This document shows, piece by piece, positions 1 through 64,000 of a stretch of DNA of 64,000 nucleotides. Numbering within the stretch: the first letter of the stretch is position 1; every line of letters starts with the position of its first letter. Below the pieces are notes generated by a model that had not been told where the DNA came from, did no database searches, and worked only from the letters and a program-made list of their open reading frames with translations. Source of the DNA: Candidatus Bathyarchaeota archaeon (GTDB taxonomy: Archaea; Thermoproteota; Bathyarchaeia; Bathyarchaeales; Bathycorpusculaceae); the NCBI GenBank assembly GCA_963768425.1, contig CAVYHV010000017.1, forward strand, positions 160,001 through 224,000, read 5' to 3'. The translations under genes and the position numbers were made by a program.

Positions 1-1516
1 GGATGAAAGATTGGTCGATGGATCTTGGGACTCCGCCTGTTTGGGGTGAGAAAGCAACCTCTGTCATTAGGATGAGGAATATGAGGAAGATTGCGACTCC
101 GCTATACTCTTTGCTGACGCGTGCAAGTTTTCGTTTTGTTTTCGCTAGGCTGCGGGGCGATTCCTTGAGCAGAGTGTAGAATGGTTTGAGTACGCTTAAG
201 ACACCTACTGCTGCTATGACGGCGAAAGCTGGAGCGAATATTGCAAGCAAACGAATCATTGATGCTGCAAAGAAGAGTGCTGTTACTGCAAAGATTATGA
301 AGAAGACGTTTTTGGTCGTCGGGTTCCTCAGAATGAAATACAGTCCAACTAGGAAGAATAGTATGCCGACACCTAGTTCAAGGTAAACGTTTCCCCAAGC
401 TGTAATTTGTTGTTCAGCTACTGAGTTGATGATGGGTGAAGAAGCCCTGATGAATGGGTCTAGCACTGTTTCGAATTTTCCTGTTATTCCAGCGCCGTTG
501 ATGACTCCAGTTGCAACTAACCCGGCGAAGCCTCCGATAACCACAACCAATGCGCCTAATGCCATGGTTAGTTTGGTTCTCATAGAGAGGTTATAATGCA
601 GAAGTTCTGCGATAAGAAGTACCACGAATCCGGCTGCGACAGGAAGGACTGCGCCTGAAGTCAAATACGACAACCCCATGTATGGGACTTTGGTTGCGAT
701 CATCAGCGCTAAACCGAAAGTTATGCTATAGCTGAGGAGTAAGCGTTGGCTGTACCGTCGTAGCATAAGCATAACGAACGTGAATAGGACTGTTGCATCT
801 ATCATGTAGTAGGCGCCTCCCCAGCCTGCGATGAAGTAAGCTAAGGTTGCTGCTGCACCAATGGAGTAAAGTATGGATGCCCGCAGGGACTTGTTGCTAT
901 CAATTGACCTTAGAAACAGGAAGACAAAAAGTATCAGACCGATCGTGCCTGGAACCTGCGTGTCGAAAAACCCTAACGAAGTTCTTTCGATAATCGATGG
1001 TTCTAAAGCGATAAAAAGTGCGGAAAACAAGCCTACGGCTCTTCCGCCGATATCTTTGCCTAACAAGTACATCACGTAAACTGCAAGGACACCAATAGCA
1101 GGAGGAACCAATGCGCAAAGCGTTATCATATTAACGTTTGCGCCTAACGCATGGATTACGTCGTAGGCCACTGCTCCGGTTATTGGTATTGAAGGCAGTG
1201 CTGTAGCCATGTTAAGTCCAAAAGGATACCATAGTTGGTTGTTTATCCAGTGAGTAGGCCAGTAAGGCGAAAGCAAACCATGGGTAACCATGTATTGCGT
1301 CACCGTAAACTGATAGTAGGGATCGAATTCGTTTAGCGTTGTAGTTCCCGATGCAAGGTTTTCCCAACGCAGCGGCAAAATGCGGATAACAAACGAAACA
1401 AACAGAATTAGCGCTAGCGCAGAATATGCAATTATCGTGCCGTGACTAACTTCAAGACGTAGTCTGCTAAAAGGTGCTAGCCTTTTACTAAGCCGGTCTT
1501 TAATTCCTTCCCCCAC
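1..1516 (-). CDS. aglB: Oligosaccharyltransferase AglB/STT3, runs off the left edge of the window
   Basis: Absent from the ORF track. Manual translation from GTG at 1516 gives MGEGIKDRL...IRILPLRWENL...LNEFDPYYQ (STT3 EFDP motif), then GFFDT, WGGAY and NSVAEQQ (SVSE-like motif), with many TM segments. Confidence 0.88.
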   Translation of the reverse strand, partial: MGEGIKDRLSKRLAPFSRLRLEVSHGTIIAYSALALILFVSFVIRILPLRWENLASGTTTLNEFDPYYQFTVTQYMVTHGLLSPYWPTHWINNQLWYPFGLNMATALPSIPITGAVAYDVIHALGANVNMITLCALVPPAIGVLAVYVMYLLGKDIGGRAVGLFSALFIALEPSIIERTSLGFFDTQVPGTIGLILFVFLFLRSIDSNKSLRASILYSIGAAATLAYFIAGWGGAYYMIDATVLFTFVMLMLRRYSQRLLLSYSITFGLALMIATKVPYMGLSYLTSGAVLPVAAGFVVLLIAELLHYNLSMRTKLTMALGALVVVIGGFAGLVATGVINGAGITGKFETVLDPFIRASSPIINSVAEQQITAWGNVYLELGVGILFFLVGLYFILRNPTTKNVFFIIFAVTALFFAASMIRLLAIFAPAFAVIAAVGVLSVLKPFYTLLKESPRSLAKTKRKLARVSKEYSGVAIFLIFLILMTEVAFSPQTGGVPRSIDQSFI

Positions 1517-1857
1517 TTTAAGCCATCCTTGTACAGCGATTGATTACTCGTTTGTTAATTCTTTACTTATACACATTGGAGGTTTATTTATGGCTTTCCA
1601 AAATGCATCAATATGGATTTGAAGACTGCGTGGCTTAGAGGAAGCAACAATTTAAACAAATGATTAGATTCTGCATGGTTTTTCCAGTCAAAACAGCCAT
1701 AAGGACAGCGGAAGGAAGACAGAAAACGATGCAGCGAGAAGCCAAAAGAGGAAAAACACGTACCTGCAACTATTTGAAGCTAAACAGAAGAAGAATTTGC
1801 GCATCCTGGTTGTACTCTTATTTAGAGGCACTGTATCTTGTTCTGTCGTGAAGACAT

Positions 1858-3216
1858 TTGTTGAAGGATGCTTGGACAGTCGCCATTGAAACCTTAAGCT
1901 GGATGGAAATGCAGAAGCTAAGCGAACACTTAGCGCTCGCAAGAACCATCAATCAACTTGGCGTAAAAGACCCAAACGCCATACGCTATGCCTATGGTCT
2001 CGTTGTCGAAACCATACGACGCCGAAATCTAATAGACAAATTCGTAAACACTGTGGTTGTGCCCAAAAAAATCAGCGACTACAACCTTGGGATCCAAAGC
2101 TTCCTTCGGCTCTACGTTTACCAGACCCGCATGACGAAGAACTGGGGAAAAGTCAACCTTCAAGAAGCCCAACACATTGCCAGCATGGGCAGAGCCATCC
2201 TCGGATGGGAAATCCTACGGGAAGTCGAGCAGTACCTCGGGTTTCTGCTCACACGCCAACTGCAGCCTATCCTTGAGGCAGCAAGCGACGAAGAACAGGT
2301 CAGCCTTGAAACTTTTCATCCCATATGGTTCGTCAGGTACTGCTTCAACCTTATGGGACGCAACGAGGCCATTGCGTTTCTGCAGGGAAGTATGAACCCG
2401 CCGCCCACCTACCTTCGAGTCAACACGTTAAAGTCAACCGAAGAAGCCATTGTGCAAAAATTAGATGTTGCAGGCGTCAAACTGGAAAAAGCATCGCCTC
2501 TGAAGTTCACGTATAAAGTATGCGAAACCAAGCAGCCACTGAACAGTTTATCCAGCTATAAAGAAGGATTATTCTATGTCCAGGACAAAGCAAGTTGCTT
2601 CGCAACAGAAGCCGCCGACCCTAAAGAAGGCAGCATTGTCTTCGACATATGCGCTGCTCCGGGCGCCAAAACCACCTATCTCGCCCAGCAGATGCGAAAC
2701 AACGGCGACATCTACTCCGTGGATTTTTCAGGCCGAAGGATGCAGACGTGGAAGCTGGAAACTAACCGCATGGGAACCAAAATTGCCGAGCCTGTTATTG
2801 CCAGCGCATGTGTCAGCCTGCCATTTTGGGGCGAAGCAAACCTGATTGTTCTGGATCCGCCATGCACGGGCACAGGGATCTTCGCAAAACAGCCCTCAGC
2901 CAAATGGCGCATCACTTCAAAATCTATCAGCAAAATGGCAGATATTCAATGGCAAATGATCAACAACTGCGCGGAAAAAGTGGCGGCGGGGGGGGTCATG
3001 ATTTATTCAACGTGTAGCATAACAGTCGAGGAAAATGAGATGATTGTTGAGAGGTTCCTGAAAGATCACCCCGAGTTTAGCTTGGCAGAAATCAAGCCAG
3101 AACTGGGGTCACCAGGATTGCGTGGATTAAGCCAATGCCAGCGGCTTTACCCGCACATTCATCAATGCAACGGATTCTTCATAGCAAAACTACAAAAAGA
3201 GAAAAAAACCGGTTAG
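1858..3216 (+). CDS. RsmB/NOP2 (Fmu/Sun) family RNA m5C methyltransferase
   Basis: YVQDKAS, DICAAPGAKT, LDPPCTGTG and YSTCS motifs; NusB-like N-terminus. Confidence 0.92.
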   Translation: MLKDAWTVAIETLSWMEMQKLSEHLALARTINQLGVKDPNAIRYAYGLVVETIRRRNLIDKFVNTVVVPKKISDYNLGIQSFLRLYVYQTRMTKNWGKVNLQEAQHIASMGRAILGWEILREVEQYLGFLLTRQLQPILEAASDEEQVSLETFHPIWFVRYCFNLMGRNEAIAFLQGSMNPPPTYLRVNTLKSTEEAIVQKLDVAGVKLEKASPLKFTYKVCETKQPLNSLSSYKEGLFYVQDKASCFATEAADPKEGSIVFDICAAPGAKTTYLAQQMRNNGDIYSVDFSGRRMQTWKLETNRMGTKIAEPVIASACVSLPFWGEANLIVLDPPCTGTGIFAKQPSAKWRITSKSISKMADIQWQMINNCAEKVAAGGVMIYSTCSITVEENEMIVERFLKDHPEFSLAEIKPELGSPGLRGLSQCQRLYPHIHQCNGFFIAKLQKEKKTG

Positions 3217-3800
3217 AGCTTCGGTTCCGAAATCGCATAGTGTTCCGCTGAGGAGTTTCCTTGGTGAATAAGGGGTAGGTTATTTTTGTTCCTTCAACCT
3301 GAGCCATCTCGCTTACCTCGTGGTTGATGAGGCTGGTTACGCTTATGATGTGCTGCACTTTTATGTGCCGAACCACGAGGGCATCTGAGATAAGACTTCG
3401 GTGGCATCGCCAAGGCAACGCTTCAGCGCACATCAGCGCCAAGAGGTTTTCCTGTGCGAGGGCGATGATTTTTAACAGGTTTTCGGTGAATTCTTTGGTT
3501 TGCATGAAATCGGCGTAGCCTCGGAAACCCATGTTTTTCCAAGCGAGGTTAATGGAGTCATGTTTGGGTCTGCGTAAGCCGCCGATTTCTGGCATATGGA
3601 TGTATCTTATGCCCTCTGAGTTTGAGGCTGCCAGGCAGTGTTTCCTTGTTGAACTGTGGGTTGTGCCTGCTGCGAGGAACCGTACGCACATCAACTACTA
3701 AGGTCACGCGGTAGGTTTTGAGCAAAACGATAACCTCGTCAAGCGTTCGTGTTGAGTGCCCGATCGTGAAGAGGGTTAACTGCGTCTCCTTAGACAACAA
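3179..3800 (-). CDS. DUF488 family protein, split by a frameshift
   Basis: FTIGHSTR...DVRTVPRSRHNPQFN (3558-3800) continues as GGLR...GFRGYADFM...LMCAEALPWRCHRSLI (3179-3694). Confidence 0.85.
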
Positions 3801-3866
3801 GGTACCTCAGCAGGACTTATGCTTGTGTTGAAATATAAGAATTCAATACTTAGAATGCCAGGCACA

Positions 3867-4775
3867 TTAGGCGTCATATTTTTTTCTTGATTTTTCCAAT
3901 TGGCAAAGCATTTCGCATATTACTTTTGCCGCTGCAATCGCAGAGATTCCCTGATCATAGGTGGGCACAACCTCAACCAAGTCAAAGCCGAGCACCCGTT
4001 TATCGCATAGGGCACACACAAGGTCTATGAGCTGGGTCGTGCTGATTCCTTCGGGTTCAGGGTTCTGCACTGCCGGCGCAAACGCTGGATCAAGCACATC
4101 CATATCCACTGTCAAATACAGGTTCTCGTACGGCAGAAGCTTCTCTTTGAGCTGTTCCCCAATGAGCAGTGAACCTTGCGTGATAATTTCTCGGGAAGTA
4201 AAAAAGTCCACATGGGCTTTCTTCGCGTAAGCCAACTCTTCCTTGCAGGCACTGCGAGTGCCAACCTCAACGATTTTAGCTGGCTTGACTTCCTCGCTTA
4301 TCAGCTGCATAAATGTCGTGTGAGAAAGGGTTGAACCAAGAAATTCACAGCGCAAATCTAGATGGGCATCGAAGCTTACAATAGCCGTTTTAGCAGCCTT
4401 TGCGCCTAATCCCTTCGCAGCCCCAAGCGTAACCGTGTGTTCCCCGCCCAAAGCGACAGGCAACTTCCCAGCCGCCAAAATCTCATCCGACACAAGGCGG
4501 GTCATGTCGACGGTTTTCTGCGCTTCCATGGAAACGGCCAAGTCGCCTGCGTCATGCAATGCTAAATCTTCAACGTCGACCCCGCTGCGGAAACTGTAAG
4601 TTTCGATATTCAAAGAGGCCTGCCTAATCGCCGCTGGAGCAAACCTTGCGCCGTTGCGGTAAGTGCTTGTTGCATCGAAGGGAACACCGAAAACCACGTA
4701 TTTCGCCTCTTCAAATGGCTTCTGGACGCCACTAAAAACATTGGTTTGAGAAGCGAACAATTCGAGATAACTCAT
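3867..4775 (-). CDS. speB: Agmatinase (ureohydrolase family)
   Basis: GVPFDATSTYRNGAR, GGEHT, FDAHLD and DMDVLDPAFAP metal-binding motifs. Confidence 0.9.
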   Translation of the reverse strand: MSYLELFASQTNVFSGVQKPFEEAKYVVFGVPFDATSTYRNGARFAPAAIRQASLNIETYSFRSGVDVEDLALHDAGDLAVSMEAQKTVDMTRLVSDEILAAGKLPVALGGEHTVTLGAAKGLGAKAAKTAIVSFDAHLDLRCEFLGSTLSHTTFMQLISEEVKPAKIVEVGTRSACKEELAYAKKAHVDFFTSREIITQGSLLIGEQLKEKLLPYENLYLTVDMDVLDPAFAPAVQNPEPEGISTTQLIDLVCALCDKRVLGFDLVEVVPTYDQGISAIAAAKVICEMLCQLEKSRKKYDA

Positions 4776-5117
4776 GCTACAATCGACCCTCTGCCACGTG
4801 TTATTGCGTCAAGACTTGTTCTAAACTTTTTCGCTATGACCTATTTTTAACGACTCAAAGCTTAGGGAAAAGCGTACTTTGCGAGGGAACACTTCATTCT
4901 TTGGAGAGAGTAATGGGATTACTTTCGATTTAGAAATGCCGTTGGATATTTTTAACCCGTCAGATTATATTGGCTCCATTCAAGATAAGCACCCTTAGTT
5001 TACCTGATAGCTCTTGTCGGCTTCCCGAACACTTTGCTTATACTAGTCGGGCGTCATCGTAAGGATCGGTAGATTCGCTTCCCAATTTTCCAAAATTACC
5101 ATTCTGCCATAGTTTTC

Positions 5118-5609
5118 ATGGTTGAATTATCTGCTGCCTTCTTGATAATGAAAAGAAAGTTTACCTCAAAGGTAACGGACTACCTTGCTCTTTCCCGCAC
5201 TGCAAAACTTATTAATTCAACCCTGAATGCATTAGGTAAAGGCGAGCAAAAAGTGACTTTGGCATTAGCGTCTAGACTGAAAGACTTCAACCGCATCGAA
5301 ATCATATCGTTAGCTTTCTACGCGCTTAGCGGATTAATCCTTCTCATTTCCCTGCCCTTCACAGACTACGCACCGCAACTTGGGCTTCTGGGAATCCTGA
5401 GCCTAATCGTGGCTTACGGCGTCTTCACAAAACGGTTTTGGGCTCCATACTTAGTATTTGTCCTGTTCGTAGCTGCATCAACTTTCGCACTCTACACGTT
5501 GATCGTAGCAGGATTCACCAACGTATTGGTTGGCTTGAGCATGCTTGGCTACCTAGTGCTTACCTGGGTGTTTGCTATTTACTTGTTACTGATAAGAAGA
5601 AAACCCTAA
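5118..5609 (+). CDS. Hypothetical 4-TM membrane protein; true start probably GTG near 5253
   Basis: Four hydrophobic segments and a basic RRKP tail. Confidence 0.6.
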   Translation: MVELSAAFLIMKRKFTSKVTDYLALSRTAKLINSTLNALGKGEQKVTLALASRLKDFNRIEIISLAFYALSGLILLISLPFTDYAPQLGLLGILSLIVAYGVFTKRFWAPYLVFVLFVAASTFALYTLIVAGFTNVLVGLSMLGYLVLTWVFAIYLLLIRRKP

Positions 5610-5925
5610 ACCTAAAATTTTTTGAAACAATCCAATTATTGCCCTTCAACAAGAGTGTGATTTTGACGCACGAGCCATTATAGTTCGGGCGTTCTATTTT
5701 AGCAGTGGATTTGAATGCACGTAATATCCCCAAATAAGCGTAGAGAACAAGGAAACTTGAAAGAGTTAATTAACTAGAACTTGCCGATTCGCAAAAACTA
5801 ATTTGTTCAAGCAAGCCATCGCTTACTTTGATGAATAATTTCAAAAAGCAAAAAGTTATTGAGACCCATAACCGTTCTTAACAAACTCAGCTTACGATAA
5901 AGAAAAAAAGAGCCCTTTGCTCAGC

Positions 5926-7177
5926 CTACACTTTTCCTGCAACGTTGCGAAACAGAAACACCAGCACTTCTTGGTCTGAGTCAACAAACTGCTCATTTTC
6001 AGGAATTTCCACGAATCCATCAGCCTTCGCCAAGGTGGTGATTGCCCCTGAAGCACCTGATTCTACGGGTTCAGCAATCAAACGGCAGTTTTTGTTAAAC
6101 ATCAACCTCACCATAACAAAAGTACGCCTGCCTTTTGCACTAAACATGCGCGAACCAGCAGCTGCTCTAATCGTTTTCATTGCGCCGACAGGTCTTCCAG
6201 CTAACTGCTGAATCAAAGGTCTAGCAAGCAAATAGAAAATCAGAAGTGCTGAAGTGGGGTGACCTGGCAAAGAAAAGACGGGTTTTTCTCCGATGAATGC
6301 AATGGTGGTTGGTTTTCCAGGCTTAACTGCGATACCGTAGACTACGATACCTGGTTTGCCCAATGAATCTACTATTTGCGGAGTATAGTCCCGTGGACCT
6401 ACAGAGACGCCGCCGGAGGTGATGACCATGTCGGCTGAAGCCAATGCTAAATGCAAAGCCTTAGACAATGCCTCTTTGTCATCGGGGACTACACCGAAAT
6501 AGACGGGTTTGCCGCCGCTTTCCGTTACAGCTGTGGAGATGCTGTAGGCATTGATGTCGTAGATTTTACCTGGCGGAAGGGGCTTGCCGGGCTCGGTTAC
6601 TTCGCCACCTGTCGACAAAACAGCAATCATAGGGATCCTGTGATACCTGAACTTTGGTCAAACCTAAAGCGGCTAAAACACCGATTTCTGAAGAACCTAA
6701 AAGCTGTCCTTTCTTAAGAACTGCCTCGCCCTTCTTGATATCTGAGCCGCATTTCATAACGTTCTCGTTAGGGGTGATGGGCGTGAAAACATGCAGTTCG
6801 CTGTCTTCCCGCTCTGTGTCCTCAACCATAACCACAGCGTTGGCCCCCTCAGGAATCGGCGCTCCAGTGACAATTTCAACCGCCTCACCCTTTGCGACGT
6901 TAACCTTAGGCTGTTCCCCGATGTTTACGACTCCACAGACTTTGAGGGTTGCAGGCTGGTTTTCGTCTGCTCCGAAGGTGTCTTCGGCTTTCACTGCGTA
7001 ACCGTCCATTGTAGAGCGGCTAAACGGCGGAATATCTAGCGTTGAAACCACATCTTCAGCCAAAACCCGATTGTATGCTTCAAGCAACACCGCCTCTTCC
7101 TCGCCCAGAGCTGATGGCTTAAATTGAGATGCGATGGCTCTTTGTGCTTCCTCAAACGTCATAAGCTTCCTAAACAT
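5926..7177 (-). CDS. moeA: Molybdopterin molybdotransferase MoeA (second copy), frameshifted near 6630
   Basis: PPFSRSTMDGYAV, TGAPIPEGA; then STGGEV, TSGGVSVG, KPGKP, LPGHP. Confidence 0.9.
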
Positions 7178-8425
7178 TTACACAGCCTCCACTGTGCCAA
7201 ACATTTGCACAATTACTGTTTCGCCTTCGCTTACGCCTTCACGGTTCTCTGGAACGACAACGAAGCCGTTGCTCTGTGTCATGGTAGAAATCGAACCTGA
7301 ACCCTTCGCGCTCACAGGCTCAGCGTAAAACTCCCCATCATTCAAGGTCACATGGACCCGAACGTACGTTTTTCGTCCCAAGGCGCTTGAAACCCGTCTC
7401 GTCAAAACTGCCTTCAACATGGGTCTTGGCTCCGAGTCAACCATGCCGAGCAACCTACAAACCATCGGACGACCGAATACTTCGAAGCCTACAATTGCAG
7501 CAACAGGGTTACCTGACAAAATTAAAACAGGTTTGCCTTCCAACATTGAAAGAGCCGTGGGCATAGCAGGTCTAAGCGCAACGCCATGAACAACCACGCC
7601 AGGCTTTCCCAGCTTGTTGACAGCATCAGGCACCAAGTCAAAACCACCGACGCTTGTGCCGCCAGTTGTGATTACAGCATCCTGCGTTTTTAGCGCCTCG
7701 CGGATTTTTTCGGCGATTTCATCCAAATTGTCTTTTGCGATTCCATAGTCGGTTGTTTCTGCTCCGAGTTCTCGGCATACTCCTGAAATCATGATCTTGT
7801 TGGAGTCATAAATTAGGCTGCCGCTAAGTTTTGCTCCGGGCTCTGCCAATTCGTTTCCTGTGGCGACTATGCCGATTTTGGGTTTCGCGGCAACTTGTAG
7901 TTGGCTGAAGCCTAACGCTGCAGCTAACCCGATGTGGTAGGGATTCAATCGTGCCCCAGCCTTTGCGATGATAGCGCCTTTTTTGAGGTCTTCCCCAACT
8001 TTGGCAACGTTTTCGCCTGGCAAAAGTCGACCCCAAACCTCAAGGTTGCCCTCTTCTTTCTCAGTGTTTTCTAGCATGACGACGGCGTCTGCTCCTTTAG
8101 GAATTGGGTTTCCCGTCCAAATCGGCTTGGCTTGTTTGGGGCCTATCTCTTGGCTGTCTGTGAGTAAGAAACCTGCGGGTTTAGATTGTGAAGCGCCAAT
8201 TGAATCTGCCGAACTCAAGGCATATCCATCCATTGCTGACTTGTCAAACCGCGGCAGACTTTCCTCGGCAATGATGTCTTCAGCTAAAACCCGTCCTAAC
8301 GCATCCTGCAAAGACACCGGTTCGACCTTCGGTTTGCCAATCCGCAGCGTTTCAAGCCAAGTTTGCAGGGCTTGGTCCGTAAAGGTTAGTTTTTGGAATC
8401 CTTTGAGTTTCACCACGCCTATCAC
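7178..8425 (-). CDS. moeA: Molybdopterin molybdotransferase MoeA (first copy)
   Basis: PRFDKSAMDGYA, ATGNEL, TTGGTSVG, LSGNPVA. Confidence 0.92.
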   Translation of the reverse strand: MIGVVKLKGFQKLTFTDQALQTWLETLRIGKPKVEPVSLQDALGRVLAEDIIAEESLPRFDKSAMDGYALSSADSIGASQSKPAGFLLTDSQEIGPKQAKPIWTGNPIPKGADAVVMLENTEKEEGNLEVWGRLLPGENVAKVGEDLKKGAIIAKAGARLNPYHIGLAAALGFSQLQVAAKPKIGIVATGNELAEPGAKLSGSLIYDSNKIMISGVCRELGAETTDYGIAKDNLDEIAEKIREALKTQDAVITTGGTSVGGFDLVPDAVNKLGKPGVVVHGVALRPAMPTALSMLEGKPVLILSGNPVAAIVGFEVFGRPMVCRLLGMVDSEPRPMLKAVLTRRVSSALGRKTYVRVHVTLNDGEFYAEPVSAKGSGSISTMTQSNGFVVVPENREGVSEGETVIVQMFGTVEAV

Positions 8426-8484
8426 GGTAGGACAGTAGCGAACTTCACGTAAAAAACATATCGAAACAAAAAAGCCTAATTAGC

Positions 8485-9030
8485 CTAGGACACTGTACCT
8501 GATTTATCTTTTGGCTGTGCCTGTTCGGCCATCTGCTTAAGAAACGTTTTTATGCCTTCTTGTTGCCCGTAAACTACTAGTCGCCCGTCTTTTTGCTGGT
8601 TCACTGAAAGGCTGTTTTCCTTGGCAATCACGGTAAGCTTCTCGGCAGACAAGTTGGGCATAGGTTCAACTCTTATCCACTTCTGGTCTCTTGGAATTCC
8701 TGTGATAAGGGTTGATTCGATTTCCCCTTTTGGTTCATAGGTTGGCAAGCTAGCTTCGTCAAGCCGCTTGAGCCATTCATCGACCTCTTCTGAACTCATG
8801 GCGATTTCTGTTTGTGTAATAAGCAGCGATTCGACGCTGCCAAGGATCTCTTCCAGCTTCAAGGCAACGTCACCCGTGCTTACTCCTGCGTCTGCGATTT
8901 TGATCATCATCTTCGCACTTCTTAAATCATTAATTACGTTCGGTGGAGCGTCGTAGCCTTTTTTCCGCAGTGCCAACATCAAGTCTTCAAGCACCTTCCA
9001 CTTCTCAGTGTAGCCCATCAACATCCTCAA
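8485..9030 (-). CDS. Conserved archaeal protein, DUF2096-like
   Basis: N-terminal KWKVLEDL...VINDLRSAK pattern recalled for this family; full-length ORF. Confidence 0.6.
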   Translation of the reverse strand: MRMLMGYTEKWKVLEDLMLALRKKGYDAPPNVINDLRSAKMMIKIADAGVSTGDVALKLEEILGSVESLLITQTEIAMSSEEVDEWLKRLDEASLPTYEPKGEIESTLITGIPRDQKWIRVEPMPNLSAEKLTVIAKENSLSVNQQKDGRLVVYGQQEGIKTFLKQMAEQAQPKDKSGTVS

Positions 9031-9201
9031 CTATTCTATGGTTAAAAGTGACCTTAAAACCTTGCTTTATTATTTTGGAAAGGAATAAATTCTCTAGTTT
9101 TTGATATATTTGCAGAGGTAACGGTTTTGTTTGAAGATGAGAGATTTCGGAGTCCCATGCAGAAGTGCCAGCGTCAGCAGTAAACGTGAGGTGGACAGGA
9201 C

Positions 9202-10574
9202 ATGAGGCTTCAAGTGATTAAGTCGGAGGGGTTAGCGCACAACAGCTACTTCCTGGCAGACAAAGGCGAAGCAGTTGTAGTTGACCCAAGACGCGACTGC
9301 GAAATCTACACGGAGCTTGCTAAGGAGGAATGCGTATCCATTCGCTATATCCTTGAAACCCACCGTAACGAAGACTATGTCTCGGGCGCAGTTGAGTTGA
9401 AAAACTTGACTGAAGCAGAAATCGGGCACAGCAATGCTCTGCAGTTCAAGTGCGGAGAGCATAACCTCTCCGACGGCGACATCCTAAATCTTGGCGACGT
9501 CAAAATCAAAGCGCTCCACACTCCGGGACACACAAACGAATCCCTTTGCTACCTCATTTACCTATAGGCAGCAGCGAGGCAACCATGATATTCAGCGGCG
9601 ACACACTTTTTGCTGGCTCCGTGGGAAGAACCGACCTATACGGCAAACCTACACTACAAAGTCAGGCTGAAAAACTCTTCACGAGCCTCCACGAAAAAAT
9701 TTTGCCACTTGGCGACCATGTTGTTGTTTACCCCGCGCATGGAGCGGGAAGCATCTGTGGACATGACATAAGCGGGCAGGAGCCAACAACTATTGGGTAC
9801 GAGAAAAAAACCAACCCATACCTTCAACTAACAATGGAAGATTTCCTGTACAAATCCTCCTCAGAAGAACTTTTTGCGCCGAAGTATTTTCGCGAAATGG
9901 AAGAATATAACCTGAACGGACCGCCCTTGCTGAGCAAGCTGGCTTACCCCGAGCCTTTTTCGCTTCAGGAGTTTGAAGAGAAAATGCAGGAAAGCTTCGT
10001 CGTAGCAATGGACACTAGGATGCCTTACGCCTTTGCAGGTTCACATATTTCCAACTCGCTGAGTATGTGGCTTGGCGGAACCAGCGTATACCCTGGTTGG
10101 TTACTGGAAACCCGTCAATACCTAGTTTTTGTTCATGAACGACCAAGCGACATCGACATTGTTGCACGGAGACTCCGGAGACTCGGGTTTGACAACATGT
10201 GCGGTTACCTTTGCGGAGGCATGAACGAGTGGCAAGAAGCTGGAAAACCTCTAAGTCGAAGTGGCACAATATCGGCGCTTGAGCTTAAAACAAGACTGAA
10301 CAAAGACGAGGTTTCCCTTTTAGATGTTCGTGAACCAAGTGAATGGAGGGAAGAAGGCACAGTAGAAGGCGCCATGCGAATTTTCTTCGCTGACCTACCA
10401 GAAAAAGCGGATATCCTCTCAAGGGACAAGCCCATTGCTGTGACATGCTCAGTGGGAAACCGCGCCAGCACAGCCGTCAGCATACTGCAACGGGCAGACT
10501 TCAGCAACGTTAGCAACGTGTTGGGCGGCATGACCGCTTGGACAAACCTTGGCTACTCGACCAAGAAAGGTTAA
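9202..10574 (+). CDS. MBL-fold hydrolase fused to two rhodanese domains (persulfide dioxygenase-like), frameshifted near 9560
   Basis: ETHRNEDY, HTPGHT, GDTLF.GSVGRTDL, PAHGAGS; rhodanese DVREPSEW and CSVGNRA. Confidence 0.85.
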
Positions 10575-10590
10575 ACCCATTTGCGTTAGC

Positions 10591-11322
10591 TTATTCTGCT
10601 TTTTCCTCAATCATTGCCTTTGCCATTCGGCTGAGTTTATCCTTTGGCTCCAACAGCTCTTGAACGAGTTTAAATTGTCGCTTGTAGATGTGGCAGTTCT
10701 TGGAGTGAAAAATCAGCTTGCCTGTTCTTATGGAAAGATTTCCGCGGTCGTTGATTTCCGCCACGAAAGCCTCGTTGAATAGTTGGAGTCCAGCTATGTT
10801 TGCAGGTAGTCCAGCATAGGCATCCCAGCTGCGGAAGTAGCATGTTAGATGCATTTTGCCTTCAAGGATCTCTGTGTCGATTAGACTTAGACATGGGGGT
10901 TCGTGACGCTCGGTTGTGCCGTGGCGAAAAAGTTTGATGTCGTCGGGCAATCTTACAACCATTGTAATTTGCCTGTCTCTTTGCTCTTTCATGTAGCGTT
11001 TAATGGCTTCTTCAACTTGATCAACCGGTTCTCGAAGCCTGCTGCCATAAGTGTAGGTTTCATCCTGCTTACCTTCGCCGCACCATAAATACGTCAACGC
11101 ATACCACTGGATGTATTTCATGTCGCAAGGAGCTTTGTCGCTCACAAGGGGACGGTTCTCTGGATGGTCAATCTCCAGCGTTAAATTGAGTTTCTTCGTG
11201 AGGGTTTCCTCTGACCCGTACCCAACTTGGAAATCGTCTCCTTCAGCCCATATACTGGTTAAAGCTTTGAACCAAGCGTCAGGGCAGTCAAACGCCGTTA
11301 TTTTAACGTGCTTCATATGCAA
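10591..11322 (-). CDS. Archaeal-type thymidylate synthase family protein
   Basis: YTYGSRL, PPCL (catalytic Cys), YFRSWD, GLPAN, HIY. Confidence 0.8.
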   Translation of the reverse strand: MHMKHVKITAFDCPDAWFKALTSIWAEGDDFQVGYGSEETLTKKLNLTLEIDHPENRPLVSDKAPCDMKYIQWYALTYLWCGEGKQDETYTYGSRLREPVDQVEEAIKRYMKEQRDRQITMVVRLPDDIKLFRHGTTERHEPPCLSLIDTEILEGKMHLTCYFRSWDAYAGLPANIAGLQLFNEAFVAEINDRGNLSIRTGKLIFHSKNCHIYKRQFKLVQELLEPKDKLSRMAKAMIEEKAE

Positions 11323-11451
11323 GCCTCCAAGACACGAAATAATGTTTAGCCGATTCGAATATAAGTTTGCACTTTAAGAGGGCACATAAGTTAGAAGCAA
11401 ACTCAAAACTTGTTCTAAAAACTAAAAAAATAAAGAAGAAAGTTGGGTTTT

Positions 11452-13137
11452 TTAGTAGGGCATTCCGCCCATACCGCCCATGCCGCCCATTCCACCCATG
11501 CCGCCGCCCATTCCGCCTGGAGGCATCGGAGGCATTTTTCCGCCGCCTTTGACGCTGATTAGGTCGTCGATTTTGAGTATCATGTTTGCGGCTTCGGTGG
11601 CTGATTTTATTACTTGCTGCTTCACGCGCAGTGGCTCGATGACGAGTAGGTCTAACATGTTTTTGATTTTGCCTGTTGTGACTTCGATGCCGAAGTATTT
11701 GCCGTCTGGCTTCTCGTGTTGCGCCCTGAGTGCCACCATGATGTCTATAGGGTCTAACCCTGCGTTCTCAGCCAACGTTAATGGGATTGCTTCGACTGCT
11801 TCAGCGTACGCTTCCACTGCAAGTTGTTCTCGTCCGCCGACCTTGACTGCGTATGCGCGTAGTCCTCTGGCAAGTTCTGCTTCTGGTGCTCCACCGCCTG
11901 CAACGATTTTGCCGTCTTCAATCGCGTTGCGGACAACGCATAAGCCGTCGTGTAGTGAACGTTCCGCTTCGTCTATGACATGGTTGGATGCGCCTCGGAT
12001 CACGATTGTTACTGCTTTCGGGTTCTTTGCGTCCCTAACGTAGATGAGTTTGTCATCACCGATTTTGACTTCTTCAACCCGTTTTGCCTTGCCCAGAACA
12101 TCAGCTTTGAGGTCTTTGGGGTTTGCAACTATTGTGGCGCCTGTTGCCTTGGAAAGTTTTTCTGCGTCGCTGCTGCTTACGCTTTTAACTGCTAAAACGC
12201 CTGCTTTGCCGAGAAAGTGCAGTACCATGTCGTCGATGCCTTTTTCGCAGAAGACAACGTTTGCACCAGATTTCGTAACTAACGTAACCATTTCTTTGAG
12301 CATGCGTTCTTCTTCGTCGAGAAAAGCCTGCATTTGATTGGGGCTTTCAATGTTGATTTTTGCGTCGAACTCTGTTTTTTCAATCTCCATCTTTGCGTCT
12401 AACAGGGCGATTTTGGCGCCTTCGATTATCTTGGGCATCCCTGAGCTTGCGACTTCCTTGTCGATAACCATTCCTCTGACAAGCTCTGTTTCGTCTAAGC
12501 TTTTGCCATGTTTCTTGACGACTTTAATGAGATCAATGTCAGCTTTGTATTTTCCGTCGATTTTTTCAGAAACCTGTTTAACAGCTTCAACGATGATTTT
12601 TGCAAAGTGTTCCTCAGCAACATTGATGCCTTTGCTAGCCAAGGATGTGATCGCTATATCCCTCAGGGTTTTGTCATCATCTATAGAAATAGGAATAGCT
12701 ATTTGGTCCAAAATTTCTTGAGCTTTCTCACTTGCCTTCTTGAAACCTTCAATAATAACGGTTGGATGCACGTTTTTGTCAAGCAAACCTTCAGCTTTTG
12801 AAAGCAACTCTCCAGCCAAAATCACCGCTGTGGTTGTTCCGTCGCCTACCTCGTTGTCTTGGGCTTTGGCAACTTCGACAAGCATTTTTGCTGCTGGATG
12901 CTGAATGTCAAGCTCCTTCATTATTGTTGCGCCATCATTAGTTATGGCAACGTCGCCCATGCTGTTAACAAGCATTTTGTCCATGCCGCACGGACCAAGC
13001 GTGCTTTTCACTGATTCAGCCACTATTTTTACAGCCATGATGTTGTTTTTCTGTGCTTCGCGGCCTGTTGATCGACCGGTTCCTTCTTTAAGGACTAAAA
13101 TTGGAACTGTTCCACCTTGAGACATAATTTTCACCAA
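11452..13137 (-). CDS. Thermosome (group II chaperonin) subunit
   Basis: [31 protein letters not shown]; C-terminal GGM repeats. Confidence 0.97.
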
Positions 13138-13342
13138 GTTTTGTTGTTTTGATACAAACGGAATTCAACAATCAAATATTTAAATATAAATTTTTCTCAC
13201 TGACAACGACACAACTACCCAATTGAGAGCCACTTTTGGATCAGCTTGTTCACTTTAAAGGTTGGAGCACGTGTTTTTGGGATCGTCAAAAAAATTAGAT
13301 GCTTGTTCGGGACGCAATTAAGGGCAGTTTTTGTTTCTTAAT

Positions 13343-13546
13343 TTATTTTGGATTACTTGTTTTTTTTCCCTTTTTGATAGTACCCTTAAAAGTTTGTACT
13401 GTTTCTTCGCAAATACCCGGTTTCCATTTGCATATACCGCCAATTATCTCTTTAAGATAGTATTCGAGTTCTTCATTTGTCAAGTCGTTAGAGCGGTCAA
13501 CGCTGTAGACAATTTCATCTTTTTTCCGGCTTACAGTTACCGACAA
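13343..13546 (-). CDS. Small hypothetical protein, start uncertain
   Basis: 3' half of ORF 13343-13702 looks protein-like; TTG at 13546 follows a GGTGA SD-like motif. Confidence 0.35.
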   Translation of the reverse strand: MSVTVSRKKDEIVYSVDRSNDLTNEELEYYLKEIIGGICKWKPGICEETVQTFKGTIKKGKKTSNPK

Positions 13547-13771
13547 TAAAACATTGTCACCCAGCGAGAAGATTCTTGACGAAGAGGAACAACTGAAACG
13601 CTTGCTTGCGTGCGAGTTGGGGCGCTTACATAGAAAACTATTCGAGTAACCTTGAGATAAAGACAGAAAGATAAGAGACATTTCGCCGTGATGCAAATGC
13701 ATTATTGGCGTTGAGATTCAGCGAACTGAAAAAAGCTGCTCAGACTGATCTTTAGAGTAAACAATGTGTGT

Positions 13772-13975
13772 TTATAGCGATGGTGTTCCAGAGTGCCTTT
13801 CTGAATGCAGTTGTCCACCTGTTGCCCAATTGCTCTTTGGCGCTTCGTAAATAACGATCTCGACAGCTTGCTTAGGAACTCCCATGTCGACAAAAACCTT
13901 AGTTATCCCTTCAACCGTCTTTTTCTTATTCTCAGAAGACATACCTTCCCAAACAGAAACCTGAACTATCGGCAT
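13772..13975 (-). CDS. 4-oxalocrotonate tautomerase family protein
   Basis: Pro-1 after Met (MPIVQV), 67 aa, NWATGG motif. Confidence 0.9.
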   Translation of the reverse strand: MPIVQVSVWEGMSSENKKKTVEGITKVFVDMGVPKQAVEIVIYEAPKSNWATGGQLHSERHSGTPSL

Positions 13976-14070
13976 TTCAACCCTACCTCTAACAACACTT
14001 TGCAGTTTTCGCCTAATTAATCTGTTCTTCCCTATCCGGAAAGCTCTCGCCTTAATTCAAAAATGAAGCG

Positions 14071-15132
14071 TTAGTTTGCTTTGACGATGTGATAGCCTGA
14101 TGCTTTGCGAAGCCTGTTCATGACAGCTAACCCAAGCCCTTCAGAAGAAACCCCTTCGGCAATTATGACTCCGACGTTTTCTGCGTCTATCTCACGTAGC
14201 ATGCGAAAAAGATTCTGGGCAACAAGCACCAAGTTAAAGCGGCTTCCCAACGATTTGACTACGTCGGTTTTATAGCTGGCTTGGGTTTCATCCGTGGCTA
14301 AGACTCCAACCTTCACACCTTTTTTCATATAAAATTCCGTCAGCTCTTTAACCTTGGCGACTACCGCTGAAATATTTCCTTCGACAAGAATCACTTCAGC
14401 TTTAGGAGCGTAATGCTTATGTCTCATCCCGGGTGAACGGGTCTTTTCCAGGGGCAACTCAGCTTCAGCCAACACGAAAGGATGAAGCCTCATGTCATCC
14501 AAAACCTGCTTTAACGCTTCAAAAGGTGTACCGCCTGGGCGAAGAACCATAGGTGGATCCACGCTGAGGTCCACAACTGTGGATTCAACCCCGATGTTTG
14601 TTGCGCCGCCGTCCAAGATAACGTCGATACGCCCGTTTAAGTCCTCAAACACATGTTGGGCGGTGGTTGGGCTTGGCTTTCCGGCGAGGTTCGCGCTTGG
14701 AGCAGCAATCGGGCAGCCGCTTCGCCTGATTAACGCCAAAGCCACCTTATGCTTGGGCATTCGAATCGCAACCGTGTCTAACCCAGCAACCGTTACGGAT
14801 GGCACAAGCTTTGAATGTTTAAAAACCAGAGTCAACGGACCTGGCCAAAATTTTTTCATCAGCAATTCGGCCTTTTTCGGAACCTCCTCAACCAGCCTGC
14901 AAACTTCGCTTAAATCTGCAACGTGGACAATTGGCGGGTTATCCAAAGGACGTTTTTTAGCTTCAAAAAGTGCCAAAACAGCTTCAGCGTTAAGCGCGTC
15001 TGCGCCTAATCCGTAAACCGTCTCGGTTGGAAAAGCCACTAACCCGCCCATGAGGATAAATTGCGCAGCAACCTCTATTTTGGAAGCATCTGGGTTTTCC
15101 GAGTCAACTTTGAGCATAAGAGTTTGTTTCAT
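14071..15132 (-). CDS. sua5: L-threonylcarbamoyladenylate synthase Sua5
   Basis: AFPTETVYGLGA, KKRP.DNP, AAPSAN.GKPSPT, SPGM.HKHYAP, SUA5 C-terminal domain. Confidence 0.96.
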   Translation of the reverse strand: MKQTLMLKVDSENPDASKIEVAAQFILMGGLVAFPTETVYGLGADALNAEAVLALFEAKKRPLDNPPIVHVADLSEVCRLVEEVPKKAELLMKKFWPGPLTLVFKHSKLVPSVTVAGLDTVAIRMPKHKVALALIRRSGCPIAAPSANLAGKPSPTTAQHVFEDLNGRIDVILDGGATNIGVESTVVDLSVDPPMVLRPGGTPFEALKQVLDDMRLHPFVLAEAELPLEKTRSPGMRHKHYAPKAEVILVEGNISAVVAKVKELTEFYMKKGVKVGVLATDETQASYKTDVVKSLGSRFNLVLVAQNLFRMLREIDAENVGVIIAEGVSSEGLGLAVMNRLRKASGYHIVKAN

Positions 15133-15623
15133 CAGGGTTGCCTTTTTAGTTTGAGTACTACTGAGGTTTCAACCTGCCGCTCCGAAATCGTCCAATACCG
15201 CCTCAGGAGCCTGTTCTTTTCTGCCTCTGGCACAAGTTGGAACCCGTTTTTCTCATAGAACTTAACTGCCCAGCCCGCAGCTTCCCATGTGCCAACATAA
15301 ACCTGACGAGTCACAGTTATACCCAGCAAATGCTCCAGCAGTTTCTGCCCCAGGCCCATGCGTTGTTGATTTGCTAAGACGTATGCGTGCCTGATTAGGG
15401 TGACATCTTGCACGCATTGGATTCCCATAACAGCTATAAGGACGCCGTTTTCTTTGCAACCGAAAAATTGCACGCCACCTTCGATTTCTTTTTTGAGTTC
15501 TTCAAGAGGCATGTAGGGTTCTTTCCACATGTCGCTTGGGATTTTCCCTTTGTAGGCGTTTGAGGCGCTATTGACAACATTTAAGATCGATGGAGCATCA
15601 GCGGATGTCAACTTGTAAATCAT
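15132..15623 (-). CDS. GNAT family N-acetyltransferase
   Basis: YV...QRMGLGQKLL acetyl-CoA motif A; AVKFYEKNGF. Confidence 0.88.
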   Translation of the reverse strand: MIYKLTSADAPSILNVVNSASNAYKGKIPSDMWKEPYMPLEELKKEIEGGVQFFGCKENGVLIAVMGIQCVQDVTLIRHAYVLANQQRMGLGQKLLEHLLGITVTRQVYVGTWEAAGWAVKFYEKNGFQLVPEAEKNRLLRRYWTISERQVETSVVLKLKRQP

Positions 15624-15665
15624 TAGGTTTCCCTTTTCACTTCAAGCATCATGTTCAGCATTTTC

Positions 15666-16058
15666 TTAGGTAGCGGTCGGCTCCTTTTGGCTGTCGCCTT
15701 TAAAGAGCTTGTCAATAAGTTTGTTAAAGAATCCTTGTGCCTCAATTTCACCTACTTTCTCCAAGTAAATGGAGACTAAGGCGATTTTTCCCTTTTTAGA
15801 GGCAACGTATTCTGCGAACATGCGGGCGGAAATCATGTTTTTGTCGCCGAGAAGCACCGAGGACGTTACGGCGCCAACGCCTTCTTTGGGTTTAGGAACC
15901 GCTATCGCCAGTGTTCCCAGTTTGTCTTCTCTTTCGCTTAACATTACCATGCAGGAGTTCTTTGATTCAACGTAGACTGCTAGGAAACGAGTATCTTGCT
16001 GTTGGATTTCCTCCTTTGTAACTTTGGCGCGTTCCATTTCTTTTCGCTTCCTATCCAT
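15666..16058 (-). CDS. Proteasome assembly chaperone 4 (PAC4/PSMG4)-like protein
   Basis: LGTLAIAVP...TSSVLLGD...ARMFAEYVASKKGKIALVSIYL parallels the recalled PAC4 pattern LxxLAVAM...STSLLGD...LAQRLARKTNKQVFVSYNL. Confidence 0.6.
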   Translation of the reverse strand: MDRKRKEMERAKVTKEEIQQQDTRFLAVYVESKNSCMVMLSEREDKLGTLAIAVPKPKEGVGAVTSSVLLGDKNMISARMFAEYVASKKGKIALVSIYLEKVGEIEAQGFFNKLIDKLFKGDSQKEPTAT

Positions 16059-16204
16059 TGTTGAATAACTTGGCTCCTTTAAAAACTTCGCAAGAGTTTT
16101 TGCAGGGTTTTCTTGGATAAGGAAAACTGTTCCTTGCCTGTCCGTTGGCCAAAAATGGGTTTTTACAGCAAGGCATTAAGGATGGAACAAGTTAACAGTC
16201 TCCT

Positions 16205-17530
16205 GTGGGTTCAGCCATGAGCGGCCTAAAACGCGTCAGGAAATACTTGCTTCCTGCCTTCCTCATCGTAATATTGGCAGCTTCGGTGGGGATATACACA
16301 TCTTACTCGATTGGAAACCAGCCTAAGGCTAATCCAAACGCCGTTTACGTTGGGGTAGCTTTCGGCGGAAACACCACGCAGGAAGCCAAACTCCTCATTG
16401 ACAAAGTAAAAGGCTACACAAACCTCTTCATATTGGACGCGGGAAGAAACGCCCTAACCCAAAACGAAACAGCGGTGAATGAAATCTGCAATTACGCAGT
16501 CGCCAACGGTTTAAGCGTCATCGTAAACGTCGGCGTCCAAGTGCCCTATGACGCCAGCCGCTACTGGTTCTGGAATAATTCGTTAAGCGTTACTGAACAA
16601 TGGAAAGCGCAGTGGGGCAGCAAATTCTTGGGCATGTATTACAGTGACGAGCCAGGCGGGATTCAGCTTGACGGCAATTGGACTGCTTATTTTACGCTTT
16701 TCCAAAAGTATTTTTTGAACACAAACTTTTCAAAAGCAGCCAACCTTAATCAAGATTTTTTAAATTCAACCAGGGATCTTGACCAAATTTATCTAAAGAT
16801 GTTGGGGTACATGAACAACGGCACGAGCCCTCCAAACTATAATTTAGAAGCCAACTTTTTCGTCAAAGACATCCTTCAAGGAAACAGCGGACTTGAGAAC
16901 TTGAAAGCGGCTGATATCACAACGTTCACTTCTGATTATGCTCTTTACTGGTATGATTACTTAGGCGGATACAACGTTATGTTCGCTGAACTTGGTTGGA
17001 ACTGCAGTGTAGCTGAGCAAATCGCCCTTGTAAAGGGAGCCGCAAGATTGCAGGATAAAGAGTGGGGAGCTATGATCACTTGGACTTACGACAATGAACC
17101 CTACTACCTTGACAGCGGATCCGAAATTTACAACCAAATGCTAGCTGCATACGAAGCAGGCGCAAAATACATCGCGGTTTTCAACTACCCCTACAATAAC
17201 GGAAGCCTTTACGGCGCATTGACAAATGACCAATTAATAGCCATGCAAAGCTTCTGGGATGACATTCACCAGAAACAGTTTCCTGATTTAAGCGGTCCAG
17301 ACGCCGTGTTGGTTTTGCCTGAAAACTACGGATGGGGCATGCGGAACCCGAATGATACAATTTGGGGTTTCTGGCTTACAGACGACAAAACCATGCAGAT
17401 AGCCATAACCACAAGCGCCCTACTATCACAGTACAGGGTAAGCTTGGACATAGTTTATGCTGACCCGCAATATCCAGTGGGAAACATTGGTTACCAGCAC
17501 ATCTATTATTGGAACCAAACTGGGATTTAG
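16205..17530 (+). CDS. Secreted or membrane-anchored hypothetical protein, possibly a glycoside-hydrolase-like TIM barrel
   Basis: N-terminal basic plus hydrophobic signal; many N-x-S/T sequons; GMYYSDEPGG motif. Confidence 0.6.
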   Translation: MGSAMSGLKRVRKYLLPAFLIVILAASVGIYTSYSIGNQPKANPNAVYVGVAFGGNTTQEAKLLIDKVKGYTNLFILDAGRNALTQNETAVNEICNYAVANGLSVIVNVGVQVPYDASRYWFWNNSLSVTEQWKAQWGSKFLGMYYSDEPGGIQLDGNWTAYFTLFQKYFLNTNFSKAANLNQDFLNSTRDLDQIYLKMLGYMNNGTSPPNYNLEANFFVKDILQGNSGLENLKAADITTFTSDYALYWYDYLGGYNVMFAELGWNCSVAEQIALVKGAARLQDKEWGAMITWTYDNEPYYLDSGSEIYNQMLAAYEAGAKYIAVFNYPYNNGSLYGALTNDQLIAMQSFWDDIHQKQFPDLSGPDAVLVLPENYGWGMRNPNDTIWGFWLTDDKTMQIAITTSALLSQYRVSLDIVYADPQYPVGNIGYQHIYYWNQTGI

Positions 17531-17609
17531 CGAGCTTGCGAGAAGGCTGCACCAGTTGGAAATACTTAATTAAGGGCTTCTCTTATTGCTGGGTACGGAA
17601 GGATAAAAT

Positions 17610-17984
17610 TTGAGTGATGAACTTTCAAGATTACCGCCTAACGTCCAAGAAAGACTTCTTAGACTTCAGCAACTCCAGCAAACGTTACAGTCGATTCTCG
17701 CGCAGAAACAGCAGGTTGAAATGGAAAAATCAGAGGTAGAACAGACAATAGCTGAACTGCAGAAAACAGTTGAAACTGCAGTCATTTACAAGGCAGTCGG
17801 CTCACTGCTGGTGAAAGCTGAGAAACCAAAAGTGACAGAGGAACTTGTCGAACGCAAAGAACTTCTGGAGACAAGAAGCACCGTTCTGGCAAGACAAGAA
17901 GAGCGGATGCGCAGCCAGATAAAAGAGTCGCAAACAAAACTTCAAGAAGACCTAAACCCAGTTAATCAGCCACCTACATCTTAG
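17610..17984 (+). CDS. pfdB: Prefoldin subunit beta
   Basis: LPPNVQ..L..LQQLQQ.LQ coiled coil with IYKAVGSLLVK hairpin. Confidence 0.95.
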   Translation: MSDELSRLPPNVQERLLRLQQLQQTLQSILAQKQQVEMEKSEVEQTIAELQKTVETAVIYKAVGSLLVKAEKPKVTEELVERKELLETRSTVLARQEERMRSQIKESQTKLQEDLNPVNQPPTS

Positions 17985-17995
17985 GTGAATGCGCG

Positions 17996-18283
17996 TTGGA
18001 TGAGCTGGGGATACCAGAATTATCCATCGAGCAAAAAGAAGCCTTATGCCAAAAGGCGGAGGATGCAGCTAGAAAATGTCTCCTCGCCAAAGTTTCTTCT
18101 AAAATGGTTGACAAACTAGACATCAGTGTTGAAGCCGAAGGCACAAGGCCCCTCAAAGTCTCTGTAGAAGTAAACCTCCTGCTAACGCCGGAAGCTAAAG
18201 ACGTAGACGCTCAAGCTCTGGTTAAGGAGTCAACAAACGCCGCACATAGAGCGGTTGAAAACTTTTTGAGAAAATCTAAATGA
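17996..18283 (+). CDS. DUF3194-like small archaeal protein
   Basis: LSIEQ.E.LC..AE.AAR...LDISVE pattern; usual position downstream of pfdB. Confidence 0.65.
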   Translation: MDELGIPELSIEQKEALCQKAEDAARKCLLAKVSSKMVDKLDISVEAEGTRPLKVSVEVNLLLTPEAKDVDAQALVKESTNAAHRAVENFLRKSK

Positions 18284-19326
18284 ACGAATTTCAAAGTTTT
18301 CTGCAAATACTCAAGGAAAGCAAGGCATCTTTTGTTCTTTTGCTATGTCACCGTAGCGCTGATGCTGATGCCATCTGTTCAGCGTATGCTTTGCAAGGTT
18401 TGCTGAAGCGGTTCATGCCTGATGTTGTGTTTGAAGTCGGGTGTCCTCAAGGCGTCAACAAACCCTCCAAAGTGCTTCTTGAACGAATGCCAATAACAGT
18501 CAACTTGAATCCGAACATTGAATCGGCGGATGTGATTGTTTTTCTGGATTTAAACACAATAGACCAACTTGACCAAGTGGCTGAAACCATAAGAAGGTCG
18601 CCAGCACCTAAAATCATCGTTGACCACCATTACCCAAGCCTTCAAACCACTGAAATCTGCAAGCTCTGCATATTAGACCAGAAGGCAGCCGCTAACTGCG
18701 AAATAGTCTACAATCTGTATAGACAGGCGAAAGTCAAACCAAACTTCAACGAGGCAAAGGCATTATTTGTAGGAATAACTTTTGACACTAGGCATTTCGC
18801 ACTGGCAAGCGCGGCAACTCTTGCAATCGCGGCTAAACTTGTAACAGTTGGCATAGATGTTCAGGCGACGCTGCAAGAGTTTGCTTTACCTATTGACACT
18901 TCGGAACGCTTGGCAAAGCTGAAGGCGTGCAAAAGAGCCAAAATCGTCAGAGTAAACAACTGGATAATCGCGGTCTCGCATGTAAGTGCCTATCAAGCTG
19001 CAGCAGCAAAATCGCTAGTTGATTTAGGCGCACACGCCTCGGCCGTCGCAGGGCTCAAAAACGGAAAAATCGAGGTAAGCTTGCGTTGCACCCGCCAGTT
19101 CACCGAGGAGACTGGCGTCAACTTAGGAAAGGACATAGCGGCGCCTCTTGGCGAATTTCTGCAAGGAGTTGGTGGAGGACACGCCATGGCGGCAGGAGTA
19201 AGCGGCGCAGGCGAAATAGAACCTACTCTAAAACAGTGCCTCACGCTTATGAAACAGATCTTGCGAGCTTCTCATCGCCCTGCTTCAGCAGTCCTCTCGC
19301 AATATTCATCTTCAGAAAAAATCTGA
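18280..19326 (+). CDS. DHH/DHHA1 phosphoesterase
   Basis: H..ADADA, VDHH, FDT..F, SLR, GGGH.MAAG. Confidence 0.9.
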   Translation: MNEFQSFLQILKESKASFVLLLCHRSADADAICSAYALQGLLKRFMPDVVFEVGCPQGVNKPSKVLLERMPITVNLNPNIESADVIVFLDLNTIDQLDQVAETIRRSPAPKIIVDHHYPSLQTTEICKLCILDQKAAANCEIVYNLYRQAKVKPNFNEAKALFVGITFDTRHFALASAATLAIAAKLVTVGIDVQATLQEFALPIDTSERLAKLKACKRAKIVRVNNWIIAVSHVSAYQAAAAKSLVDLGAHASAVAGLKNGKIEVSLRCTRQFTEETGVNLGKDIAAPLGEFLQGVGGGHAMAAGVSGAGEIEPTLKQCLTLMKQILRASHRPASAVLSQYSSSEKI

Positions 19327-19433
19327 GGAACGGATTCAGCTAGCGAATTTTCATTTTTGTTGTTTGGCATGGACTTTTCAACAAAGGTGGAAGATTGCCA
19401 AAGTTGGGTAGCTACGCTTAAATGAGCAAAGTC

Positions 19434-19441
19434 TCACGCTT
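19434..19441 (+). repeat. 8-bp target site duplication, left copy (right copy 24948-24955)
   Basis: Exact TCACGCTT abutting both TIRs. Confidence 0.88.
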
Positions 19442-19468
19442 GGTTCTGTGAAATAAACGTTACCAACC
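19442..19468 (+). repeat. Left terminal inverted repeat
   Basis: GGTTCTGTGAAATAAACGTTACCAACC versus the reverse complement of the right end, GGTTCTGTGTATTTAACGTCACCTACC. Confidence 0.88.
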
Positions 19469-19495
19469 ATACCCTTTTTTCGGGTTTTCCTTCAT

Positions 19496-20419
19496 GTGAA
19501 ATTTCGTCACCTTTTAGATTTTTGGCAAAATCTAAATACTCATTTATTACAACTAAAAATGCGGATGTCTTTGAAAAGGTATCAATTAAGCACGATGCTT
19601 CTCGTAGTAATATTAGTCGCTATTCTTTGGGTAGGGCTTTATCTGAAGTGGTACCAAATGAGTGACATTTTATCTTACATTCCTTATTTCATACTGACTG
19701 CTATTTCGGGGGTTATAATCTGGGGTCTGGGTAAAAACATTGAGAGCGCTTTAGGAAAGCAAACGCAAACAGAAAAAGATGAGAAGATTGCACCTTACAT
19801 TTTCAATCCAAATTTTAAGAATATCGAAGTTCACTTTTTAAAAAGCGAAAAGATGCCTGAAAGCCCTGAATACTCTCAGAGAAGGTACATTGGAAATAGC
19901 AAAACGCGACAAGCATATCACATGGATGAGTTACCAAGCTGGTTTAAACAAGAAATTATTGACCATAAGATAATTTGGTATTCTTATTCAAGTGAAAAAG
20001 TACTCAAAAGTTACATGATAGAAAACTTTAGTCCAATAGGTAATGTTGCTTCTCCTAAAGGGCTTGGTTTAGAAAATGTAAACGGTGAATGGAAAATTGA
20101 CAAACAAGATTCTGAATTATTGAAAAAACTTCACGGACAGAAACTCGAATATTTACAAATAGCAAACTTGGAACGGCTATCATTTTTTGGAAAGAAAAAA
20201 AGAGTTCTATTGGTCGATTTTGATGAAAAGAAAATCTGGCAGGCACCAGAATGCTTCCATGAATTAGTTGATTACGAGATAGTTTCTGGAGAAACTTATA
20301 GAATGGGTATATTTGATAACTGTAAAAGATGGTCTAAGAAGGAGTTTGGGTTCGAGTTTTTCAAAAAGCGTTATCCTGAAAGCAAACTAATTGTTAAGAA
20401 AATTACGGGCAACTCATAG
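19496..20419 (+). CDS. Hypothetical cargo protein with two N-terminal TM helices; start probably near 19559-19565
   Basis: Long AT-rich ORF; two hydrophobic segments then a Lys/Glu-rich soluble region. Confidence 0.65.
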   Translation: MKFRHLLDFWQNLNTHLLQLKMRMSLKRYQLSTMLLVVILVAILWVGLYLKWYQMSDILSYIPYFILTAISGVIIWGLGKNIESALGKQTQTEKDEKIAPYIFNPNFKNIEVHFLKSEKMPESPEYSQRRYIGNSKTRQAYHMDELPSWFKQEIIDHKIIWYSYSSEKVLKSYMIENFSPIGNVASPKGLGLENVNGEWKIDKQDSELLKKLHGQKLEYLQIANLERLSFFGKKKRVLLVDFDEKKIWQAPECFHELVDYEIVSGETYRMGIFDNCKRWSKKEFGFEFFKKRYPESKLIVKKITGNS

Positions 20420-20607
20420 CTTTTGTCATGCTTTGGTTGGTTCTGTTAACTTCATAGGTGATAAATCTACCTGTTACGAATCGCGTGATAATTTTGTTGC
20501 TTTGGAAATGGGTGTTAACTTTCGGGTGATGTATATTCGGAAGGGGATTTAAAAACTGGGGAAACTAAAAGTTCTGTAACGCAAGAAAACGGAAGGAGGT
20601 TGTAAAT

Positions 20608-20993
20608 TTACCCTTTAGGAGGCACAGCGTCGTAAGTATAATCAATGTCTAAACTTTTGAGAAGAGCCCAGTCCACAAGTTCCATTTTCTTAGGCGGTAT
20701 TTTTCCAGCTTGGTTTATCAAGCGACCTTTAGCTACAGTCTGAATTTGGTTGCAGAGTACCTAGACCATCATCTTTCAACCCTGTTTCGGAAGCTGTTAT
20801 AAAAACATTAACTTCGTGATCTTTATGTTTAGTACTGCTGGTTATGGCCGCCATAATTACGACTGTACTATGCTGGTTAGCAATATCATTTTGAATTACA
20901 ACCCATGGTCTAAGTTTTTTGGATTTCTCCACCTATAGGAGTCCCCTCTGCTACAAAAAAGATGTCTCCTCTACTGACTGGAATCAATGTCAA
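20608..20993 (-). CDS. mazF: MazF/PemK family endoribonuclease toxin with two apparent frameshifts
   Basis: Manual join: IPVSRGDIFFV...GGEIQKTRPWVVIQNDIANQHSTVVIMAAITS...GLKDDG.VLCNQIQTVAKGRL...MELVDWALLKSLDI. Confidence 0.85.
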
Positions 20994-21324
20994 TGTCGGA
21001 GTTCATCCCCTCACACTCTTTGGCTAAAGCCAAATCATCATCAGCTGATGCTTCATAACACTTAGCCATAAATTTGACCTCCTCTTCAGAGGCTCTTTTC
21101 TTTGTGAGGGGAACTGTTAAAGCAATTGGCATTGATTTGATTTCAGAATGGACTAACCAACTGTCTGACTTACCTAAAATACATTCTCTCGCAACAGTGT
21201 AAGCATTAGCGATGTTTTCAAAAGTAATCATCCTTTGAGATTTAAGCGTTTTCAATATTGTGAGCATATCAAACCGCATGACATCGCCTTTGTAATCGCA
21301 GAATTTATGCTCCTCAGTCATCAA
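20971..21324 (-). CDS. Putative antitoxin with a MazE/EndoAI-like C-terminal helix
   Basis: Overlaps the mazF start; acidic C-terminus FMAKCYEASADDDLALAKECE resembles the MxxGYxEM...NL...E toxin-binding helix. Confidence 0.6.
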   Translation of the reverse strand: MMTEEHKFCDYKGDVMRFDMLTILKTLKSQRMITFENIANAYTVARECILGKSDSWLVHSEIKSMPIALTVPLTKKRASEEEVKFMAKCYEASADDDLALAKECEGMNSDIDIDSSQ

Positions 21325-21821
21325 TATTGAGTTTCTCCTATGAGGTTATGACTTCTCAAGAGTTTAAGCATTTGGTTAAAATCGTTTAATGAAACGCTAG
21401 GAATCTTTTTCCTAACTTTGCTGTAAATCTCGCCTTTTGATAAAGTAGGGTACATAGTATAGAGAAAATGAGTGACTGCAAGTTTTTCTAAGTAGTAAGA
21501 ATTATTTGAAATTGGATTAATAAATTCAAGAAACTCACAAAAACGTTGCTCTTTATTTCTGTCAGCGAATTTAACTGGAATTTCATAATTAGATTTAGTT
21601 AATTCATAAGCATCTCTGGTAAGATTTGGAGAATAAGGACCACGAAGATACCAACTAAATGAGTAACCGATGTTTAACCCAAACTGTTGCATAAGATAAA
21701 CGGTTTTTTGTAACACTAACCTAGAATCAAAATTCTTTTCATAATTATGACCGTTGAAATTCCCTATTCTAAGTAATAATCCACCGAGTGCAACCATCCT
21801 TTTATTTTCATCTGCACTCAT
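21321..21821 (-). CDS. YwgA/DUF4065 (SocA/Panacea)-like protein
   Basis: RLVLQKTVYL...YSFSWYLRGPYSPNL signature. Confidence 0.7.
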   Translation of the reverse strand: MSADENKRMVALGGLLLRIGNFNGHNYEKNFDSRLVLQKTVYLMQQFGLNIGYSFSWYLRGPYSPNLTRDAYELTKSNYEIPVKFADRNKEQRFCEFLEFINPISNNSYYLEKLAVTHFLYTMYPTLSKGEIYSKVRKKIPSVSLNDFNQMLKLLRSHNLIGETQY

Positions 21822-21932
21822 GCTGTTTCAACCATAATATTAAAGTCCAATCGCATGCGTATTTGTGATATACGTTATTCTTGTATATAAGATGATTTCA
21901 CGTTTTAAAGAGTTATGTTGTCACAATCTGTA

Positions 21933-23062
21933 TTAACAGTCTTTGGAGCTGGATACAGATGCGTTTTGTATGAGGGTTATCCATTTATTTTTTCCTTCTA
22001 TTTTTATTCCGCATGCTTCGGAAGGGGTTTTGCCATCTAAGGCTTCATGAGGTCTAAAGTAGTTGTGGAACAATTGGTAACCTGTTAGGATTGCGGTGTC
22101 TTTGGTTTTTAGTCCTCGCATGACTATTTCTCGGTCTCGGATTTCACCATTCATCCTTTCCATTTTGTTATTGTTGTTTTTTGCGCTTGTGAATTTGATG
22201 CTTCTTATGTGGTTGGTGTTTGGGATAGATCTTGTTGAGCTGGCTTGGAAGTAAGCTGTATAAGCCATCTGTTATGAACGTTTCAGGTTTCTTTCCCATG
22301 AGGTAACTTGCTTTTGCAGAATAAGGTTCTTGCGTCATGCTTGTCTTTTGTGTCTGCTACTTCTTGAGCTATCCAAAAGCGGGTTTCATCATCCATCATG
22401 GCGAAGAGGTATTTCATGTTGCCTTTGACTTTTATCCATAGTTCGTCTGCTCTCCATGTGTCGCCGACGTTTGGCTCTATGGTTTCAACGTAGTCGTTCA
22501 TTAGTTTAATGTATTTTTTTATCCAGTTTAGGATTGTTCTGTAAGAGACTTCTACGCCTAAGAGTTTGAGTGACCGCATTGTGTTTCTTAGGCTTTCTCC
22601 GCTAAAGTATAGTTGCATGGCAGATGTGATTGCTTGAGGGTTATGCTTCATGCGTTCAAAGCCTAAGTTGAAAGTGAAGAATTTGTGGCAATCTTGGCAA
22701 TAGAATTTTTGAAGGTTTCCTGTCTTGTTTTTGCGTATTCCCTTCTTTATGAAGTTGCTTGAACCGCAAAAGATACATTCCGAAATGTTTTCTATGGGGA
22801 CTATTGTTCTTACTGCTACCTCTGCTCTTAGGGATTGTGAGAAGTTTACGGCGTGGATGTGTTTGCATTCTACATGTCGGTATTTGTTGTCTGGGCAATC
22901 GCATAGCCATTCTCCGTTAACTTTGTTAACGGTGTATTCGCCGTTGTCTGGATTGAGATTTAACGATGTAGAGGCATTTCGTCTATTCTTTTTACTTGCC
23001 CGTTCCGATTGGGCTATTGTTTGACCGCGTTCTTCTCTTGTGGTTGTTAGTCTTTGAGTCAT
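21933..23062 (-). CDS. IS6-like DDE transposase with N-terminal SWIM and Zn-ribbon domains, frameshifted near 22290
   Basis: CDCPD...CKH (SWIM), CIFCGS...CQDC (Zn ribbon), GESLR...VSYRTILNW (HTH), WRADE, and NNKMERMNGEIRDR in the downstream frame. Confidence 0.88.
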
Positions 23063-23066
23063 GCTT

Positions 23067-23172
23067 ATACCCTCACATATACCTAATAGCATACCCATTA
23101 ATAAGCATTTAGGCATAGTGATAGGTATATTAATATACACCTTCCCCCTAAACAATACCCATAACAAGGTAT
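23067..23172. promoter_or_regulatory. Operator-like ATACC/GGTAT repeat array in the divergent transposase/AbrB intergenic region
   Basis: ATACC at 23067, 23079, 23091 (12-bp period); GGCAT 23112 and GGTAT 23124; ATACC-N8-GGTAT at 23155-23172. Confidence 0.55.
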
Positions 23173-23176
23173 AACA

Positions 23177-23359
23177 ATGGGAGAAATAACATTCCTAAAC
23201 AAAGCATCCCCAAAAACCGAATCCCTAAGAACAACCGTGCCAGCAAGCATAATCAAACAATTCGGCTTAACCGAATACGATAAACTAGAATGGATTCTCA
23301 AAGCAGAAGGCAGTGAATTAGTAATTATCGTTAAGCCTCAAAAAGGTGAAGTTAGGTAG
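23177..23359 (+). CDS. AbrB/MazE/SpoVT family DNA-binding protein
   Basis: SLRTTVPASIIKQFGL...DKLEW; divergent from the transposase. Confidence 0.8.
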   Translation: MGEITFLNKASPKTESLRTTVPASIIKQFGLTEYDKLEWILKAEGSELVIIVKPQKGEVR

Positions 23360-23361
23360 AG

Positions 23362-23781
23362 ATGGCTAGAGGAAAAGGCTTTGTTAATTATCTAGAAAAT
23401 CCTATTGTGGCTTTCCTATTTGTGGTAGCCTGTTTAGTGTTTATTGGTTGGTTATTGCCTGATTTTTGGATTTTTGGTTTTACAGCAATTTTTACCTATT
23501 TGGTTAGCGACATTCTGCTAAGTCTCATCATCAAGGGTGGAAACGGCATAGCGGTTATTCCAACTATTGACAACAAAACTAAACATAAAGGACACGCTTA
23601 CTTGGCATTTTTCATAGGAATGATTTTTGCAACAGTGTTTAGTGGGTTCTTTAATAACATTATTCTGTCAACAATGAAAGATTCAAATCAGTGGTTTTAT
23701 GCAGTTGTTATTGCGAGCTTTGGTTTAGGAATTGCTGTTTTTGCTGATCTTCAAGCCAGATTCTATGCTCATAACGAATGA
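23362..23781 (+). CDS. Hypothetical 4-TM cargo membrane protein
   Basis: Four hydrophobic helices; starts 2 nt after the AbrB stop. Confidence 0.65.
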   Translation: MARGKGFVNYLENPIVAFLFVVACLVFIGWLLPDFWIFGFTAIFTYLVSDILLSLIIKGGNGIAVIPTIDNKTKHKGHAYLAFFIGMIFATVFSGFFNNIILSTMKDSNQWFYAVVIASFGLGIAVFADLQARFYAHNE

Positions 23782-23950
23782 GAAACATCAAAGAACCGAA
23801 ACACACAGACAATCCCACGATAGTATTTACATCTGCCCATAGCGCAACTATAGAAAAGATGATAATGGCAAGAACCCCTAATACCATTATTTTTTCATGA
23901 GGTAAGAACTCTTCCCAGAAATCCTTAACTACTTTCAGGATTATCAGCAA
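23708..23950 (-). CDS. Small hypothetical membrane protein
   Basis: Two hydrophobic segments; convergent overlap with the previous ORF lowers confidence. Confidence 0.4.
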   Translation of the reverse strand: MLIILKVVKDFWEEFLPHEKIMVLGVLAIIIFSIVALWADVNTIVGLSVCFGSLMFLIRYEHRIWLEDQQKQQFLNQSSQ

Positions 23951-23963
23951 AAGAAAAAGAGAA

Positions 23964-24158
23964 TTATTGTTTTCTTGGTTTATTCATGTCAACGTTTGGT
24001 AAGTCGAAACGGTTAGGCGCACTTAGCCACTGTTCAATATTTTTGGCTTTTGGAGCTTTCAAACTTTGGTCAATTGCTTTGGCGTGGGCGCTTCTTATAG
24101 CTTGAACCTTTCCTAGCCCTTCTAATCTGACTACCGTAACTAGAACCTTGTTTTCCAC
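23964..24158 (-). CDS. Small hypothetical protein
   Basis: 64-aa ORF co-oriented with its neighbours; no recognisable motif. Confidence 0.35.
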   Translation of the reverse strand: MENKVLVTVVRLEGLGKVQAIRSAHAKAIDQSLKAPKAKNIEQWLSAPNRFDLPNVDMNKPRKQ

Positions 24159-24213
24159 GATAACTCAACCTTATCAACCTCAAAAGAAAAATAAAGAGCG
24201 TTGTTCGGTTGTT

Positions 24214-24816
24214 TTAAACAGTAGCTTCTTTTTGTGTTTGAACTAGAGGTTCTGATTCTTCCCATACCCTGTTAAAGAAATCTATCGCTTGAGTGATTAC
24301 GTCTTTGTTGTTGGAGTATATTCCAGCATCGAAACGTTCGCCTCCAAAACATTCGGTTTGAACATCTCCTGAACCAATAATGAGAATCTGTCTTTGAGGG
24401 ACACAGAATATTCGAGCATGTAACATGGGGTGTAATCTCACATCAGCTCCTGCTTTTTGTATCCTTTTTAGTGCATCTTTGTTTTTCTTGGTCTGAATTG
24501 CGGTTGCTGGGCTTATGATTTTGAATTGTTTAGCTACGGTTGTTAATTTGTTTAGCATCACTTGGTCAAAATAACCCATGACATAAAAAGTTTCATTGCT
24601 ATACATTCCACCATGCATGCCACCCATTCTTGGGTCAAACAAACCTTCTATAATTCCACTATAGGTTCTGATTTGTGGAGAGTTTTCAACAAATCTAGGT
24701 GCTAGTCCTTGAGGGTTTTCCTGTATCTGTCTCATTCTTGCCAGTTCTTGCTCTATTGTAATTATCCTTCTTCTGATGTCTTCCACAATTTGAGCTATCC
24801 CTTCGTTTTCAGGCAT
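24214..24816 (-). CDS. Phospholipase D-fold domain protein with a degenerate HKD motif
   Basis: LHARIFCV...LIIGSGD...DAGI...FFNRVWEES follows the HxK...GSxN...E.G...F...W layout. Confidence 0.65.
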   Translation of the reverse strand: MPENEGIAQIVEDIRRRIITIEQELARMRQIQENPQGLAPRFVENSPQIRTYSGIIEGLFDPRMGGMHGGMYSNETFYVMGYFDQVMLNKLTTVAKQFKIISPATAIQTKKNKDALKRIQKAGADVRLHPMLHARIFCVPQRQILIIGSGDVQTECFGGERFDAGIYSNNKDVITQAIDFFNRVWEESEPLVQTQKEATV

Positions 24817-24920
24817 TTTTTACCCCTGAACTTTAATCATAGCTTTAAGTAGAAAAGATTTGCCTATGCTTTTCTTAGGTGACGGTTTTTCACAGAAAGA
24901 CAGGAAATCACCTATTCTTA

Positions 24921-24947
24921 GGTAGGTGACGTTAAATACACAGAACC
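24921..24947 (-). repeat. Right terminal inverted repeat
   Basis: GGTAGGTGACGTTAAATACACAGAACC, followed directly by the TSD copy. Confidence 0.88.
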
Positions 24948-24974
24948 TCACGCTTAAGGTAGCAGGCACAAAAC

Positions 24975-25826
24975 ATGGCTATAATCGAAACCAAAAACCT
25001 CACCTACACCTATCCAAGCGCAGCCAAACCGTCAATAGCCGAAGTATCCATCAAGGTTGAGAAAGGCGAATTCGTGCTTATTACGGGTCCAAGCGGCTGC
25101 GGAAAAACAACTTTGTGCCGATGCTTCAATGGGCTTATCCCTCATTTTTATCAGGGTGAGATGAAAGGAGAAATTACTGTTGCAGGCGAAGATGTCCTTA
25201 AACGCCATACTTACGAAATGGCTAAACACGTTGGGCTTGTGTTTCAAAACCCAGAAAACCAGCTGTTCGCCCTGTCAGTCGAGAAAGACGTGGCTTTCGG
25301 GCTGGAAAACCTCGGAGTTTCCAGACCTGAAATCCGAAAAAAAGTGGATTGGGCGCTAAACCAAACAGGCATTTACGATTTGCGCGAGCGCTCCCCGCAT
25401 GAAATCAGTGGTGGACAACAGCAACGCGTTGCAATTGCCGCTGTTCTGGCGATGGAACCCGAAATCATTGTGCTGGACGAGCCAACTTCTTTTCTTGATC
25501 CGTTGAGCGCACAGAAAATCTTTGATGTCATTTACGATTTAAACAGAAAACAGGGCATCACAGTTATTCTTGTCGAGCACAGACTTGATTTGACGGCAAA
25601 GTACGCGAACCACCTCATCGTTATGGATGAGGGAAAAGTGCGCTTTGAAGGCAACCCGAGAGAAATCCTAAGCTCAGAAGAAACACGCTTAATCGGAGTG
25701 GGCATTCCCAAAGCAACCCTGTTGTACAAAATGCTTAAAAAAGACGGTTTAAACCTGGACGGCAACACACCCCTTTCTTCAGAAGAGCTTGCTGACCAAC
25801 TGTTGGAGACACTTAGAGCAAAATGA
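24975..25826 (+). CDS. ecfA1: ECF transporter ATPase A1
   Basis: GPSGCGKT, FQNPENQ, ISGGQQQR, LDEPT. Confidence 0.92.
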   Translation: MAIIETKNLTYTYPSAAKPSIAEVSIKVEKGEFVLITGPSGCGKTTLCRCFNGLIPHFYQGEMKGEITVAGEDVLKRHTYEMAKHVGLVFQNPENQLFALSVEKDVAFGLENLGVSRPEIRKKVDWALNQTGIYDLRERSPHEISGGQQQRVAIAAVLAMEPEIIVLDEPTSFLDPLSAQKIFDVIYDLNRKQGITVILVEHRLDLTAKYANHLIVMDEGKVRFEGNPREILSSEETRLIGVGIPKATLLYKMLKKDGLNLDGNTPLSSEELADQLLETLRAK

Positions 25827-26647
25827 TTGAAGCTATAGATGTCCGCTTTTCGTATGCTAGGAAGATTGAAGCCCTCAAAGGCGTTACGTTGACGGTGAAA
25901 GACGGCGAGTTCTTGGCGATAATGGGCCAGAACGGAGCGGGAAAATCAACCTTCGTCAAACACTTTAATGGTCTCCTAAAACCCACCTCGGGAAAGGTAA
26001 TAGTCGACGGGGTTGAAACAACTAAAACAAGCGTCGCAACTTTGGCCAGGAACGTAGGGTTTGTTTTCCAAAATCCTGACCACCAACTTTTCAGCGAAAC
26101 AGTCGAAGAAGAAATCGCCTTCGCCCTCAAAAACTTCGGGTTCGCCACGGACGTCATTGAGAAGCGGGTTACATGGGCTCTGGAGCTACTATCACTTACT
26201 CAGTACCGGAAAACATCGCCTTTCCTGCTGAGTGGAGGCGAGCGAAAACGTGTTGCGTTGGCTTCGGTTTTGGCTTGGAACCCGCAGACCCTGATTTTGG
26301 ATGAACCCACAATTGGACAGGACCATGAGCAGAAAGAGAAACTAACCCAATTCATCTTACAAATGCAGGCGCAGGGAAAAACCGTGGTCATTGTCACTCA
26401 TGACGTCGAGTTCGTCGCCGAATGCAACCCCCGCGTGGTTTTGATGAAGGAAGGGAAAATTGTTGCTGAAGGTATGGGAAAAGACATCTTGACAAACCCG
26501 CAAATCCTCGCAGAATCGTCCATTGTCCTCCCCCAAATAGCGCAGGTCTTCTCAAAGCTGTCGCCTCTGGGCTTCCCAAAAAACGTCATTGATATTTACG
26601 AAGCAGAAAAGATAATCCTAAACGCCATGGGAAGCAAACGGCAATGA
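25823..26647 (+). CDS. ecfA2: ECF transporter ATPase A2
   Basis: GQNGAGKS, FQNPDHQ, SPFLLSGGERKR, LDEPT. Confidence 0.92.
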   Translation: MIEAIDVRFSYARKIEALKGVTLTVKDGEFLAIMGQNGAGKSTFVKHFNGLLKPTSGKVIVDGVETTKTSVATLARNVGFVFQNPDHQLFSETVEEEIAFALKNFGFATDVIEKRVTWALELLSLTQYRKTSPFLLSGGERKRVALASVLAWNPQTLILDEPTIGQDHEQKEKLTQFILQMQAQGKTVVIVTHDVEFVAECNPRVVLMKEGKIVAEGMGKDILTNPQILAESSIVLPQIAQVFSKLSPLGFPKNVIDIYEAEKIILNAMGSKRQ

Positions 26648-27426
26648 GCGTTTTCGACGGGTTAAAGTTCCGAAAAGTTTATTCTCCAATCCACAATTTG
26701 GACCCACGAGTAAAATTCATTTACGTCATATCGATCTTCGCTGTTGCGATAATCTTTGCGCAAATCATTCCACTGCTTTTTCTGTTCGTTTTGCAGGTTC
26801 CTTTCGTGCTTTTGGCGCGTGTGCAGCGGCAGTGGCTTCGCTCGTTAAGGGGAGCAGCTTTTTTGGCAGCAGTCATCTTCGCAGTAAACGTTGGAACGTC
26901 TTTCTTCTATGCAGGCTACAAATTAGCTCCGCCTGCCGTAGAAAGCGCCATTGCCCTTACCCTGCGTTTCGTGGTGCTTGTTGAATCCTTTTCAGTTTTC
27001 TTCCTAACAACATCCCCTGACCACTTAGGCTTAGCGCTAGAAGAATCCCACGTACCCTACGAATTCGCCTTCGCCTTCACCACAGCAGTGCGTTTCGTCC
27101 CCGTTCTTGCAGAGGAAGCCCAAACAATTATGGATGCGCAAAAAGCCAGGGGGTTGGAACTCGAGAAAGGAGGCCTGATGAAGCGAATCAGAAATTACAT
27201 CCCCGTTCTTATCCCGTTAATAGTCAGCGCAATCCGAAGGAGCCTTGAGTTGGCTGAGGCAATGGAGAGCCGCGCATGGGGAGCTACTAAGAAACGCACC
27301 AACCTTTACTCGCTAAAACTCCATAAAGGAGATTACGCACTGTTGGCAATCACAATCGGAATATTGATTGCAGCTGTTTACACTCGTCTGTATGTGCCTA
27401 TCCCTACAATCGTCCATCTGCTTTAA
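26644..27426 (+). CDS. ecfT: ECF transporter transmembrane T component
   Basis: LDPRVK, RFVP, AQKARG and AMESR motifs. Confidence 0.92.
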   Translation: MSVFDGLKFRKVYSPIHNLDPRVKFIYVISIFAVAIIFAQIIPLLFLFVLQVPFVLLARVQRQWLRSLRGAAFLAAVIFAVNVGTSFFYAGYKLAPPAVESAIALTLRFVVLVESFSVFFLTTSPDHLGLALEESHVPYEFAFAFTTAVRFVPVLAEEAQTIMDAQKARGLELEKGGLMKRIRNYIPVLIPLIVSAIRRSLELAEAMESRAWGATKKRTNLYSLKLHKGDYALLAITIGILIAAVYTRLYVPIPTIVHLL

Positions 27427-27504
27427 CGCAAAGACGCATTAACGAAATTTCTTAGAGACAGAAACTTTAATGTTTGACAACCCAAAAGAGAAAGATGAGA
27501 TTTA

Positions 27505-28381
27505 ATGGCTGAGCATACACGTTTTGGACCTGCAGGCGTCCCGCCGATGTTCCGGCTTATGGGAGCTGACTTGCCGGACGTTCCCAAGTTGCTGCGGGAG
27601 GAAGGCTTGGATGCATTGGAGTACGAAGCTGTCCGTTGGGGGCCAAAGCCGCAGATTTCAAAGGAGTTGGCGGAAAAGCTGGGTGCAGCGGCTAAAGCAA
27701 ATGACGTGCAGCTTAGCCTTCATGGATCTTACTACATCAACCTGTCAGGCAAACGTGACGTCGTCGAAGCAAGCAAACGGCGGCTAATAGCCTCTGCCAT
27801 CGCAGCAGAATGGATGGGAGCTTACGTCATGGTGTTCCACACCGGGTTCTATGGGCGCTTCGAAAAGGACTTTGCCTTCAAAACTTGTCTGGAAGCACTC
27901 AAAGAAGTTAGCGCTGAAATGCGGAGTCTTGGACTTCAGGGTGAAGCTTGGTCCTGAAACGATGGGAAGAAAATTCCAAGTAGGCAGTCTAGACGAAATC
28001 CTGATGATTAACCAAGAGATCGAAGGGACTCAGCTTGTTGTTGACTGGGCTCACCTCCACGCGATTCACCAGGGAACACTAAAGAAAACCGAAGACTTTC
28101 GGAAAATCGCCGAAAAAGTCGAAGAAAGACTCGGCACTGAAGTGATGCGGAGCATGCATTGCCACTTCTCAAAAATCGAGTACTCAGAGCAAGGCGAAAA
28201 AAAGCATCACACACTTGATGACGATGGGTTTGGTCCAGACTTCCGCATGCTAGCCGAAGTCATCGTCGATTTTCACATGCATCCGACAATGATATGCGAA
28301 TCGCCCATCTTGGATGTTGATGCCAGGAAAATGAAAGAAACACTCAAAGAAGTGCTTGAAGCTAAAACGCCGAAAAACTAG
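27505..28381 (+). CDS. Endonuclease IV-like TIM barrel (AP endonuclease family 2), frameshifted near 27940
   Basis: RFGPAG, LHGSYYINL, VFHTG, GPETMG, DWAHLHA, HCHFS, CESP. Confidence 0.85.
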
Positions 28382-28384
28382 AAA

Positions 28385-29002
28385 CTATTCTTTTCGATTG
28401 GATAGCAATTGTTCGGCAAGTTGCAGTTCTCTTACTGTGTTGATGTTGACGGCTAGTTCTTCTAGGTCTAGCAGATAGATGTCTTGGTCGAGCCATTCGT
28501 CGCCGTAACGTTTGCGACCGTCGATGACGTTGATGCCGACGGGAACCACGTCTTTGTCGTTCATTTTGAACGAGTACTCGACGCACATGCCCAAACGCTT
28601 TTTGGTTTCAAGAGGTACCGCTACGGTTAGGGCGGGTTTGCCGCATTGCTCATAGCGTTCCACGATTGCATCCAACACTTCAGCCGTGACAAGAGGTAAG
28701 TCAGCCGCGATAGCTAAGAAAACGCCTAGTTTGAGGTTTTGGCTCGCGTAGCCCATGTCTGAAACATAGTCTTTCCCAGGCGTGTCAACCACTTTGACCG
28801 GGAAGCTGCTCAAGTGTGTGGTAGTCTTCGGTGTGCAAGCGCTTGTTGCAACAATGATGCTGTCTATTTTCTTGGCGTCCTTTAGTGCTTCAATCACGTA
28901 TTCGATTACTGGTTTCCCGCAGATTTTAATCAACGGCTTTTCTTCGCGGATTTGCATGCGTGTTCCTCTTCCGCCAGCCATGACAAGCGCCTTTACGCCC
29001 AA
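28385..29002 (-). CDS. cobY: GTP:adenosylcobinamide-phosphate guanylyltransferase CobY (copy 1)
   Basis: MAGGRGTRM...EKPL, TPGKDYVSD, ADLP, NINT; adjacent to cobS. Confidence 0.88.
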   Translation of the reverse strand: MGVKALVMAGGRGTRMQIREEKPLIKICGKPVIEYVIEALKDAKKIDSIIVATSACTPKTTTHLSSFPVKVVDTPGKDYVSDMGYASQNLKLGVFLAIAADLPLVTAEVLDAIVERYEQCGKPALTVAVPLETKKRLGMCVEYSFKMNDKDVVPVGINVIDGRKRYGDEWLDQDIYLLDLEELAVNINTVRELQLAEQLLSNRKE

Positions 29003-29767
29003 GCAGCCACCGCCAGCAATACAATCACGCAGACCATTCGGGTTATTTCGTTAGTGGCTCCGAAAACGTCGCCTGTGACCCCGCCGAAATGCCTGTGAGC
29101 AACTGCAACCATCACCAAACTTGTGACAACGCTTGCTAAGACAACCATCGCGCCTGCCCAACCAAGCAGAGGCAAAGCAACCGCAAAAGAAAGCACGAGC
29201 GCAACGAGGAGCCTTAAATTACCTTTGCCGCCGCTCATGGCTTCAAGAAATGGGGAATTCATGCCTTGATGAACTGATTTTCCAGCCCAAGCCATGATAA
29301 CCATGGAAAGTTTAGCTGAAGCCTCAATAACAATGATGCCGCCGACAATCAAAGGAATTTTGAACAGACCGTTGACCTACGATTTGTCCAATGGCTAAGG
29401 CTGAGATAAGCATGGTCATAATGCCTATAGATAAGCCTCCTGCACCTGTGAGTTGGTCATGCATAACCTCGATTTTGTGTTCGGGTGTACCATGAGCCAT
29501 GACGCCGTCGCCAAAATCCAGCAAGCCGTCGGTATGGTGAAGCCCAGTAATTAGAAGCAACAAAGCTAAAACTAAGCCGCCGACGACTATGCCTGGCAAA
29601 AATTGGTCAGCCACCCAACCAAAAACCCCAGCAATTAAGCCGATAACTGCGCCGATAAGCGGGAAAGTCCACATGCCTTTGGCGCAGTCAGTAAGCATGT
29701 CCTTGTCCATCGCTACGGGAAAGATTGTGAGGAAAGACAGCAGGTTCTTGAGCTCTTTAATAACCAT
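28993..29767 (-). CDS. cobS: Cobamide synthase CobS (copy 1), frameshifted near 29350
   Basis: FLTIFP, FPLIG, TGLHHTDGLLDFGDG, MHD...GAGG, FGGVTGDVFGA.NE. Confidence 0.88.
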
Positions 29768-29768
29768 C

Positions 29769-30869
29769 TCACTTCAAACCCATAAGCAAACCATAATTGT
29801 GCTCTATCTCTTTAAGCAATAGGTCAGCCGTCACAGCGCCGCCAAGCTTCGCCATAGCAGCGATCGAAGCGCCCCCCGCACCGACCCCTTCCTTCACAAG
29901 ACCCGTCTCGTAGATTTGCAACCCTGGGAAACGTGAACAACCAAAGTTCAGATTAGCCGCTAAAATCGGTACATCACAGAACTGCTTCACAATCCCTTTG
30001 AGGTCAGACGACTTGTCTTTTGCAACCCATCTGGTTGTGCCCACAGCCACGTTACACAAAACGTCGGGCTGCAAAGCGTTAATCAAGGCTAAGACAGCGC
30101 TCATCTGGGTTCCGCCCGCCATCAAAACGGGGACTTGTCCAGCCGCACCAACAACCAAACCTGTGAACGCGGCCATCATCGGGTCGCCAACGCAGGAAAT
30201 CGCCTTAACAGGGTCTTTCGCTAAGCTACCGAAGCTTTGACCTGCAGCCGCCAAACCCGCCTTAACTGTTTCAGCCTTTAAAATGTGGGGATTCTGAGGC
30301 AACGTGCTGCTTACCTTTCCCTCAGCACTCACGCCAAGAGCCGACAGTACGCCAAGTGCGGTTGTTGTTCCCCCTGGAATGCTCTCGCCAATCACAAGGT
30401 AATCAACGGCCTTCGCCAAGTTTTGCCCAGCAATTTTGGCGCGTTCAATAACTTCTGCAACATTGTCAACTGCGTTGCCGCTTCGAATGTCCCTACCAGG
30501 GTTTCCGCCCAAATCTAAAAAAGGAATCTGAGGCTTCACTCTTACCCCGCCGCTGGCTATGAGCACAGGAATGTCGGCGAGTTGCAGAGCGGACCTTGTA
30601 ATCAATCCAGGCGTGGGGATTCCGTCGGGAGTTATGGGAACACCGTTGATGGATTTGCATTTGCCTAAAAGAAGCAGTTCAGCGTCTGCGGGCGGAGTGT
30701 AATCCGTGAATTCGGGGTTTGCACCAGCCGCAGATATTCCTGCGATTTTGCCAGTTTCAGTTGTTCCGATTGTGCAGATGAAAAGTGGGTTTTTGCCCGC
30801 GACTTCATCGAGGAAAGCCTTAGCTTTCAACTCGTTATTCGCGATTATTACGTCGAGTGCTTGGTCCAT
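29769..30869 (-). CDS. cobT: Archaeal-type nicotinate-nucleotide:base phosphoribosyltransferase CobT
   Basis: GISAAG...TP.ADAE, GESIPGGTTTA, MAGGTQM, VKEGVGAGG. Confidence 0.88.
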   Translation of the reverse strand: MDQALDVIIANNELKAKAFLDEVAGKNPLFICTIGTTETGKIAGISAAGANPEFTDYTPPADAELLLLGKCKSINGVPITPDGIPTPGLITRSALQLADIPVLIASGGVRVKPQIPFLDLGGNPGRDIRSGNAVDNVAEVIERAKIAGQNLAKAVDYLVIGESIPGGTTTALGVLSALGVSAEGKVSSTLPQNPHILKAETVKAGLAAAGQSFGSLAKDPVKAISCVGDPMMAAFTGLVVGAAGQVPVLMAGGTQMSAVLALINALQPDVLCNVAVGTTRWVAKDKSSDLKGIVKQFCDVPILAANLNFGCSRFPGLQIYETGLVKEGVGAGGASIAAMAKLGGAVTADLLLKEIEHNYGLLMGLK

Positions 30870-30870
30870 C

Positions 30871-31557
30871 CTACGTTTTTCCCTTGCCTTTCGGCTTGAC
30901 TTCGAACTTTTTGATTTCGAGACATCCGAAGCCGCCGTCTAGCTTGTGCTTTTGTGTTTCTAGGATTTCAATCTTTTTCCTAAATGTGGGTCCATCGGTC
31001 ACGACCGTATGGTATTCGCCGCCTTCGCCGCATGGGTCAACGCCGCCGAGTTTAAGGATATCGTCATAAAATTTTCTGTCCAGCACCCTTCCAAGCCACT
31101 CAACACCAAGCTTCTCCAGGTTCGTGCGGACTACGGTTGCTTTAAAACCAGTTTTCAAGTAATCAAGATAAATCTGCTTCGTGTCACCCATCCATAGCGG
31201 CTTAATCGGCTTCAAACCGACTTCTTTGAGTACTCTGCCCAGCCAACCCTCTTCATGCCCAGCCACCTCATAGATGTCACCTGTAACTAAGCCTTCGACG
31301 CCTTCGGCTTTGAAGTGTCGCAACGCAGCTTTGAAGTCGTCCTCGTACGTTTTGGGGGTTGCTTGTTGTTTCACAATGGGGATTCCAATTGCGTCTGACT
31401 GAGCATCCAAAATTCCTACCGGTATCATGTGGAAGTTTGATTTTTCCTTGCTCATCATCATGGTCAAAATTTTGACTACTTCGTAGCCCTGCTGGATTGC
31501 CAAGTAGTAAGCGTAGCAACTGTCTTTGCCGCCGCTCCAAGAAGCAACAACTTTCAT
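30871..31557 (-). CDS. DUF71/Dph6-like ATP-dependent amide ligase (copy 1)
   Basis: PP-loop SWSGGKDS, GDI, PLW, DPCGEGGEYHT.V.DGP.F. Confidence 0.88.
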   Translation of the reverse strand: MKVVASWSGGKDSCYAYYLAIQQGYEVVKILTMMMSKEKSNFHMIPVGILDAQSDAIGIPIVKQQATPKTYEDDFKAALRHFKAEGVEGLVTGDIYEVAGHEEGWLGRVLKEVGLKPIKPLWMGDTKQIYLDYLKTGFKATVVRTNLEKLGVEWLGRVLDRKFYDDILKLGGVDPCGEGGEYHTVVTDGPTFRKKIEILETQKHKLDGGFGCLEIKKFEVKPKGKGKT

Positions 31558-31982
31558 TTCCGTTTAATCCTCCCATAATATCCTTCACCTTTAACCGCTG
31601 AACCAACGACAACGTCAAGTTGAACGGATTTGCCAAAGATTCAAGGGAAAGAGTCCCTGAAACGTGTGGACAACAAAACGCGGTTTTAGCGGTCAAATAT
31701 TCAGATAATCTGCCAATCGATAGAAGATTGAGTGGAACAATCGGTTTTTTTTCGATGTTCAGCAAATTATCCTTTCCCGTGTTTGGTTGGTTTATCCAAC
31801 CTTTTCATATAAGCATTACGGTTTCTACAATCAATCAACACTTAGAAGAATTTTAAGCTCAAAACGCAGGTTTTGAAGCCGCAAATCCGTGGTTGAAATT
31901 CTCCTGCCTAAGCATTTGTCTGAAGGTTTTCCAGAAAGCTTTTAATTGTGTATCGATTGAGGAGTTTACGCTGTTGGGCTCC

Positions 31983-33142
31983 ATGGTCAAAACAAGGCTA
32001 TGCATAGTTACACATACTTTTCTGCCCCATGTCGGTGGGATAGAGAAGGTTGTTAATGAACAGAGCAAACGGCTCATGAAACGAAACTTTAAGCCCATGG
32101 TTGTCACAAACCGCATCGGCACTCCCAAAACCTACACGGTTGATGGCGTAAGTGTCGAGTGCTATGAATCACTAAACACAGGCTTTCGCCTCGGCATACC
32201 CTACTCCATTCCAACGCCTACAAGCCTTGGAACCTTTCTTAAAACCGTAAACGCAAGCGACATAGTCCATGCACACGGTCACCCATATCTAACCTCGCTT
32301 ATCGCCGCAAAACTCGCCAAAAGGTACGACAAACCCTTCGTTTTAACCCAGCATAACACATTCATCCAGTACGACAGCATGTTCGACAACGTTGAGCGAC
32401 TCAACGACTTGTCAGTAGGGAAGGAGACGCTTAAAGACGCAGACAGAATAATCGCGGTAAGCAACGCAACCAAAGAGTACGTCCTCAGCTTAGGCGCAAA
32501 ACCGAGAAAAAATCAAAGTCCTCCACAACGGCGTAGACTTCGATCATTTCAGGCATCTGCCGGGAAAACAGGAGGAAATGCGAGCCAAATTTGGGATCCC
32601 AAAGAACGCAGCCGTGGCAATAACTGTGACGCAGGCTGGTTTACAAGAACGGGATTGACACTTTGATTGAAAGCGCAAACCTCGCGATCAAAAAGAACCC
32701 GAACCTTGTTTTCCTTGTCGTTGGAAAGGGACCCGACCAAAACGGGGTTCAAGCCAGGATTCGAGAGTTAGGGATAGAGGACAACTTTCGGCTAGCGGGT
32801 TTCGTCAGCGACCAGGATTTACCGTTTTGCTATAACGCGGCCGACTTCTTTGTGTTGCCGTCTAAATCTGGTGAAGGTTTGCCTTTGGTTGCGCTTGAAG
32901 CCATGGCTTGCGGCTTGCCGGTTGTAGCGACAGACGTCGGGGGGATTAGGGAGATTCTGATGGAAGATCACGGTGAATTGGTGCCGCCTAACCAGCCGGA
33001 GCTGATGGCTAAGGCAATCTTAGAATATTCCTATGCTGATTTATCTGTTGGCATACTGGAGCTCCGTGCTGCGGTTGAAGAAAAGTTTAGTTGGGAAAGA
33101 AACGTTGAAGCTCTCGTGGGAATATACGAAGAGCTTATTTAA
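31983..33142 (+). CDS. GT4 family glycosyltransferase, frameshifted
   Basis: FLPHVGGIE, VHAH, HNGVD (alternate frame), EGLPLVALEAMACGLPVVATDVGG. Confidence 0.88.
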
Positions 33143-33184
33143 CCAGATGTGAAAACACTATAGCCTTCAAGATGAGAGTTAGCC

Positions 33185-33922
33185 ATGACATCAAAAGTTG
33201 AAATGGTTTCGGTCGTCATTCCGACACTTAACGAAGCAGGAAACATACTTGAAGCAGTCAACACTATCCACAAAGAGCTAGCGTACCCCAACGAAATCAT
33301 CGTCGTTGACGGCAACTCCACCGACGGAACAATGGAGCTTGTGAAAGACACAAGTTTTTGCCGGCTGATCATCGAGCCAAGACGCGGCTATGGAATAGCT
33401 TTGCGGACTGGCATGAAAAACGCGAAGGGAAACATCATCGTTATGGTTGACGGTGACGGAACCTACGAGGTAAAACACATCAACCGCCTAGTTGAAAGAA
33501 TGCTTGAGAAAGACGCGGACATGGTTTTAGCCACACGCATGTTTGACCCGAAAAAAGCCATGGGATTCACGAATTTCATCGGGAACAAAATCATTACCTT
33601 GGTTTACGACTTCTTTTACAGCCAACTGCTCAGCGACACGCAATCGGGGTTTCGGGCGATATCGCATGAATGCATCGACAACGTGCCTTTGGTGGAAGGG
33701 GACATGGCTTTTGCCACCGAAATGCTGGTGCAGTTCGCCAAGGTCGGGTACAACATGGTTGAAATCCCCACAACTTACAAACCGCGCAAATATGGGCAGA
33801 CTAAGCTTAAACCATTTAAGTCAGGTATCGAAATATTTAGCACCATATTCAAGGGATTTCTTGATGCGGATACTGTTAGAACGTGCCAAAAGCATTGGAG
33901 AGAAAATAGGCTTAAACGATGA
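33185..33922 (+). CDS. GT2 polyprenol-phosphate glycosyltransferase (DPM1-like)
   Basis: VIPTLNE, VVDGNSTDGT, GYG, DGDGTY, DTQSGFRA. Confidence 0.9.
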   Translation: MTSKVEMVSVVIPTLNEAGNILEAVNTIHKELAYPNEIIVVDGNSTDGTMELVKDTSFCRLIIEPRRGYGIALRTGMKNAKGNIIVMVDGDGTYEVKHINRLVERMLEKDADMVLATRMFDPKKAMGFTNFIGNKIITLVYDFFYSQLLSDTQSGFRAISHECIDNVPLVEGDMAFATEMLVQFAKVGYNMVEIPTTYKPRKYGQTKLKPFKSGIEIFSTIFKGFLDADTVRTCQKHWRENRLKR

Positions 33923-34397
33923 CAAAGGCTACTTAGTTGCTATCGCCCTTGCCTTAATCATTATATCATCGTTGCTTGCAGGGTACTACTTGCTCTATAA
34001 GCCGGTGCCTGAAGGCTTCAGCACGATTTATCTGCTTGATTCGCAGAACAAAGCAGAAAATTACCCGCAAACTTTAGTTTCTAACCAGAACAGCACCTTT
34101 ACCTTGCCAGTTACTGTCGTGAACAACATGGGATACACAATGAAATACGAGGTTTTAGTGAAAATCACTGATGACCTAACCTCCTTGCCGGTCAATGTAT
34201 TGCCTATTGACACATACAATTTCACCTTGGGCAATGGTAAAACCTACCAAAAATCAGTCACAGTTACAGAAAACCAAGCTGGAACCTACTCAGTGGTTTT
34301 TGAGCTTTGGCAATACAATTCTGCTTCAGGAACTTACCAGTTTACAAACAACAATGTGCAGAATTATTGTGTCTTAAACATTCAAGTTATAAGTTAA
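33864..34397 (+). CDS. DUF1616-like membrane-anchored protein, start uncertain
   Basis: TM helix then EGFSTIYLLD...AENYP...VVNNMG...VVFELW. Confidence 0.65.
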   Translation: MRILLERAKSIGEKIGLNDDKGYLVAIALALIIISSLLAGYYLLYKPVPEGFSTIYLLDSQNKAENYPQTLVSNQNSTFTLPVTVVNNMGYTMKYEVLVKITDDLTSLPVNVLPIDTYNFTLGNGKTYQKSVTVTENQAGTYSVVFELWQYNSASGTYQFTNNNVQNYCVLNIQVIS

Positions 34398-35861
34398 GTT
34401 TTCTTGTGAGTTTCAGCGTATTGTTTTTCGATTGCGACTCTGTGGATGTTGTTGTAGGCGCAGAAAGGTATGATTTTCAAGTCAGGCGTAATGTAGTGGA
34501 CAACGCATCGTCGGACACGATTTACGTCAAAGTTGTATGAATCCATAAACGCCATGCAGCCGAGCAGAAAGATCCGTCTGCGGATTTTGCCAAGCGACTG
34601 ATACGAGGGCGAAAGATGCATTCGCATAATCGAATTCATCAGAGTAAGCATCCCCACTTCCTGAGTTACCAATAGCATATTCATCGAAAGCATAGACGCC
34701 ATAAACAGCGAAGAAAGCAAGGAGAGTTTGCCTTTAGAATCCGCGTTCTCAGCGGTTTTTCGGATGGTGGAGAAGAATCGATCAAAGTTGACGAAACGGT
34801 TAATCGGGAACATTTTGCCGTCTTTGGAAACGTAAATCCAGTTTACGATGCCGCATTGGGGACTGCATGAGAAGAGGGGCCATGGCTTCTGCATGAATTT
34901 ACGCATTATCTTGATCGGAGAAGTCATAACCGACATGGGGTACAAATCGGTCATTTTTATTTCGCCGCCTGTTTGTTTTTCAACGTCTTCTGCAAATGAC
35001 CATTCGCGGAAGTTTTCTCGGAATGGGTTCTCGGTGGCTCTGCCCGTGAAGGCGATAGGTTGGAAAATCAAGCCTCGCACGATATCTGTGTTTTTGGCGG
35101 CGAACCGTATCATGTCGCCGACTTCTTTATCGTTCAGGCTCTTCATCAATGTGTTAACTAGGATGATTTCCATGTCGTATTTGCGGCAAACTTCGATAGC
35201 TTTGAGTTTTTCCTCTAGCAGCGCTTTTCCCCGAATCTTCTTGTTAAAATCGTCATGGAAACTGTCAAACGACAAATAAACAATGTTTAAGCCGTTAGCC
35301 TTTAGCTTCTTCGCCAGACCCGGGGTATCAACCAAATGTGTTCCGTTGGTTGCCAGAATAGTCATGAATTTCAACTTGTGGGCCGCCCCGATGATTTCAG
35401 GCATGTCCTCCCGTTCCAGGGGTTCTCCGCCTGAGAAAAGAATGGCTGGTGGCTTGGGGTTAGCTTGGCTAACGAACTCCAGCATTTTAATTAAGTGCTC
35501 TTTGGTTGGTTCATAATCGGTTCCTTGTTCCGGAAAAGTTGAGAAGCAGATGGCGCATCTGAAGGTTGCAGCGTTTCGTTACGTCGATTACGCCGATAAC
35601 CGTGCCTGAAGCGTGTTTGTTGCAGGTTTCGCATTTGTAGGGGCAGCCTTCTGGGTTTTTAGGGGCGTTCAAGTCGCCGAGGTATTGGAATTGATCATAA
35701 GTTTGCATGTGGTTGAAGACGGGTGTGCTTTGCCAGTGGGTGGCTTCGAATTCGCCGTGCTCTGGGCATTGCTTGGCGATTTTTATTTTGCCGTTAGCTT
35801 GAGTTAGTTGGGCGTCAATTTTCTTTTGGCATTCTGGACAGATGCTTTTTGTGTCGCTCAA
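34394..35861 (-). CDS. tes: Tetraether lipid synthase (Tes/GDGT-MAS, MJ0619 family) homolog, frameshifted near 35560
   Basis: SICPEC...CPEHGEF, GCPYKCETC, DVTKRCNL/CAICF, GGEP, FQPIAFTGR, CMAFMDSYNFDVNRVRRCVVHY.TPD..IIPFCAYN. Confidence 0.85.
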
Positions 35862-36754
35862 CTTACAGCCCTCCTACCATGTGGGATAGCCGCTTGTAGT
35901 ATTAAAGCCAACGGAAGCAGAATCATCGACATTGTTACTATACGTTCGTATTTCCGCACACTCGCGATATTTGAAGCTGTAGTTGCCAGGCGAACTGAAG
36001 AATAAATCAATAGGGCGCTCCAAACAAGAATGGGAGCCAAATAGTAAAAGTTAAAGTGGCGCTACGAAAAAGGGAAATGGTGCAAGTAACCCTGTTAAGA
36101 AAAAGAACCCAGCCGCGGCTTTCGATGAGTCTCCGATACCGATTTTCTGCGGAAGCGTGGGATACCCCGTTTTTGAGTCGCCGTCAAGGCTCAGCACGTC
36201 GCGCAGCACGTTGCCGCCTATAGTTCCCAAAGCTATTGGGTAGAGACTGAGAGAAATGATGCTGATGGTCGGCGGGACTAGAGATTGTTGCTTCTCCGTA
36301 GAGAAAAGCGGTTCCTGTTAAGATTCCGACCAAAACGTTGGCTGCAAACCCTGACTTACGTTTTACAAACAGTAGAGTAAACCAGCAGCAAAGCTGAGTC
36401 GGCAGCGATAATCGCGAAACTTAACCAGTTAATGAAGAAAGCCAGAGCTAAACCCGCTGCGAAAAGCACACTTGAAATAGCCACGACCTGCTTCAAGGAC
36501 AGGGAACCTGAGGGTATGGGTCGTTTAGGCTTTATAACTGCGTCACTTTCTCTGTCGAAGTAGTCGTTTATTGCGAAGCCTGCGGAGGTTATGAAAGCCA
36601 TGGAAAAGAAAATCAGCAAAACCGTTTGGACGCTGAGGTCGGCGGGATTTTTTGTGATAGCAAAAGCTGTCAGGAGGGATAAACCGCCAGTCATCAACCA
36701 GTATGGAAGACGCAACAGAGCGATTAGTCCTCTGGCTGGGGCTGGAGCAGCCAT
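35858..36754 (-). CDS. UbiA prenyltransferase, DGGGP-synthase-like, with about three frameshifts
   Basis: INDYFDRESD..KPKRPIPSG, KRKSGF.AN, RDVLSLDGD..GYPTLP. Confidence 0.82.
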
Positions 36755-37683
36755 TAAATTTTCCTGTCAGCGATGACTTCTTTAATGCTCTCCTCAAGGC
36801 TTACTTTGGGGCTCCAGTTTAACTCCTTTTTTGCTTTGCTGTTATCGAACCATATGGTGGTAACGTCGCCCTGCCAGGAGACGCCTGTGGTTGTTACGAC
36901 TGTTTTGTCCTGAAGATTAAGGATTTGAAGCATGAGTTTGGCGAGGTCAATTATTTTTATGGTCGTCCCGTAACCTAAATTGTAGGTTCTGCCGTTTGTG
37001 AACTCTTCCGAGCCTACGGTTATCAGCGCGTCAACCACGTCTGAAACATGCACGAAATCGCGTGACTGCAAGCCTGTGCCGATTATTTCAAGTTTGGCCG
37101 GGTTCTTGGCGATTTTGTCTAAAAAGTCATGGATAACCCCGTGGCACCTTAAACCGTATACGTTGGCGAACCTCATGATGGTGACGTCTAATCCGTATTG
37201 GTCGCGGTACATTTCACAGTATTCTTCACCGACAACCTTGGATAACCCGTAACATGAGAAAGGATGAAAACCATAGGTCTCAGGAGTTGGGAAGACAGTT
37301 GGGTTACCGTAGACTGCGGCGCTGGACGCAAAAACCAGTTTGGCATCGTCTTTACGGGCTTTTTCCAGCACATGAACGGTTCCTTTAGCGTTAGTTTCAA
37401 AATCTATCAGCGGATTCTCCATGGAGTATGGAACAACAACTTGAGCGGCTAAATGGTATATTAGGTCGGCTTTTTCCACGGAAAGCAGCTTCTTGGGGTC
37501 GAGGATGTCACCTTTCACAAGTTTTGCTTTGCCGACATCTTTTACATTTTCCATTTTGCCGCTTGACAAGTTATCGTAAATCGTCAAATCGGAAGTTAAG
37601 CCGGCAAGGCGCTTGCACAAATGGAACCCGATGAAGCCTGCGCCGCCCGTTACAAGAATCTTTTTCCCCTTAAGTTCTCCCAT
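36754..37683 (-). CDS. NAD-dependent nucleotide-sugar epimerase/dehydratase
   Basis: VTGGAGFIG, HLAA, ASSAAVYG, YGLSK, RDFVHV. Confidence 0.92.
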   Translation of the reverse strand: MGELKGKKILVTGGAGFIGFHLCKRLAGLTSDLTIYDNLSSGKMENVKDVGKAKLVKGDILDPKKLLSVEKADLIYHLAAQVVVPYSMENPLIDFETNAKGTVHVLEKARKDDAKLVFASSAAVYGNPTVFPTPETYGFHPFSCYGLSKVVGEEYCEMYRDQYGLDVTIMRFANVYGLRCHGVIHDFLDKIAKNPAKLEIIGTGLQSRDFVHVSDVVDALITVGSEEFTNGRTYNLGYGTTIKIIDLAKLMLQILNLQDKTVVTTTGVSWQGDVTTIWFDNSKAKKELNWSPKVSLEESIKEVIADRKI

Positions 37684-37730
37684 AACTATCACGACAAAGT
37701 CTATATTCCATTTCAATTAGTGTAGGGTAT

Positions 37731-38560
37731 ATGTCGCCTGAGAAAGCTATAAAAACTTTTAGGGATTTGCTGGCTTTCCTAACAATAATCCCCGCGGGCG
37801 GAAAAGAAGATTTCATATTCACAACGGCGGAGCACGTTTACCTTTTCCCCGTCATCGGCGGCTTAATCGGCGTGCTTGCAGGAGCCTACTTTCTCGGCGC
37901 AAACTTTATTGTCCACTTTTTGCTCGGGGCAGTTAACACGTTAATCGCCTTGCCAGTCGACACGCTGTCGAAGCTTGCTGTTGCGGCTATGACAGTGGCG
38001 TTCCTACTGGTCATAACTGGACTCCAACATTTTGACGGCTTAATAGACTTAGGAAACGCGTTTGGCTCAAGAAACCTGCACGACCGCAAGATGGTCGCCC
38101 ACGCTTGGACTGTTACTTATTGGGGAGCATTGCTGGCAATGATTGTCGAGTTTGCAGCATTCGCAGGGTTGTTTTTGATTAACCCGCTCTACGCTTTCGG
38201 AGCCATTTTGCCGCTGAACTTTCAGCGAAACTATCTATGGTCACAATCGTCTGGGTAGGCAAACCCACACATAAGGGGTTAGGCTCAATTTTCCTGCAAA
38301 AAGCAAAAATCAAACTTAACATAATCGCTTACGCACTCTCTATCATTCTTGTATATCCTTTCTTCGCCTTGATAGGCAAACCTTACTTGGGCTTAATCGC
38401 AGTTGGGCTGGTTCTGGTCAGCATCCCAGTGGCGTTGGCGATGGAGAAAGTTGCAGAAAACATCTTTGGCGGAGTCTCAGGGGACGTAATAGGCGCAACA
38501 AATGAGGTTTCTCGTGCAGTTGCGCTTATTTTATTTGCAGGCGTGTTGATTCTTCTATGA
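37731..38560 (+). CDS. Divergent CobS-like protein (copy 2), frameshifted near 38210
   Basis: FLTIIP, FPVIG, TGLQHFDGLIDLGNA, FGGVSGDVIGA.NE; lacks the MxD...GxxG motif. Confidence 0.8.
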
Positions 38561-39174
38561 AAGTTCCCGCGTTGATTATGGCTGGCGGCAAAGGCAAACG
38601 CATCGGGTTACCTATAGAGAAGCCGCTTCTGCCTTTTCTAGGCAAGCCACTACTTGACTGGGTTGCAGAGGCAGTGAGTTGTGCAACGAAGGTTTCTGAA
38701 TTTTACGTTGTGACGAGCTCGAACACTCCCGAAACTGAGAAGCATAGTTTAAGCATGGGATGGAAGGTTCTACGAACGGATGCCAAGGGGTACCATAACG
38801 ATTTGAAGCAGGCAGCCTTGCAAGCGAACCTTTCAGGTCCCATTTTGACCATTCCAGCGGATTCCCCGGCTATAACAGGCAAGTTCCTCGACAAAATAGT
38901 GGACCAGTTTGAACGGTGTGGGAAAGACTTCTACGCGGTTTTCGTACCCATCCCGGCCCGCGAAAAGTTGGGGCTGTCCGTCGATTCCACCGATGAGTAC
39001 AAAGGAGAATGGTATGCTGTATCGGGAGTCAATATCATTGATGGCACCAAAAGTCAGACGGAAGGAAAAATTGAGACAAATGCCTTCATCACGGAAGAAA
39101 TCGAAGTGCTACTTAACATTAACACACTAAGAGACTTGGAAACAGCGGAAAAAGTCATGAAAAGCAAACTTTAA
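38557..39174 (+). CDS. CobY-like nucleotidyltransferase (copy 2)
   Basis: MAGGKGKR...EKPL, GYHNDL, ADSP, GVN, NINT. Confidence 0.82.
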   Translation: MKVPALIMAGGKGKRIGLPIEKPLLPFLGKPLLDWVAEAVSCATKVSEFYVVTSSNTPETEKHSLSMGWKVLRTDAKGYHNDLKQAALQANLSGPILTIPADSPAITGKFLDKIVDQFERCGKDFYAVFVPIPAREKLGLSVDSTDEYKGEWYAVSGVNIIDGTKSQTEGKIETNAFITEEIEVLLNINTLRDLETAEKVMKSKL

Positions 39175-39247
39175 CGTTTAGGGAAATATTTAACATCCGC
39201 ACATAACCTACTCTAAACCTGTTGTTGTTTCAGGAGACCTGCTTTGG

Positions 39248-40681
39248 ATGAGTCTGCTTAGCCATGATAGCTTCTGGAATGCAGTGATAACACTGCCTGT
39301 GACTAAGCGGATGCTCAAGCTGTCACTAAAAAAGTGTCCAGCGTGCGGCAGAACTGTTCTTGAAGCAGCATTGGATTCTTACGCGAGAAAAACTGATCGG
39401 GACTGCCCAAAATGCAGCGCTCTTTATTCGCAGATTATTGGTTTCTGGGTCGAGTTTCTCAGGCGCAGTTTAAATATTAAACGGGAAAAAGTTGAGAAAC
39501 TCCTCGCTGACCCATATGCACGTCGCGCGGTTTTAAATTTGACGAAAAGCTTCGGCACTTTGGGCATCAAAAAACCGATTTCTCTTTGCGCGCCTTTCCT
39601 CATTGTCTGGGACTTCACACATAAATGCAACCTGAACTGCAAACACTGCTATTCGAACAGCGGCGTCGTCAAAGAGGAAGAGCTTTCAACGGAGCAGGCT
39701 AAGGCGGTGGTTGACCAGCTTGCAGATGCGGGAGTGACTGCATTGGCTTTTTCAGGCGGCGAGCCCCTGACGCGGAAGGACTTCTTTGAGGTTGCGAAGC
39801 ATGCGGCAGACCGGGGGCTTTACGTGTCGGTAGCCACAAATGGAACTTTGCTTACTAAGGAGAACGTGACGAAGCTCAAACAAGCCAAGGTCAACTACCT
39901 TGACATAAGCATTGACGGGGCATCAGCCAAGACGCATGATGAGTTTCGCGGTGTGCCAGGCGCGTTTGACAAGGCGGTTACTGGGCTGAAAAACTGCGTG
40001 GAAGCCGACCTATGTGTTTGCATTGCTTCAACGGCAACAAAAACCAACTTTGAAGAGTTCCCTAAAATTGTCGATTTAGCCGAGGAAGTGGGCGCCGAAC
40101 GGTTCACTTACTTCAATTTCATCCCCACAGGCAGAGGCAAAGCGCACTACGACCAAGACCTCTCGCCCGAAGAACGTGAAAAACTGATGCGATACCTGCT
40201 CGCGCGAATGTCAAAGGGCTGCAAAACTACCATTCTCACTACGGCGCCGCAGCTCGCCCGGGTTGGCTTGCAATGTCAGGGGCCAGAGGGCACAGGTGAA
40301 GTCACTATGTCCATGGCACATATGCAAACCGTCAAAGTAACCAAGAAAGCCGTGCCGCTGGCAGACTTCATCGGCGGCTGCGGAGCAGGCAGACTCTACT
40401 GTTCTTTGTCGCCCCAAGGAGACGTACACCCATGCGTCTTTCTGCCAGTGAACGTCGGTAACCTAAAAAACGAAAATTTTCAGGAAATCTGGCTCAATGC
40501 TCCCCTCTTCAAATCTTTGCGGAACAGAGGCAACATTAAAGGAGCCTGCGGAAAATGCACGTACAAGTACATTTGCGGCGGATGCAGGGCACGTTCAGCG
40601 GCTTACCATAACGGCGACATGCTCAACTCAGACCCAGGCTGCATAATGGGAAAATATGCGGAGGCTGCCAAAAACGCCTGA
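39248..40681 (+). CDS. Radical SAM/SPASM enzyme with a Cys-rich N-terminal extension (candidate Gms-like)
   Basis: CPAC...CPKC, APFLIVWDFTHKCNLNCKHCY, GCGAGR...PC, C.KC....CGGCRAR...DPGC. Confidence 0.85.
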   Translation: MSLLSHDSFWNAVITLPVTKRMLKLSLKKCPACGRTVLEAALDSYARKTDRDCPKCSALYSQIIGFWVEFLRRSLNIKREKVEKLLADPYARRAVLNLTKSFGTLGIKKPISLCAPFLIVWDFTHKCNLNCKHCYSNSGVVKEEELSTEQAKAVVDQLADAGVTALAFSGGEPLTRKDFFEVAKHAADRGLYVSVATNGTLLTKENVTKLKQAKVNYLDISIDGASAKTHDEFRGVPGAFDKAVTGLKNCVEADLCVCIASTATKTNFEEFPKIVDLAEEVGAERFTYFNFIPTGRGKAHYDQDLSPEEREKLMRYLLARMSKGCKTTILTTAPQLARVGLQCQGPEGTGEVTMSMAHMQTVKVTKKAVPLADFIGGCGAGRLYCSLSPQGDVHPCVFLPVNVGNLKNENFQEIWLNAPLFKSLRNRGNIKGACGKCTYKYICGGCRARSAAYHNGDMLNSDPGCIMGKYAEAAKNA

Positions 40682-41633
40682 GCAAAAAAGTGTTAAAATC
40701 TTAAGAGCACATGGCGGCGTAAGCGACATTTTGAAACAAGCCGTCGCAGACTCGGGATTGCGCGGAAAACGCAAAATTTACGTGAAACCCAACATGAGCC
40801 ATCCTGAGTACGTTCCGGGTGTGGTAACTTGCCCCCAGATGCTGGGTGAACTGGTGGGTTTGCTGCGAGACGGCAACAGCGAAGTCGTGGTTGGAGAATC
40901 AAATGGGTTCAATTACCCCTGCAACTCCGCTTTTGAAAAAACAGGAATAGAAGCGGCAGTGAAGCAAGCAGGCGGCAGCGTCATTAACCTGTCAGAAGAT
41001 AAAGTCGTAAAAGTAAAATTTTCTGATGGCAACACCTCGGTCAAGGAGCTGTTTTTGCCAAAAACCATCTTGGAAGCAGACGCCGTGGTCGATTTGCCGT
41101 TGATGAAGACACATGAAATCGCGATGTACAGCGGCGCAATAAAAAACCTGTTCGGCTGCATCCCCAGCAACAGGCGGATATACCTTCACCCTTACCTCCC
41201 AGAAGTCTTCCACCGGCTTTACACTGTTTTGAAACCTCAGCTGACCATAATGGACGCGAGAATCGGGATCGAGGGCAACGGACCCACAAAAGGAAAACCC
41301 GTCAAAATGGACCTGATGCTGATTAGCAATGACGCCTTAGCCATCGACATCACAGCCGCGAAAATAATGCAGCTAAATTGGGAAGAAACCTACCTGGGTT
41401 TCATCGCCAAAAAGACGGGCTTGAAAGAAAACGCGGTAAGTGTGCAGGGGTTGCAAATTAAGGAGGTCTCCCGCAAATTTGAACAGCCCAGAATCGATTT
41501 GCCAGTTAAAGCCCAAATGGAAATTTATCAACACGAATACTTGACGAAGCTGCTGTTCTGCTCGTTGGATGTGGTTAAGCTTTTCCAGAAAGTTACAATG
41601 GCTTGGAGACGCGAACCAGTTCAAATCGCTTAG
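40656..41633 (+). CDS. DUF362 domain protein
   Basis: VKPN, VGES, LPLMKTH, GAIKNLFG, EGNGP, DALAID. Confidence 0.85.
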   Translation: MRRLPKTPEQKSVKILRAHGGVSDILKQAVADSGLRGKRKIYVKPNMSHPEYVPGVVTCPQMLGELVGLLRDGNSEVVVGESNGFNYPCNSAFEKTGIEAAVKQAGGSVINLSEDKVVKVKFSDGNTSVKELFLPKTILEADAVVDLPLMKTHEIAMYSGAIKNLFGCIPSNRRIYLHPYLPEVFHRLYTVLKPQLTIMDARIGIEGNGPTKGKPVKMDLMLISNDALAIDITAAKIMQLNWEETYLGFIAKKTGLKENAVSVQGLQIKEVSRKFEQPRIDLPVKAQMEIYQHEYLTKLLFCSLDVVKLFQKVTMAWRREPVQIA

Positions 41634-42829
41634 CGTAGCGCTTCATCATATACTTTGATTGCGTCTTTAACTACTATACGCCAATCAAACCTTTCTAAAA
41701 TCGTTTTTCGTGCAACCATACCCATTTCCTGAGCATCAACTGGATGCTCAAGCAGGTACAAGATCTTGTCAGCGAATTGTTCAGGGTGAAATGGCTCAAC
41801 CATAAAACCGTCTTTGCCATTGTCGATGGTTTCAGGGATTCCACCAACTCTTGTTGTTACGACTGGCAACCCTGTTGAGAGCGCTTCCAGAACAGCGAAG
41901 GGATGGTGCTCGTAGAAAGTGCTGAAGGCGAAGACGTCGGCGGCCTGATAGAGCTTGGGCAGTTCTTTGTCGGGTGTGTAGCCTGTAAAGACGATGCTGT
42001 CTTTGACGCCTAGGCGCTGGGCATGGGCGATGAGTTTGGACATTTCGTCGCTTTGCCCCTTGCCTGAAACGATGAACTTCGCCCTTGGAAACCGCTTCAC
42101 TACGGCTGGCACGCTTTCTATCAGCGTGAACAAGCCCTTGCGGGCATAGAGCCTGCCCACGGACACGATTGCTGGGTCGTCCGGGCTGAAGCCGAGTTCC
42201 CGTTTGATTCTGCGTTTGTCGACGACTGGCTGGAATTTGCTTGTGTCGACGCCGTTGTGGATGACCCTGATTTTCCCCGCGGGGATCTTGTAGTAATTTG
42301 TCAACTCGCGCTTTGTGAAGTGGCTGACCGCTATTATTCTGCGCGCCCGACGCAGCATGCCCTCCTCAAAATACCTCAAAAACCAGTTAAAGCTCACGAG
42401 GAATTTTTCGTTGGCGTTGAGGCGGCTGTAAGGTTCGCTGCTGATGGCTTCAGCCTCGCCCTTCCAAGTGGAGTGAACGGTGCATACAAGGGTTTTGCCG
42501 AAGCGGGGTGGAACCGCAAAGTTGGGCGTCAGTGGCAACTGGGGATGAGTAATGTCGATGGCTGCGGCGTCGCGGACGCTTTGGAGTTTGCGGTAGCTTG
42601 CGCCCGCAAGCATAAACGACTTAATTATCGGCATCTTTGGAATTTTGAGGAAGGACACGTCCAGTTGAGAGTTGACTTTGACGTCTTGGGCTTGGTTGCC
42701 TCCGGTGACCACGTAAATTTTGTAGCCGTTCCTGAGCAGTTCGCAGGACAGGTAGTACACGTAGGATCCTGTGCCTCCCGTGAGGGGCCAGTACTCGGGC
42801 GAGATGAAGCAGACCTTGGGCGGCATCAC
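41630..42829 (-). CDS. GT4 family glycosyltransferase
   Basis: PEYWP..GG, HNGVD, VGRL..RKG, E...AVLEALSTGLPVV. Confidence 0.9.
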   Translation of the reverse strand: MMPPKVCFISPEYWPLTGGTGSYVYYLSCELLRNGYKIYVVTGGNQAQDVKVNSQLDVSFLKIPKMPIIKSFMLAGASYRKLQSVRDAAAIDITHPQLPLTPNFAVPPRFGKTLVCTVHSTWKGEAEAISSEPYSRLNANEKFLVSFNWFLRYFEEGMLRRARRIIAVSHFTKRELTNYYKIPAGKIRVIHNGVDTSKFQPVVDKRRIKRELGFSPDDPAIVSVGRLYARKGLFTLIESVPAVVKRFPRAKFIVSGKGQSDEMSKLIAHAQRLGVKDSIVFTGYTPDKELPKLYQAADVFAFSTFYEHHPFAVLEALSTGLPVVTTRVGGIPETIDNGKDGFMVEPFHPEQFADKILYLLEHPVDAQEMGMVARKTILERFDWRIVVKDAIKVYDEALR

Positions 42830-43821
42830 CTGCGCCTCCTATTCAGGTACCTTAGAGTAGTTGCCGTTGCGCCGACAAACCAAGCCGCCGCCCGCACGTA
42901 GTAAAGCACAACCAGACGAAAAGCGGAGCTGTCATGGAATTTCGCCGCGGTATTGGCGGCGCTGTAGACGAAGTAGAGAAGCATGAAAGCCAAAATCAAG
43001 CCTGAGCCGACCCAAAATAGCCTGACTGCGGGGATGATTCCGACAAAGAAAAAGATGATGGCTGCCAAAAGCAGAATCGGTTGGATGTTCATTCCAAGAT
43101 CGGTGATTTCGTCGCCCCGCGCCAAGCCGCCGTGTTTGAAGTAAAGCTTAAGCGTGTTTTTGCCGTATTCCCGCTGCTGCCGATAATAAGCCTTCAACGT
43201 CGGCCTGTTGTAATGGTAGCAGACGGCTGTGGGCTCGTAGGCGATCTTGTAGCCTTTGGCGCTAACGCGGAACCCCAAATCCGTGTCGTACTGGCTCGGC
43301 AGATTCTCGTCCCATCCGCCCGCCTCCTCGATGACTGCTTTTTTGAGGAGCAGGTTCATTGTTGCGATGCGTCCCGTGTACTTGCCGATGCGGCTGTAGC
43401 GGCTTTTGATTTCGTAGCCGATGCTTCTTGCCCACGGGTTCTCGGGGTTCCATGTTTCGATGCTTCCGCTGACCCCTACTACCTGCGGCTCGTTCAAGCG
43501 TGGAACCAGTTTTCGAAGCCATCGCGGCTCGACTTTTGCGTCGGAGTCGATGAAGCCCAAAATTTCATGCGACGTGACGTTTTTCATCGCATAGTTGTAG
43601 GCTGCGGGGCAATTCAATCGAATAGAGATGACTTTGACTGGAAACTGCTGTGCCTTCTTAACAGTGGCGTCTTTTGATTCGCCGTCCATAACTATGAGTT
43701 CCACGTAGCCCTCGGGGTAATCAAGCGCCAAAATCGATCGGAGACATTCCTCTATGGTCTGCTCGTTGTTGTAGGAGGCAACAATGATTGAAACCTTGGG
43801 CAAAGTTGCATCGTCGGCCAC
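42826..43821 (-). CDS. GT2 family glycosyltransferase with C-terminal TM helices
   Basis: VSIIVASYN, DGESKD, FIDSD, GGWDE, YDTDL, QQREY. Confidence 0.9.
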   Translation of the reverse strand: MADDATLPKVSIIVASYNNEQTIEECLRSILALDYPEGYVELIVMDGESKDATVKKAQQFPVKVISIRLNCPAAYNYAMKNVTSHEILGFIDSDAKVEPRWLRKLVPRLNEPQVVGVSGSIETWNPENPWARSIGYEIKSRYSRIGKYTGRIATMNLLLKKAVIEEAGGWDENLPSQYDTDLGFRVSAKGYKIAYEPTAVCYHYNRPTLKAYYRQQREYGKNTLKLYFKHGGLARGDEITDLGMNIQPILLLAAIIFFFVGIIPAVRLFWVGSGLILAFMLLYFVYSAANTAAKFHDSSAFRLVVLYYVRAAAWFVGATATTLRYLNRRRR

Positions 43822-43823
43822 GG

Positions 43824-44540
43824 CTACCTCTCCACGCTTGCCAATATAATCCAGAACAGAATTTTGGAGCCATCAAGCAGCGGATCAACCCCTGACCTGC
43901 CATAGGTGCGCTGCTCAAAACTGATTGGGACCTCAGCAATGCGGAATTTGCGTCGGGCGGTTTTCACGAGCATTTCAGATTCTATCTCGTACTCGCCTGA
44001 GTAGAGTTTTTGGCTTTGCAGAACCTCCCGCTTCATGGCTCGGTAGCCTGACTGGCTGTCAGTGATGGCGACGCCGGTGAACAGCTCGATAAAGTAGTTG
44101 AACATGCGTACGCCGAAAGCGTTTAGTCTACGGGTGGCGACGCGCTTATGATTCATGTATCGGCTGCCGATGACGAGGTCTGCTTCGTCGCAGAGGATCG
44201 GTGCTAAAACTTCCGATAGTTCTTCGGGCATGTGGCTGCCGTCGGAGTCAATGGTGACGATGACGTCGCCTTGCGCCTTGGCGAAGCCAGCCCGCAACGC
44301 ATAGCCTTTGCCAAGATGCTGATTAAGCGAGTAAAGTTTGACGCCGCGTTTTTCCGCCACGAGAAGCGATTTATCGTAGGAGTGGTCGTCTACAACGATG
44401 ATTTCCGTCGGCAAACCTGTCCGTTCTACGGCTGCCTTCACGCGGTCAATGATGTTGCCTACTGTTAATTCCTCATTGTACATGGGAATTATGATGGAAA
44501 GCAGCATTTCCCCCCGGCTCATCTGATTCTTAGATGCCAA
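43824..44540 (-). CDS. GT2 DPM1-like glycosyltransferase; start probably near 44507
   Basis: IIPMYNEE, VDDHS.D, GKG.A, DSDGSH, GSRY, DSQSGYRA. Confidence 0.9.
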   Translation of the reverse strand: MASKNQMSRGEMLLSIIIPMYNEELTVGNIIDRVKAAVERTGLPTEIIVVDDHSYDKSLLVAEKRGVKLYSLNQHLGKGYALRAGFAKAQGDVIVTIDSDGSHMPEELSEVLAPILCDEADLVIGSRYMNHKRVATRRLNAFGVRMFNYFIELFTGVAITDSQSGYRAMKREVLQSQKLYSGEYEIESEMLVKTARRKFRIAEVPISFEQRTYGRSGVDPLLDGSKILFWIILASVER

Positions 44541-44604
44541 TGGAAGACCTTATAAAGTTTGGGTGCTCCAACCTTGTAAGCAGCCAAACGGAAAGTAACT
44601 CAAA

Positions 44605-45159
44605 ATGGAAACCGCATTGCAAAGCAAAGTTGACGGTGACAGGAAAGTTTGGTTTTCCATGTGGTTTTTGTCGGCAATCGTGACTTTCGGAGTGGCTTTT
44701 TTCCCGATGTTCTACCGTGTGGTTGAGGGCAGGAACAGGCATTTCAGCCGTGAAGCAGACTTGGAAGAGCAGGTTACTGGTTACCTGAAAAGCAAGGGGC
44801 GGCAGGCTCCTGCTGCAAGTGCGGTTTTCCCTGAAAGAAATGAGAAGGCTTGGGCTGCCAGTATCATACTGATTATCCCAGCTTTCATCATCACTTACCT
44901 GTTGTCAAAGGATTTGGTGGCGCATGAACGGAGCCAAGATGCTTTTTTAGCTTCTGCTTTTCCAGAGCGGGTTTTTATGCCACAGACGATACCGATAAAA
45001 ACTTATGTTTTAATAACGATTGTTACGCTCGGCGTGGGTGGAATTTACTGGCTGTACAAGGTTGTTAACTTGTATAACGCTCACTTTAAGGCTCATGTTC
45101 AGTTTGAAAAGGAAATCGCTCGGTTGATGGAGGAAGGGAAAGTTGCAGGGTCAATGTAG
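44605..45159 (+). CDS. Membrane protein, DUF4234-like
   Basis: Internal duplication LSAIVTFGV / LITIVTLGV..IYW.YK...N.H. Confidence 0.55.
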   Translation: METALQSKVDGDRKVWFSMWFLSAIVTFGVAFFPMFYRVVEGRNRHFSREADLEEQVTGYLKSKGRQAPAASAVFPERNEKAWAASIILIIPAFIITYLLSKDLVAHERSQDAFLASAFPERVFMPQTIPIKTYVLITIVTLGVGGIYWLYKVVNLYNAHFKAHVQFEKEIARLMEEGKVAGSM

Positions 45160-46264
45160 GGAACGCAGATTTGTTAGTCACGGAGGAGACATCTGGGGCT
45201 TTAGCCGAAAATACAAGGTGCCACTAGAGGAAGTGCTGGAGTTCAGCGGGCCAATCAATTTCCTCGGACCCTCACCTAAAGCTGTTGAAGCCGTGAAGCA
45301 ACAGGCGAAACTGATAAAGTTCTATCCTGACCCAAACCCAGTTGAATTCAAAGCGGCAATCGCCAAGTACGTCGGACACGGCGTCGATGAAGAAAACGTC
45401 GTTTTAGGAGACGGCTCAATCGAGCTCATCTACGCCATCACTGAAATTCTGCCCCGAGGATTCAAGGCGCTGATTCCGATTCCATCTTTCAGCGAATACG
45501 AGAAGGCAGCGCTGCGGGTAGGAAGCGACGTCACGTTCCAACAGTTGCCAGACGGATTCGCCATGGACAACGAAAAAATAAAGCAAGCAATCACCCCCGA
45601 AACAAAAATCCTCTCCATCTGCAACCCACACAGCCCCTCAGGAAGACTGTACAGTAAAGAGGAAGTTCTTGAACTGGTTGATTTCTGCCACAGAAAAGAT
45701 GTCATCTTCAGCGTCGACGAAAACTACATTGAATTTGCTGACAAAGGCGATGAAACCACTTTGGCGGGCATGGTGAAAGAATACGAGAACTTGTTTGTGA
45801 TTAGGTCGGTCACGAAGTTTTACGGCATGGCTGGCATACGCTTGGGCTACGGGTTAGCCTCGCCGAACATGGTTGGGAAACTGGAGAACGTCAGGTTGCC
45901 TTGGAGCATCAACAGCCTCGCAAGCTGTGCGACGCTGGCGGCTTTTGGCGACACGGAATTCATCGAGAACACTAAGAGAACTATTGCAAAGGAAAGAGAG
46001 GCACTTGCCAAGAGTCTAGGCGAAATCGAAAGCTTACACGTTTATCCGTCAGTGACAAACTTCTTCCTAGTGAAAATCCAGGATCGAAAAACCACTTCCA
46101 CCAAACTCAAAGAAGCGCTGGCTAAGGAACGCATGCTTATCCGAGACTGCTGCACTTTTGCCGGCATGGACGACAGCTACTTTAGAATCACGGTACGTTC
46201 ATCTAAAGACAACCAAAAACTCGTACAAGCAATAAAACAAGTATTTGAAAGCAGCAAAAACTAG
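45143..46264 (+). CDS. cobD: L-threonine-O-3-phosphate decarboxylase CobD (class I/II PLP enzyme)
   Basis: N-terminal HGG, FSGPIN.LG, YPDP, CNPHSPSG, DENY, RSVTKFYG.AG.RLGY; cob context. Confidence 0.82.
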   Translation: MQGQCRERRFVSHGGDIWGFSRKYKVPLEEVLEFSGPINFLGPSPKAVEAVKQQAKLIKFYPDPNPVEFKAAIAKYVGHGVDEENVVLGDGSIELIYAITEILPRGFKALIPIPSFSEYEKAALRVGSDVTFQQLPDGFAMDNEKIKQAITPETKILSICNPHSPSGRLYSKEEVLELVDFCHRKDVIFSVDENYIEFADKGDETTLAGMVKEYENLFVIRSVTKFYGMAGIRLGYGLASPNMVGKLENVRLPWSINSLASCATLAAFGDTEFIENTKRTIAKEREALAKSLGEIESLHVYPSVTNFFLVKIQDRKTTSTKLKEALAKERMLIRDCCTFAGMDDSYFRITVRSSKDNQKLVQAIKQVFESSKN

Positions 46265-46574
46265 GTTGAGCAAGCGGTCACAAATTCAATTCCATAAACT
46301 TGTTTTGGTTTATGAGACAACTGTACCTTGATTTGCAGTTAAGGTTTTTTCAAAAATTGTCCTGCTTTGCCTTCAAAGCTGATGAAATATCGTCTACGAC
46401 GCTATTCAAGAATTATGAACACACCCCCGCCACAAGAAGACCCAGGAACATGCTAAAATCCATCAAAGGCAAAAATCGAAGGTCACTGAATCGGTTTCCA
46501 AAAAACACTTATTAGGTCACTGATGTTTATCCATCAGCCAATTAATCCCGAATATACAATGGTGTTGATTTGGT

Positions 46575-47306
46575 ATGAAGGTTATCGTTCATTGGAGCGG
46601 CGGGAAAGATTGCTGCACGGCTCTTCACAAGGTTGTAGAACAGGGACATGAAGTAGCTTGCCTAGTCACCTACATTTACATGGAACCCTACGTTTTCCAC
46701 AGCTTCAAAGTCATCGAACAACAAGTCAAAGCCCTCGGCATGCCCCATCAATTTGTCAAAATCACTGATAACCGCTACGATGACATCATGGGAACTCTGG
46801 AACGGCTACATAAAGAAGAAGGCGCCAAAGCCATAGTAACAGGCGATATCGACAATGTGCATCATCGCCGCGTTTGGAAGGATGCTTGCAGGAAACTGGG
46901 TGTTGAGCTGATTATGCCTCTTTGGGACCGCCCCTTCAACCTCATTCCGGGGAATCGCCGCCGCAAGCGAATCATGGAAATGGAACAAACAACTGGAGTA
47001 AAAGCGATCCTCAGCTGTGTCGATCAAAGGTATTTCACGGAAGATTGGTTAGGAAGGCAAATTGATAGGAAGTGCATCGAAGACATGCAGCCCTTGGTGG
47101 GTCCAGCAGGCAAAGGAATAGATGTTTCAGGTGAACCGGGAGAATACCATTCCACATCTCTTGATGCGCCATTGTTCAAGCAAAAGGTAGAAATAAACAA
47201 GTTCACTAAGAGAAGCAAAGTCGTCGATTTCGGAGGTTCCCCCTTCCGCGAAGGAAACTTCCTCTACATGGACATCGAAGAAGCCGAACTCAAATCCAAA
47301 GAATAG
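46575..47306 (+). CDS. DUF71/Dph6-like ligase (copy 2)
   Basis: HWSGGKDC, TGDI, MPLW, WLGR, DVSGEPGEYHS..LDAPLF. Confidence 0.82.
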   Translation: MKVIVHWSGGKDCCTALHKVVEQGHEVACLVTYIYMEPYVFHSFKVIEQQVKALGMPHQFVKITDNRYDDIMGTLERLHKEEGAKAIVTGDIDNVHHRRVWKDACRKLGVELIMPLWDRPFNLIPGNRRRKRIMEMEQTTGVKAILSCVDQRYFTEDWLGRQIDRKCIEDMQPLVGPAGKGIDVSGEPGEYHSTSLDAPLFKQKVEINKFTKRSKVVDFGGSPFREGNFLYMDIEEAELKSKE

Positions 47307-47392
47307 CAGAATTTTTTAAAAGCTGCATTTTTTAGCCGTTTTATGGCAATGTTGATTAAGTAAACCTACGCCTAAAATAGCAAAGGCTGGAG

Positions 47393-47695
47393 TTGAAGCG
47401 GATGGTTGAAAAAGAAGTTGTCGGTAACCTCCATGTTATTTGGCTCTGCGGTGGAACAACTGCGGACATAACTCCAGTGCAACCTTTGAAGTTCAACATG
47501 AACGATGCATGTGACAGAATCAAAAAAAGTTGCAAAGTCCGCGTGAAGTCGCCGATGGTTTTAATGTTCGACTATGCGAAGCTGGATGTGAGTCTCTTTG
47601 ACGGGGGGCGGATGCTGATTAAGGGCGTGCATGACAAAGAAACGCCGCTTAAAGCCTATCGTGACATCTTAAAAGCAATAAACCTGATCATTTAG
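47393..47695 (+). CDS. Small protein resembling the C-terminal domain of long ThiF/MoeB adenylyltransferases
   Basis: LCGG.TADI.P...SLFDGGRMLIKGV.D matches the recalled LCGR.TVQI...LFKDGR.LIHG pattern. Confidence 0.5.
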   Translation: MKRMVEKEVVGNLHVIWLCGGTTADITPVQPLKFNMNDACDRIKKSCKVRVKSPMVLMFDYAKLDVSLFDGGRMLIKGVHDKETPLKAYRDILKAINLII

Positions 47696-47761
47696 AGACA
47701 GCATTCCAGGAAGCAAGATTTTTTCCTTATCTGAAAATGAAAGAAAAAAATAGTTGCGCAC

Positions 47762-49194
47762 TTAGAAGTGGCTTTTTGATGGTGGCTTGGGCGGCACTCG
47801 GTTGGGTTGAAGTGCTATTCTGAGGTCTATAATCCTGTAAGTAACGGCTGCTTTCATTGCGGCTAAACCGTAGATGACCCCCTTTTTGAACATGGCCCTT
47901 ATGTAGCTTGGTCGTTCGTAGAAGCTCGACCACGCTTTTGCACGGAGCTTGCGGAGTTCCTGGATTGACATCGTTGGTGTTTCGAAGGTTGGTGTGGCGG
48001 TGTCGTAGTGGTCAAAGTTTGTGTCTTTTAGCCAACCCTTCTCTTTAACCAAGTAGTAGAGGGGTGTGCCGGGGTAGGGTGTGGCTATTGTGTAGGAAGC
48101 CATGTAAGTGGGTGCAATCTTCTGGCAGAGCTTTATGGTGGCCCACGCGGATTCTTTGGTTTCGCCTGGGAAGCCGAGGACAACGTTGGGGTCGGGTTTC
48201 ATCCCTGCCTCCACAGTCCACTGGAAGGCTTTGACTGTTTGCTCCAAAGTGATGCCTTTTCGCATTTCGTTGAGAACGTTTTGTGCGCCGGATTCGACAC
48301 CGTACCACATGGATTTGCAACCTGCCTGAGCCATTTTCTGCAGCAGTTCTTTGGTTACCATGTCAACTCGGGTTCCAGCCACCCAGTTAACGTTGAGGTT
48401 TCGCTTGATAATTTCGTCGCATAAATCAGCGGTGAATTTTTGGTCTACTGTGAAGGCTGCGTCGACAAAGGAGAACCATGTTGCGCCAAAGGTTTTCTTG
48501 CATTCTTCAAGTTCGTCGCAAACATTTTGGACGCTGCGCTTGCGGAATTTTTGCCCATGCATTCGGACTTCTATGCAGAAGTCGCACCAATACGAGCATC
48601 CGCGGCTTGCGATGATGTCGAACATTATCTTGCCGTACTTTGACGTGGCTTCTAGAGGCCACAGGTGGCGAGCTGGAAAGGGAAGTTATCAAGGTTCTCT
48701 ATGTAAGCTCTCTTGGGGTTCTTCACGATCTTACCGTCTTTTTGAGTCGTTGTCCCGATCACATCGTGCCAATCTTTGCCCTCTTCTACGCGTTGAGCAA
48801 GTTCGAGCATCGTGTATTCGCCTTCGTTTCTAATGACGGCGTCAAGAGTCGGGAGGTCTTTGAAGGCTTGTTCGTCCTCAAAGGTAACGTGGTGTCCACC
48901 GATAATGGTTATGCAGTTGGGAAGCGCTTCTTTGGTAACCTTGAGGATTTGCAGCGCAGACTTGTACGTTAGGGTGTTGCATGTTACTCCGACAATGTCT
49001 GGTTTGCGTTTGCCGATTTCTTCCCTGAAACTTTCATAATTTAAATTGTAGGTTAAGCAGTCAACAACATCAATAACGAATTTGTTCTGCTCCAAAACAG
49101 CGGCAACATAGCCTAAACCCAGCGGCGGGAAGGGAGGATGCGGAAAAGATTGACCAGGGTACGGCGGGTTCACAAGAGTAATGTGAGTTTTCAT
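47762..49194 (-). CDS. Cobalamin-binding (class B) radical SAM enzyme 1, frameshifted near 48650
   Basis: LVNPP...PPLGLGY, GGHH, EGE, SRGCSYWCDFC, GVESG, GFPGET, PYPGT. Confidence 0.9.
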
Positions 49195-49349
49195 TTTTCT
49201 CCCCGAAATCGGTAATATTTTAGTTAAATTAAGTCTCGATGTTAATATAGTTGTCTAGTTTCCCAGAAAAGTCCTCATATTTGCCTGCAAAAGCTAAAAA
49301 CGAAGAGTCAACGCTCAACATTAAACTAAAAGCGAAGAGACCGAACTGG

Positions 49350-50717
49350 TTAACGACGGAAAACCATTGACGCGCTCTTCTTAACTGCGCTACTTAAGCC
49401 GTCCTGCTTTACCACACGCATAAACTTGGAAGTGGCTGATTTCTGGCAACTACGCTGAAACTCTCTTTGAATCTTCTCCAGCATATCATGGTCGAATTCT
49501 TTGGTTTTGACTCTCGCCAAATAGTCATACATTTGGTCGTAGAGACCTTTGCTTATCACTTCATCGTACAGTTGGCTGCCGGGGCAAGCTATGTAAATGT
49601 TGAATTGGCACCAATCCGCCTTCAGCTTTTTGGAAAAGTTGAAGGTTTCGTTCATGTCATCCACCGTTTCGCCTGGAATCCCCAGCATGAAAGAAGTGAC
49701 TGTCTGTATACCCGCTTGCCTGCAAAGCTCAAAGGCTTTTACAACATCCTTCAAATCAATGCCTTTGTTGAGTTTCTGCTGGATTCTGGGTGAGCCTGAC
49801 TCGACACCGAAGAACATTGTTTGGCAGCCTGCGGATTTCATTTCGGATAGTAGTTCTTTGTTAATAAGGTCGGCTCGAGTTTCGCAGGTCCATTTCAAAT
49901 CGACTTTGTTGCTTTTGATTAGGCGGCACAGTTCGCTTGTACGTCTTTTGTTTATGGTGAAGTTGTCGCCGACGAAGTAAATGCCTTTTGTGCCGTAGAT
50001 TTCGGTCATGTGCTTTATCTCGTCTATGACGCGTTGAGGCGAGAAAGCTCGGCACGCTGAACCCCAAAGCTCTCTGGTTTCGCAGTATGCGCATCTGTAG
50101 GGGCAACCCCTGTGCACACTCATCGTGTCAACGGGTTTCACAGTTAGGTAGCTGAGTTCACGGTGGTACATGCGCATCGGCAGCAAATGGCGGGCGGGAA
50201 AGGGAACTTCATCGAGGTTGTTGATAAATTGGGGCGGGGTTTTGATAGTTTCGCCGTTGATTTTGCATGAAACCCCGGGAATCTGCGCTGCCGCTTGGGA
50301 GGTTTCGCCTTTTGCGAGACAGGAAGCCAGAGAAGCCATTGCCCGTTCGCCTTCGCCGACGACTACATAGTCTATCTCGGGGTGCTCAAGCAAGGTTTGA
50401 GGCATGTAGGAGGCATGTGGGCCGCCGACTACGACCTGTGAGTATGGGGAGACTTCTTTGACTGCTTTTGCCAGCTCGATACAGCGTCCGTATGAGAGGG
50501 AGTTGCAGGTTATGCCGACAATTTGCGGCGACCTCTTCTTTATTTCTGATTTGACTTCTTCGATGGGTCTTTCAAGCAGGTAATTGTCGTAGATTTCAAC
50601 TTGGAAGCCGTCTTTCTCCAATACCGCAGCCACGTAAGCCAAGCCTAAAGGCGGAAGTCTGCCCGCCATGCCCCAAGGCGACTTTTCAGGCGCAGCCGCA
50701 GTCATAAGCAAAATCAA
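49350..50717 (-). CDS. Cobalamin-binding radical SAM enzyme 2
   Basis: PPLGLAY, GGPH, GEGE, RGCPYRCAYC, GVESG, GIPGET. Confidence 0.92.
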   Translation of the reverse strand: MILLMTAAAPEKSPWGMAGRLPPLGLAYVAAVLEKDGFQVEIYDNYLLERPIEEVKSEIKKRSPQIVGITCNSLSYGRCIELAKAVKEVSPYSQVVVGGPHASYMPQTLLEHPEIDYVVVGEGERAMASLASCLAKGETSQAAAQIPGVSCKINGETIKTPPQFINNLDEVPFPARHLLPMRMYHRELSYLTVKPVDTMSVHRGCPYRCAYCETRELWGSACRAFSPQRVIDEIKHMTEIYGTKGIYFVGDNFTINKRRTSELCRLIKSNKVDLKWTCETRADLINKELLSEMKSAGCQTMFFGVESGSPRIQQKLNKGIDLKDVVKAFELCRQAGIQTVTSFMLGIPGETVDDMNETFNFSKKLKADWCQFNIYIACPGSQLYDEVISKGLYDQMYDYLARVKTKEFDHDMLEKIQREFQRSCQKSATSKFMRVVKQDGLSSAVKKSASMVFRR

Positions 50718-50742
50718 ATGAGTTTTTTCTCCCGTAAGTTTC

Positions 50743-52155
50743 CTAATTGAGGATGCTGTTTGCTCTTGCCCGAACTGCTCGTCTTGCGTGGGCGAGTATC
50801 AGTCGGGTTGCACCTAGTCCCCACATTTTTCCTTGTTTGAACATGCTCAAAGCGCTGACAAAGTATGCTGGGCTAAGGTAGAAGCTTTGGAACGCTTGTT
50901 CCCGGATTTGTGAGAGTTCCTGCATGGTGAAATTGGGAATCTCAAAGGTCGGCGTTGCAGTGTCGTATTTGTCAAAGTCAGTCACCTTCAGCCTCCCACT
51001 AGCTTTCACCTCTTCATATAGCGGTGTCCCAGGGTAAGGCGTCGCAATATAGAAGCCGACGTCGTTGGGATTCAACTCCTTCACGAAGCGAATTGTTTCC
51101 CAAACGGTTTCTTTGGTTTCGCCGGGGAAACCCAAAATGACGCCTGCAACCGTCATCAAGCCAGCTTCTTTCGCCCATTTGAAAGCCCGTCTTGTCTGCG
51201 TTATCGAGAAGCCCTTTCCCATGCTAGTAAGAAGCGTCTTTGAACCTGACTCTACACCGAACCAAACAGCGATGCAGCCAGCTTCCCGCATCTTAACAAA
51301 TAATTCTTTGGAAACCATATCCACCCGGGTTTCACAGTCCCACTTGATTTTGAGTCCTCTGCTCATGATTTCGTCGCATATCTCCATCGTCCGTTCTTGG
51401 TTAACTGTGAAGGCGTCATCGTAAAACGTAAATTGTGTCGCATAGTAATTTTTGTGCAGAAACTCTAATTCGTCAACCACGTTTTTTGTGCTTCGCATGC
51501 GGTATTTTCTGCCGAACATCCGTACGGTTGTGCAGAAGTTGCACCAGTAAACGCAGCCGCGGCTAGTCATAACTGGGTAAGGTATGGTTCCGTATTTGCG
51601 CAAGTTCGCTGTGTGCTGCCAAAGATGCAGCGCGGGAAATGGTAAGCTGTCAAGGTTCTCCAAAGGTGGTCTGTCGGCGTTCCTTTGTACCCCCGATCCA
51701 TCTCTACAGGTAGTGCCGATGAGATCGTGGTACGATTCGCCGTTTTCGAGTCGTTGCGCGAGTTCAAGAATGGTGGTCTCCCCTTCGCCTCTGACTATAA
51801 TGTCGATTTCGGGGCATTCTCGAAGGGCGTTTTCGTCCCAAAAGGTGACGTGGGGTCCTCCAACGGCAGTTAGGCAGTTTGGCCAAACCTGCTTAGCTAT
51901 CTTCACTATACATAGCGCTGACTTGTAAGTGAGAGTGGTACAGGTGACTCCAACCATGTCAGGTTGAACCTTGCGGATTTCCTCTTTGAATTGGCTGTGA
52001 GTAAGTTTTTGCGCTTGGCAATCAATCACGTTAACATTAAAGTGGTTCTTGTACAACACGGCGCCCAAGTACCCGAGTCCAAGCGGCATGAAAGGCGGAT
52101 GTTGATGGGAACCAGCAGGGTACGGTGGATTGACAAGAGTTATGCGAGTTTTCAT
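50743..52155 (-). CDS. Cobalamin-binding radical SAM enzyme 3
   Basis: LVNPP, PLGLGY, GGPH, GEGE, SRGCVYWCNFC, YDDAF, GVESG, PYPGT. Confidence 0.92.
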   Translation of the reverse strand: MKTRITLVNPPYPAGSHQHPPFMPLGLGYLGAVLYKNHFNVNVIDCQAQKLTHSQFKEEIRKVQPDMVGVTCTTLTYKSALCIVKIAKQVWPNCLTAVGGPHVTFWDENALRECPEIDIIVRGEGETTILELAQRLENGESYHDLIGTTCRDGSGVQRNADRPPLENLDSLPFPALHLWQHTANLRKYGTIPYPVMTSRGCVYWCNFCTTVRMFGRKYRMRSTKNVVDELEFLHKNYYATQFTFYDDAFTVNQERTMEICDEIMSRGLKIKWDCETRVDMVSKELFVKMREAGCIAVWFGVESGSKTLLTSMGKGFSITQTRRAFKWAKEAGLMTVAGVILGFPGETKETVWETIRFVKELNPNDVGFYIATPYPGTPLYEEVKASGRLKVTDFDKYDTATPTFEIPNFTMQELSQIREQAFQSFYLSPAYFVSALSMFKQGKMWGLGATRLILAHARRAVRARANSILN

Positions 52156-52283
52156 GTTCTCCCCTAAAGCAATAGAGTTTATGCCTTGTGCTTCATTTAC
52201 TTTATGCAATACCACATATTTTCCGGCCAGACATCCAAAACATCAGAGAAAATGCAGTGCGGGCGTCAAAAGCGACGGGATTT

Positions 52284-52991
52284 TTACTTGGGCGTTTCTT
52301 TGGGTTTTAGGTGGCATTCTTTTATGTCCATGTAGAGCCAGTTTCGTTTCCAATTTTTGGATTTTTCCTTCTTTTTCTTAGTTTTGAATTTGTCTATGCT
52401 CAAAGAATCTTTAAACAGAGGCGCTTCGACCACGGTGCTGTGGTAGCCTTGTCCGTCTTCGCTGGCTACGTCGATGCCTTTTTCGTCGGCTAAGGATTTG
52501 AGTTCCTTGACGGATTCTGGGTCAAGTTTTCTTCCCAGCCATTCTTCGCCGAAAAAGTTGGTGTTGATACAGTTTAAGACCGGTCTTAGGCCTGTGACCA
52601 CAGCATCTTTAAGCACTTCGTATGTGTCGCCCTCGTTAGGCATCAAGAAGGCTAACCCCAACTGTTTGGCCATACTCTCATAGTAGCTTGAGTGTACAAT
52701 GGCGCAGCCTGCACCAGCTATGTCTCCTGTAACGATGCCTTCGATGCCCGCCTCGTCCTTCAGTTTGCTTAGGGCGCCAAGGATGTCTTCGTACGGCTTT
52801 TTGATTCTGACAACTTTAAGGGGTGTGCCCAGTGTTTGGGATTGGAGCTGCATCATCTGGAAACTGTGGAATACGTAGGGACGCTGGTATTCGAAGCTGA
52901 GCAGACAAGCGACTTGGTGCCCCTGCGCTATGACTTTGTGGTAGGCTAAGCAGCATTCTTTACCTCCGCTCCAGTGGACGACAACTTTCAT
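52284..52991 (-). CDS. DUF71/Dph6-like ligase (copy 3, divergent)
   Basis: HWSGGKEC, TGDI, WLGR, DVASEDGQGYHS.V.EAPLF. Confidence 0.78.
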   Translation of the reverse strand: MKVVVHWSGGKECCLAYHKVIAQGHQVACLLSFEYQRPYVFHSFQMMQLQSQTLGTPLKVVRIKKPYEDILGALSKLKDEAGIEGIVTGDIAGAGCAIVHSSYYESMAKQLGLAFLMPNEGDTYEVLKDAVVTGLRPVLNCINTNFFGEEWLGRKLDPESVKELKSLADEKGIDVASEDGQGYHSTVVEAPLFKDSLSIDKFKTKKKKEKSKNWKRNWLYMDIKECHLKPKETPK

Positions 52992-53180
52992 ACTTTACCC
53001 CTCTCCAGTCTGGAAAAGGCACTTGAAAGGGCTATAAACCTTTTCGTAAACATAATCTGCGGCTTCCACCACAGGCGAAAACAGCAAAAACAAACAATAA
53101 CATCGGCCCAAGCATTGGTTCAGTTAAAGCTATTAACTCGCGAATAATCAAAGATAGCAAAAGTTCACGGGAGACGCAAC

Positions 53181-54579
53181 GTGCCAAACCAAGAAAAACA
53201 TTTGATTCTTTTAATGACTACAGCGCCACCAGAAAACAGCGCATGGTACCTAGGCAAGCGGTTGCCTCCAATCGGCTTAATGTACGTTGCAGCAGCACTT
53301 GAAAAAGCAGGCTTTGACGTGCAAATGCTCGACAACTACCTCATGAAAAAGCCAGTAAGTGAACTCAAACAGTTAGTTACAAGTCTTAACCCGAAAATCG
53401 TGGGGATTACATGCGGTTCAGCAACCTACAGACGCTGCATAGAAACTGCAAAAGCAATCAAAGAGGTTCTTCCCGGTTGCAAAATAGTTGTAGGAGGATG
53501 GCATGCCTCGTACGTGCCTGATAGCCTACTTGAAAACCCAGAAATCGACTATGTAGTCATGGGCGAAGGAGAACGTGCGGTTACCCAACTTGCTACTTGC
53601 ATCGTGAACGACAATGAACCTCAAGCAATGACACTTGCTGGTGTTGCATGCAGACGCCAAGGCAAAAACATCAAGAACCCGCCAAAATTCATTGAGAACA
53701 TGGATGAAATTCCATACCCCGCCAGACATCTGCTACCGCTTGAACTCTACGACCGAACAATAGAGTACCTAAACGTTAAACCATCCGACGTCATGAGTAT
53801 CGCGAGAGGATGCGTCTACAACTGTGGTTTCTGTGAAACACGCAAACTGTGGGGTAACATTTGCCGAGCTTTCACTCCCCAAAGGGTTATCGGCGAAATC
53901 AAAGACTTGCAGAGCAGATACGGCACAAAAGGAATCTACTTCATCAACGACAACTTCACTCTTAGAAAAAAAGAAACTCTTGAACTCTGCAACCTAATGG
54001 TAAAGGAAAAACTCGACTTAGAATGGGTATGCGACACCAGGGTCGATTTAGTCGATCAGGAACTTCTGGAGGCCATGAACAAAGCAGGATGCAAAACCAT
54101 TTGGTTCGGGGTCGAATCAGGCTCTCAAAGGATTCTTCAGCGCATCGGCAGAAACACAACCCTTGGAGCAGATTGAAACCGCATTCAAACTCTGCCGCAA
54201 AAACGGAATGCAGACAGCTTGCTCTTTCATGCTTGGCGTTCCAGACGAAACACTCAAAGAAATGGAAGCGTCACTTAAGTTCGCCAAGAAACTTGATCCT
54301 GACTGGTGCATATTTAACATCTTCATTGCTAATCCAGACAGCCGACTCTACCAAGAAGTCTTAGACTCAAAAAACTACACACAACTCGACGACTTTTTGC
54401 TCGCCGTAAAAACCAAAGAGTGGGACTACAACTCGTTGCTGGCGGTTCAACGCAGGTTCTTCAGGGACTTTCACCGTTCTCCCAAACAAATCATGAAGAG
54501 AATCAGGCGTGAAGGCGTCGTGAACTTTGCAAAGCGAAGATTAAATCCCAAAGCACACCAAAACGTTGGAATCGCATAG
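53181..54579 (+). CDS. Cobalamin-binding radical SAM enzyme 4, frameshifted near 54165
   Basis: PPIGLMY, GGWH, GEGE, RGCVYNCGFC, GVESG; close paralog of enzyme 2. Confidence 0.9.
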
Positions 54580-54602
54580 CTATTTTTTAGCTATCCAACA
54601 AC

Positions 54603-55399
54603 TCATCTCAGGGCTGCAGAGAAGACGATAAAATGACTGCAAGCGGGCTGGGAATCCACGTGCTTGTTTCGTAGTAGTCTGATACGCTTAGAAAACAGAT
54701 AGTTTTCATTTTTGAACACGCGCCCTATGCTATCATGGTCTAGAGCGTGCTCTTTTTTGTGCCAGTAATCAGACAACTCATAATCGATTGAAGGAACTTT
54801 CAGCCCAGTGATTTGAAAATACAAACTGTTTAACAGCGGGTTCGAGTGCAAATAGATTCCTTTCACAATGGTTGATAGGCTGCTTGGTTCATTTTTCCAG
54901 TAGAAAGGGGAGGCTTCGTGGTCAAGGTACATTACGCCGCCTTTCTTTAGAAAAACGGAGAGGCAATGGAGAGCGCCGACATAGTCGGGCAGATGATGAA
55001 GCACGGAGTAGCATGTCACTAAGTCAAATTTTCCCTCTTCAAAAGACAACTCTTCAATGGGCGAACAAATCACGGTTAACTTGTTGTTTTGCAGGTACCC
55101 GGGGTATTTTCTTTTAAGAATCGCGCACATTTCCTGCGAGATATCCACAGCTGTTACGGTGTAGCCCATCTGCAAAAGTTTGCCTGTTAGGTTGCCGGTG
55201 CCTGCTCCAACATCCAAGAGCTACTTTGTGGTTTTCCGTTACAAGCTTGTCGATCTTCTTGCAGTTTAGCAGCTGTTCTTTTCTGTTCTTGTTTTGAGTA
55301 CACTTCTGGGTGAAGCAGTTCATAGTATTGTGCTTCAAGATGGTGGACAGTTATGTTTGCTTGATGAATTTTTTCTTTAAGCGTTGGGTCTTGAAGCAA
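54603..55399 (-). CDS. Class I SAM-dependent methyltransferase, frameshifted near 55215
   Basis: DVGAGTG, AVDIS..M, FDLV...SVLHH, LKKGG. Confidence 0.85.
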
Positions 55400-55526
55400 C
55401 GTGTACTCCCCACTTTAGCGGGTTAGTCTTGCCAATAAACGCTTTTCAACATTTAAAGAATTTGAAAAATGCTGGTTTAATAGTTAAATAAAAAAGAAGG
55501 GGGAAATGGTTTTTCCCTTGGTTGTT

Positions 55527-58297
55527 TTATGCGTGTTTTCTCATCATAAGAAGCGCTAATACTGCGCCGATTATGATTATCACGATGATGATTGCGATGC
55601 CTACGTATTCGACTGTTGATTCACTTGCTACTCCGGTAAGTGGTGTTGCAGTTGGTGCTTCGGTTGCATGTGCTCCGGTTGCGTACGAAGCTTGTTTCTG
55701 CAGATGATGGCCAGTAGCCGTTGGTGCCTGCGAAAGTGGCGAATACTGTGAAGTTGCCTGCGATTGTTGGTGTGTATGATAGGGTGTACATGCCGCTTGC
55801 GTCAGTTGTTGCTGTTCCGACTGGGTAGTGGTTTCCGTTAGAGTCTAAGACTGCGATTTGCACTTTAACGCCTGTGAAGTTGGTTGGCATATGCCTGTTG
55901 CTGGTAGACGTAGCCCATCCATGCTTGCATGCTTGCGTCAGAGGCGCATGGGACACCGTTTGGAAAGTCGCCTTTCTGCTGTGTTCCCTGTGTGCCAGTT
56001 GCAGTATCCACGACTGAACCGCGTATCACTACTGGTACTCCGACTGTTGTTGCAACGTTTGGTGCGTCGACGGTTGTTTGGCTGGGTCCTCTGCCTACGA
56101 CGTAGATTGAGTTGTCGTAGCCGTTGAACCAGGTGTTATAGCCGTCTGCCATAGCATATGAAGTTGTGAAGAATTCGCCTGTGTAGCCTGAAAGACTCCA
56201 TATTTCTTGTCCGGTTGTAGCGTTAATAGCGACGTTCACTCCGCCCTTGAAAAGCGGTGTTTCGATAGTGTGCTCTGTGGTTACCATGTATACTACGCCG
56301 TTGCCGATTGCGTTGATCTGCATTGGGTAAACACCGAATGGAGTGTTAAAGCCAGCGTATGAACTGTTGGTAGAGCCTGTTGCGCCATTACCCCAAGTCC
56401 ACAGTAGGTTTCCAGTAGTCAAGTCCCAAGCAGTAGAGTATTCCTGCGTAGCCTGTGCTGTAGAGTTTTCCGTTAGCTGCGACTCCTCCGATGATTGGAA
56501 TTGCTGGGTTGCCGTAGTAGTCAAGAGCCGCCATTGACGCGGTTGGACCCCAAAGCTTCTGACCTGTCGACATGCTGTAGCCTACCCATTGCATGGTTTC
56601 TTTGTATGCTTCTGTGAAGACGCCGTGACCGCCGTTAGCTGTTATATCTGCCGGACCTGGTTCTACTGTGATGTTTCCTGCTGGTGCTTGTAACCGTGTT
56701 AGTCCACAGAACAGTGCCAACGCTGCCTGGTGCCATGTTTATGCCATAGTATGTGTAAGGTGTCCAGACTATCGGATGGAGAATGTCTGCAAAAGGGCCA
56801 CCTGGGAAAGTGCCAGTTGATCACAATCAGCTTCCTTGTTGTAGAAAGCATCTTGTATCGTAGGTGCGGCTGGTAAGGGTCGGCATCGAAATGTTAAAGT
56901 CTAACAAGGCTTGGGATTGCTTCCGTTGAGTATAGTGTCGGACCGGACTTAGGCTTGGCACTGTTGAAGCACCGGAATATGTATTGTCCCATAGTTTGGA
57001 TGAGTTCCATTCTTGCAAGTACACTTTTAGAGGTCCTGAAGGAACGGTAACCGGAATGGGATAGTCATTGTGAGTTGGTCCGTAGTTTACGAAGGATATG
57101 TGACGAGATATTCGCCTGATGGACCCGAGCATCGTTGTGCCGGCGGGAACATTGGTTATGTTGAAAATCGATGTTCCTGTGAAGGCATCATAGGCATACC
57201 AGTTGCCTGGAGCACCGGCTCCGAAGAGTACCACCGTTGAGGCAGTTGAAGATATTAGCACTGGTGGCCAGACGCCGTGTTGGTTAGGGTCTTCAGCATC
57301 ATATATGTATGCGAAGCTGATATGCTTTCATGTTTGGGTTAGTCCAAAGTGTCTGTCCTGTTTGCAGGTCAACGCAGGTTGTTGCTCCGTATCCTTGTGC
57401 AACCGGTTCCTCCTGCGACACCAGACCAGCCTATCTGGTTGGTGTAGATGAGCATTCCGTCGACGATTATTGGGTTGGTGTATCTTTGGCTGTATGCTGA
57501 TCCTTCGAAGTAGGTGTTTCCTGGAATAGCAACTGTGTTTCCTCCGACGACTCCGCCGCTTTGAATCTGTTTAGTCCACATGACATGGCTGGTTAGTGAT
57601 CCGACTGCATCGCCTGGGAATGATTGCTGGTTTGAAGTTCCGCCCCAGCCTGCGTAGCCTGGGCTTCCGGTGCCTAGCCAGTTTGACGAGAGGGTGTACC
57701 AATAGGTGTTTTCGCCGTAGATTGGTCGAGTCCAGTATGCCGTTGGTAGTGGGCCGCTTGCCGTCGCTCCAGCAATGGGTGAAGATTGCACAGTGAGAGT
57801 TGTTGATGCGGTGCTTGGTGCATAGGTATCATTGATATATGCGTTCGGAAAGTTGGTGGACCAAAAAGTGTGGCCTCAGATTAGCATCGTTGGCGAGCGT
57901 TAGTGTCTGTCCTGGGAATATGAATGTTAACTTGTAGGTGCCAACTGTATTTGGAGTGAAGGCGTAGTCTTGTGCGGATGTCGTGTCTTGAACCACTGGG
58001 AAAGTTTCTGTTGTGTTTGTGCCGTCTGGAGCCGTAATAACCAGCTGGTAATCATGGAATCGATAGTTGTTAATTGTATAGCGTGTTGTCATAGAGCTTG
58101 TCAAGCCACATGATAACGTACGCTTGCTGGCCGACGCCGATTGGGTTAGGTGATACAGTGATAAAAGCGTATGTTGGAATAGTCCATGCGGGTGTATGTG
58201 CATTTGCGGAGGGTATAAGCATCATTGAAGCTGTCATTGAAAATATGAATAGTATCGAAATTGCAATAGAGATTGTTTTGTTTTTTCCAATTTGCAT
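55527..58297 (-). CDS. Large secreted PQQ-like beta-propeller surface protein with a C-terminal TM anchor, heavily frameshifted
   Basis: Signal peptide ...PSANA; fragments VSPNPIGVGQ, PLPTAYWTRPI, repeated TGxxLW blades, GVPCASDASM..WM, Thr/Pro linker, TM helix and RKHA tail. Confidence 0.75.
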
Positions 58298-58808
58298 TTT
58301 TTCTTTTCTCCTTAAAATTGGTAGGTTATACTACGGAGAAGTTTACTTATAAGTTTATTGCTGGGCATTCAAATTAGCGCTTCTTTTGTTATCTAAAAGT
58401 TTTCTTTTTAAACCTTTCAGTTCCAAAGTTTACACTAAGAAATTGACTGCAAAGCAAAGTTTCAGTTGAAGCTAGCTTGATTTGAAGAATCTGAATCGCT
58501 CAGGTTACTATTTATTGCCGTTTAGTTAACGAATGGTTACGTTTAACTCGTACGCACAAGATTAATTGAATTAAGCGTTTGAAAACCAAGCAACCCCGTT
58601 TATCTACCTCTTAGTTAACAAGATAGCCGAAAAGAAGAATATTTTGTCTTCAAGCAACATTTGAAACTTGCCATTTGTTGCTCATTCAGAAAGATGGACC
58701 TTCAAACCAAAAAGGCAACCGTATTTTAAACATTGTGAAGAGAAATTTTATATAAAACGCTCATATGTTTGGCTGTTATATCTTTCAACATCTAAGGGTT
58801 AATGGAGT

Positions 58809-59831
58809 TTGGCGGCAAAGATAGATGAAATCGATGCGAAAATTATTAAAATCCTACTTTTAGAATCGCGGACAAGCTTCACCGACATAGCTGCTGAATG
58901 CAAAATAACCGTGACCGCGGTTCGGATGCGTTATAAACGTTTATGGAGAGACGGCGTAATTAACGGTGAAAAAATGCTTGTCAATCCCCACTGCCTGGGT
59001 TATCCGCATATTGCAGATTTGGGAATGATAACTTCGGTTGAAAACGAGGAAGAAGTCAAAAAATTTCTTGAAAGCAAACCTTACATAGGCGAATTGATCG
59101 GTCCCTTGGGGCATTACAGTTTTTGGGGAAAAGTCGCCTTACGTGAACTAAACAAACTTCATGACATAATCGAGGATTTAGAGTCAAACAGCAACATCAA
59201 GCATGTTGACGCGTTTATCTGGGCAGAAGCCATAAACGTTGAGTTCCCGCAAAACCTGATTATCAACCCGTTAGATCGGGAGAACCCTCAGAAAATCGTG
59301 GAGCAACCACCCTTAATTAACCTAAACCAAGCAGCATGTGCCTTTGACGAAGTCGACAAGAAAATTGCGTTAATTCTCACGCAGAACTCCCGCACCCCTT
59401 TCAAAAGCATCGCGGCAGAATTGAAGATTTCAAGCAAAACCGTAATTCAACGATACAAGAAGCTCCGGGAAACCCTGTTGACCCGTTCAACCATAACCAT
59501 CAACCTACATAAGCTCGGGTACAACGCACTCGCTAACGTTTTCATAAAAGTTTCGAACCGCAGCAAAATGCCCGACCTATACTCTCAGCTGCTTCAAATT
59601 CCCAACGTAATAGTTATCATGCGGCAGATAGGAGCCTACGACTTGTACTGCGCGATTCCCTTGGAAGATTTCGAGAAACTGTTTGAAGCCAACGAGAAAA
59701 TTCTGAGGATCGCCGGAGTTGAAACAGCAGAAGTTTACCTTACACCAGTTCCGCCTGCTTGGCCGCTGAATTTGTTCCCTTCGCTGATTGAAAGCGAATA
59801 CATGAAGCCGAAGTATTGGCCTGGCAAATAA
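58809..59831 (+). CDS. Tandem (double) Lrp/AsnC family transcription regulator
   Basis: Two HTH-AsnC units: IDEIDAKII..L...SRTSF..IA and FDEVDKKI...L..NSRTPF..IA. Confidence 0.9.
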   Translation: MAAKIDEIDAKIIKILLLESRTSFTDIAAECKITVTAVRMRYKRLWRDGVINGEKMLVNPHCLGYPHIADLGMITSVENEEEVKKFLESKPYIGELIGPLGHYSFWGKVALRELNKLHDIIEDLESNSNIKHVDAFIWAEAINVEFPQNLIINPLDRENPQKIVEQPPLINLNQAACAFDEVDKKIALILTQNSRTPFKSIAAELKISSKTVIQRYKKLRETLLTRSTITINLHKLGYNALANVFIKVSNRSKMPDLYSQLLQIPNVIVIMRQIGAYDLYCAIPLEDFEKLFEANEKILRIAGVETAEVYLTPVPPAWPLNLFPSLIESEYMKPKYWPGK

Positions 59832-59928
59832 CGAATTCCGTCAAAAGTTTCTTACTTTGCGTTTTTTTCCCAAAATGCGAAATGTTTAAGCATCAAACGG
59901 ACATTTTTGAGGGGTAAACAGTGAAGCT

Positions 59929-61323
59929 GTGAACCACAAAATGAAGCCTCATGTTACTCTCGTTAACCCAGCGGCTCCAGCTATGGCTGTGATGCACCTG
60001 CCGTTCGCTCTTTTAGGCCTAGGGTATTTGGGCGCGGTTTTGGAGCAAAACCAGTTCCCAGTCGATGTAATTGATTGCCAGGTACTCAAGTTATCTTTTG
60101 AAGATTTCAGAGCCGAGATATCTAAACGTCAGCCAGATATCGTAGGGTTCACCTCATCCACATTGACGTACAATACCGCGATGAAGCTAGTTAAGATCGC
60201 AAAAGAGGCTTGCCCCAAATGCATAACAGTTGCCGGCGGCGCCCACGTTACGTTTTGGGATGACAAGGCCCTTGAAGAATGCCCGCAGCTCGACGTCGTT
60301 GTAAGGAAAGAGGGAGAGTACACGTTGTTGGAGCTGGCGCAGAGAGTTGAAGCAGACAAAAGCTTCGATGACGTGATCGGGACAACCTGCAGAAAGGACG
60401 GAAAAATAATCAGGAACCCCGATCGACCATACATCGAAGATTTAGATTCGTTACCGTTTCCGGCGCGGCATCTTTGGCCAATGGAGCGTTTCCGTGAATT
60501 GGAAGATATACTTTACCTTGCAACGAGTCGAGGATGTGTGTATTGGTGCGAATTCTGCTCAACAGTGAGAATGCACGGCCGCAAATACCGAATGAGAAGC
60601 CCAAAAAACGTCGTTGACGAAATCGAACTTCTGCATAAAACTTATGGCATCAGCAAATTCACGTTCTGTGACGACGCTTTCACCGTTGACCAGCCCAGAG
60701 CCGAGGAGTTATGCAACGAAATCATGAAGCGCGGCTTGAAGATCGAGTGGAACTGCGGAACAAGAGTTGACATGCTCACCAAAGACTTGCTTTTGAAAAT
60801 GAAGAATTCGGGCTGCATAACAGTGTGGTTCGGCGTTGAATCAGGTTCCCAGCAAGTCTTAGACGCCATGAAAAAAGGCATCACCCCCGAATTAACCATG
60901 AAAGTTCTCGGTTGGCTAAGCGAACTGGGCATGACGCCTATCCCCAACGTTATCTTAGGCTTCCCAGGAGAAACCAAGGAAAGCGCATGGAAAACCATCA
61001 GGTTTGTTGAAAAAATATCTCCTCACGACACCGGCTTCTACAATGTTGCGACGCCGTTTCCAGGAACGCCGATGTATGACATGGTGAAGGAGAAAGGCTG
61101 GCTTAAAGTGACTGATTTTGACATGTACGACACCTGCCACCCCATCTTTGAAACTCCGACAATGAGTATGAAAGAGCTTGGGAAACTGCGACAAGCCGCG
61201 TACATGCACTTCTACCTTCGCAGAGGATACTACTTTGACAAAAGAAGAAGATTCAAACTGAATACAGCGCTGGTTGTTGGGTACAATCTTGTTGCGTACA
61301 TCAAGCTAAAACTTAGGAAATAG
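59929..61323 (+). CDS. Cobalamin-binding radical SAM enzyme 5
   Basis: LVNP, LGLGY, GGAH, EGE, SRGCVYWCEFC, CDDAF, GVESG, PFPGT. Confidence 0.92.
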   Translation: MNHKMKPHVTLVNPAAPAMAVMHLPFALLGLGYLGAVLEQNQFPVDVIDCQVLKLSFEDFRAEISKRQPDIVGFTSSTLTYNTAMKLVKIAKEACPKCITVAGGAHVTFWDDKALEECPQLDVVVRKEGEYTLLELAQRVEADKSFDDVIGTTCRKDGKIIRNPDRPYIEDLDSLPFPARHLWPMERFRELEDILYLATSRGCVYWCEFCSTVRMHGRKYRMRSPKNVVDEIELLHKTYGISKFTFCDDAFTVDQPRAEELCNEIMKRGLKIEWNCGTRVDMLTKDLLLKMKNSGCITVWFGVESGSQQVLDAMKKGITPELTMKVLGWLSELGMTPIPNVILGFPGETKESAWKTIRFVEKISPHDTGFYNVATPFPGTPMYDMVKEKGWLKVTDFDMYDTCHPIFETPTMSMKELGKLRQAAYMHFYLRRGYYFDKRRRFKLNTALVVGYNLVAYIKLKLRK

Positions 61324-61425
61324 AAACACAAAAAAGTCTCAGAGGAAACGCAGGGAAACAATTCTTTTTCCTTCTTGACCGTAATTGATATTAGTTTTTG
61401 CCACAATGTTTAGCGTAAACCTTGG

Positions 61426-62421
61426 TTGGTGTCAAACGTTCCGCTCCTTACCATATTGGTCGCCGTCGCCGTCATGACTTTAGCAATTGCCTTAGATTTG
61501 GCTGTGGGAGACCCTTCTCCGAATTACCCTGACAAGTGGGTCTTCAAGCTTCACCCAACCGTAGTCATGGGTAAATACACCAAGAAAATTGAGCCATACT
61601 TCAAGAACCCAGACCCGAAAGTGGAAAAGTTCCTCGGCGCCCTCTTGGCGCTGACGGTAATAGCCACCTTCGCGGTCCCAGCCTATTTTGGCTTATGGGC
61701 AATCTACACTTACATAAGCATCTTCGTTTACGCGTTCGTCGGCATAATACTGGTGAAAATGACCATTTGCATCAAGCTTGAAACTGATTGGGCAAAAGCA
61801 GTAGCCAAAGCGATTCAGGCGGACGAGATTGCAGAAGCCAAGAAGTACAGTCACTTCTCGAGGAGAGACTCAACAGATCTCAACGGTCCACAGATGGGCA
61901 GCGCAGTAATCGAGTCCATGGCTGAAAATCTGATCGACTTCAAACTCTCGCCCATGATGTCCTTCGCCCTGTTCGGTGTTACAGGCGCAATCGCTTTTAG
62001 AGCAATCAACACGCTTGACGGAATGGTAGGCTTCAAAGACAAAGAGCACATCAACACAGGATGGTTCAGCGCAAACCTTGACACCGTCGTCAACTACATA
62101 CCAACAAGGCTTACTGCCTTGCTAATGATTGTGGCAGCAGCTATATTGCGGAAAGACGCTAGGAACGCTTGGAGAATCGCTTGCAGAGACCACAAGAAAA
62201 CGCCAAGCAGAAACCATGGTTGGCCAATGGCTGCGATGGCTGGTGCTTTGCGGATTCAGTTGGAGAAGCCTGGGCAGTACGTTTTGGGGGACAGTCAAGA
62301 GCCTTTGACGGGTGAGAAGATTTTGGGTGCCCTGCGGATTAGGGACGTGACGATTGTTCTTTGGGGGCTGATTTGCGTTGGGGTCATTGTGGGTGTGCGC
62401 TTGTACTTTTTGCCGATTTAG
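61426..62421 (+). CDS. cbiB: Adenosylcobinamide-phosphate synthase CbiB
   Basis: LD..VGDP...HP, ES.AEN..D, FRAINTLDGMVG, LDT..NYIPTRL, PS.N.GWP.AAMAGAL. Confidence 0.92.
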   Translation: MVSNVPLLTILVAVAVMTLAIALDLAVGDPSPNYPDKWVFKLHPTVVMGKYTKKIEPYFKNPDPKVEKFLGALLALTVIATFAVPAYFGLWAIYTYISIFVYAFVGIILVKMTICIKLETDWAKAVAKAIQADEIAEAKKYSHFSRRDSTDLNGPQMGSAVIESMAENLIDFKLSPMMSFALFGVTGAIAFRAINTLDGMVGFKDKEHINTGWFSANLDTVVNYIPTRLTALLMIVAAAILRKDARNAWRIACRDHKKTPSRNHGWPMAAMAGALRIQLEKPGQYVLGDSQEPLTGEKILGALRIRDVTIVLWGLICVGVIVGVRLYFLPI

Positions 62422-62458
62422 TGCAAAGTTTTAATCAAAGCGCCAATGGTATTATGGC

Positions 62459-63922
62459 TTGAGAAGTACGTGCATGCGAGTTTGCTTGATTAATCCGCCT
62501 CGAATCCAGCCTAAAGCATGGGGAAAACCAAACGTGTTCCCACCTATAGTTTTGGCTTCGGTTGCCGCCGTCCTCGAGAAAAAGCATGCTGCATCTATCA
62601 TCGACGCGCCAACCGAAGGCTGGAGAGACGTCACGGAGCTGGATGAAACCAAGTACCGGGTCGGCTTAAGCGATCAAACCATAGCTGAACGCATCAAACA
62701 ATGGAAACCCGACGTTGTCGTCATGGAGATTCCTTTCTCTGGTTGGTCAACCACTGCGTTCGCGGTTATCCACGCGGTAAAAGCAGCAAACAAAAAAATT
62801 GTTACAGTGTTAATGGGTCAGCATCCTTCGGCTCGACCCGAGGCTTGCCTTTCGGATTCGGATATCGATTTTGTCGTTGTGGGTGAACCTGAAAATACGG
62901 TTTTCGAGCTAATCGAAAAGCTAGAGGAAGGTAAACGGGATTTCAGCGGCATAGAAGGGTTAGTCTTCTTGGAGAATGGGAAACCGACTTACACGAAACC
63001 ACGCGCAATTATTGCCGATTTGGATTCGCTGCCGTTTCCCGCTAGGCATCTGCTTCCTATGAAGGTTTACAATGAAGCCGTTAAGGAAAACCCGTTGAGG
63101 GGTGAGATTAGCATGCCTTGGACTATCATGACGACCAGCAGAGGCTGCCCATACAGATGCGTTTTCTGCACGAACTTCATCGTTTGGGGTAGAACCTGGC
63201 GTGGCAGAAGCCCCAAAAACGTAGTGGACGAGCTTGAATCGGTTGTGAAGACTTACGGGGTAAAGCAGATTGACTTCTACGACGAGAACATGACTTTTGA
63301 CAAGAAACGCATGGCAGAAATCTGCGACCAAATAGTTGAGCGAGGCTTACACATAGAGTGGTTCACACCTAACGGCATTCGAGCAGACACGCTTGATGAA
63401 ACCCTTCTGCGAAAGATGAAACAAGCGGGCTGCAAGAAAATCCGCGTTGCCCCAGAATCAGGAGTCCAACGGATCGTCAACGAAGTTATCGGGAAAAGCT
63501 CAGATTTGAAGGCTGTCGAGAACGCCGTTGTTTTGTGCAAAAAGGTCGGGATCAAAGTAGGCTGCTTTTTCGTCTTAGGATTAATCGGGGAAACCAAAGC
63601 TGACATCGAAGAAACCATAAAATTCGCCTACAAACTCAGACGCCTAGGCGCTGATAGCCTCATATTCAGCATAGCAATGCCCATTTACGGCACGGCGCTC
63701 TATGATCAGGCAAAGCAAGGCGGCTACCTAAAAGAAGGCTTCTGCGACTACGCATTAGCAGCCACAGAACCCTTGATTGAAACCCCTGAATTCACAGCGC
63801 AAGACCTACAGGTTCTCTGCATGAAGGCAAACATGGCAAACCCAACTTTCACTAAAGCAAAAATCGCAAGAGCACTGCGCCACCCAAAGAAAACCGCCAA
63901 GATACTGCTCAAAATGAAATAA
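62459..63922 (+). CDS. Cobalamin-binding radical SAM enzyme 6
   Basis: LINPP, MGQH, GEPE, SRGCPYRCVFC, YDEN, APESG, GET, PIYGT. Confidence 0.92.
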   Translation: MRSTCMRVCLINPPRIQPKAWGKPNVFPPIVLASVAAVLEKKHAASIIDAPTEGWRDVTELDETKYRVGLSDQTIAERIKQWKPDVVVMEIPFSGWSTTAFAVIHAVKAANKKIVTVLMGQHPSARPEACLSDSDIDFVVVGEPENTVFELIEKLEEGKRDFSGIEGLVFLENGKPTYTKPRAIIADLDSLPFPARHLLPMKVYNEAVKENPLRGEISMPWTIMTTSRGCPYRCVFCTNFIVWGRTWRGRSPKNVVDELESVVKTYGVKQIDFYDENMTFDKKRMAEICDQIVERGLHIEWFTPNGIRADTLDETLLRKMKQAGCKKIRVAPESGVQRIVNEVIGKSSDLKAVENAVVLCKKVGIKVGCFFVLGLIGETKADIEETIKFAYKLRRLGADSLIFSIAMPIYGTALYDQAKQGGYLKEGFCDYALAATEPLIETPEFTAQDLQVLCMKANMANPTFTKAKIARALRHPKKTAKILLKMK

Positions 63923-64000
63923 CGAAAAGAGCCTGTGCTTTGATTTTATTTGTGTTTTTTTCACAAATATTGGATTTTTGGTTAAATTGAACCTGCAGGT

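Follow-up and report, generated by a model that had tools for sequence, protein, structure and literature searches.

The closest described relatives of the locus reported here are the gms-gmm(-grs) clusters (Garcia et al. 2024, PMC11214058; Li et al. 2024, PMC11186832). According to the text of PMC11214058, gms genes cluster with gmm and grs; 188 Gms and 307 Gmm homologs are counted in Bathyarchaeota, whose genomes often carry several 'Gmm2' copies, and the Gms sequences from peat mostly group with Bathyarchaeota. Further archaeal B12-binding radical SAM enzymes, Ted and Cgm/Pgm, are described in a preprint (bioRxiv 10.1101/2025.10.20.683597), in which one such Bathyarchaeota enzyme is reported as a tetraether desaturase; Ted originates from a Bathyarchaeota MAG, and its gene adjoins another lipid gene. 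For DUF71 proteins that adjoin cbiB or B12 transporters, de Crecy-Lagard et al. 2012 (PMC3541065) predicted a part in B12 salvage.

The present locus shares with the gms-gmm(-grs) clusters, as described in those texts, an AhbD-like SPASM enzyme that has an N-terminal helical domain of ~100 aa and adjoins B12-binding radical SAM genes. It differs from them in adding Tes and DGGGPS paralogs in an operon with an SDR gene, five glycosyltransferases, nine B12-binding radical SAM genes and a full second CobD/CbiB/CobY/CobS set. Supplementary neighbourhood figures aside, these extra genes are unmentioned in the text of either paper.

Gene content and synteny of the island

The window, the whole stretch of 64,000 nucleotides that was analysed, comes from the genome (G000) of a Bathyarchaeia archaeon of peat and soil. 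Positions 28,385-63,922 make up the larger portion of an island of ~75 kb that is conserved in Bathyarchaeia of the Bathy-6 type. Gene identities were established by Pfam and NCBIfam profile scans of the window, which recovered in place each gene that an earlier sequence-only reading had listed for this region. The island genes in the window are:

24975..27426, +, ECF-type transporter: two ABC ATPases and CbiQ-type T component (Pfam ABC_tran twice, CbiQ)
28385-29002, -, cobY1
28993-29767, -, cobS1 (frameshift-split)
29769-30869, -, cobT (TIGR00303 388.6 bits, cut-off 240)
30871-31557, -, DUF71_1
31893-33142, +, glycosyltransferase GT4a (split)
33185-33922, +, glycosyltransferase GT2a (AglJ / dolichyl-phosphate-hexose-transferase-like)
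within 31893..34397, after GT2a, +, small DUF1616-like membrane protein
34394-35873, -, Tes', Tes-family gene (split; Zn_ribbon_HMPTM and NF045702)
35858-36766, -, UbiA', DGGGPS-like prenyltransferase paralog (split)
36754-37716, -, NAD-dependent epimerase/dehydratase (SDR)
37731-38560, +, cobS2 (split)
38557-39174, +, cobY2
39248-40681, +, Gms-like radical SAM/SPASM enzyme (AhbD-like core and N-terminal domain)
first gene of block 40656..45159, +, DUF362 protein
41630-42829, -, GT4b
42826-43821, -, GT2b
43824-44540, -, GT2c (AglJ-like)
last gene of block 40656..45159, +, DUF4234 membrane protein
45143-46264, +, cobD', threonine-phosphate-decarboxylase-type aminotransferase, second copy
46575-47306, +, DUF71_2
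within 46575..47695, after DUF71_2, +, conserved 100-aa ORF
47762-49194, -, B12a, B12-binding radical SAM (split)
49350-50717, -, B12b, B12-binding radical SAM
50743-52215, -, B12c, B12-binding radical SAM
52284-52991, -, DUF71_3
53181-54579, +, B12d, B12-binding radical SAM (split)
54603-55217 (block 53181..55399), -, class I SAM methyltransferase, two frame changes
58809..59831, +, tandem Lrp/AsnC-type regulator (AsnC/LysM/LrpA models)
59929-61323, +, B12e, B12-binding radical SAM
61426-62421, +, cbiB', second CbiB copy
62459-63922, +, B12f, B12-binding radical SAM

The ECF-type transporter genes form the left edge of the island; they are syntenic in two genomes of the same genus (G003 and G012) and occur in 28 of 49 related loci. 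All six B12-binding radical SAM genes counted in the sequence-only reading lie in the window, but the array has nine members and runs past the window end, where three more are accompanied by a fourth DUF71 gene and two SPASM paralogs (G000:C17:233277-257869). PQQ-type beta-propeller proteins interleave this outer part of the array, and an amidohydrolase and a GNAT are also found there. The tandem regulator scores ~95 bits on AsnC/LysM/LrpA models, against just 35-36 bits on AhbA/B models. Two of the glycosyltransferases, GT2a and GT2c, resemble AglJ / dolichyl-phosphate hexose transferases; they would suit protein N-glycosylation equally well, a point against a lipid role.

The gene set is kept in three genomes of the same genus (G003, G012 and G014) and in one from another family of the same order (G040). 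At the 49 Tes' loci whose 10-kb flanks are complete, UbiA' and the SDR gene are always present, cobS2/cobY2 at 48-49, GT4b at 45 and the Gms-like gene at 43. The block of GT4a, GT2a and the DUF1616-like gene is found at 38 of these loci and in G040, the genes of block 40656..45159 at 25-45 (all except DUF362 also in G040), and the DUF71_1-cobT-cobS1-cobY1 genes, at no less than 50% identity, at 32-35. The Tes' type occurs in 27 of 201 genomes sampled from the class. Of these 27, 26 also carry the CobS2 type and the remaining one has a fragment of it at a contig end, whereas it was found in no other of the 201; the two genes lie on one contig, at most 7 kb apart, in 25 of the 26 genomes besides G000. 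The genomes compared are kin, and as evidence this strict co-inheritance counts for about two independent lineages. Co-location at 49 of 49 core-module loci and in a second family is far beyond chance. The cluster is conserved throughout its genus and in that second family of the order, and not scattered.

Paralogous lipid and cobamide genes

The SDR gene is the first of an operon with UbiA' and Tes', in which the intact G003 ortholog has 4-nt overlaps between genes. On NF045702 the pieces of Tes' in G000 score 346.5 and 99.6 bits, and the intact G003 ortholog 465.6 bits, above the NCBIfam cut-off of 450. The latter aligns full-length to Tes (GDGT-MAS; MJ0619, PDB 7TOL) at 379 bits with its Cys-rich motifs aligned. 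Tes' shares with that enzyme the Zn ribbon, radical SAM core and C-terminal Cys-rich part, in this order; it differs in being a second copy, limited to two lineages, with a putative function, and in scoring 450-495 bits against 660-690 for canonical copies. Within one genome, Tes' and the canonical Tes have 39% identity. A Tes-family match was found in all 24 other genomes of the genus, most of which hold a canonical-type Tes (~560-690 bits) and a divergent copy, either whole (~450-495 bits) or split; G040 also has both. A Tes-family search of G000, which is 91% complete, returned no canonical Tes, and this counts against a lipid role. The UbiA' ortholog of G003 (294 aa) scores 172.9 and 171.1 bits on archaeal DGGGPS-type models. 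UbiA' is 32% identical to the other DGGGPS-like copy, and two such genes are present in five of five genomes checked. To judge from their sequences, Tes' and UbiA' are old paralogs of housekeeping copies.

A similar duplication is seen for cobamide synthesis. The operon 28385..31557 (- strand; DUF71_1, cobT, cobS1, cobY1) is a canonical-type nucleotide-loop set. The cobS2-cobY2 pair is transcribed away from the SDR gene, with no more than ~50 bp between cobS2 and SDR, and its members are 34% (cobS2) and 36% (cobY2) identical to cobS1 and cobY1. CobS2 scores 108.7 bits on TIGR00317 (cut-off 110), and in relatives the CobS2 type reaches 86-101 bits versus 131-146 for the canonical CobS1 type. 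Both types occur in G040 and in 21 of 24 other genus genomes; the exceptions (G009, canonical type only; G011, a single degraded match; G021, none) are 56-65% complete. Likewise, cobD' scores 284.9 bits versus 311.7 for the copy at G000:C6:267284, and cbiB' 247.6 versus 300.7 for that at G000:C6:268434. Two CbiB and two CobD-type genes are present in five of five genomes checked, the CobD-type copies of G003 being 37% identical; paralog pairs of island genes are generally 32-39% identical. These scores and identities mark the island cobD, cbiB, cobY and cobS as second, divergent copies. As in archaeal nucleotide-loop assembly, CobD, CbiB, CobY, CobS and CobT are all present, CobT and CbiB above cut-offs. 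The difference is that the first four occur twice per genome, and that the copies in the island, which are the more divergent ones, are strictly co-inherited with Tes'.

The DUF71 proteins resemble the DUF71-B12 subgroup, as described in the text of PMC3541065, in adjoining cbiB and other cobamide genes and in signatures that end Y-H. They differ in the signatures themselves (EGGEYH, EPGEYH and EDGQGYH versus ENGE[F/Y]H), in number (three to four copies), and in that two copies head or adjoin B12-binding radical SAM operons, not transporters.

Radical SAM enzymes of the island

The Gms-like enzyme has an AhbD-like core (residues 118-467) preceded by a 117-residue N-terminal domain, an extension common to its relatives of 460-500 aa; on the AhbD model it scores 315 bits, below the cut-off of 500. 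Its AF2 model (pLDDT 89.5, pTM 0.90) has a Gms-like fold: six helices at the N-terminus, followed by a barrel, two helices with a beta-hairpin, and a SPASM domain. The same order of domains is given for Gms in PMC11186832, and PMC11214058 describes Gms as an AhbD homolog with a 100-aa N-terminal extension, in agreement with the island enzyme. The modelled architecture makes it a candidate GMGT synthase.

The motif CX3CX2C is present in all six B12-binding radical SAM proteins of the window. Three are encoded in the operon 47762..52991 (- strand), in the order DUF71_3, B12c, B12b, B12a, and two in the block 59929..63922 (+ strand), in the order B12e, cbiB', B12f. The nine-gene array of G000 falls into at least four old orthogroups. 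In the tree there are at least four groups of island enzymes, each with a G040 member, and six other B12-binding radical SAM proteins of G000 stand apart on long branches. No island enzyme of this type reaches any NCBIfam equivalog cut-off, which weakens the case for lipid substrates; the best scores, all below cut-off, are BchE 251, HpnJ 226, ApyD 217 and Sden_1168 204 bits. The best-scoring models represent tetrapyrrole, hopanoid, peptide and phosphonate enzymes. Compared by description, the island enzymes are archaeal B12-binding radical SAM proteins like Ted and Cgm/Pgm. The partner of Ted in the preprint's account is the AttH-like Hgs; a PF07143 search of G000 found no AttH/Hgs-type hydratase, a further point against a lipid role. 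Up to 7 B12-binding radical SAM matches are still present in genomes of the order without CobS, and thus local cobamide finishing is not required for such enzymes.

A probable tetraether-tailoring role and its alternatives

The island probably, though far from certainly, serves to build and tailor tetraethers (GDGT/GMGT) and has cobamide-finishing genes of its own; its substrates and products we infer throughout. The translationally coupled SDR, UbiA' and Tes' would build or couple an ether-lipid core of a second kind. The Gms-type enzyme would cross-link two biphytanyl chains to give GMGT, and the nine B12-binding enzymes may methylate, desaturate or cyclise chains, like the characterised Gmm, Ted and Grs. 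The polyprenyl-phosphate-sugar-type and GT4 glycosyltransferases could add glycosyl head groups or lipid-linked glycans. CobD', CbiB', CobY2 and CobS2 would finish or remodel the cobamide needed by the radical enzymes at the membrane, a role in which the DUF71-B12-type proteins, the canonical cobT-cobS1-cobY1 operon and the ECF transporter may accompany them. The novel lipid-tailoring system proposed in the sequence-only reading survives as a conserved unit with lipid and cobamide genes: the coupled operon makes the lipid genes integral to it, the SPASM enzyme agrees in architecture with the published GMGT synthase (PMC11214058, PMC11186832), and the cobamide-finishing genes travel with it. 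To call the pathway self-contained, as was inferred earlier, overstates it: its cobamide genes are second copies for late steps alone, and an enzyme for the first ether bond is lacking.

It is rather unlikely that the island is composite, with the cobamide genes serving a lineage-specific expansion of B12-binding enzymes whose substrates are not lipids (but, for example, lignin-derived aromatics, peptides, sugars or cofactors) and Tes', UbiA' and the Gms-like enzyme forming a separate neighbouring lipid module. Such an arrangement would fit the top-scoring models of the array (BchE, HpnJ, ApyD and P-methyltransferase, all sub-cut-off), the beta-propellers, amidohydrolase and GNAT past the window, and the 8-15 kb between the B12-binding block and the Tes' operon in G000, G003 and G012. 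It also fits PMC11697101, which counts 7-20 radical SAM enzymes of such kind per Bathy-6 MAG, and whose authors link them and PQQ-type beta-propellers to lignin metabolism; this is a proposal only, without experimental support in the text of that paper. However, G040 packs the B12-binding block, Gms-like gene, glycosyltransferases, cobD', cobY2, cobS2 and Tes' operon into ~32 kb, the characterised gms-adjoining relatives are described as lipid methylases (PMC11214058), and a Bathyarchaeota homolog as a lipid desaturase (bioRxiv 10.1101/2025.10.20.683597). The link drawn earlier to backbone-methylated butanetriol/pentanetriol tetraethers (BDGT/PDGT), with one B12-binding enzyme methylating glycerol, is very doubtful. 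Methylase-type enzymes do adjoin lipid-core genes, and the literature found names no enzyme for BDGT. Yet BDGTs are given in PMC12694404, citing Dong et al. 2025, as a marker specific to one lineage, the marine genus Baizosediminiarchaeum, whereas the window has its relatives among Bathy-6 MAGs from peat, soil and termite gut, and outside two lineages of the order none of 174 class genomes showed the Tes'/CobS2 module.

About ten genes of the region are broken by single-base indels in the G000 assembly, including cobS1, cobS2, GT4a, Tes', UbiA', two B12-binding radical SAM genes and the methyltransferase. Were these frameshifts genuine, the genes would be pseudogenes of a decaying relic, as might be argued from indel sites that, where inspected, are not long homopolymers, from three long housekeeping genes of G000 that are unbroken, and from Tes' being broken at different places in G002, G004, G016, G021 and G023. 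This is highly improbable. The island has 8 frame changes per 20,689 aligned aa (7 of 59 genes), a frequency not above that of control regions elsewhere in G000 (11 per 16,623; 8 of 52), and the orthologs in G003, G012, G014 and G040 are unbroken. Indels aside, there are no stop codons or other decay, and the pieces score as high as unbroken orthologs. UbiA' carries four single-base indels (35892, 36059/60, 36279, 36370) and Tes' one extra base within CX3CX2C. All are absent from short-read contigs, ~95% alike, of four peat-metagenome runs from four studies, against which indels in 34300-38600 are confined to the frameshift sites and one intergenic site. The breaks look like assembly artefacts, because indels occur genome-wide in G000 and are absent from the relatives' short-read contigs.

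If the tetraether reading is true, the island would be a Gms-Gmm-type cluster that carries its own lipid-core paralogs and cobamide-finishing genes for remodelling membrane-spanning lipids.

Gene content and integrity of the island

The sequence-only reading had named a set of cobamide, radical SAM and lipid genes, and every one of them was recovered when the open frames in 24,975-63,922 were scanned with Pfam and NCBIfam models. The cobamide genes of this cluster (hereafter the island) are two cobY, two cobS, a cobD-type aminotransferase, cbiB and cobT, the last scoring 388.6 bits where the cut-off is 240. The same scans identified three DUF71 proteins and six B12-binding radical SAM (B12-rSAM) genes within the window, B12a to B12f, and the lipid-type genes: a Tes-family radical SAM gene with an HMPTM zinc ribbon, a gene for a UbiA prenyltransferase and one for a radical SAM/SPASM enzyme. 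Also in the set are five glycosyltransferases, one SDR of the epimerase type and one class I methyltransferase. The window covers positions 160001-224000 of contig C17, and the array of B12-rSAM genes runs on along this contig to about C17:257,869; the added part holds a further three B12-rSAM genes, another DUF71 gene (the fourth) and two SPASM paralogs. To the left lie an ECF-type transporter and, beyond it, the housekeeping genes AglB/STT3, RsmB, MoeA, thermosome and Sua5.

Features in and beside the island (window positions unless marked C17)
2-1516 (-), AglB/STT3 oligosaccharyltransferase gene at the start of the window; the island's AglJ-like glycosyltransferases are 27 kb away
20000-24900, low-GC stretch (0.355-0.387) between the housekeeping genes and the island
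22283-23167, DDE transposase fragment in the low-GC stretch
24214-24816, PLD-like ORF in the low-GC stretch
24,975-27,426, ECF-type transporter (two ATPases and CbiQ), left of the listed genes
39248-40681 (+), radical SAM/SPASM gene
47393-47695 (+), 100-residue ORF with no family match
55621-58203 (-), six short same-strand ORFs with weak bacterial Ig-like matches and high GC skew
C17:224625-254522, PQQ-type beta-propeller proteins of 880 and 758 aa among further B12-rSAM and SPASM genes; also an amidohydrolase, a GNAT protein, an RnfD-like protein fused to ferredoxin and two proteins of about 800 aa with no assigned function

The low-GC stretch may be an insertion scar at the left border of the island. 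The 100-residue ORF is conserved beside DUF71_2 and B12b in two genomes of the same genus, with 64% identity in G003 and 58% in G012, and the six ORFs at 55621-58203 resemble fragments of a single large surface protein, separated by several frame changes.

Several other genes are likewise in pieces: both cobS, the glycosyltransferase GT4a, the Tes-family gene, the UbiA gene, two B12-rSAM genes, the methyltransferase and a sugar-isomerase-type gene, in addition to the Ig-like surface protein. The Tes-family gene is broken by one extra base inside the CX3CX2C motif and the UbiA gene by four indels. Decay confined to the island was considered and rejected. When ORFs of the one-contig relative G003 were compared with the source genome, G000, frame changes affected 7 of 59 island genes (8 changes over 20,689 aligned residues) and 8 of 52 genes in six arbitrary control regions (11 over 16,623); since the control regions show frame changes as the island does, the breaks are genome-wide. 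Three long housekeeping genes of G000 are whole. Elsewhere in this genome, a second EF-2-like gene (C6:105516-107586) lies in two or three frames, and the main aEF-2 gene on C12 is whole.

Contigs from four peat-metagenome runs, belonging to four studies, were compared with window 34,300-38,600. They are about 95% alike to it (165 other letters over 3,470), and their indels lie at eight reported positions only. One base is absent from the peat contigs at 35,558/35,560 (one site), 35,892, 36,059/36,060 (one site), 36,279 and 36,370; one is added behind 38,209 and, in three of the four runs, one at intergenic 37,720. Leaving aside the intergenic position, these indels coincide exactly with the frameshift sites of the island Tes, UbiA and second cobS genes (Tes', UbiA' and cobS2). 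The breaks are read here as assembly errors; real decay limited to G000 is a less likely alternative.

Lipid-type and radical SAM enzymes

Membership of the Tes family, whose reaction joins two archaeol tails into GDGT or macrocyclic archaeol, was judged on an N-terminal zinc ribbon, the radical SAM CX3CX2C motif and a full-length score of at least 450 bits, and all three were found. The zinc ribbon of Tes' matches PF23545 (61.6 bits), and the intact ortholog in G003 passes the NCBIfam Tes model NF045702 (465.6 against a cut-off of 450). The window copy scores 346.5 and 99.6 bits in two frames with this model, and the extra base in its motif is absent from relatives' contigs. Tes' also aligns at full length with the solved GDGT-MAS structure 7TOL (379 bits). 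It is not the ortholog of the housekeeping Tes: the genus and G040, a genome from another family of the order, have two kinds, a canonical one elsewhere in the genome (660-690 bits) and a divergent one beside the island (450-495 bits). Only the divergent kind was seen in G000 (91% complete), where the Tes model found no canonical copy.

UbiA' scores below the DGGGPS-type cut-offs (intact ortholog, 172.9 against 269 and 171.1 against 296), as does the other DGGGPS-like UbiA copy in these genomes (177-204 bits). DGGGPS-like UbiA proteins are doubled, as are Tes, CobS, CbiB and CobD. Within G003 the paralogs are 39% identical for Tes, 32% for UbiA, 34% for CobS, 36% for CobY and 37% for CobD; they represent either old paralogs or a module that was acquired. 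The core is intact in G003, where it forms two divergent operons, cobS2-cobY2 and SDR-UbiA'-Tes', with 4-nt overlaps within them and 39 bp between them.

The SPASM enzyme matches the AhbD and NirJ models of NCBIfam over residues 118-467 (315 and 300 bits, below cut-offs of 500), while its first 117 residues are unmatched by NCBIfam models. It has invariant cysteines at 127, 131 and 134 in addition to the SPASM cysteines. The GMGT synthase Gms has been described as a homolog of AhbD extended by 100 residues at the N terminus, and its gene as clustering with grs and with the B12-rSAM methylase gene gmm (Garcia et al. 2024, PMC11214058); the extension is a six-helix domain of about 100 aa, followed by a bridging region with a beta-hairpin (PMC11186832, PMC11214058). 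In an exhaustive search of representatives, many relatives of 460-500 residues align to the island protein from residue 10-30, whereas shorter AhbD-like proteins align only from about residue 115. An AlphaFold2 model built on 50 of the longer relatives (pLDDT 89.5, pTM 0.90) places six helices before residue 106 (2-15, 17-26, 37-45, 54-74, 79-86 and 89-105), after which come the barrel, two helices (307-322 and 335-342), a hairpin at 352-364 and the SPASM part. Because the AhbD-like core, the 117-residue extension and the modelled helices and hairpin are as published for Gms, the enzyme shares the Gms architecture and is a candidate GMGT synthase.

The 120 listed homologs of this Gms-like protein are all 77-90% identical to it and bear generic names only. 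No named Thermococcales member was found among the relatives listed; for the 10 distant full-length representatives that were looked up, the sole organism name was Methanofastidiosum. Full-length relatives are far commoner than Tes' and CobS2, occurring in roughly 90 of 201 genomes of the class (109 have a match at E <= 1e-70). G033, from another family of the order, has neither CobS nor Tes'; there a Gms-like gene of full length directly adjoins a B12-rSAM gene (C52:30131-32907), a simple gms-gmm arrangement. A PDB sequence search returned no solved structure of Gms or of a lipid B12-rSAM enzyme.

All nine B12-rSAM genes of the array encode a B12-binding domain and a radical SAM domain with CX3CX2C. 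The four unsplit window genes, scanned whole, reached no equivalog cut-off among the models tried, namely BchE, HpnJ, HpnR, BzaD, the MCR glutamine methylase, ApyD and PhpK. Their best scores were 251 against a cut-off of 481, 226 against 578, 217 against 750 and 142 against 450. Over all models, BchE, HpnJ, ApyD and a P-methyltransferase score best. In the ESM Atlas, B12c falls in generic 'B12-binding radical SAM' clusters only. TIGR04190, tried as a stand-in for GDGT ring synthase, was discarded: it had no match in the S. acidocaldarius control and gave only 108 bits in G000. A PF07143 search of the 91% complete G000 did not find AttH/Hgs.

A quick maximum-likelihood tree was built from 36 ORFs of at least 330 residues, 14 from the whole G000 genome and 9, 7 and 6 from the island loci of G003, G014 (same genus) and G040, with the split B12a left out. 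The island enzymes fall into at least four well-supported groups, each with a G040 member. Six further B12-rSAM genes of G000 fall outside them, on long branches.

Tree groups of the B12-rSAM enzymes of the G000 array
Group 1: B12f
Group 2: B12b, B12d
Group 3: C17:233277, C17:242200
Group 4: B12c, B12e, C17:256403

Bathyarchaeota hold most of the reported Gmm homologs (307), often with several 'Gmm2' per genome (Garcia et al. 2024, PMC11214058), and one B12-rSAM homolog from this group is a tetraether desaturase (Garcia et al. 2025, bioRxiv 10.1101/2025.10.20.683597). These findings are precedents for the island enzymes, not tests of these genes. The main rival to a role in lipid tailoring is that most of the island B12-rSAM enzymes act on other substrates; this rival is considered rather unlikely.

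Cobamide genes and co-inheritance

The island CobS matches PF02654 with 86-101 bits (cut-off 23.2), against 131-146 bits for the canonical type, and with TIGR00317 stays just below the threshold (108.7, cut-off 110). Among the 24 other genomes in the genus, 21 have both types, as does G040; of the remaining three, G009 has the canonical type alone, G011 one degraded match and G021 no match. The island CobD scores 284.9 bits, below the TIGR01140 cut-off of 290.55, and a second copy on C6 scores 311.7. The canonical CbiB and CobD genes, which adjoin each other at C6:267,284-269,285, outscore the island copies.

A role in B12 salvage was predicted in 2012 for DUF71 proteins encoded beside cbiB or B12 transporters, with ENGE[F/Y]H as the signature of the B12 subgroup and EGGE/DXE as that of Dph6 (PMC3541065). 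The three island copies share the clustering with cbiB/B12 genes but match the B12 signature only in part (EGGEYH, EPGEYH and EDGQGYH). A tandem AsnC protein was considered as a siroheme decarboxylase (AhbAB/NirDL). Since it scores as a regulator (about 95 bits, against 35-36 for AhbA/B with cut-offs of 125-140), a tetrapyrrole-tailoring reading was rejected.

In Bathy-6 MAGs, a B12 pathway that is nearly complete has been reported from three loci, along with many PQQ-domain proteins and 7-20 B12-rSAM genes in each MAG, and a role in lignin metabolism has been proposed (PMC11697101). Supplements of PMC11214058 and PMC11697101 aside, no mention of the second CobD/CbiB/CobY/CobS set or of the Tes paralog was found in the literature; the supplementary neighbourhood and B12-locus figures of these two papers may show part of the cluster.

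Synteny across relatives, proposed as a check by the sequence-only reading, was borne out when 42 window proteins were compared by tblastn with the islands of G003, G012, G014 and G040. The gene set is near-collinear in G003 and G012, and the core is rearranged but complete in G014 and G040. In G040 it covers about 32 kb, with cbiB', B12-rSAM genes (the G040 loci examined have 6 such ORFs of 330 aa or longer), the methyltransferase, the SPASM gene, GT4b, GT2b, GT2c, DUF4234, cobD', cobY2, cobS2, Tes', UbiA', SDR, DUF1616 and GT4a. Among 49 Tes' loci with full 10-kb flanks, which are kin and mostly of one family, UbiA', SDR, cobS2 and cobY2 are each present in all 49, the SPASM gene in 43, GT4b in 45 and the cobT-DUF71_1 pair in 32.

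By record title, 80 loci with close Tes' relatives come mostly from Bathyarchaeota/Bathyarchaeia MAGs of peat, bog, fen and soil, and also from Candidatus Bathycorpusculum of termite guts and 'Bathy6' MAGs; two are labelled Crenarchaeota or Thermoproteota archaeon and three Nitrososphaerota archaeon. Three loci labelled Candidatus Acidoferrum, Methanocella and Limnocylindrales (L056, L113 and L117) have Tes' 80-89% identical to those of Bathyarchaeia, and are probably binning errors in those MAGs.

In an evenly drawn sample of 201 genomes of the class, each at least 80% complete, the Tes' type is present in 27.

Carriers of Tes' in the class sample
Source genus: G000 and 11 of 12 other genomes
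Four further genera of the family: 9 genomes
Genus g16 of family f7: 6 of 6 genomes

CobS2 (at least 42% identity) is present in 26 of the same 27 genomes, with a contig-end fragment in the 27th, and in none of the other 174, which have canonical-type matches only (up to 113 bits). The two genes are at most 7 kb apart on one contig in 25 of the 26 carriers other than G000. An island-type Gms-like ortholog (at least 53% identity) occurs in 26 of these 27 genomes, with one split copy (G213). Tes' and CobS2 are strictly co-inherited, in about two independent lineages. One genome of the genus, G166 (90% complete), lacks Tes', CobS2 and the island-type Gms-like gene, the sole such case for its genus in the sample; the whole island may be lost or unassembled there.

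Possible products and significance

Given that the conserved, co-inherited members span lipid-core paralogs, Gms-type and Gmm-type enzymes and glycosyltransferases, a role in tetraether tailoring is the best-supported reading of the island, and probably the right one. The late cobamide genes would then provide a local supply of cofactor. The sequence-only reading had pointed to the butanetriol tetraethers (BDGTs) linked to Bathyarchaeia. The idea that the island makes them is weak: BDGTs have been described as a marker of the marine genus Baizosediminiarchaeum (PMC12694404, PMC13003381), and only two lineages of the order carry the Tes'/CobS2 module.

It is also conceivable, if improbable, that the CobD'/CbiB'/CobY2/CobS2 set is not a spare cobamide pathway and makes a product other than ordinary cobamide. 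Such a product may be considered since the set is never found without Tes', a promoter region of at most about 50 bp is common to it and the SDR-UbiA'-Tes' operon, and each member is more divergent than its housekeeping twin. In one version, the nucleotide loop of a cobamide could be replaced by a membrane lipid or glycolipid that UbiA'/Tes' and the glycosyltransferases make, or joined to one via the aminopropanol-phosphate link, which would give a lipid-anchored corrinoid for membrane-bound radical enzymes. Alternatively, CobY/CobS-type rather than CDP-alcohol chemistry might attach a head group to a tetraether through a phosphodiester.

Isoprenoid GMGTs and methylated tetraethers of peat and soil are used as environmental proxies, and their producers are uncultured. 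For the most abundant peat Bathyarchaeia, the island provides a defined set of genes that can be tested. It places nine uncharacterised B12-rSAM enzymes, of a class that has lately yielded a methylase and an anaerobic desaturase, beside lipid genes, and appears to add a second tetraether synthase-type gene and a second gene of the ether-bond prenyltransferase type. The co-inheritance of a second cobamide-finishing set raises the question of whether it is a cofactor route to membrane-bound B12 enzymes or a reuse of CobS/CobY chemistry.

Follow-up and report, generated by a model that had tools for sequence, protein, structure and literature searches.

A conserved epimerase, UbiA and Tes-like gene cassette in Bathyarchaeia: a candidate accessory ether-lipid module

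The window analysed here is a stretch of 64,000 nucleotides from a soil or peat archaeon of the Bathyarchaeia near Ca. Bathycorpusculum. Three genes on one strand of the window, 34394-37683 (-), code for an SDR (a GalE-like "epimerase"), a UbiA prenyltransferase and a Tes-like radical SAM protein, the last two called UbiA2 and Tes2 below. The first-pass annotation had read these identities from the sequence, and the Pfam and NCBIfam profiles agree with them (Table 1). Both lipid genes that it described are there, but neither can be read straight through: UbiA2 as assembled is not one open frame but is spread over four (pieces 36356-36766, 36184-36420, 36051-36317 and 35858-36061), and Tes2 is split at about 35560, inside the CX3CX2C motif (pieces 35511-35873 and 34394-35578). 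The frameshifting of both lipid genes was not plainly stated in that annotation.

Table 1. Genes of the cassette and its surroundings, and single extra bases in the assembled UbiA2 and Tes2 genes (positions in the window).
Feature	Position	Strand	Remarks
GT4 glycosyltransferase	31857..33139	+	split; indels 31979, 32504, 32630
GT2 glycosyltransferase, dolichol-phosphate-mannose-synthase-like catalytic domain	33185..33922	+	5MLZ, 52.2 bits
DUF1616-like membrane protein	33531..34397	+	PF07760, 46.4 bits; convergent with Tes2
Tes2 (Tes/GDGT-MAS paralog)	34394..35861	-	PF23545 + PF04055, NF045702; split as assembled
UbiA2 (DGGGPS-like prenyltransferase)	35858..36754	-	PF01040; broken as assembled; intact ortholog 295 aa
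SDR / GalE-like "epimerase"	36754..37683	-	PF01370; 309 aa; intact
Diverged CobS-like membrane protein	37731..38560	+	split by 1-base deletion at ~38210
MobA/CobY-like nucleotidyltransferase	38557..39174	+	PF12804, 60.1 bits; directly after CobS-like gene
Extra base 1	36369..36371 (~36370)		UbiA2 motif 2 (Y-x5-K); absent in X1, X2, X3, X8, L108, L106, L037
Extra base 2	36277..36279 (~36279)		UbiA2; absent in X1, X2, X3, L108, L106, L037; X8 without cover
Extra base 3	36059..36061 (~36060)		UbiA2; absent in relatives; L106 and L037 have a different, longer gap
Extra base 4	35889..35892 (~35892)		near UbiA2 C-terminus; stop moved from TAA (35865-35863) to TGA (35860-35858)
Extra base 5	35558..35563 (~35560)		Tes2, inside radical-SAM CX3CX2C

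There is little space between the three genes, which are probably translated as one unit. The stop codon of the SDR gene (TAA, 36756-36754) and the ATG of UbiA2 (36754-36752) have one base in common, as had been proposed. The overlap proposed for the second junction holds in part: the TTG of Tes2 (35861-35859) does overlap a TGA (35860-35858), but this stop belongs to a frame made by extra base 4. In L108, an intact relative with 95% identity, a 1-nt spacer separates the UbiA2 stop from the TTG, with no overlap; the intact Tes2 ortholog has 488 residues and likewise a TTG start. In other relatives the junction overlaps as GTGA (L029), ATGA (L025) or TTGA (L027).

The broken frames of UbiA2 and Tes2 are due to five single-base insertions relative to all relatives, four in UbiA2 and one in Tes2. 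All five extra bases are absent from L108 and from the ~95%-identical contigs of four peat metagenome runs in four studies, contigs that represent relatives (shares 0.20-0.22) and not the source population, and the 3.3 kb cassette differs from these relatives by no indel besides the five. When the extra bases are ignored, the cassette genes contain no stop and are under purifying selection, with dN/dS values in the range 0.02-0.12 (against L108, SDR 0.093, UbiA2 0.115 and Tes2 0.022). Split genes are not confined to the cassette: at least six more occur elsewhere in the window (MoeA, two CobS, GT4 and two B12-rSAM genes), which makes assembly error the likely cause of the frameshifts in the cassette as well. 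A comparison by eye with relatives over 28.4-41.5 kb scored ten single-base indels specific to the window, eight of them insertions outside homopolymers. The density of five in 0.8 kb is above that in the rest of the 13 kb compared. It is nevertheless very likely that the five frameshifts are consensus errors of an indel-prone assembly rather than gene decay. A different genetic code or programmed frameshifting was also considered and is ruled out, since the five contexts are unrelated and non-slippery and the breaks are missing in relatives.

In an order-level sample of 201 genomes, a Tes2-type gene (at least 45% identity) is found in 56, and the SDR-UbiA2-Tes2 arrangement in about 55, across two families. 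The synteny is strict. Tes2 has UbiA2 immediately upstream in 55 of the 56 genomes, and each of the 55 SDR orthologs immediately precedes UbiA2; since the genomes are related, these are not independent counts. The three genes are therefore one conserved unit, as the first-pass annotation had argued from the overlaps, and the epimerase linkage, the conservation of which it had left to be checked, is kept in the order sample. The cassette of one genome (G174) is without the SDR. All three genes are intact and collinear in the seven congeners that were fetched (7/7). In one further congener, G106 (90% complete), searches with Tes2, UbiA2, the SDR and the CobS-like gene were without a match, and this fits the expectation for an accessory module.

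The Tes2 protein aligns end to end with MJ0619 (7TOL) at 377 bits. Compared with canonical Tes/GDGT-MAS (MJ0619, 7TOL/7TOM; MA_1486; NF045702), it has a matching domain order and all of the metal sites. However, the canonical proteins are only 35-42% identical to it, and Tes2 barely exceeds the family cut-off. On NF045702 (cut-off 450) the two window pieces score 102.6 bits (N piece) and 347.2 bits (C piece) and an intact 97%-identical ortholog 466.8 bits; the Tes2 type of family f7 reaches 493.9, and canonical Tes1 672.8-681.1. A second Tes match is present in 48 of the 56 Tes2-bearing genomes and, where listed, is of the ~38-42% identical canonical type; 124 of the 201 genomes have only this type (Tes1) and no cassette. 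In the tree, the Tes2 proteins of both families form one separate clade (SH-aLRT 100) on a long branch, with a stem of 0.45. This clade is placed inside Tes, not as sister to the Tes1 of the lineage, and its nearest neighbours are P0008 and P0016. A search of 1.84 billion representatives gave a best full-length match with 47% identity and 478 bits, the next one scoring 326 bits. The gene context differs too: the canonical Tes of the lineage adjoins a TrmB regulator, Tes2 adjoins UbiA2 and the SDR. The second Tes match, the separate clade and the lower NF045702 score bear out the earlier suggestion of a specialised paralog.

The metal ligands of GDGT-MAS, including the labile Met439 of MJ0619, are those named by Lloyd et al. 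2022 (PMC9433317). The rubredoxin-like CX2C-X20-CX2H site (CPEC...CPEH) and the N-terminal [4Fe-4S] site CPYKCETC...H (three Cys and a His; C73/C77/C80) are present in the window and invariant in the alignment. The radical-SAM CX3CX2C motif is cut in the window and is intact, as CNLRCAIC, in L108 and seven congeners. The ligands of the C-terminal [4Fe-4S] cluster, C337, C453, C468 and M437 in alignment numbering, are invariant across Tes1 and Tes2. By alignment, Tes2 thus keeps every metal ligand of GDGT-MAS at all four sites. The motifs listed in the first-pass annotation were all located (as CPEC...CPEH, GCPYKCETC, GCMAFMD and RCVVHY), together with PFCAYN, and the RCCIHY that it gave for MJ0619 is correct by alignment to 7TOL. 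The RCVVHY sequence does not serve as a distinguishing mark as it had supposed, because RCLIHY and RCCIHY both occur in the lineage's canonical Tes. The possibility that RCVVHY marks a lost cluster ligand is ruled out by that RCLIHY; the second Cys of RCC varies in canonical Tes, and so does the Cys preceding the labile Met.

The best family match of UbiA2 is DGGGPS (MjDGGGPS 6M31; NF009521/NF009523), which it resembles in length. The structure with the best match is 6M31, at 106.6 bits. With 165 bits on NF009521 and 162.6 bits on NF009523, the intact ortholog L108:4821-5705 misses the cut-offs of 296 and 269, respectively; on NF008977, the model of polyprenyl-phosphate sugar transferases, it obtains 51 bits versus 165 for DGGGPS. 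Across the order, UbiA2 proteins score 150-190 bits on the DGGGPS models and the canonical copy 225-277. The motifs of DGGGPS were taken from a review (PMC9385802). Motif 1 is kept, INDYFDRESD aligning to N62 and D66-x3-D70 of MjDGGGPS, as is motif 2, YSTFVK aligning to Y125-x5-K130. Motif 3 reads D-x4-D-G-D: D180 and D187 are retained, position 183 is Ser, and an Asp stands two residues on. According to the same review, the D183 to Ala mutant of MjDGGGPS loses activity. The Ser at this position, taken with the failure to reach either DGGGPS cut-off, suggests that the acceptor of UbiA2 may not be GGGP. UbiA2 thus differs from DGGGPS by its sub-cut-off scores, by its altered motif 3 and by being a second copy beside the canonical DGGGPS of the order.

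The SDR scores 188.8 bits on PF01370 and 169.1 bits on TIGR01179 (GalE), the curated cut-off of which is 262.3. The translation contains GGAGFIG, the NAD motif GxxGxxG, and YGLSK, the catalytic YxxxK, both shared with archaeal GalE. It matches the archaeal UDP-glucose/galactose 4-epimerases (3EHE, 3ICP/3KO8/3AW9) over the full length at 166-188 bits, the best solved relative being 3EHE, GalE-1, at 188 bits. We take 3EHE to be from A. fulgidus and 3ICP/3KO8/3AW9 to be from P. calidifontis. Unlike these enzymes, the SDR lies below the TIGR01179 cut-off and sits inside a lipid operon. It nevertheless looks like an ordinary UDP-hexose 4-epimerase in its sequence.

Several neighbouring genes travel with the cassette. 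In the ten loci examined (the window, L032 and L116-L123), GT4 is beside it in 10/10, GT2 is near it in 9/10, and a DUF1616 gene recognised by Pfam is beside it in 7/10. The GT4 protein resembles MshA, BshA and PimB, enzymes whose acceptors are small polyols or acids. Of the 56 genomes with Tes2, 46 have a GT2 ortholog, compared with 2 of the other 145; in G022, G147 and G215 the gene is not adjacent, lying 16-44 kb off or on another contig. In family f7 the order is GT4-GT2-DUF1616-SDR-UbiA2-Tes2, all on one strand. On the other side, the CobS-like gene is divergent from the SDR gene with 47 bp between them, and its orthologs (at least 40% identity) are found in 53 of the 56 Tes2-bearing genomes. 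The CobS-like/CobY-like pairing is also seen in L032, L116 and L119-L123.

We consider it probable, on the strength of these gene relationships, that the cassette is a genuine accessory module for ether lipids, conserved in Bathyarchaeia near Ca. Bathycorpusculum, and not the housekeeping GDGT pathway. In such a module the SDR would interconvert UDP-hexose, UbiA2 would add the second isoprenoid chain to a GGGP-like acceptor, and Tes2 would form a C-C bond between the ends of isoprenoid tails, so that the product would be made from the module's own diether pool. The association of GT4, GT2 and DUF1616 with the cassette suggests that the product is most likely a glycosylated tail-coupled lipid, tetraether or macrocyclic. 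MA_1114 of another archaeon is, like Tes2, an additional Tes copy in a genome with a working one, and it is the one such copy that has been tested. It formed no GDGT, and macrocyclic archaeol was seen only in traces (PMC8941075), which means that not every paralog of Tes has to make tetraethers. Two Tes copies were reported in 22 of 322 methanogen genomes, and no UbiA or SDR linkage of MA_1114 is mentioned in the available text of the same paper.

The first-pass annotation had suggested a different product, a lipid with a non-glycerol backbone. Here a sugar-derived polyol supplied by the epimerase would replace glycerol, UbiA2 would etherify it and Tes2 would couple the tails. The altered motif 3 of UbiA2 and its position under every DGGGPS cut-off are in agreement with this proposal, as is the likeness of the linked GT4 to enzymes of small polyol or acid acceptors; in addition, Bathyarchaeia are reported to make butanetriol-backbone tetraethers (PMC13003381, citing Dong et al. 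2025). However, the butanetriol backbone has been described as a methylated glycerol (bioRxiv 10.1101/2025.10.20.683597), UbiA enzymes are reported to group by acceptor (PMC9385802) and UbiA2 is nearest to DGGGPS. No second GGGPS-type enzyme for the first ether bond was found in the ten loci, and the SDR is like an ordinary UDP-hexose 4-epimerase. Since UbiA2 scores best on DGGGPS, the SDR is nearest to GalE and GT4 and GT2 are linked, a sugar head group is a more economical explanation than a sugar-derived backbone, and we regard the non-glycerol lipid as unlikely.

It is also quite unlikely that UbiA2 and Tes2 are true, recently inactivated pseudogenes in this genome, that is, parts of an accessory module on its way out. 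The concentration of five frameshifts in 812 bp, with just one more (38210) across the 8.8 kb that the window has in common with L108, would agree with such decay, and the module is evidently dispensable, as G106 without any cassette gene match indicates; moreover, the contigs compared are from relatives and not from the source population. Against this, all five events are +1 insertions with no deletion among them, UbiA2 and Tes2 have neither a stop nor an excess of replacements, and the many unrelated window genes that are likewise split include those for cobamide and molybdopterin.

A third reading retains an active Tes2 with some other tail chemistry, for instance intramolecular macrocyclisation or the coupling of an isoprenoid other than archaeol, of which a polyprenyl carrier would be one case; the cluster would in that event serve envelope glycosylation and not bulk membrane lipid. 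The traces of macrocyclic archaeol that were all MA_1114 gave (PMC8941075), the likeness of GT2 to dolichol-phosphate-mannose synthase, the presence of DUF1616 together with an STT3 gene in the window, and the long branch of Tes2 may be cited for it. This reading is nonetheless improbable in view of the retention of all GDGT-MAS ligands in Tes2 and the distance of UbiA2 from the polyprenyl-phosphate sugar transferases, DGGGPS being its nearest family.

The preferred reading, an accessory module, implies canonical counterparts elsewhere in the genome. The separate canonical DGGGPS that the first-pass annotation proposed to look for was found on the same contig (C17:46970-47848, 245 bits, the order-typical copy). 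A UbiA on C30 was rejected for this role; it scores 307 bits and is an outlier, with no counterpart in any of 100 further genomes in a sample of the order. The contigs of the source genome (G000, completeness 91%) hold one Tes-family locus above 100 bits, which is Tes2, and no canonical Tes was found on them. In congeners the canonical Tes lies in a block PALP-NADK-DegT-cyclophilin-Tes-TrmB, which in G000 breaks off on contig C25, 220 bp short of the contig end. The block's other genes TatD, S17e and SAM hydroxide adenosyltransferase were not found in G000 either. The absence of the canonical Tes from G000 is therefore explained by the syntenic block running off the contig end into an unassembled region. 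That the trio is the housekeeping archaeol/GDGT pathway, with the only DGGGPS and the only Tes, is extremely unlikely, as the single Tes-family locus in G000 is set against this truncated block, the canonical-type DGGGPS and the 124 genomes of the order with Tes1 and no cassette. None of the circumstances that the first-pass annotation had named as speaking against a specialised paralog (sole tes and DGGGPS copies, branching with canonical orthologs, an unconserved linkage) is found.

Within the accessory-module reading, a broader proposal can be made only tentatively and with low probability: GT4, GT2, DUF1616, SDR, UbiA2, Tes2 and the CobS-like/CobY-like pair may together be a self-contained second membrane-lipid assembly line with a non-canonical acceptor and a phospho-linked head group. 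UbiA2 would then make a dedicated diether on the non-canonical acceptor, and the CobY-like nucleotidyltransferase and CobS-like membrane transferase would activate and transfer the head group, standing in for CDP-archaeol synthase and CDP-alcohol transferases. Addition of the sugar would fall to the epimerase and glycosyltransferases, and joining of the tails to Tes2.

Few uncultured archaea are as abundant as the Bathyarchaeia, whose tetraether lipids serve as environmental biomarkers. To our knowledge, the genes behind the unusual lipids of Bathyarchaeia are not known. In the literature searched, no paper with both a Tes homolog and UbiA was found, and the Bathy-6 MAG paper (PMC11697101) makes no mention of lipid, tetraether or UbiA. 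The cassette is not described in the available texts on tetraether synthase or BDGT in Bathyarchaeia; Dong et al. 2025, cited here through PMC13003381, may bear on the subject.

The cassette, sharply delimited and strongly conserved, combines a second Tes with a prenyltransferase and sugar genes of its own, and as such is a concrete candidate for expression and assay. It could show the role of second Tes copies, a question left by MA_1114, for which no GDGT was obtained. It is important to note that screens of metagenomes for "tes" with loose thresholds will count the Tes2 paralog as GDGT potential. If the second assembly line is real, it would make a class of glyco(phospho)-tetraether or macrocyclic lipids unique to Bathyarchaeia of soil, peat and gut.

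The extended SDR that opens the cassette is intact, and the positions of the cassette genes and of other features of the window are collected in the table. The genome, G000, has a size of 2.96 Mb in 33 contigs and is 91% complete with an estimated contamination of 4.75%; the window belongs to its contig C17. Against the GalE profile TIGR01179 the SDR scores 169 bits, below the cut-off of 262, and its closest solved structures are archaeal-type GalE enzymes, for example 3EHE (188 bits). The top solved relative of UbiA2 is MjDGGGPS (6M31, 106.6 bits). Motifs 1 and 2 of that enzyme are retained in UbiA2, while Ser is found at the D183 position of motif 3.

Features of the window (positions in nucleotides)
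Feature	Position	Strand	Remarks
Extended SDR, 309 residues, intact	36754-37683	minus	PF01370, 188.8 bits
UbiA-family prenyltransferase (UbiA2), nearest family DGGGPS	middle gene of 34394-37683	minus	profile matches
Tes/GDGT-MAS-like radical SAM (Tes2), N-terminal zinc ribbon PF23545	third gene of 34394-37683	minus	profile matches
Canonical CobS/CobY/CobT set	28388-30938		
Split MoeA	5929-7177		adjacent frames
Split CobS	28996-29773		adjacent frames
Split GT4	31857-33139		adjacent frames
Split CobS-like	37686-38557		adjacent frames
Split B12-binding radical SAM, two genes	47765-49254, 53148-54576		adjacent frames
B12-binding radical SAM, six genes in 16 kb	47765-54576, 59911-63919		among CbiB/CobD and PF01902 genes
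PF01902 (diphthamide-synthase-like ATP-binding), three paralogs	30874-31563, 46569-47303, 52287-52994		

As assembled, UbiA2 has no single open frame and its reading passes through four frames, and the open frame of Tes2 is broken within CX3CX2C. Aligned with seven congeners and with closer relatives, the window has one extra base at each of five places, about 36370, 36279, 36060, 35892 and 35560. The related locus L108, in which the three proteins are intact (309, 295 and 488 residues), is 95.4% identical to the window over 8.8 kb and differs from it by six indels in total, these five insertions and a deletion in the adjacent gene, at 38210. Precisely the five extra letters are absent from peat-metagenome contigs of relatives of this population (four runs from four studies, about 95% identical), which have no further indel in the cassette stretch except in one low-depth contig of run X8. 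In the frame of L108, and for aligned columns only, dN/dS is 0.093 for the SDR, 0.115 for UbiA2 and 0.022 for Tes2, with zero stops. Additional single-base indels relative to relatives occur at 29375, 31979, 32504 and 32630, and the six further split genes suggest that such errors are spread throughout the whole assembly. The frameshifts of UbiA2 and Tes2 are very probably consensus errors of an indel-prone assembly. A true, recent inactivation of the two genes in this organism is less probable but keeps some likelihood, because the peat contigs compared stem from relatives and the local indel density is high, five in 0.8 kb.

The first-pass annotation described stop-to-start overlaps at both junctions. 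The SDR stop and the UbiA2 start do have one base in common (TAATG), while the TTGA overlap of UbiA2 and Tes2 (35858-35861) arises only from the reading frame that the fourth extra base produces; in L108 the UbiA2 stop is followed by one spacer base and then a TTG start. Three other related loci (L029, L025 and L027) have a 4-base overlap at each of the two junctions. Because of the shared base, the one-base spacer and these overlaps, the tight gene packing is real, and it is consistent with translational coupling.

A Tes match is present in 180 of the 201 genomes sampled from the order. The genomes are related and the counts given here and below are hence not independent. Among the matches listed, the Tes2 type (at least 45% identity) occurs in 56 genomes, 17 of them at 80% or higher, 17 at 56-70% and 22 at 45-48%, and 48 of the 56 have two or more Tes matches. 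The congeners have two Tes homologs: an ortholog of Tes2, 83-92% identical, and a second protein, about 39% identical to Tes2, that is common to other families of the order. The sole Tes-family match in G000 is the broken Tes2. The canonical-Tes block of congeners reads PALP-NADK-...-Tes-TrmB, with the TrmB regulator adjoining Tes in G003, G001 and G040. Since in G000 this block stops 220 bp short of the C25 contig end, and a search for its TatD, S17e and SAM hydroxide adenosyltransferase genes also found none of them, the region of canonical Tes is unassembled in this genome.

Of 101 genomes sampled from the order, 93 have a DGGGPS copy, whose NF009523 score ranges over 142-307 bits and is usually about 225-277. 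In G000 this copy lies at C17:46970-47848 (245 bits), and UbiA2 is additional in the cassette-bearing genomes, with 150-190 bits. The cassette does not hold the sole tes and DGGGPS genes, given the second Tes of congeners and the C17 copy. A third DGGGPS-like UbiA of G000, at C30:72383-73234, scores 307 bits, more than any in the other 100 sampled genomes; it may have been acquired, or its contig may be a contaminant.

On the GDGT-MAS profile NF045702 (cut-off 450 bits) an intact Tes2 ortholog scores 466.8 bits and the type of family f7 493.9, compared with 672.8-681.1 for canonical Tes1. Among 1.84 billion representatives, Tes2 has its top full-length match at 47% identity (478 bits) and its second at 326 bits. 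A quick maximum-likelihood tree was built from 57 sequences, rooted on TrsS-type proteins and sampling 50 of 110 representatives of 440-620 residues, fragments and fusions being excluded. In this tree, Tes2 of families f1 and f7 forms one clade (SH-aLRT 100, stem 0.45) within Tes and away from Tes1 of the lineage, next to representatives P0008 and P0016 (support 90). The separate clade and the second, divergent Tes of congeners bear out the proposal of a specialised paralog. All GDGT-MAS metal ligands, as described in PMC9433317, are invariant in Tes2. Every motif previously listed for the Tes homolog was found in the translation, and the RCCIHY given for MJ0619 is right by alignment. The RCVVHY noted in its place in Tes2 is uninformative because canonical Tes (RCLIHY) is itself variable at the second Cys of RCC. 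The one second Tes copy tested, MA_1114, did not make GDGT according to PMC8941075.

Among the 201 genomes the cassette is limited to families f1 and f7; 57 of the genomes have a UbiA2 ortholog and 55 an SDR ortholog. All but one of the 56 genomes with Tes2 have UbiA2 immediately upstream of it; the exception, G125, has no UbiA2 match. In all 55 of its matches the SDR precedes UbiA2 in the same orientation, at most about 50 nt away. The three genes are thus one unit, as had been claimed. G174 has UbiA2-Tes2 without the SDR; in G093 and G105, UbiA2 and the SDR are present, and no Tes2-type match of at least 45% identity is among the matches listed. A search of the congener G106 (90% complete) for the cassette genes gave zero matches. 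On two contigs filed as bacterial MAGs (Acidoferrum and Limnocylindrales; L060 and L071), probably mis-binned, an archaeal gene of this locus is found at 84-87% identity.

The neighbourhood was surveyed at ten loci (the window, L032 and L116-L123) from eight genera of f1 and f7. GT4 is present in all ten, a small GT2 in nine and DUF1616 (Pfam) in seven; the closest solved structure to GT2 is dolichol-phosphate-mannose synthase 5MLZ (52 bits). All ten also have a diverged CobS-like gene, mostly with a MobA/CobY-like nucleotidyltransferase after it. In f7 the order GT4-GT2-DUF1616-SDR-UbiA2-Tes2 runs on a single strand; in f1 the glycosyltransferase trio is convergent with Tes2 and the CobS-like pair divergent from the SDR. 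A GT2 ortholog was found in 46 genomes of the 56 with Tes2 and in 2 of the other 145. CobS-like orthologs (at least 40% identity) occur in 53 of the 56, and the phyletic pattern of this gene is that of the lipid cassette. The CobS-like/CobY-like pair is followed by radical SAM-SPASM and DUF362 proteins in the window (37731-41633 for the whole set), L108, L119 and L121. A GT2 77% identical to the cassette-linked one lies on a short contig of family f6 (G112:C156:403-1131), which suggests a stray from a Bathycorpusculum-like organism.

Every PF01902 paralog of the window adjoins cobamide or radical-SAM genes. For Bathy-6 MAGs, PMC11697101 gives 7-20 B12-binding radical SAM genes each and proposes a part in lignin metabolism. 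Such genes might instead serve in lipid methylation.

No paper joining a Tes homolog with UbiA was found among the papers searched, and no description of the cassette was found in the accessible text of work on tetraether synthase or BDGT in Bathyarchaeia. The first-pass annotation supposed that the cassette lipid might have a sugar-derived, non-glycerol backbone. This is unlikely, as UbiA2 is closest to DGGGPS, the SDR is closest to GalE, and glycosyltransferases accompany the cassette. For the same reasons, judged from sequence, the more economical hypothesis is that the cassette would serve to place a sugar as head group on an ether lipid that is made separately and coupled at its tails.
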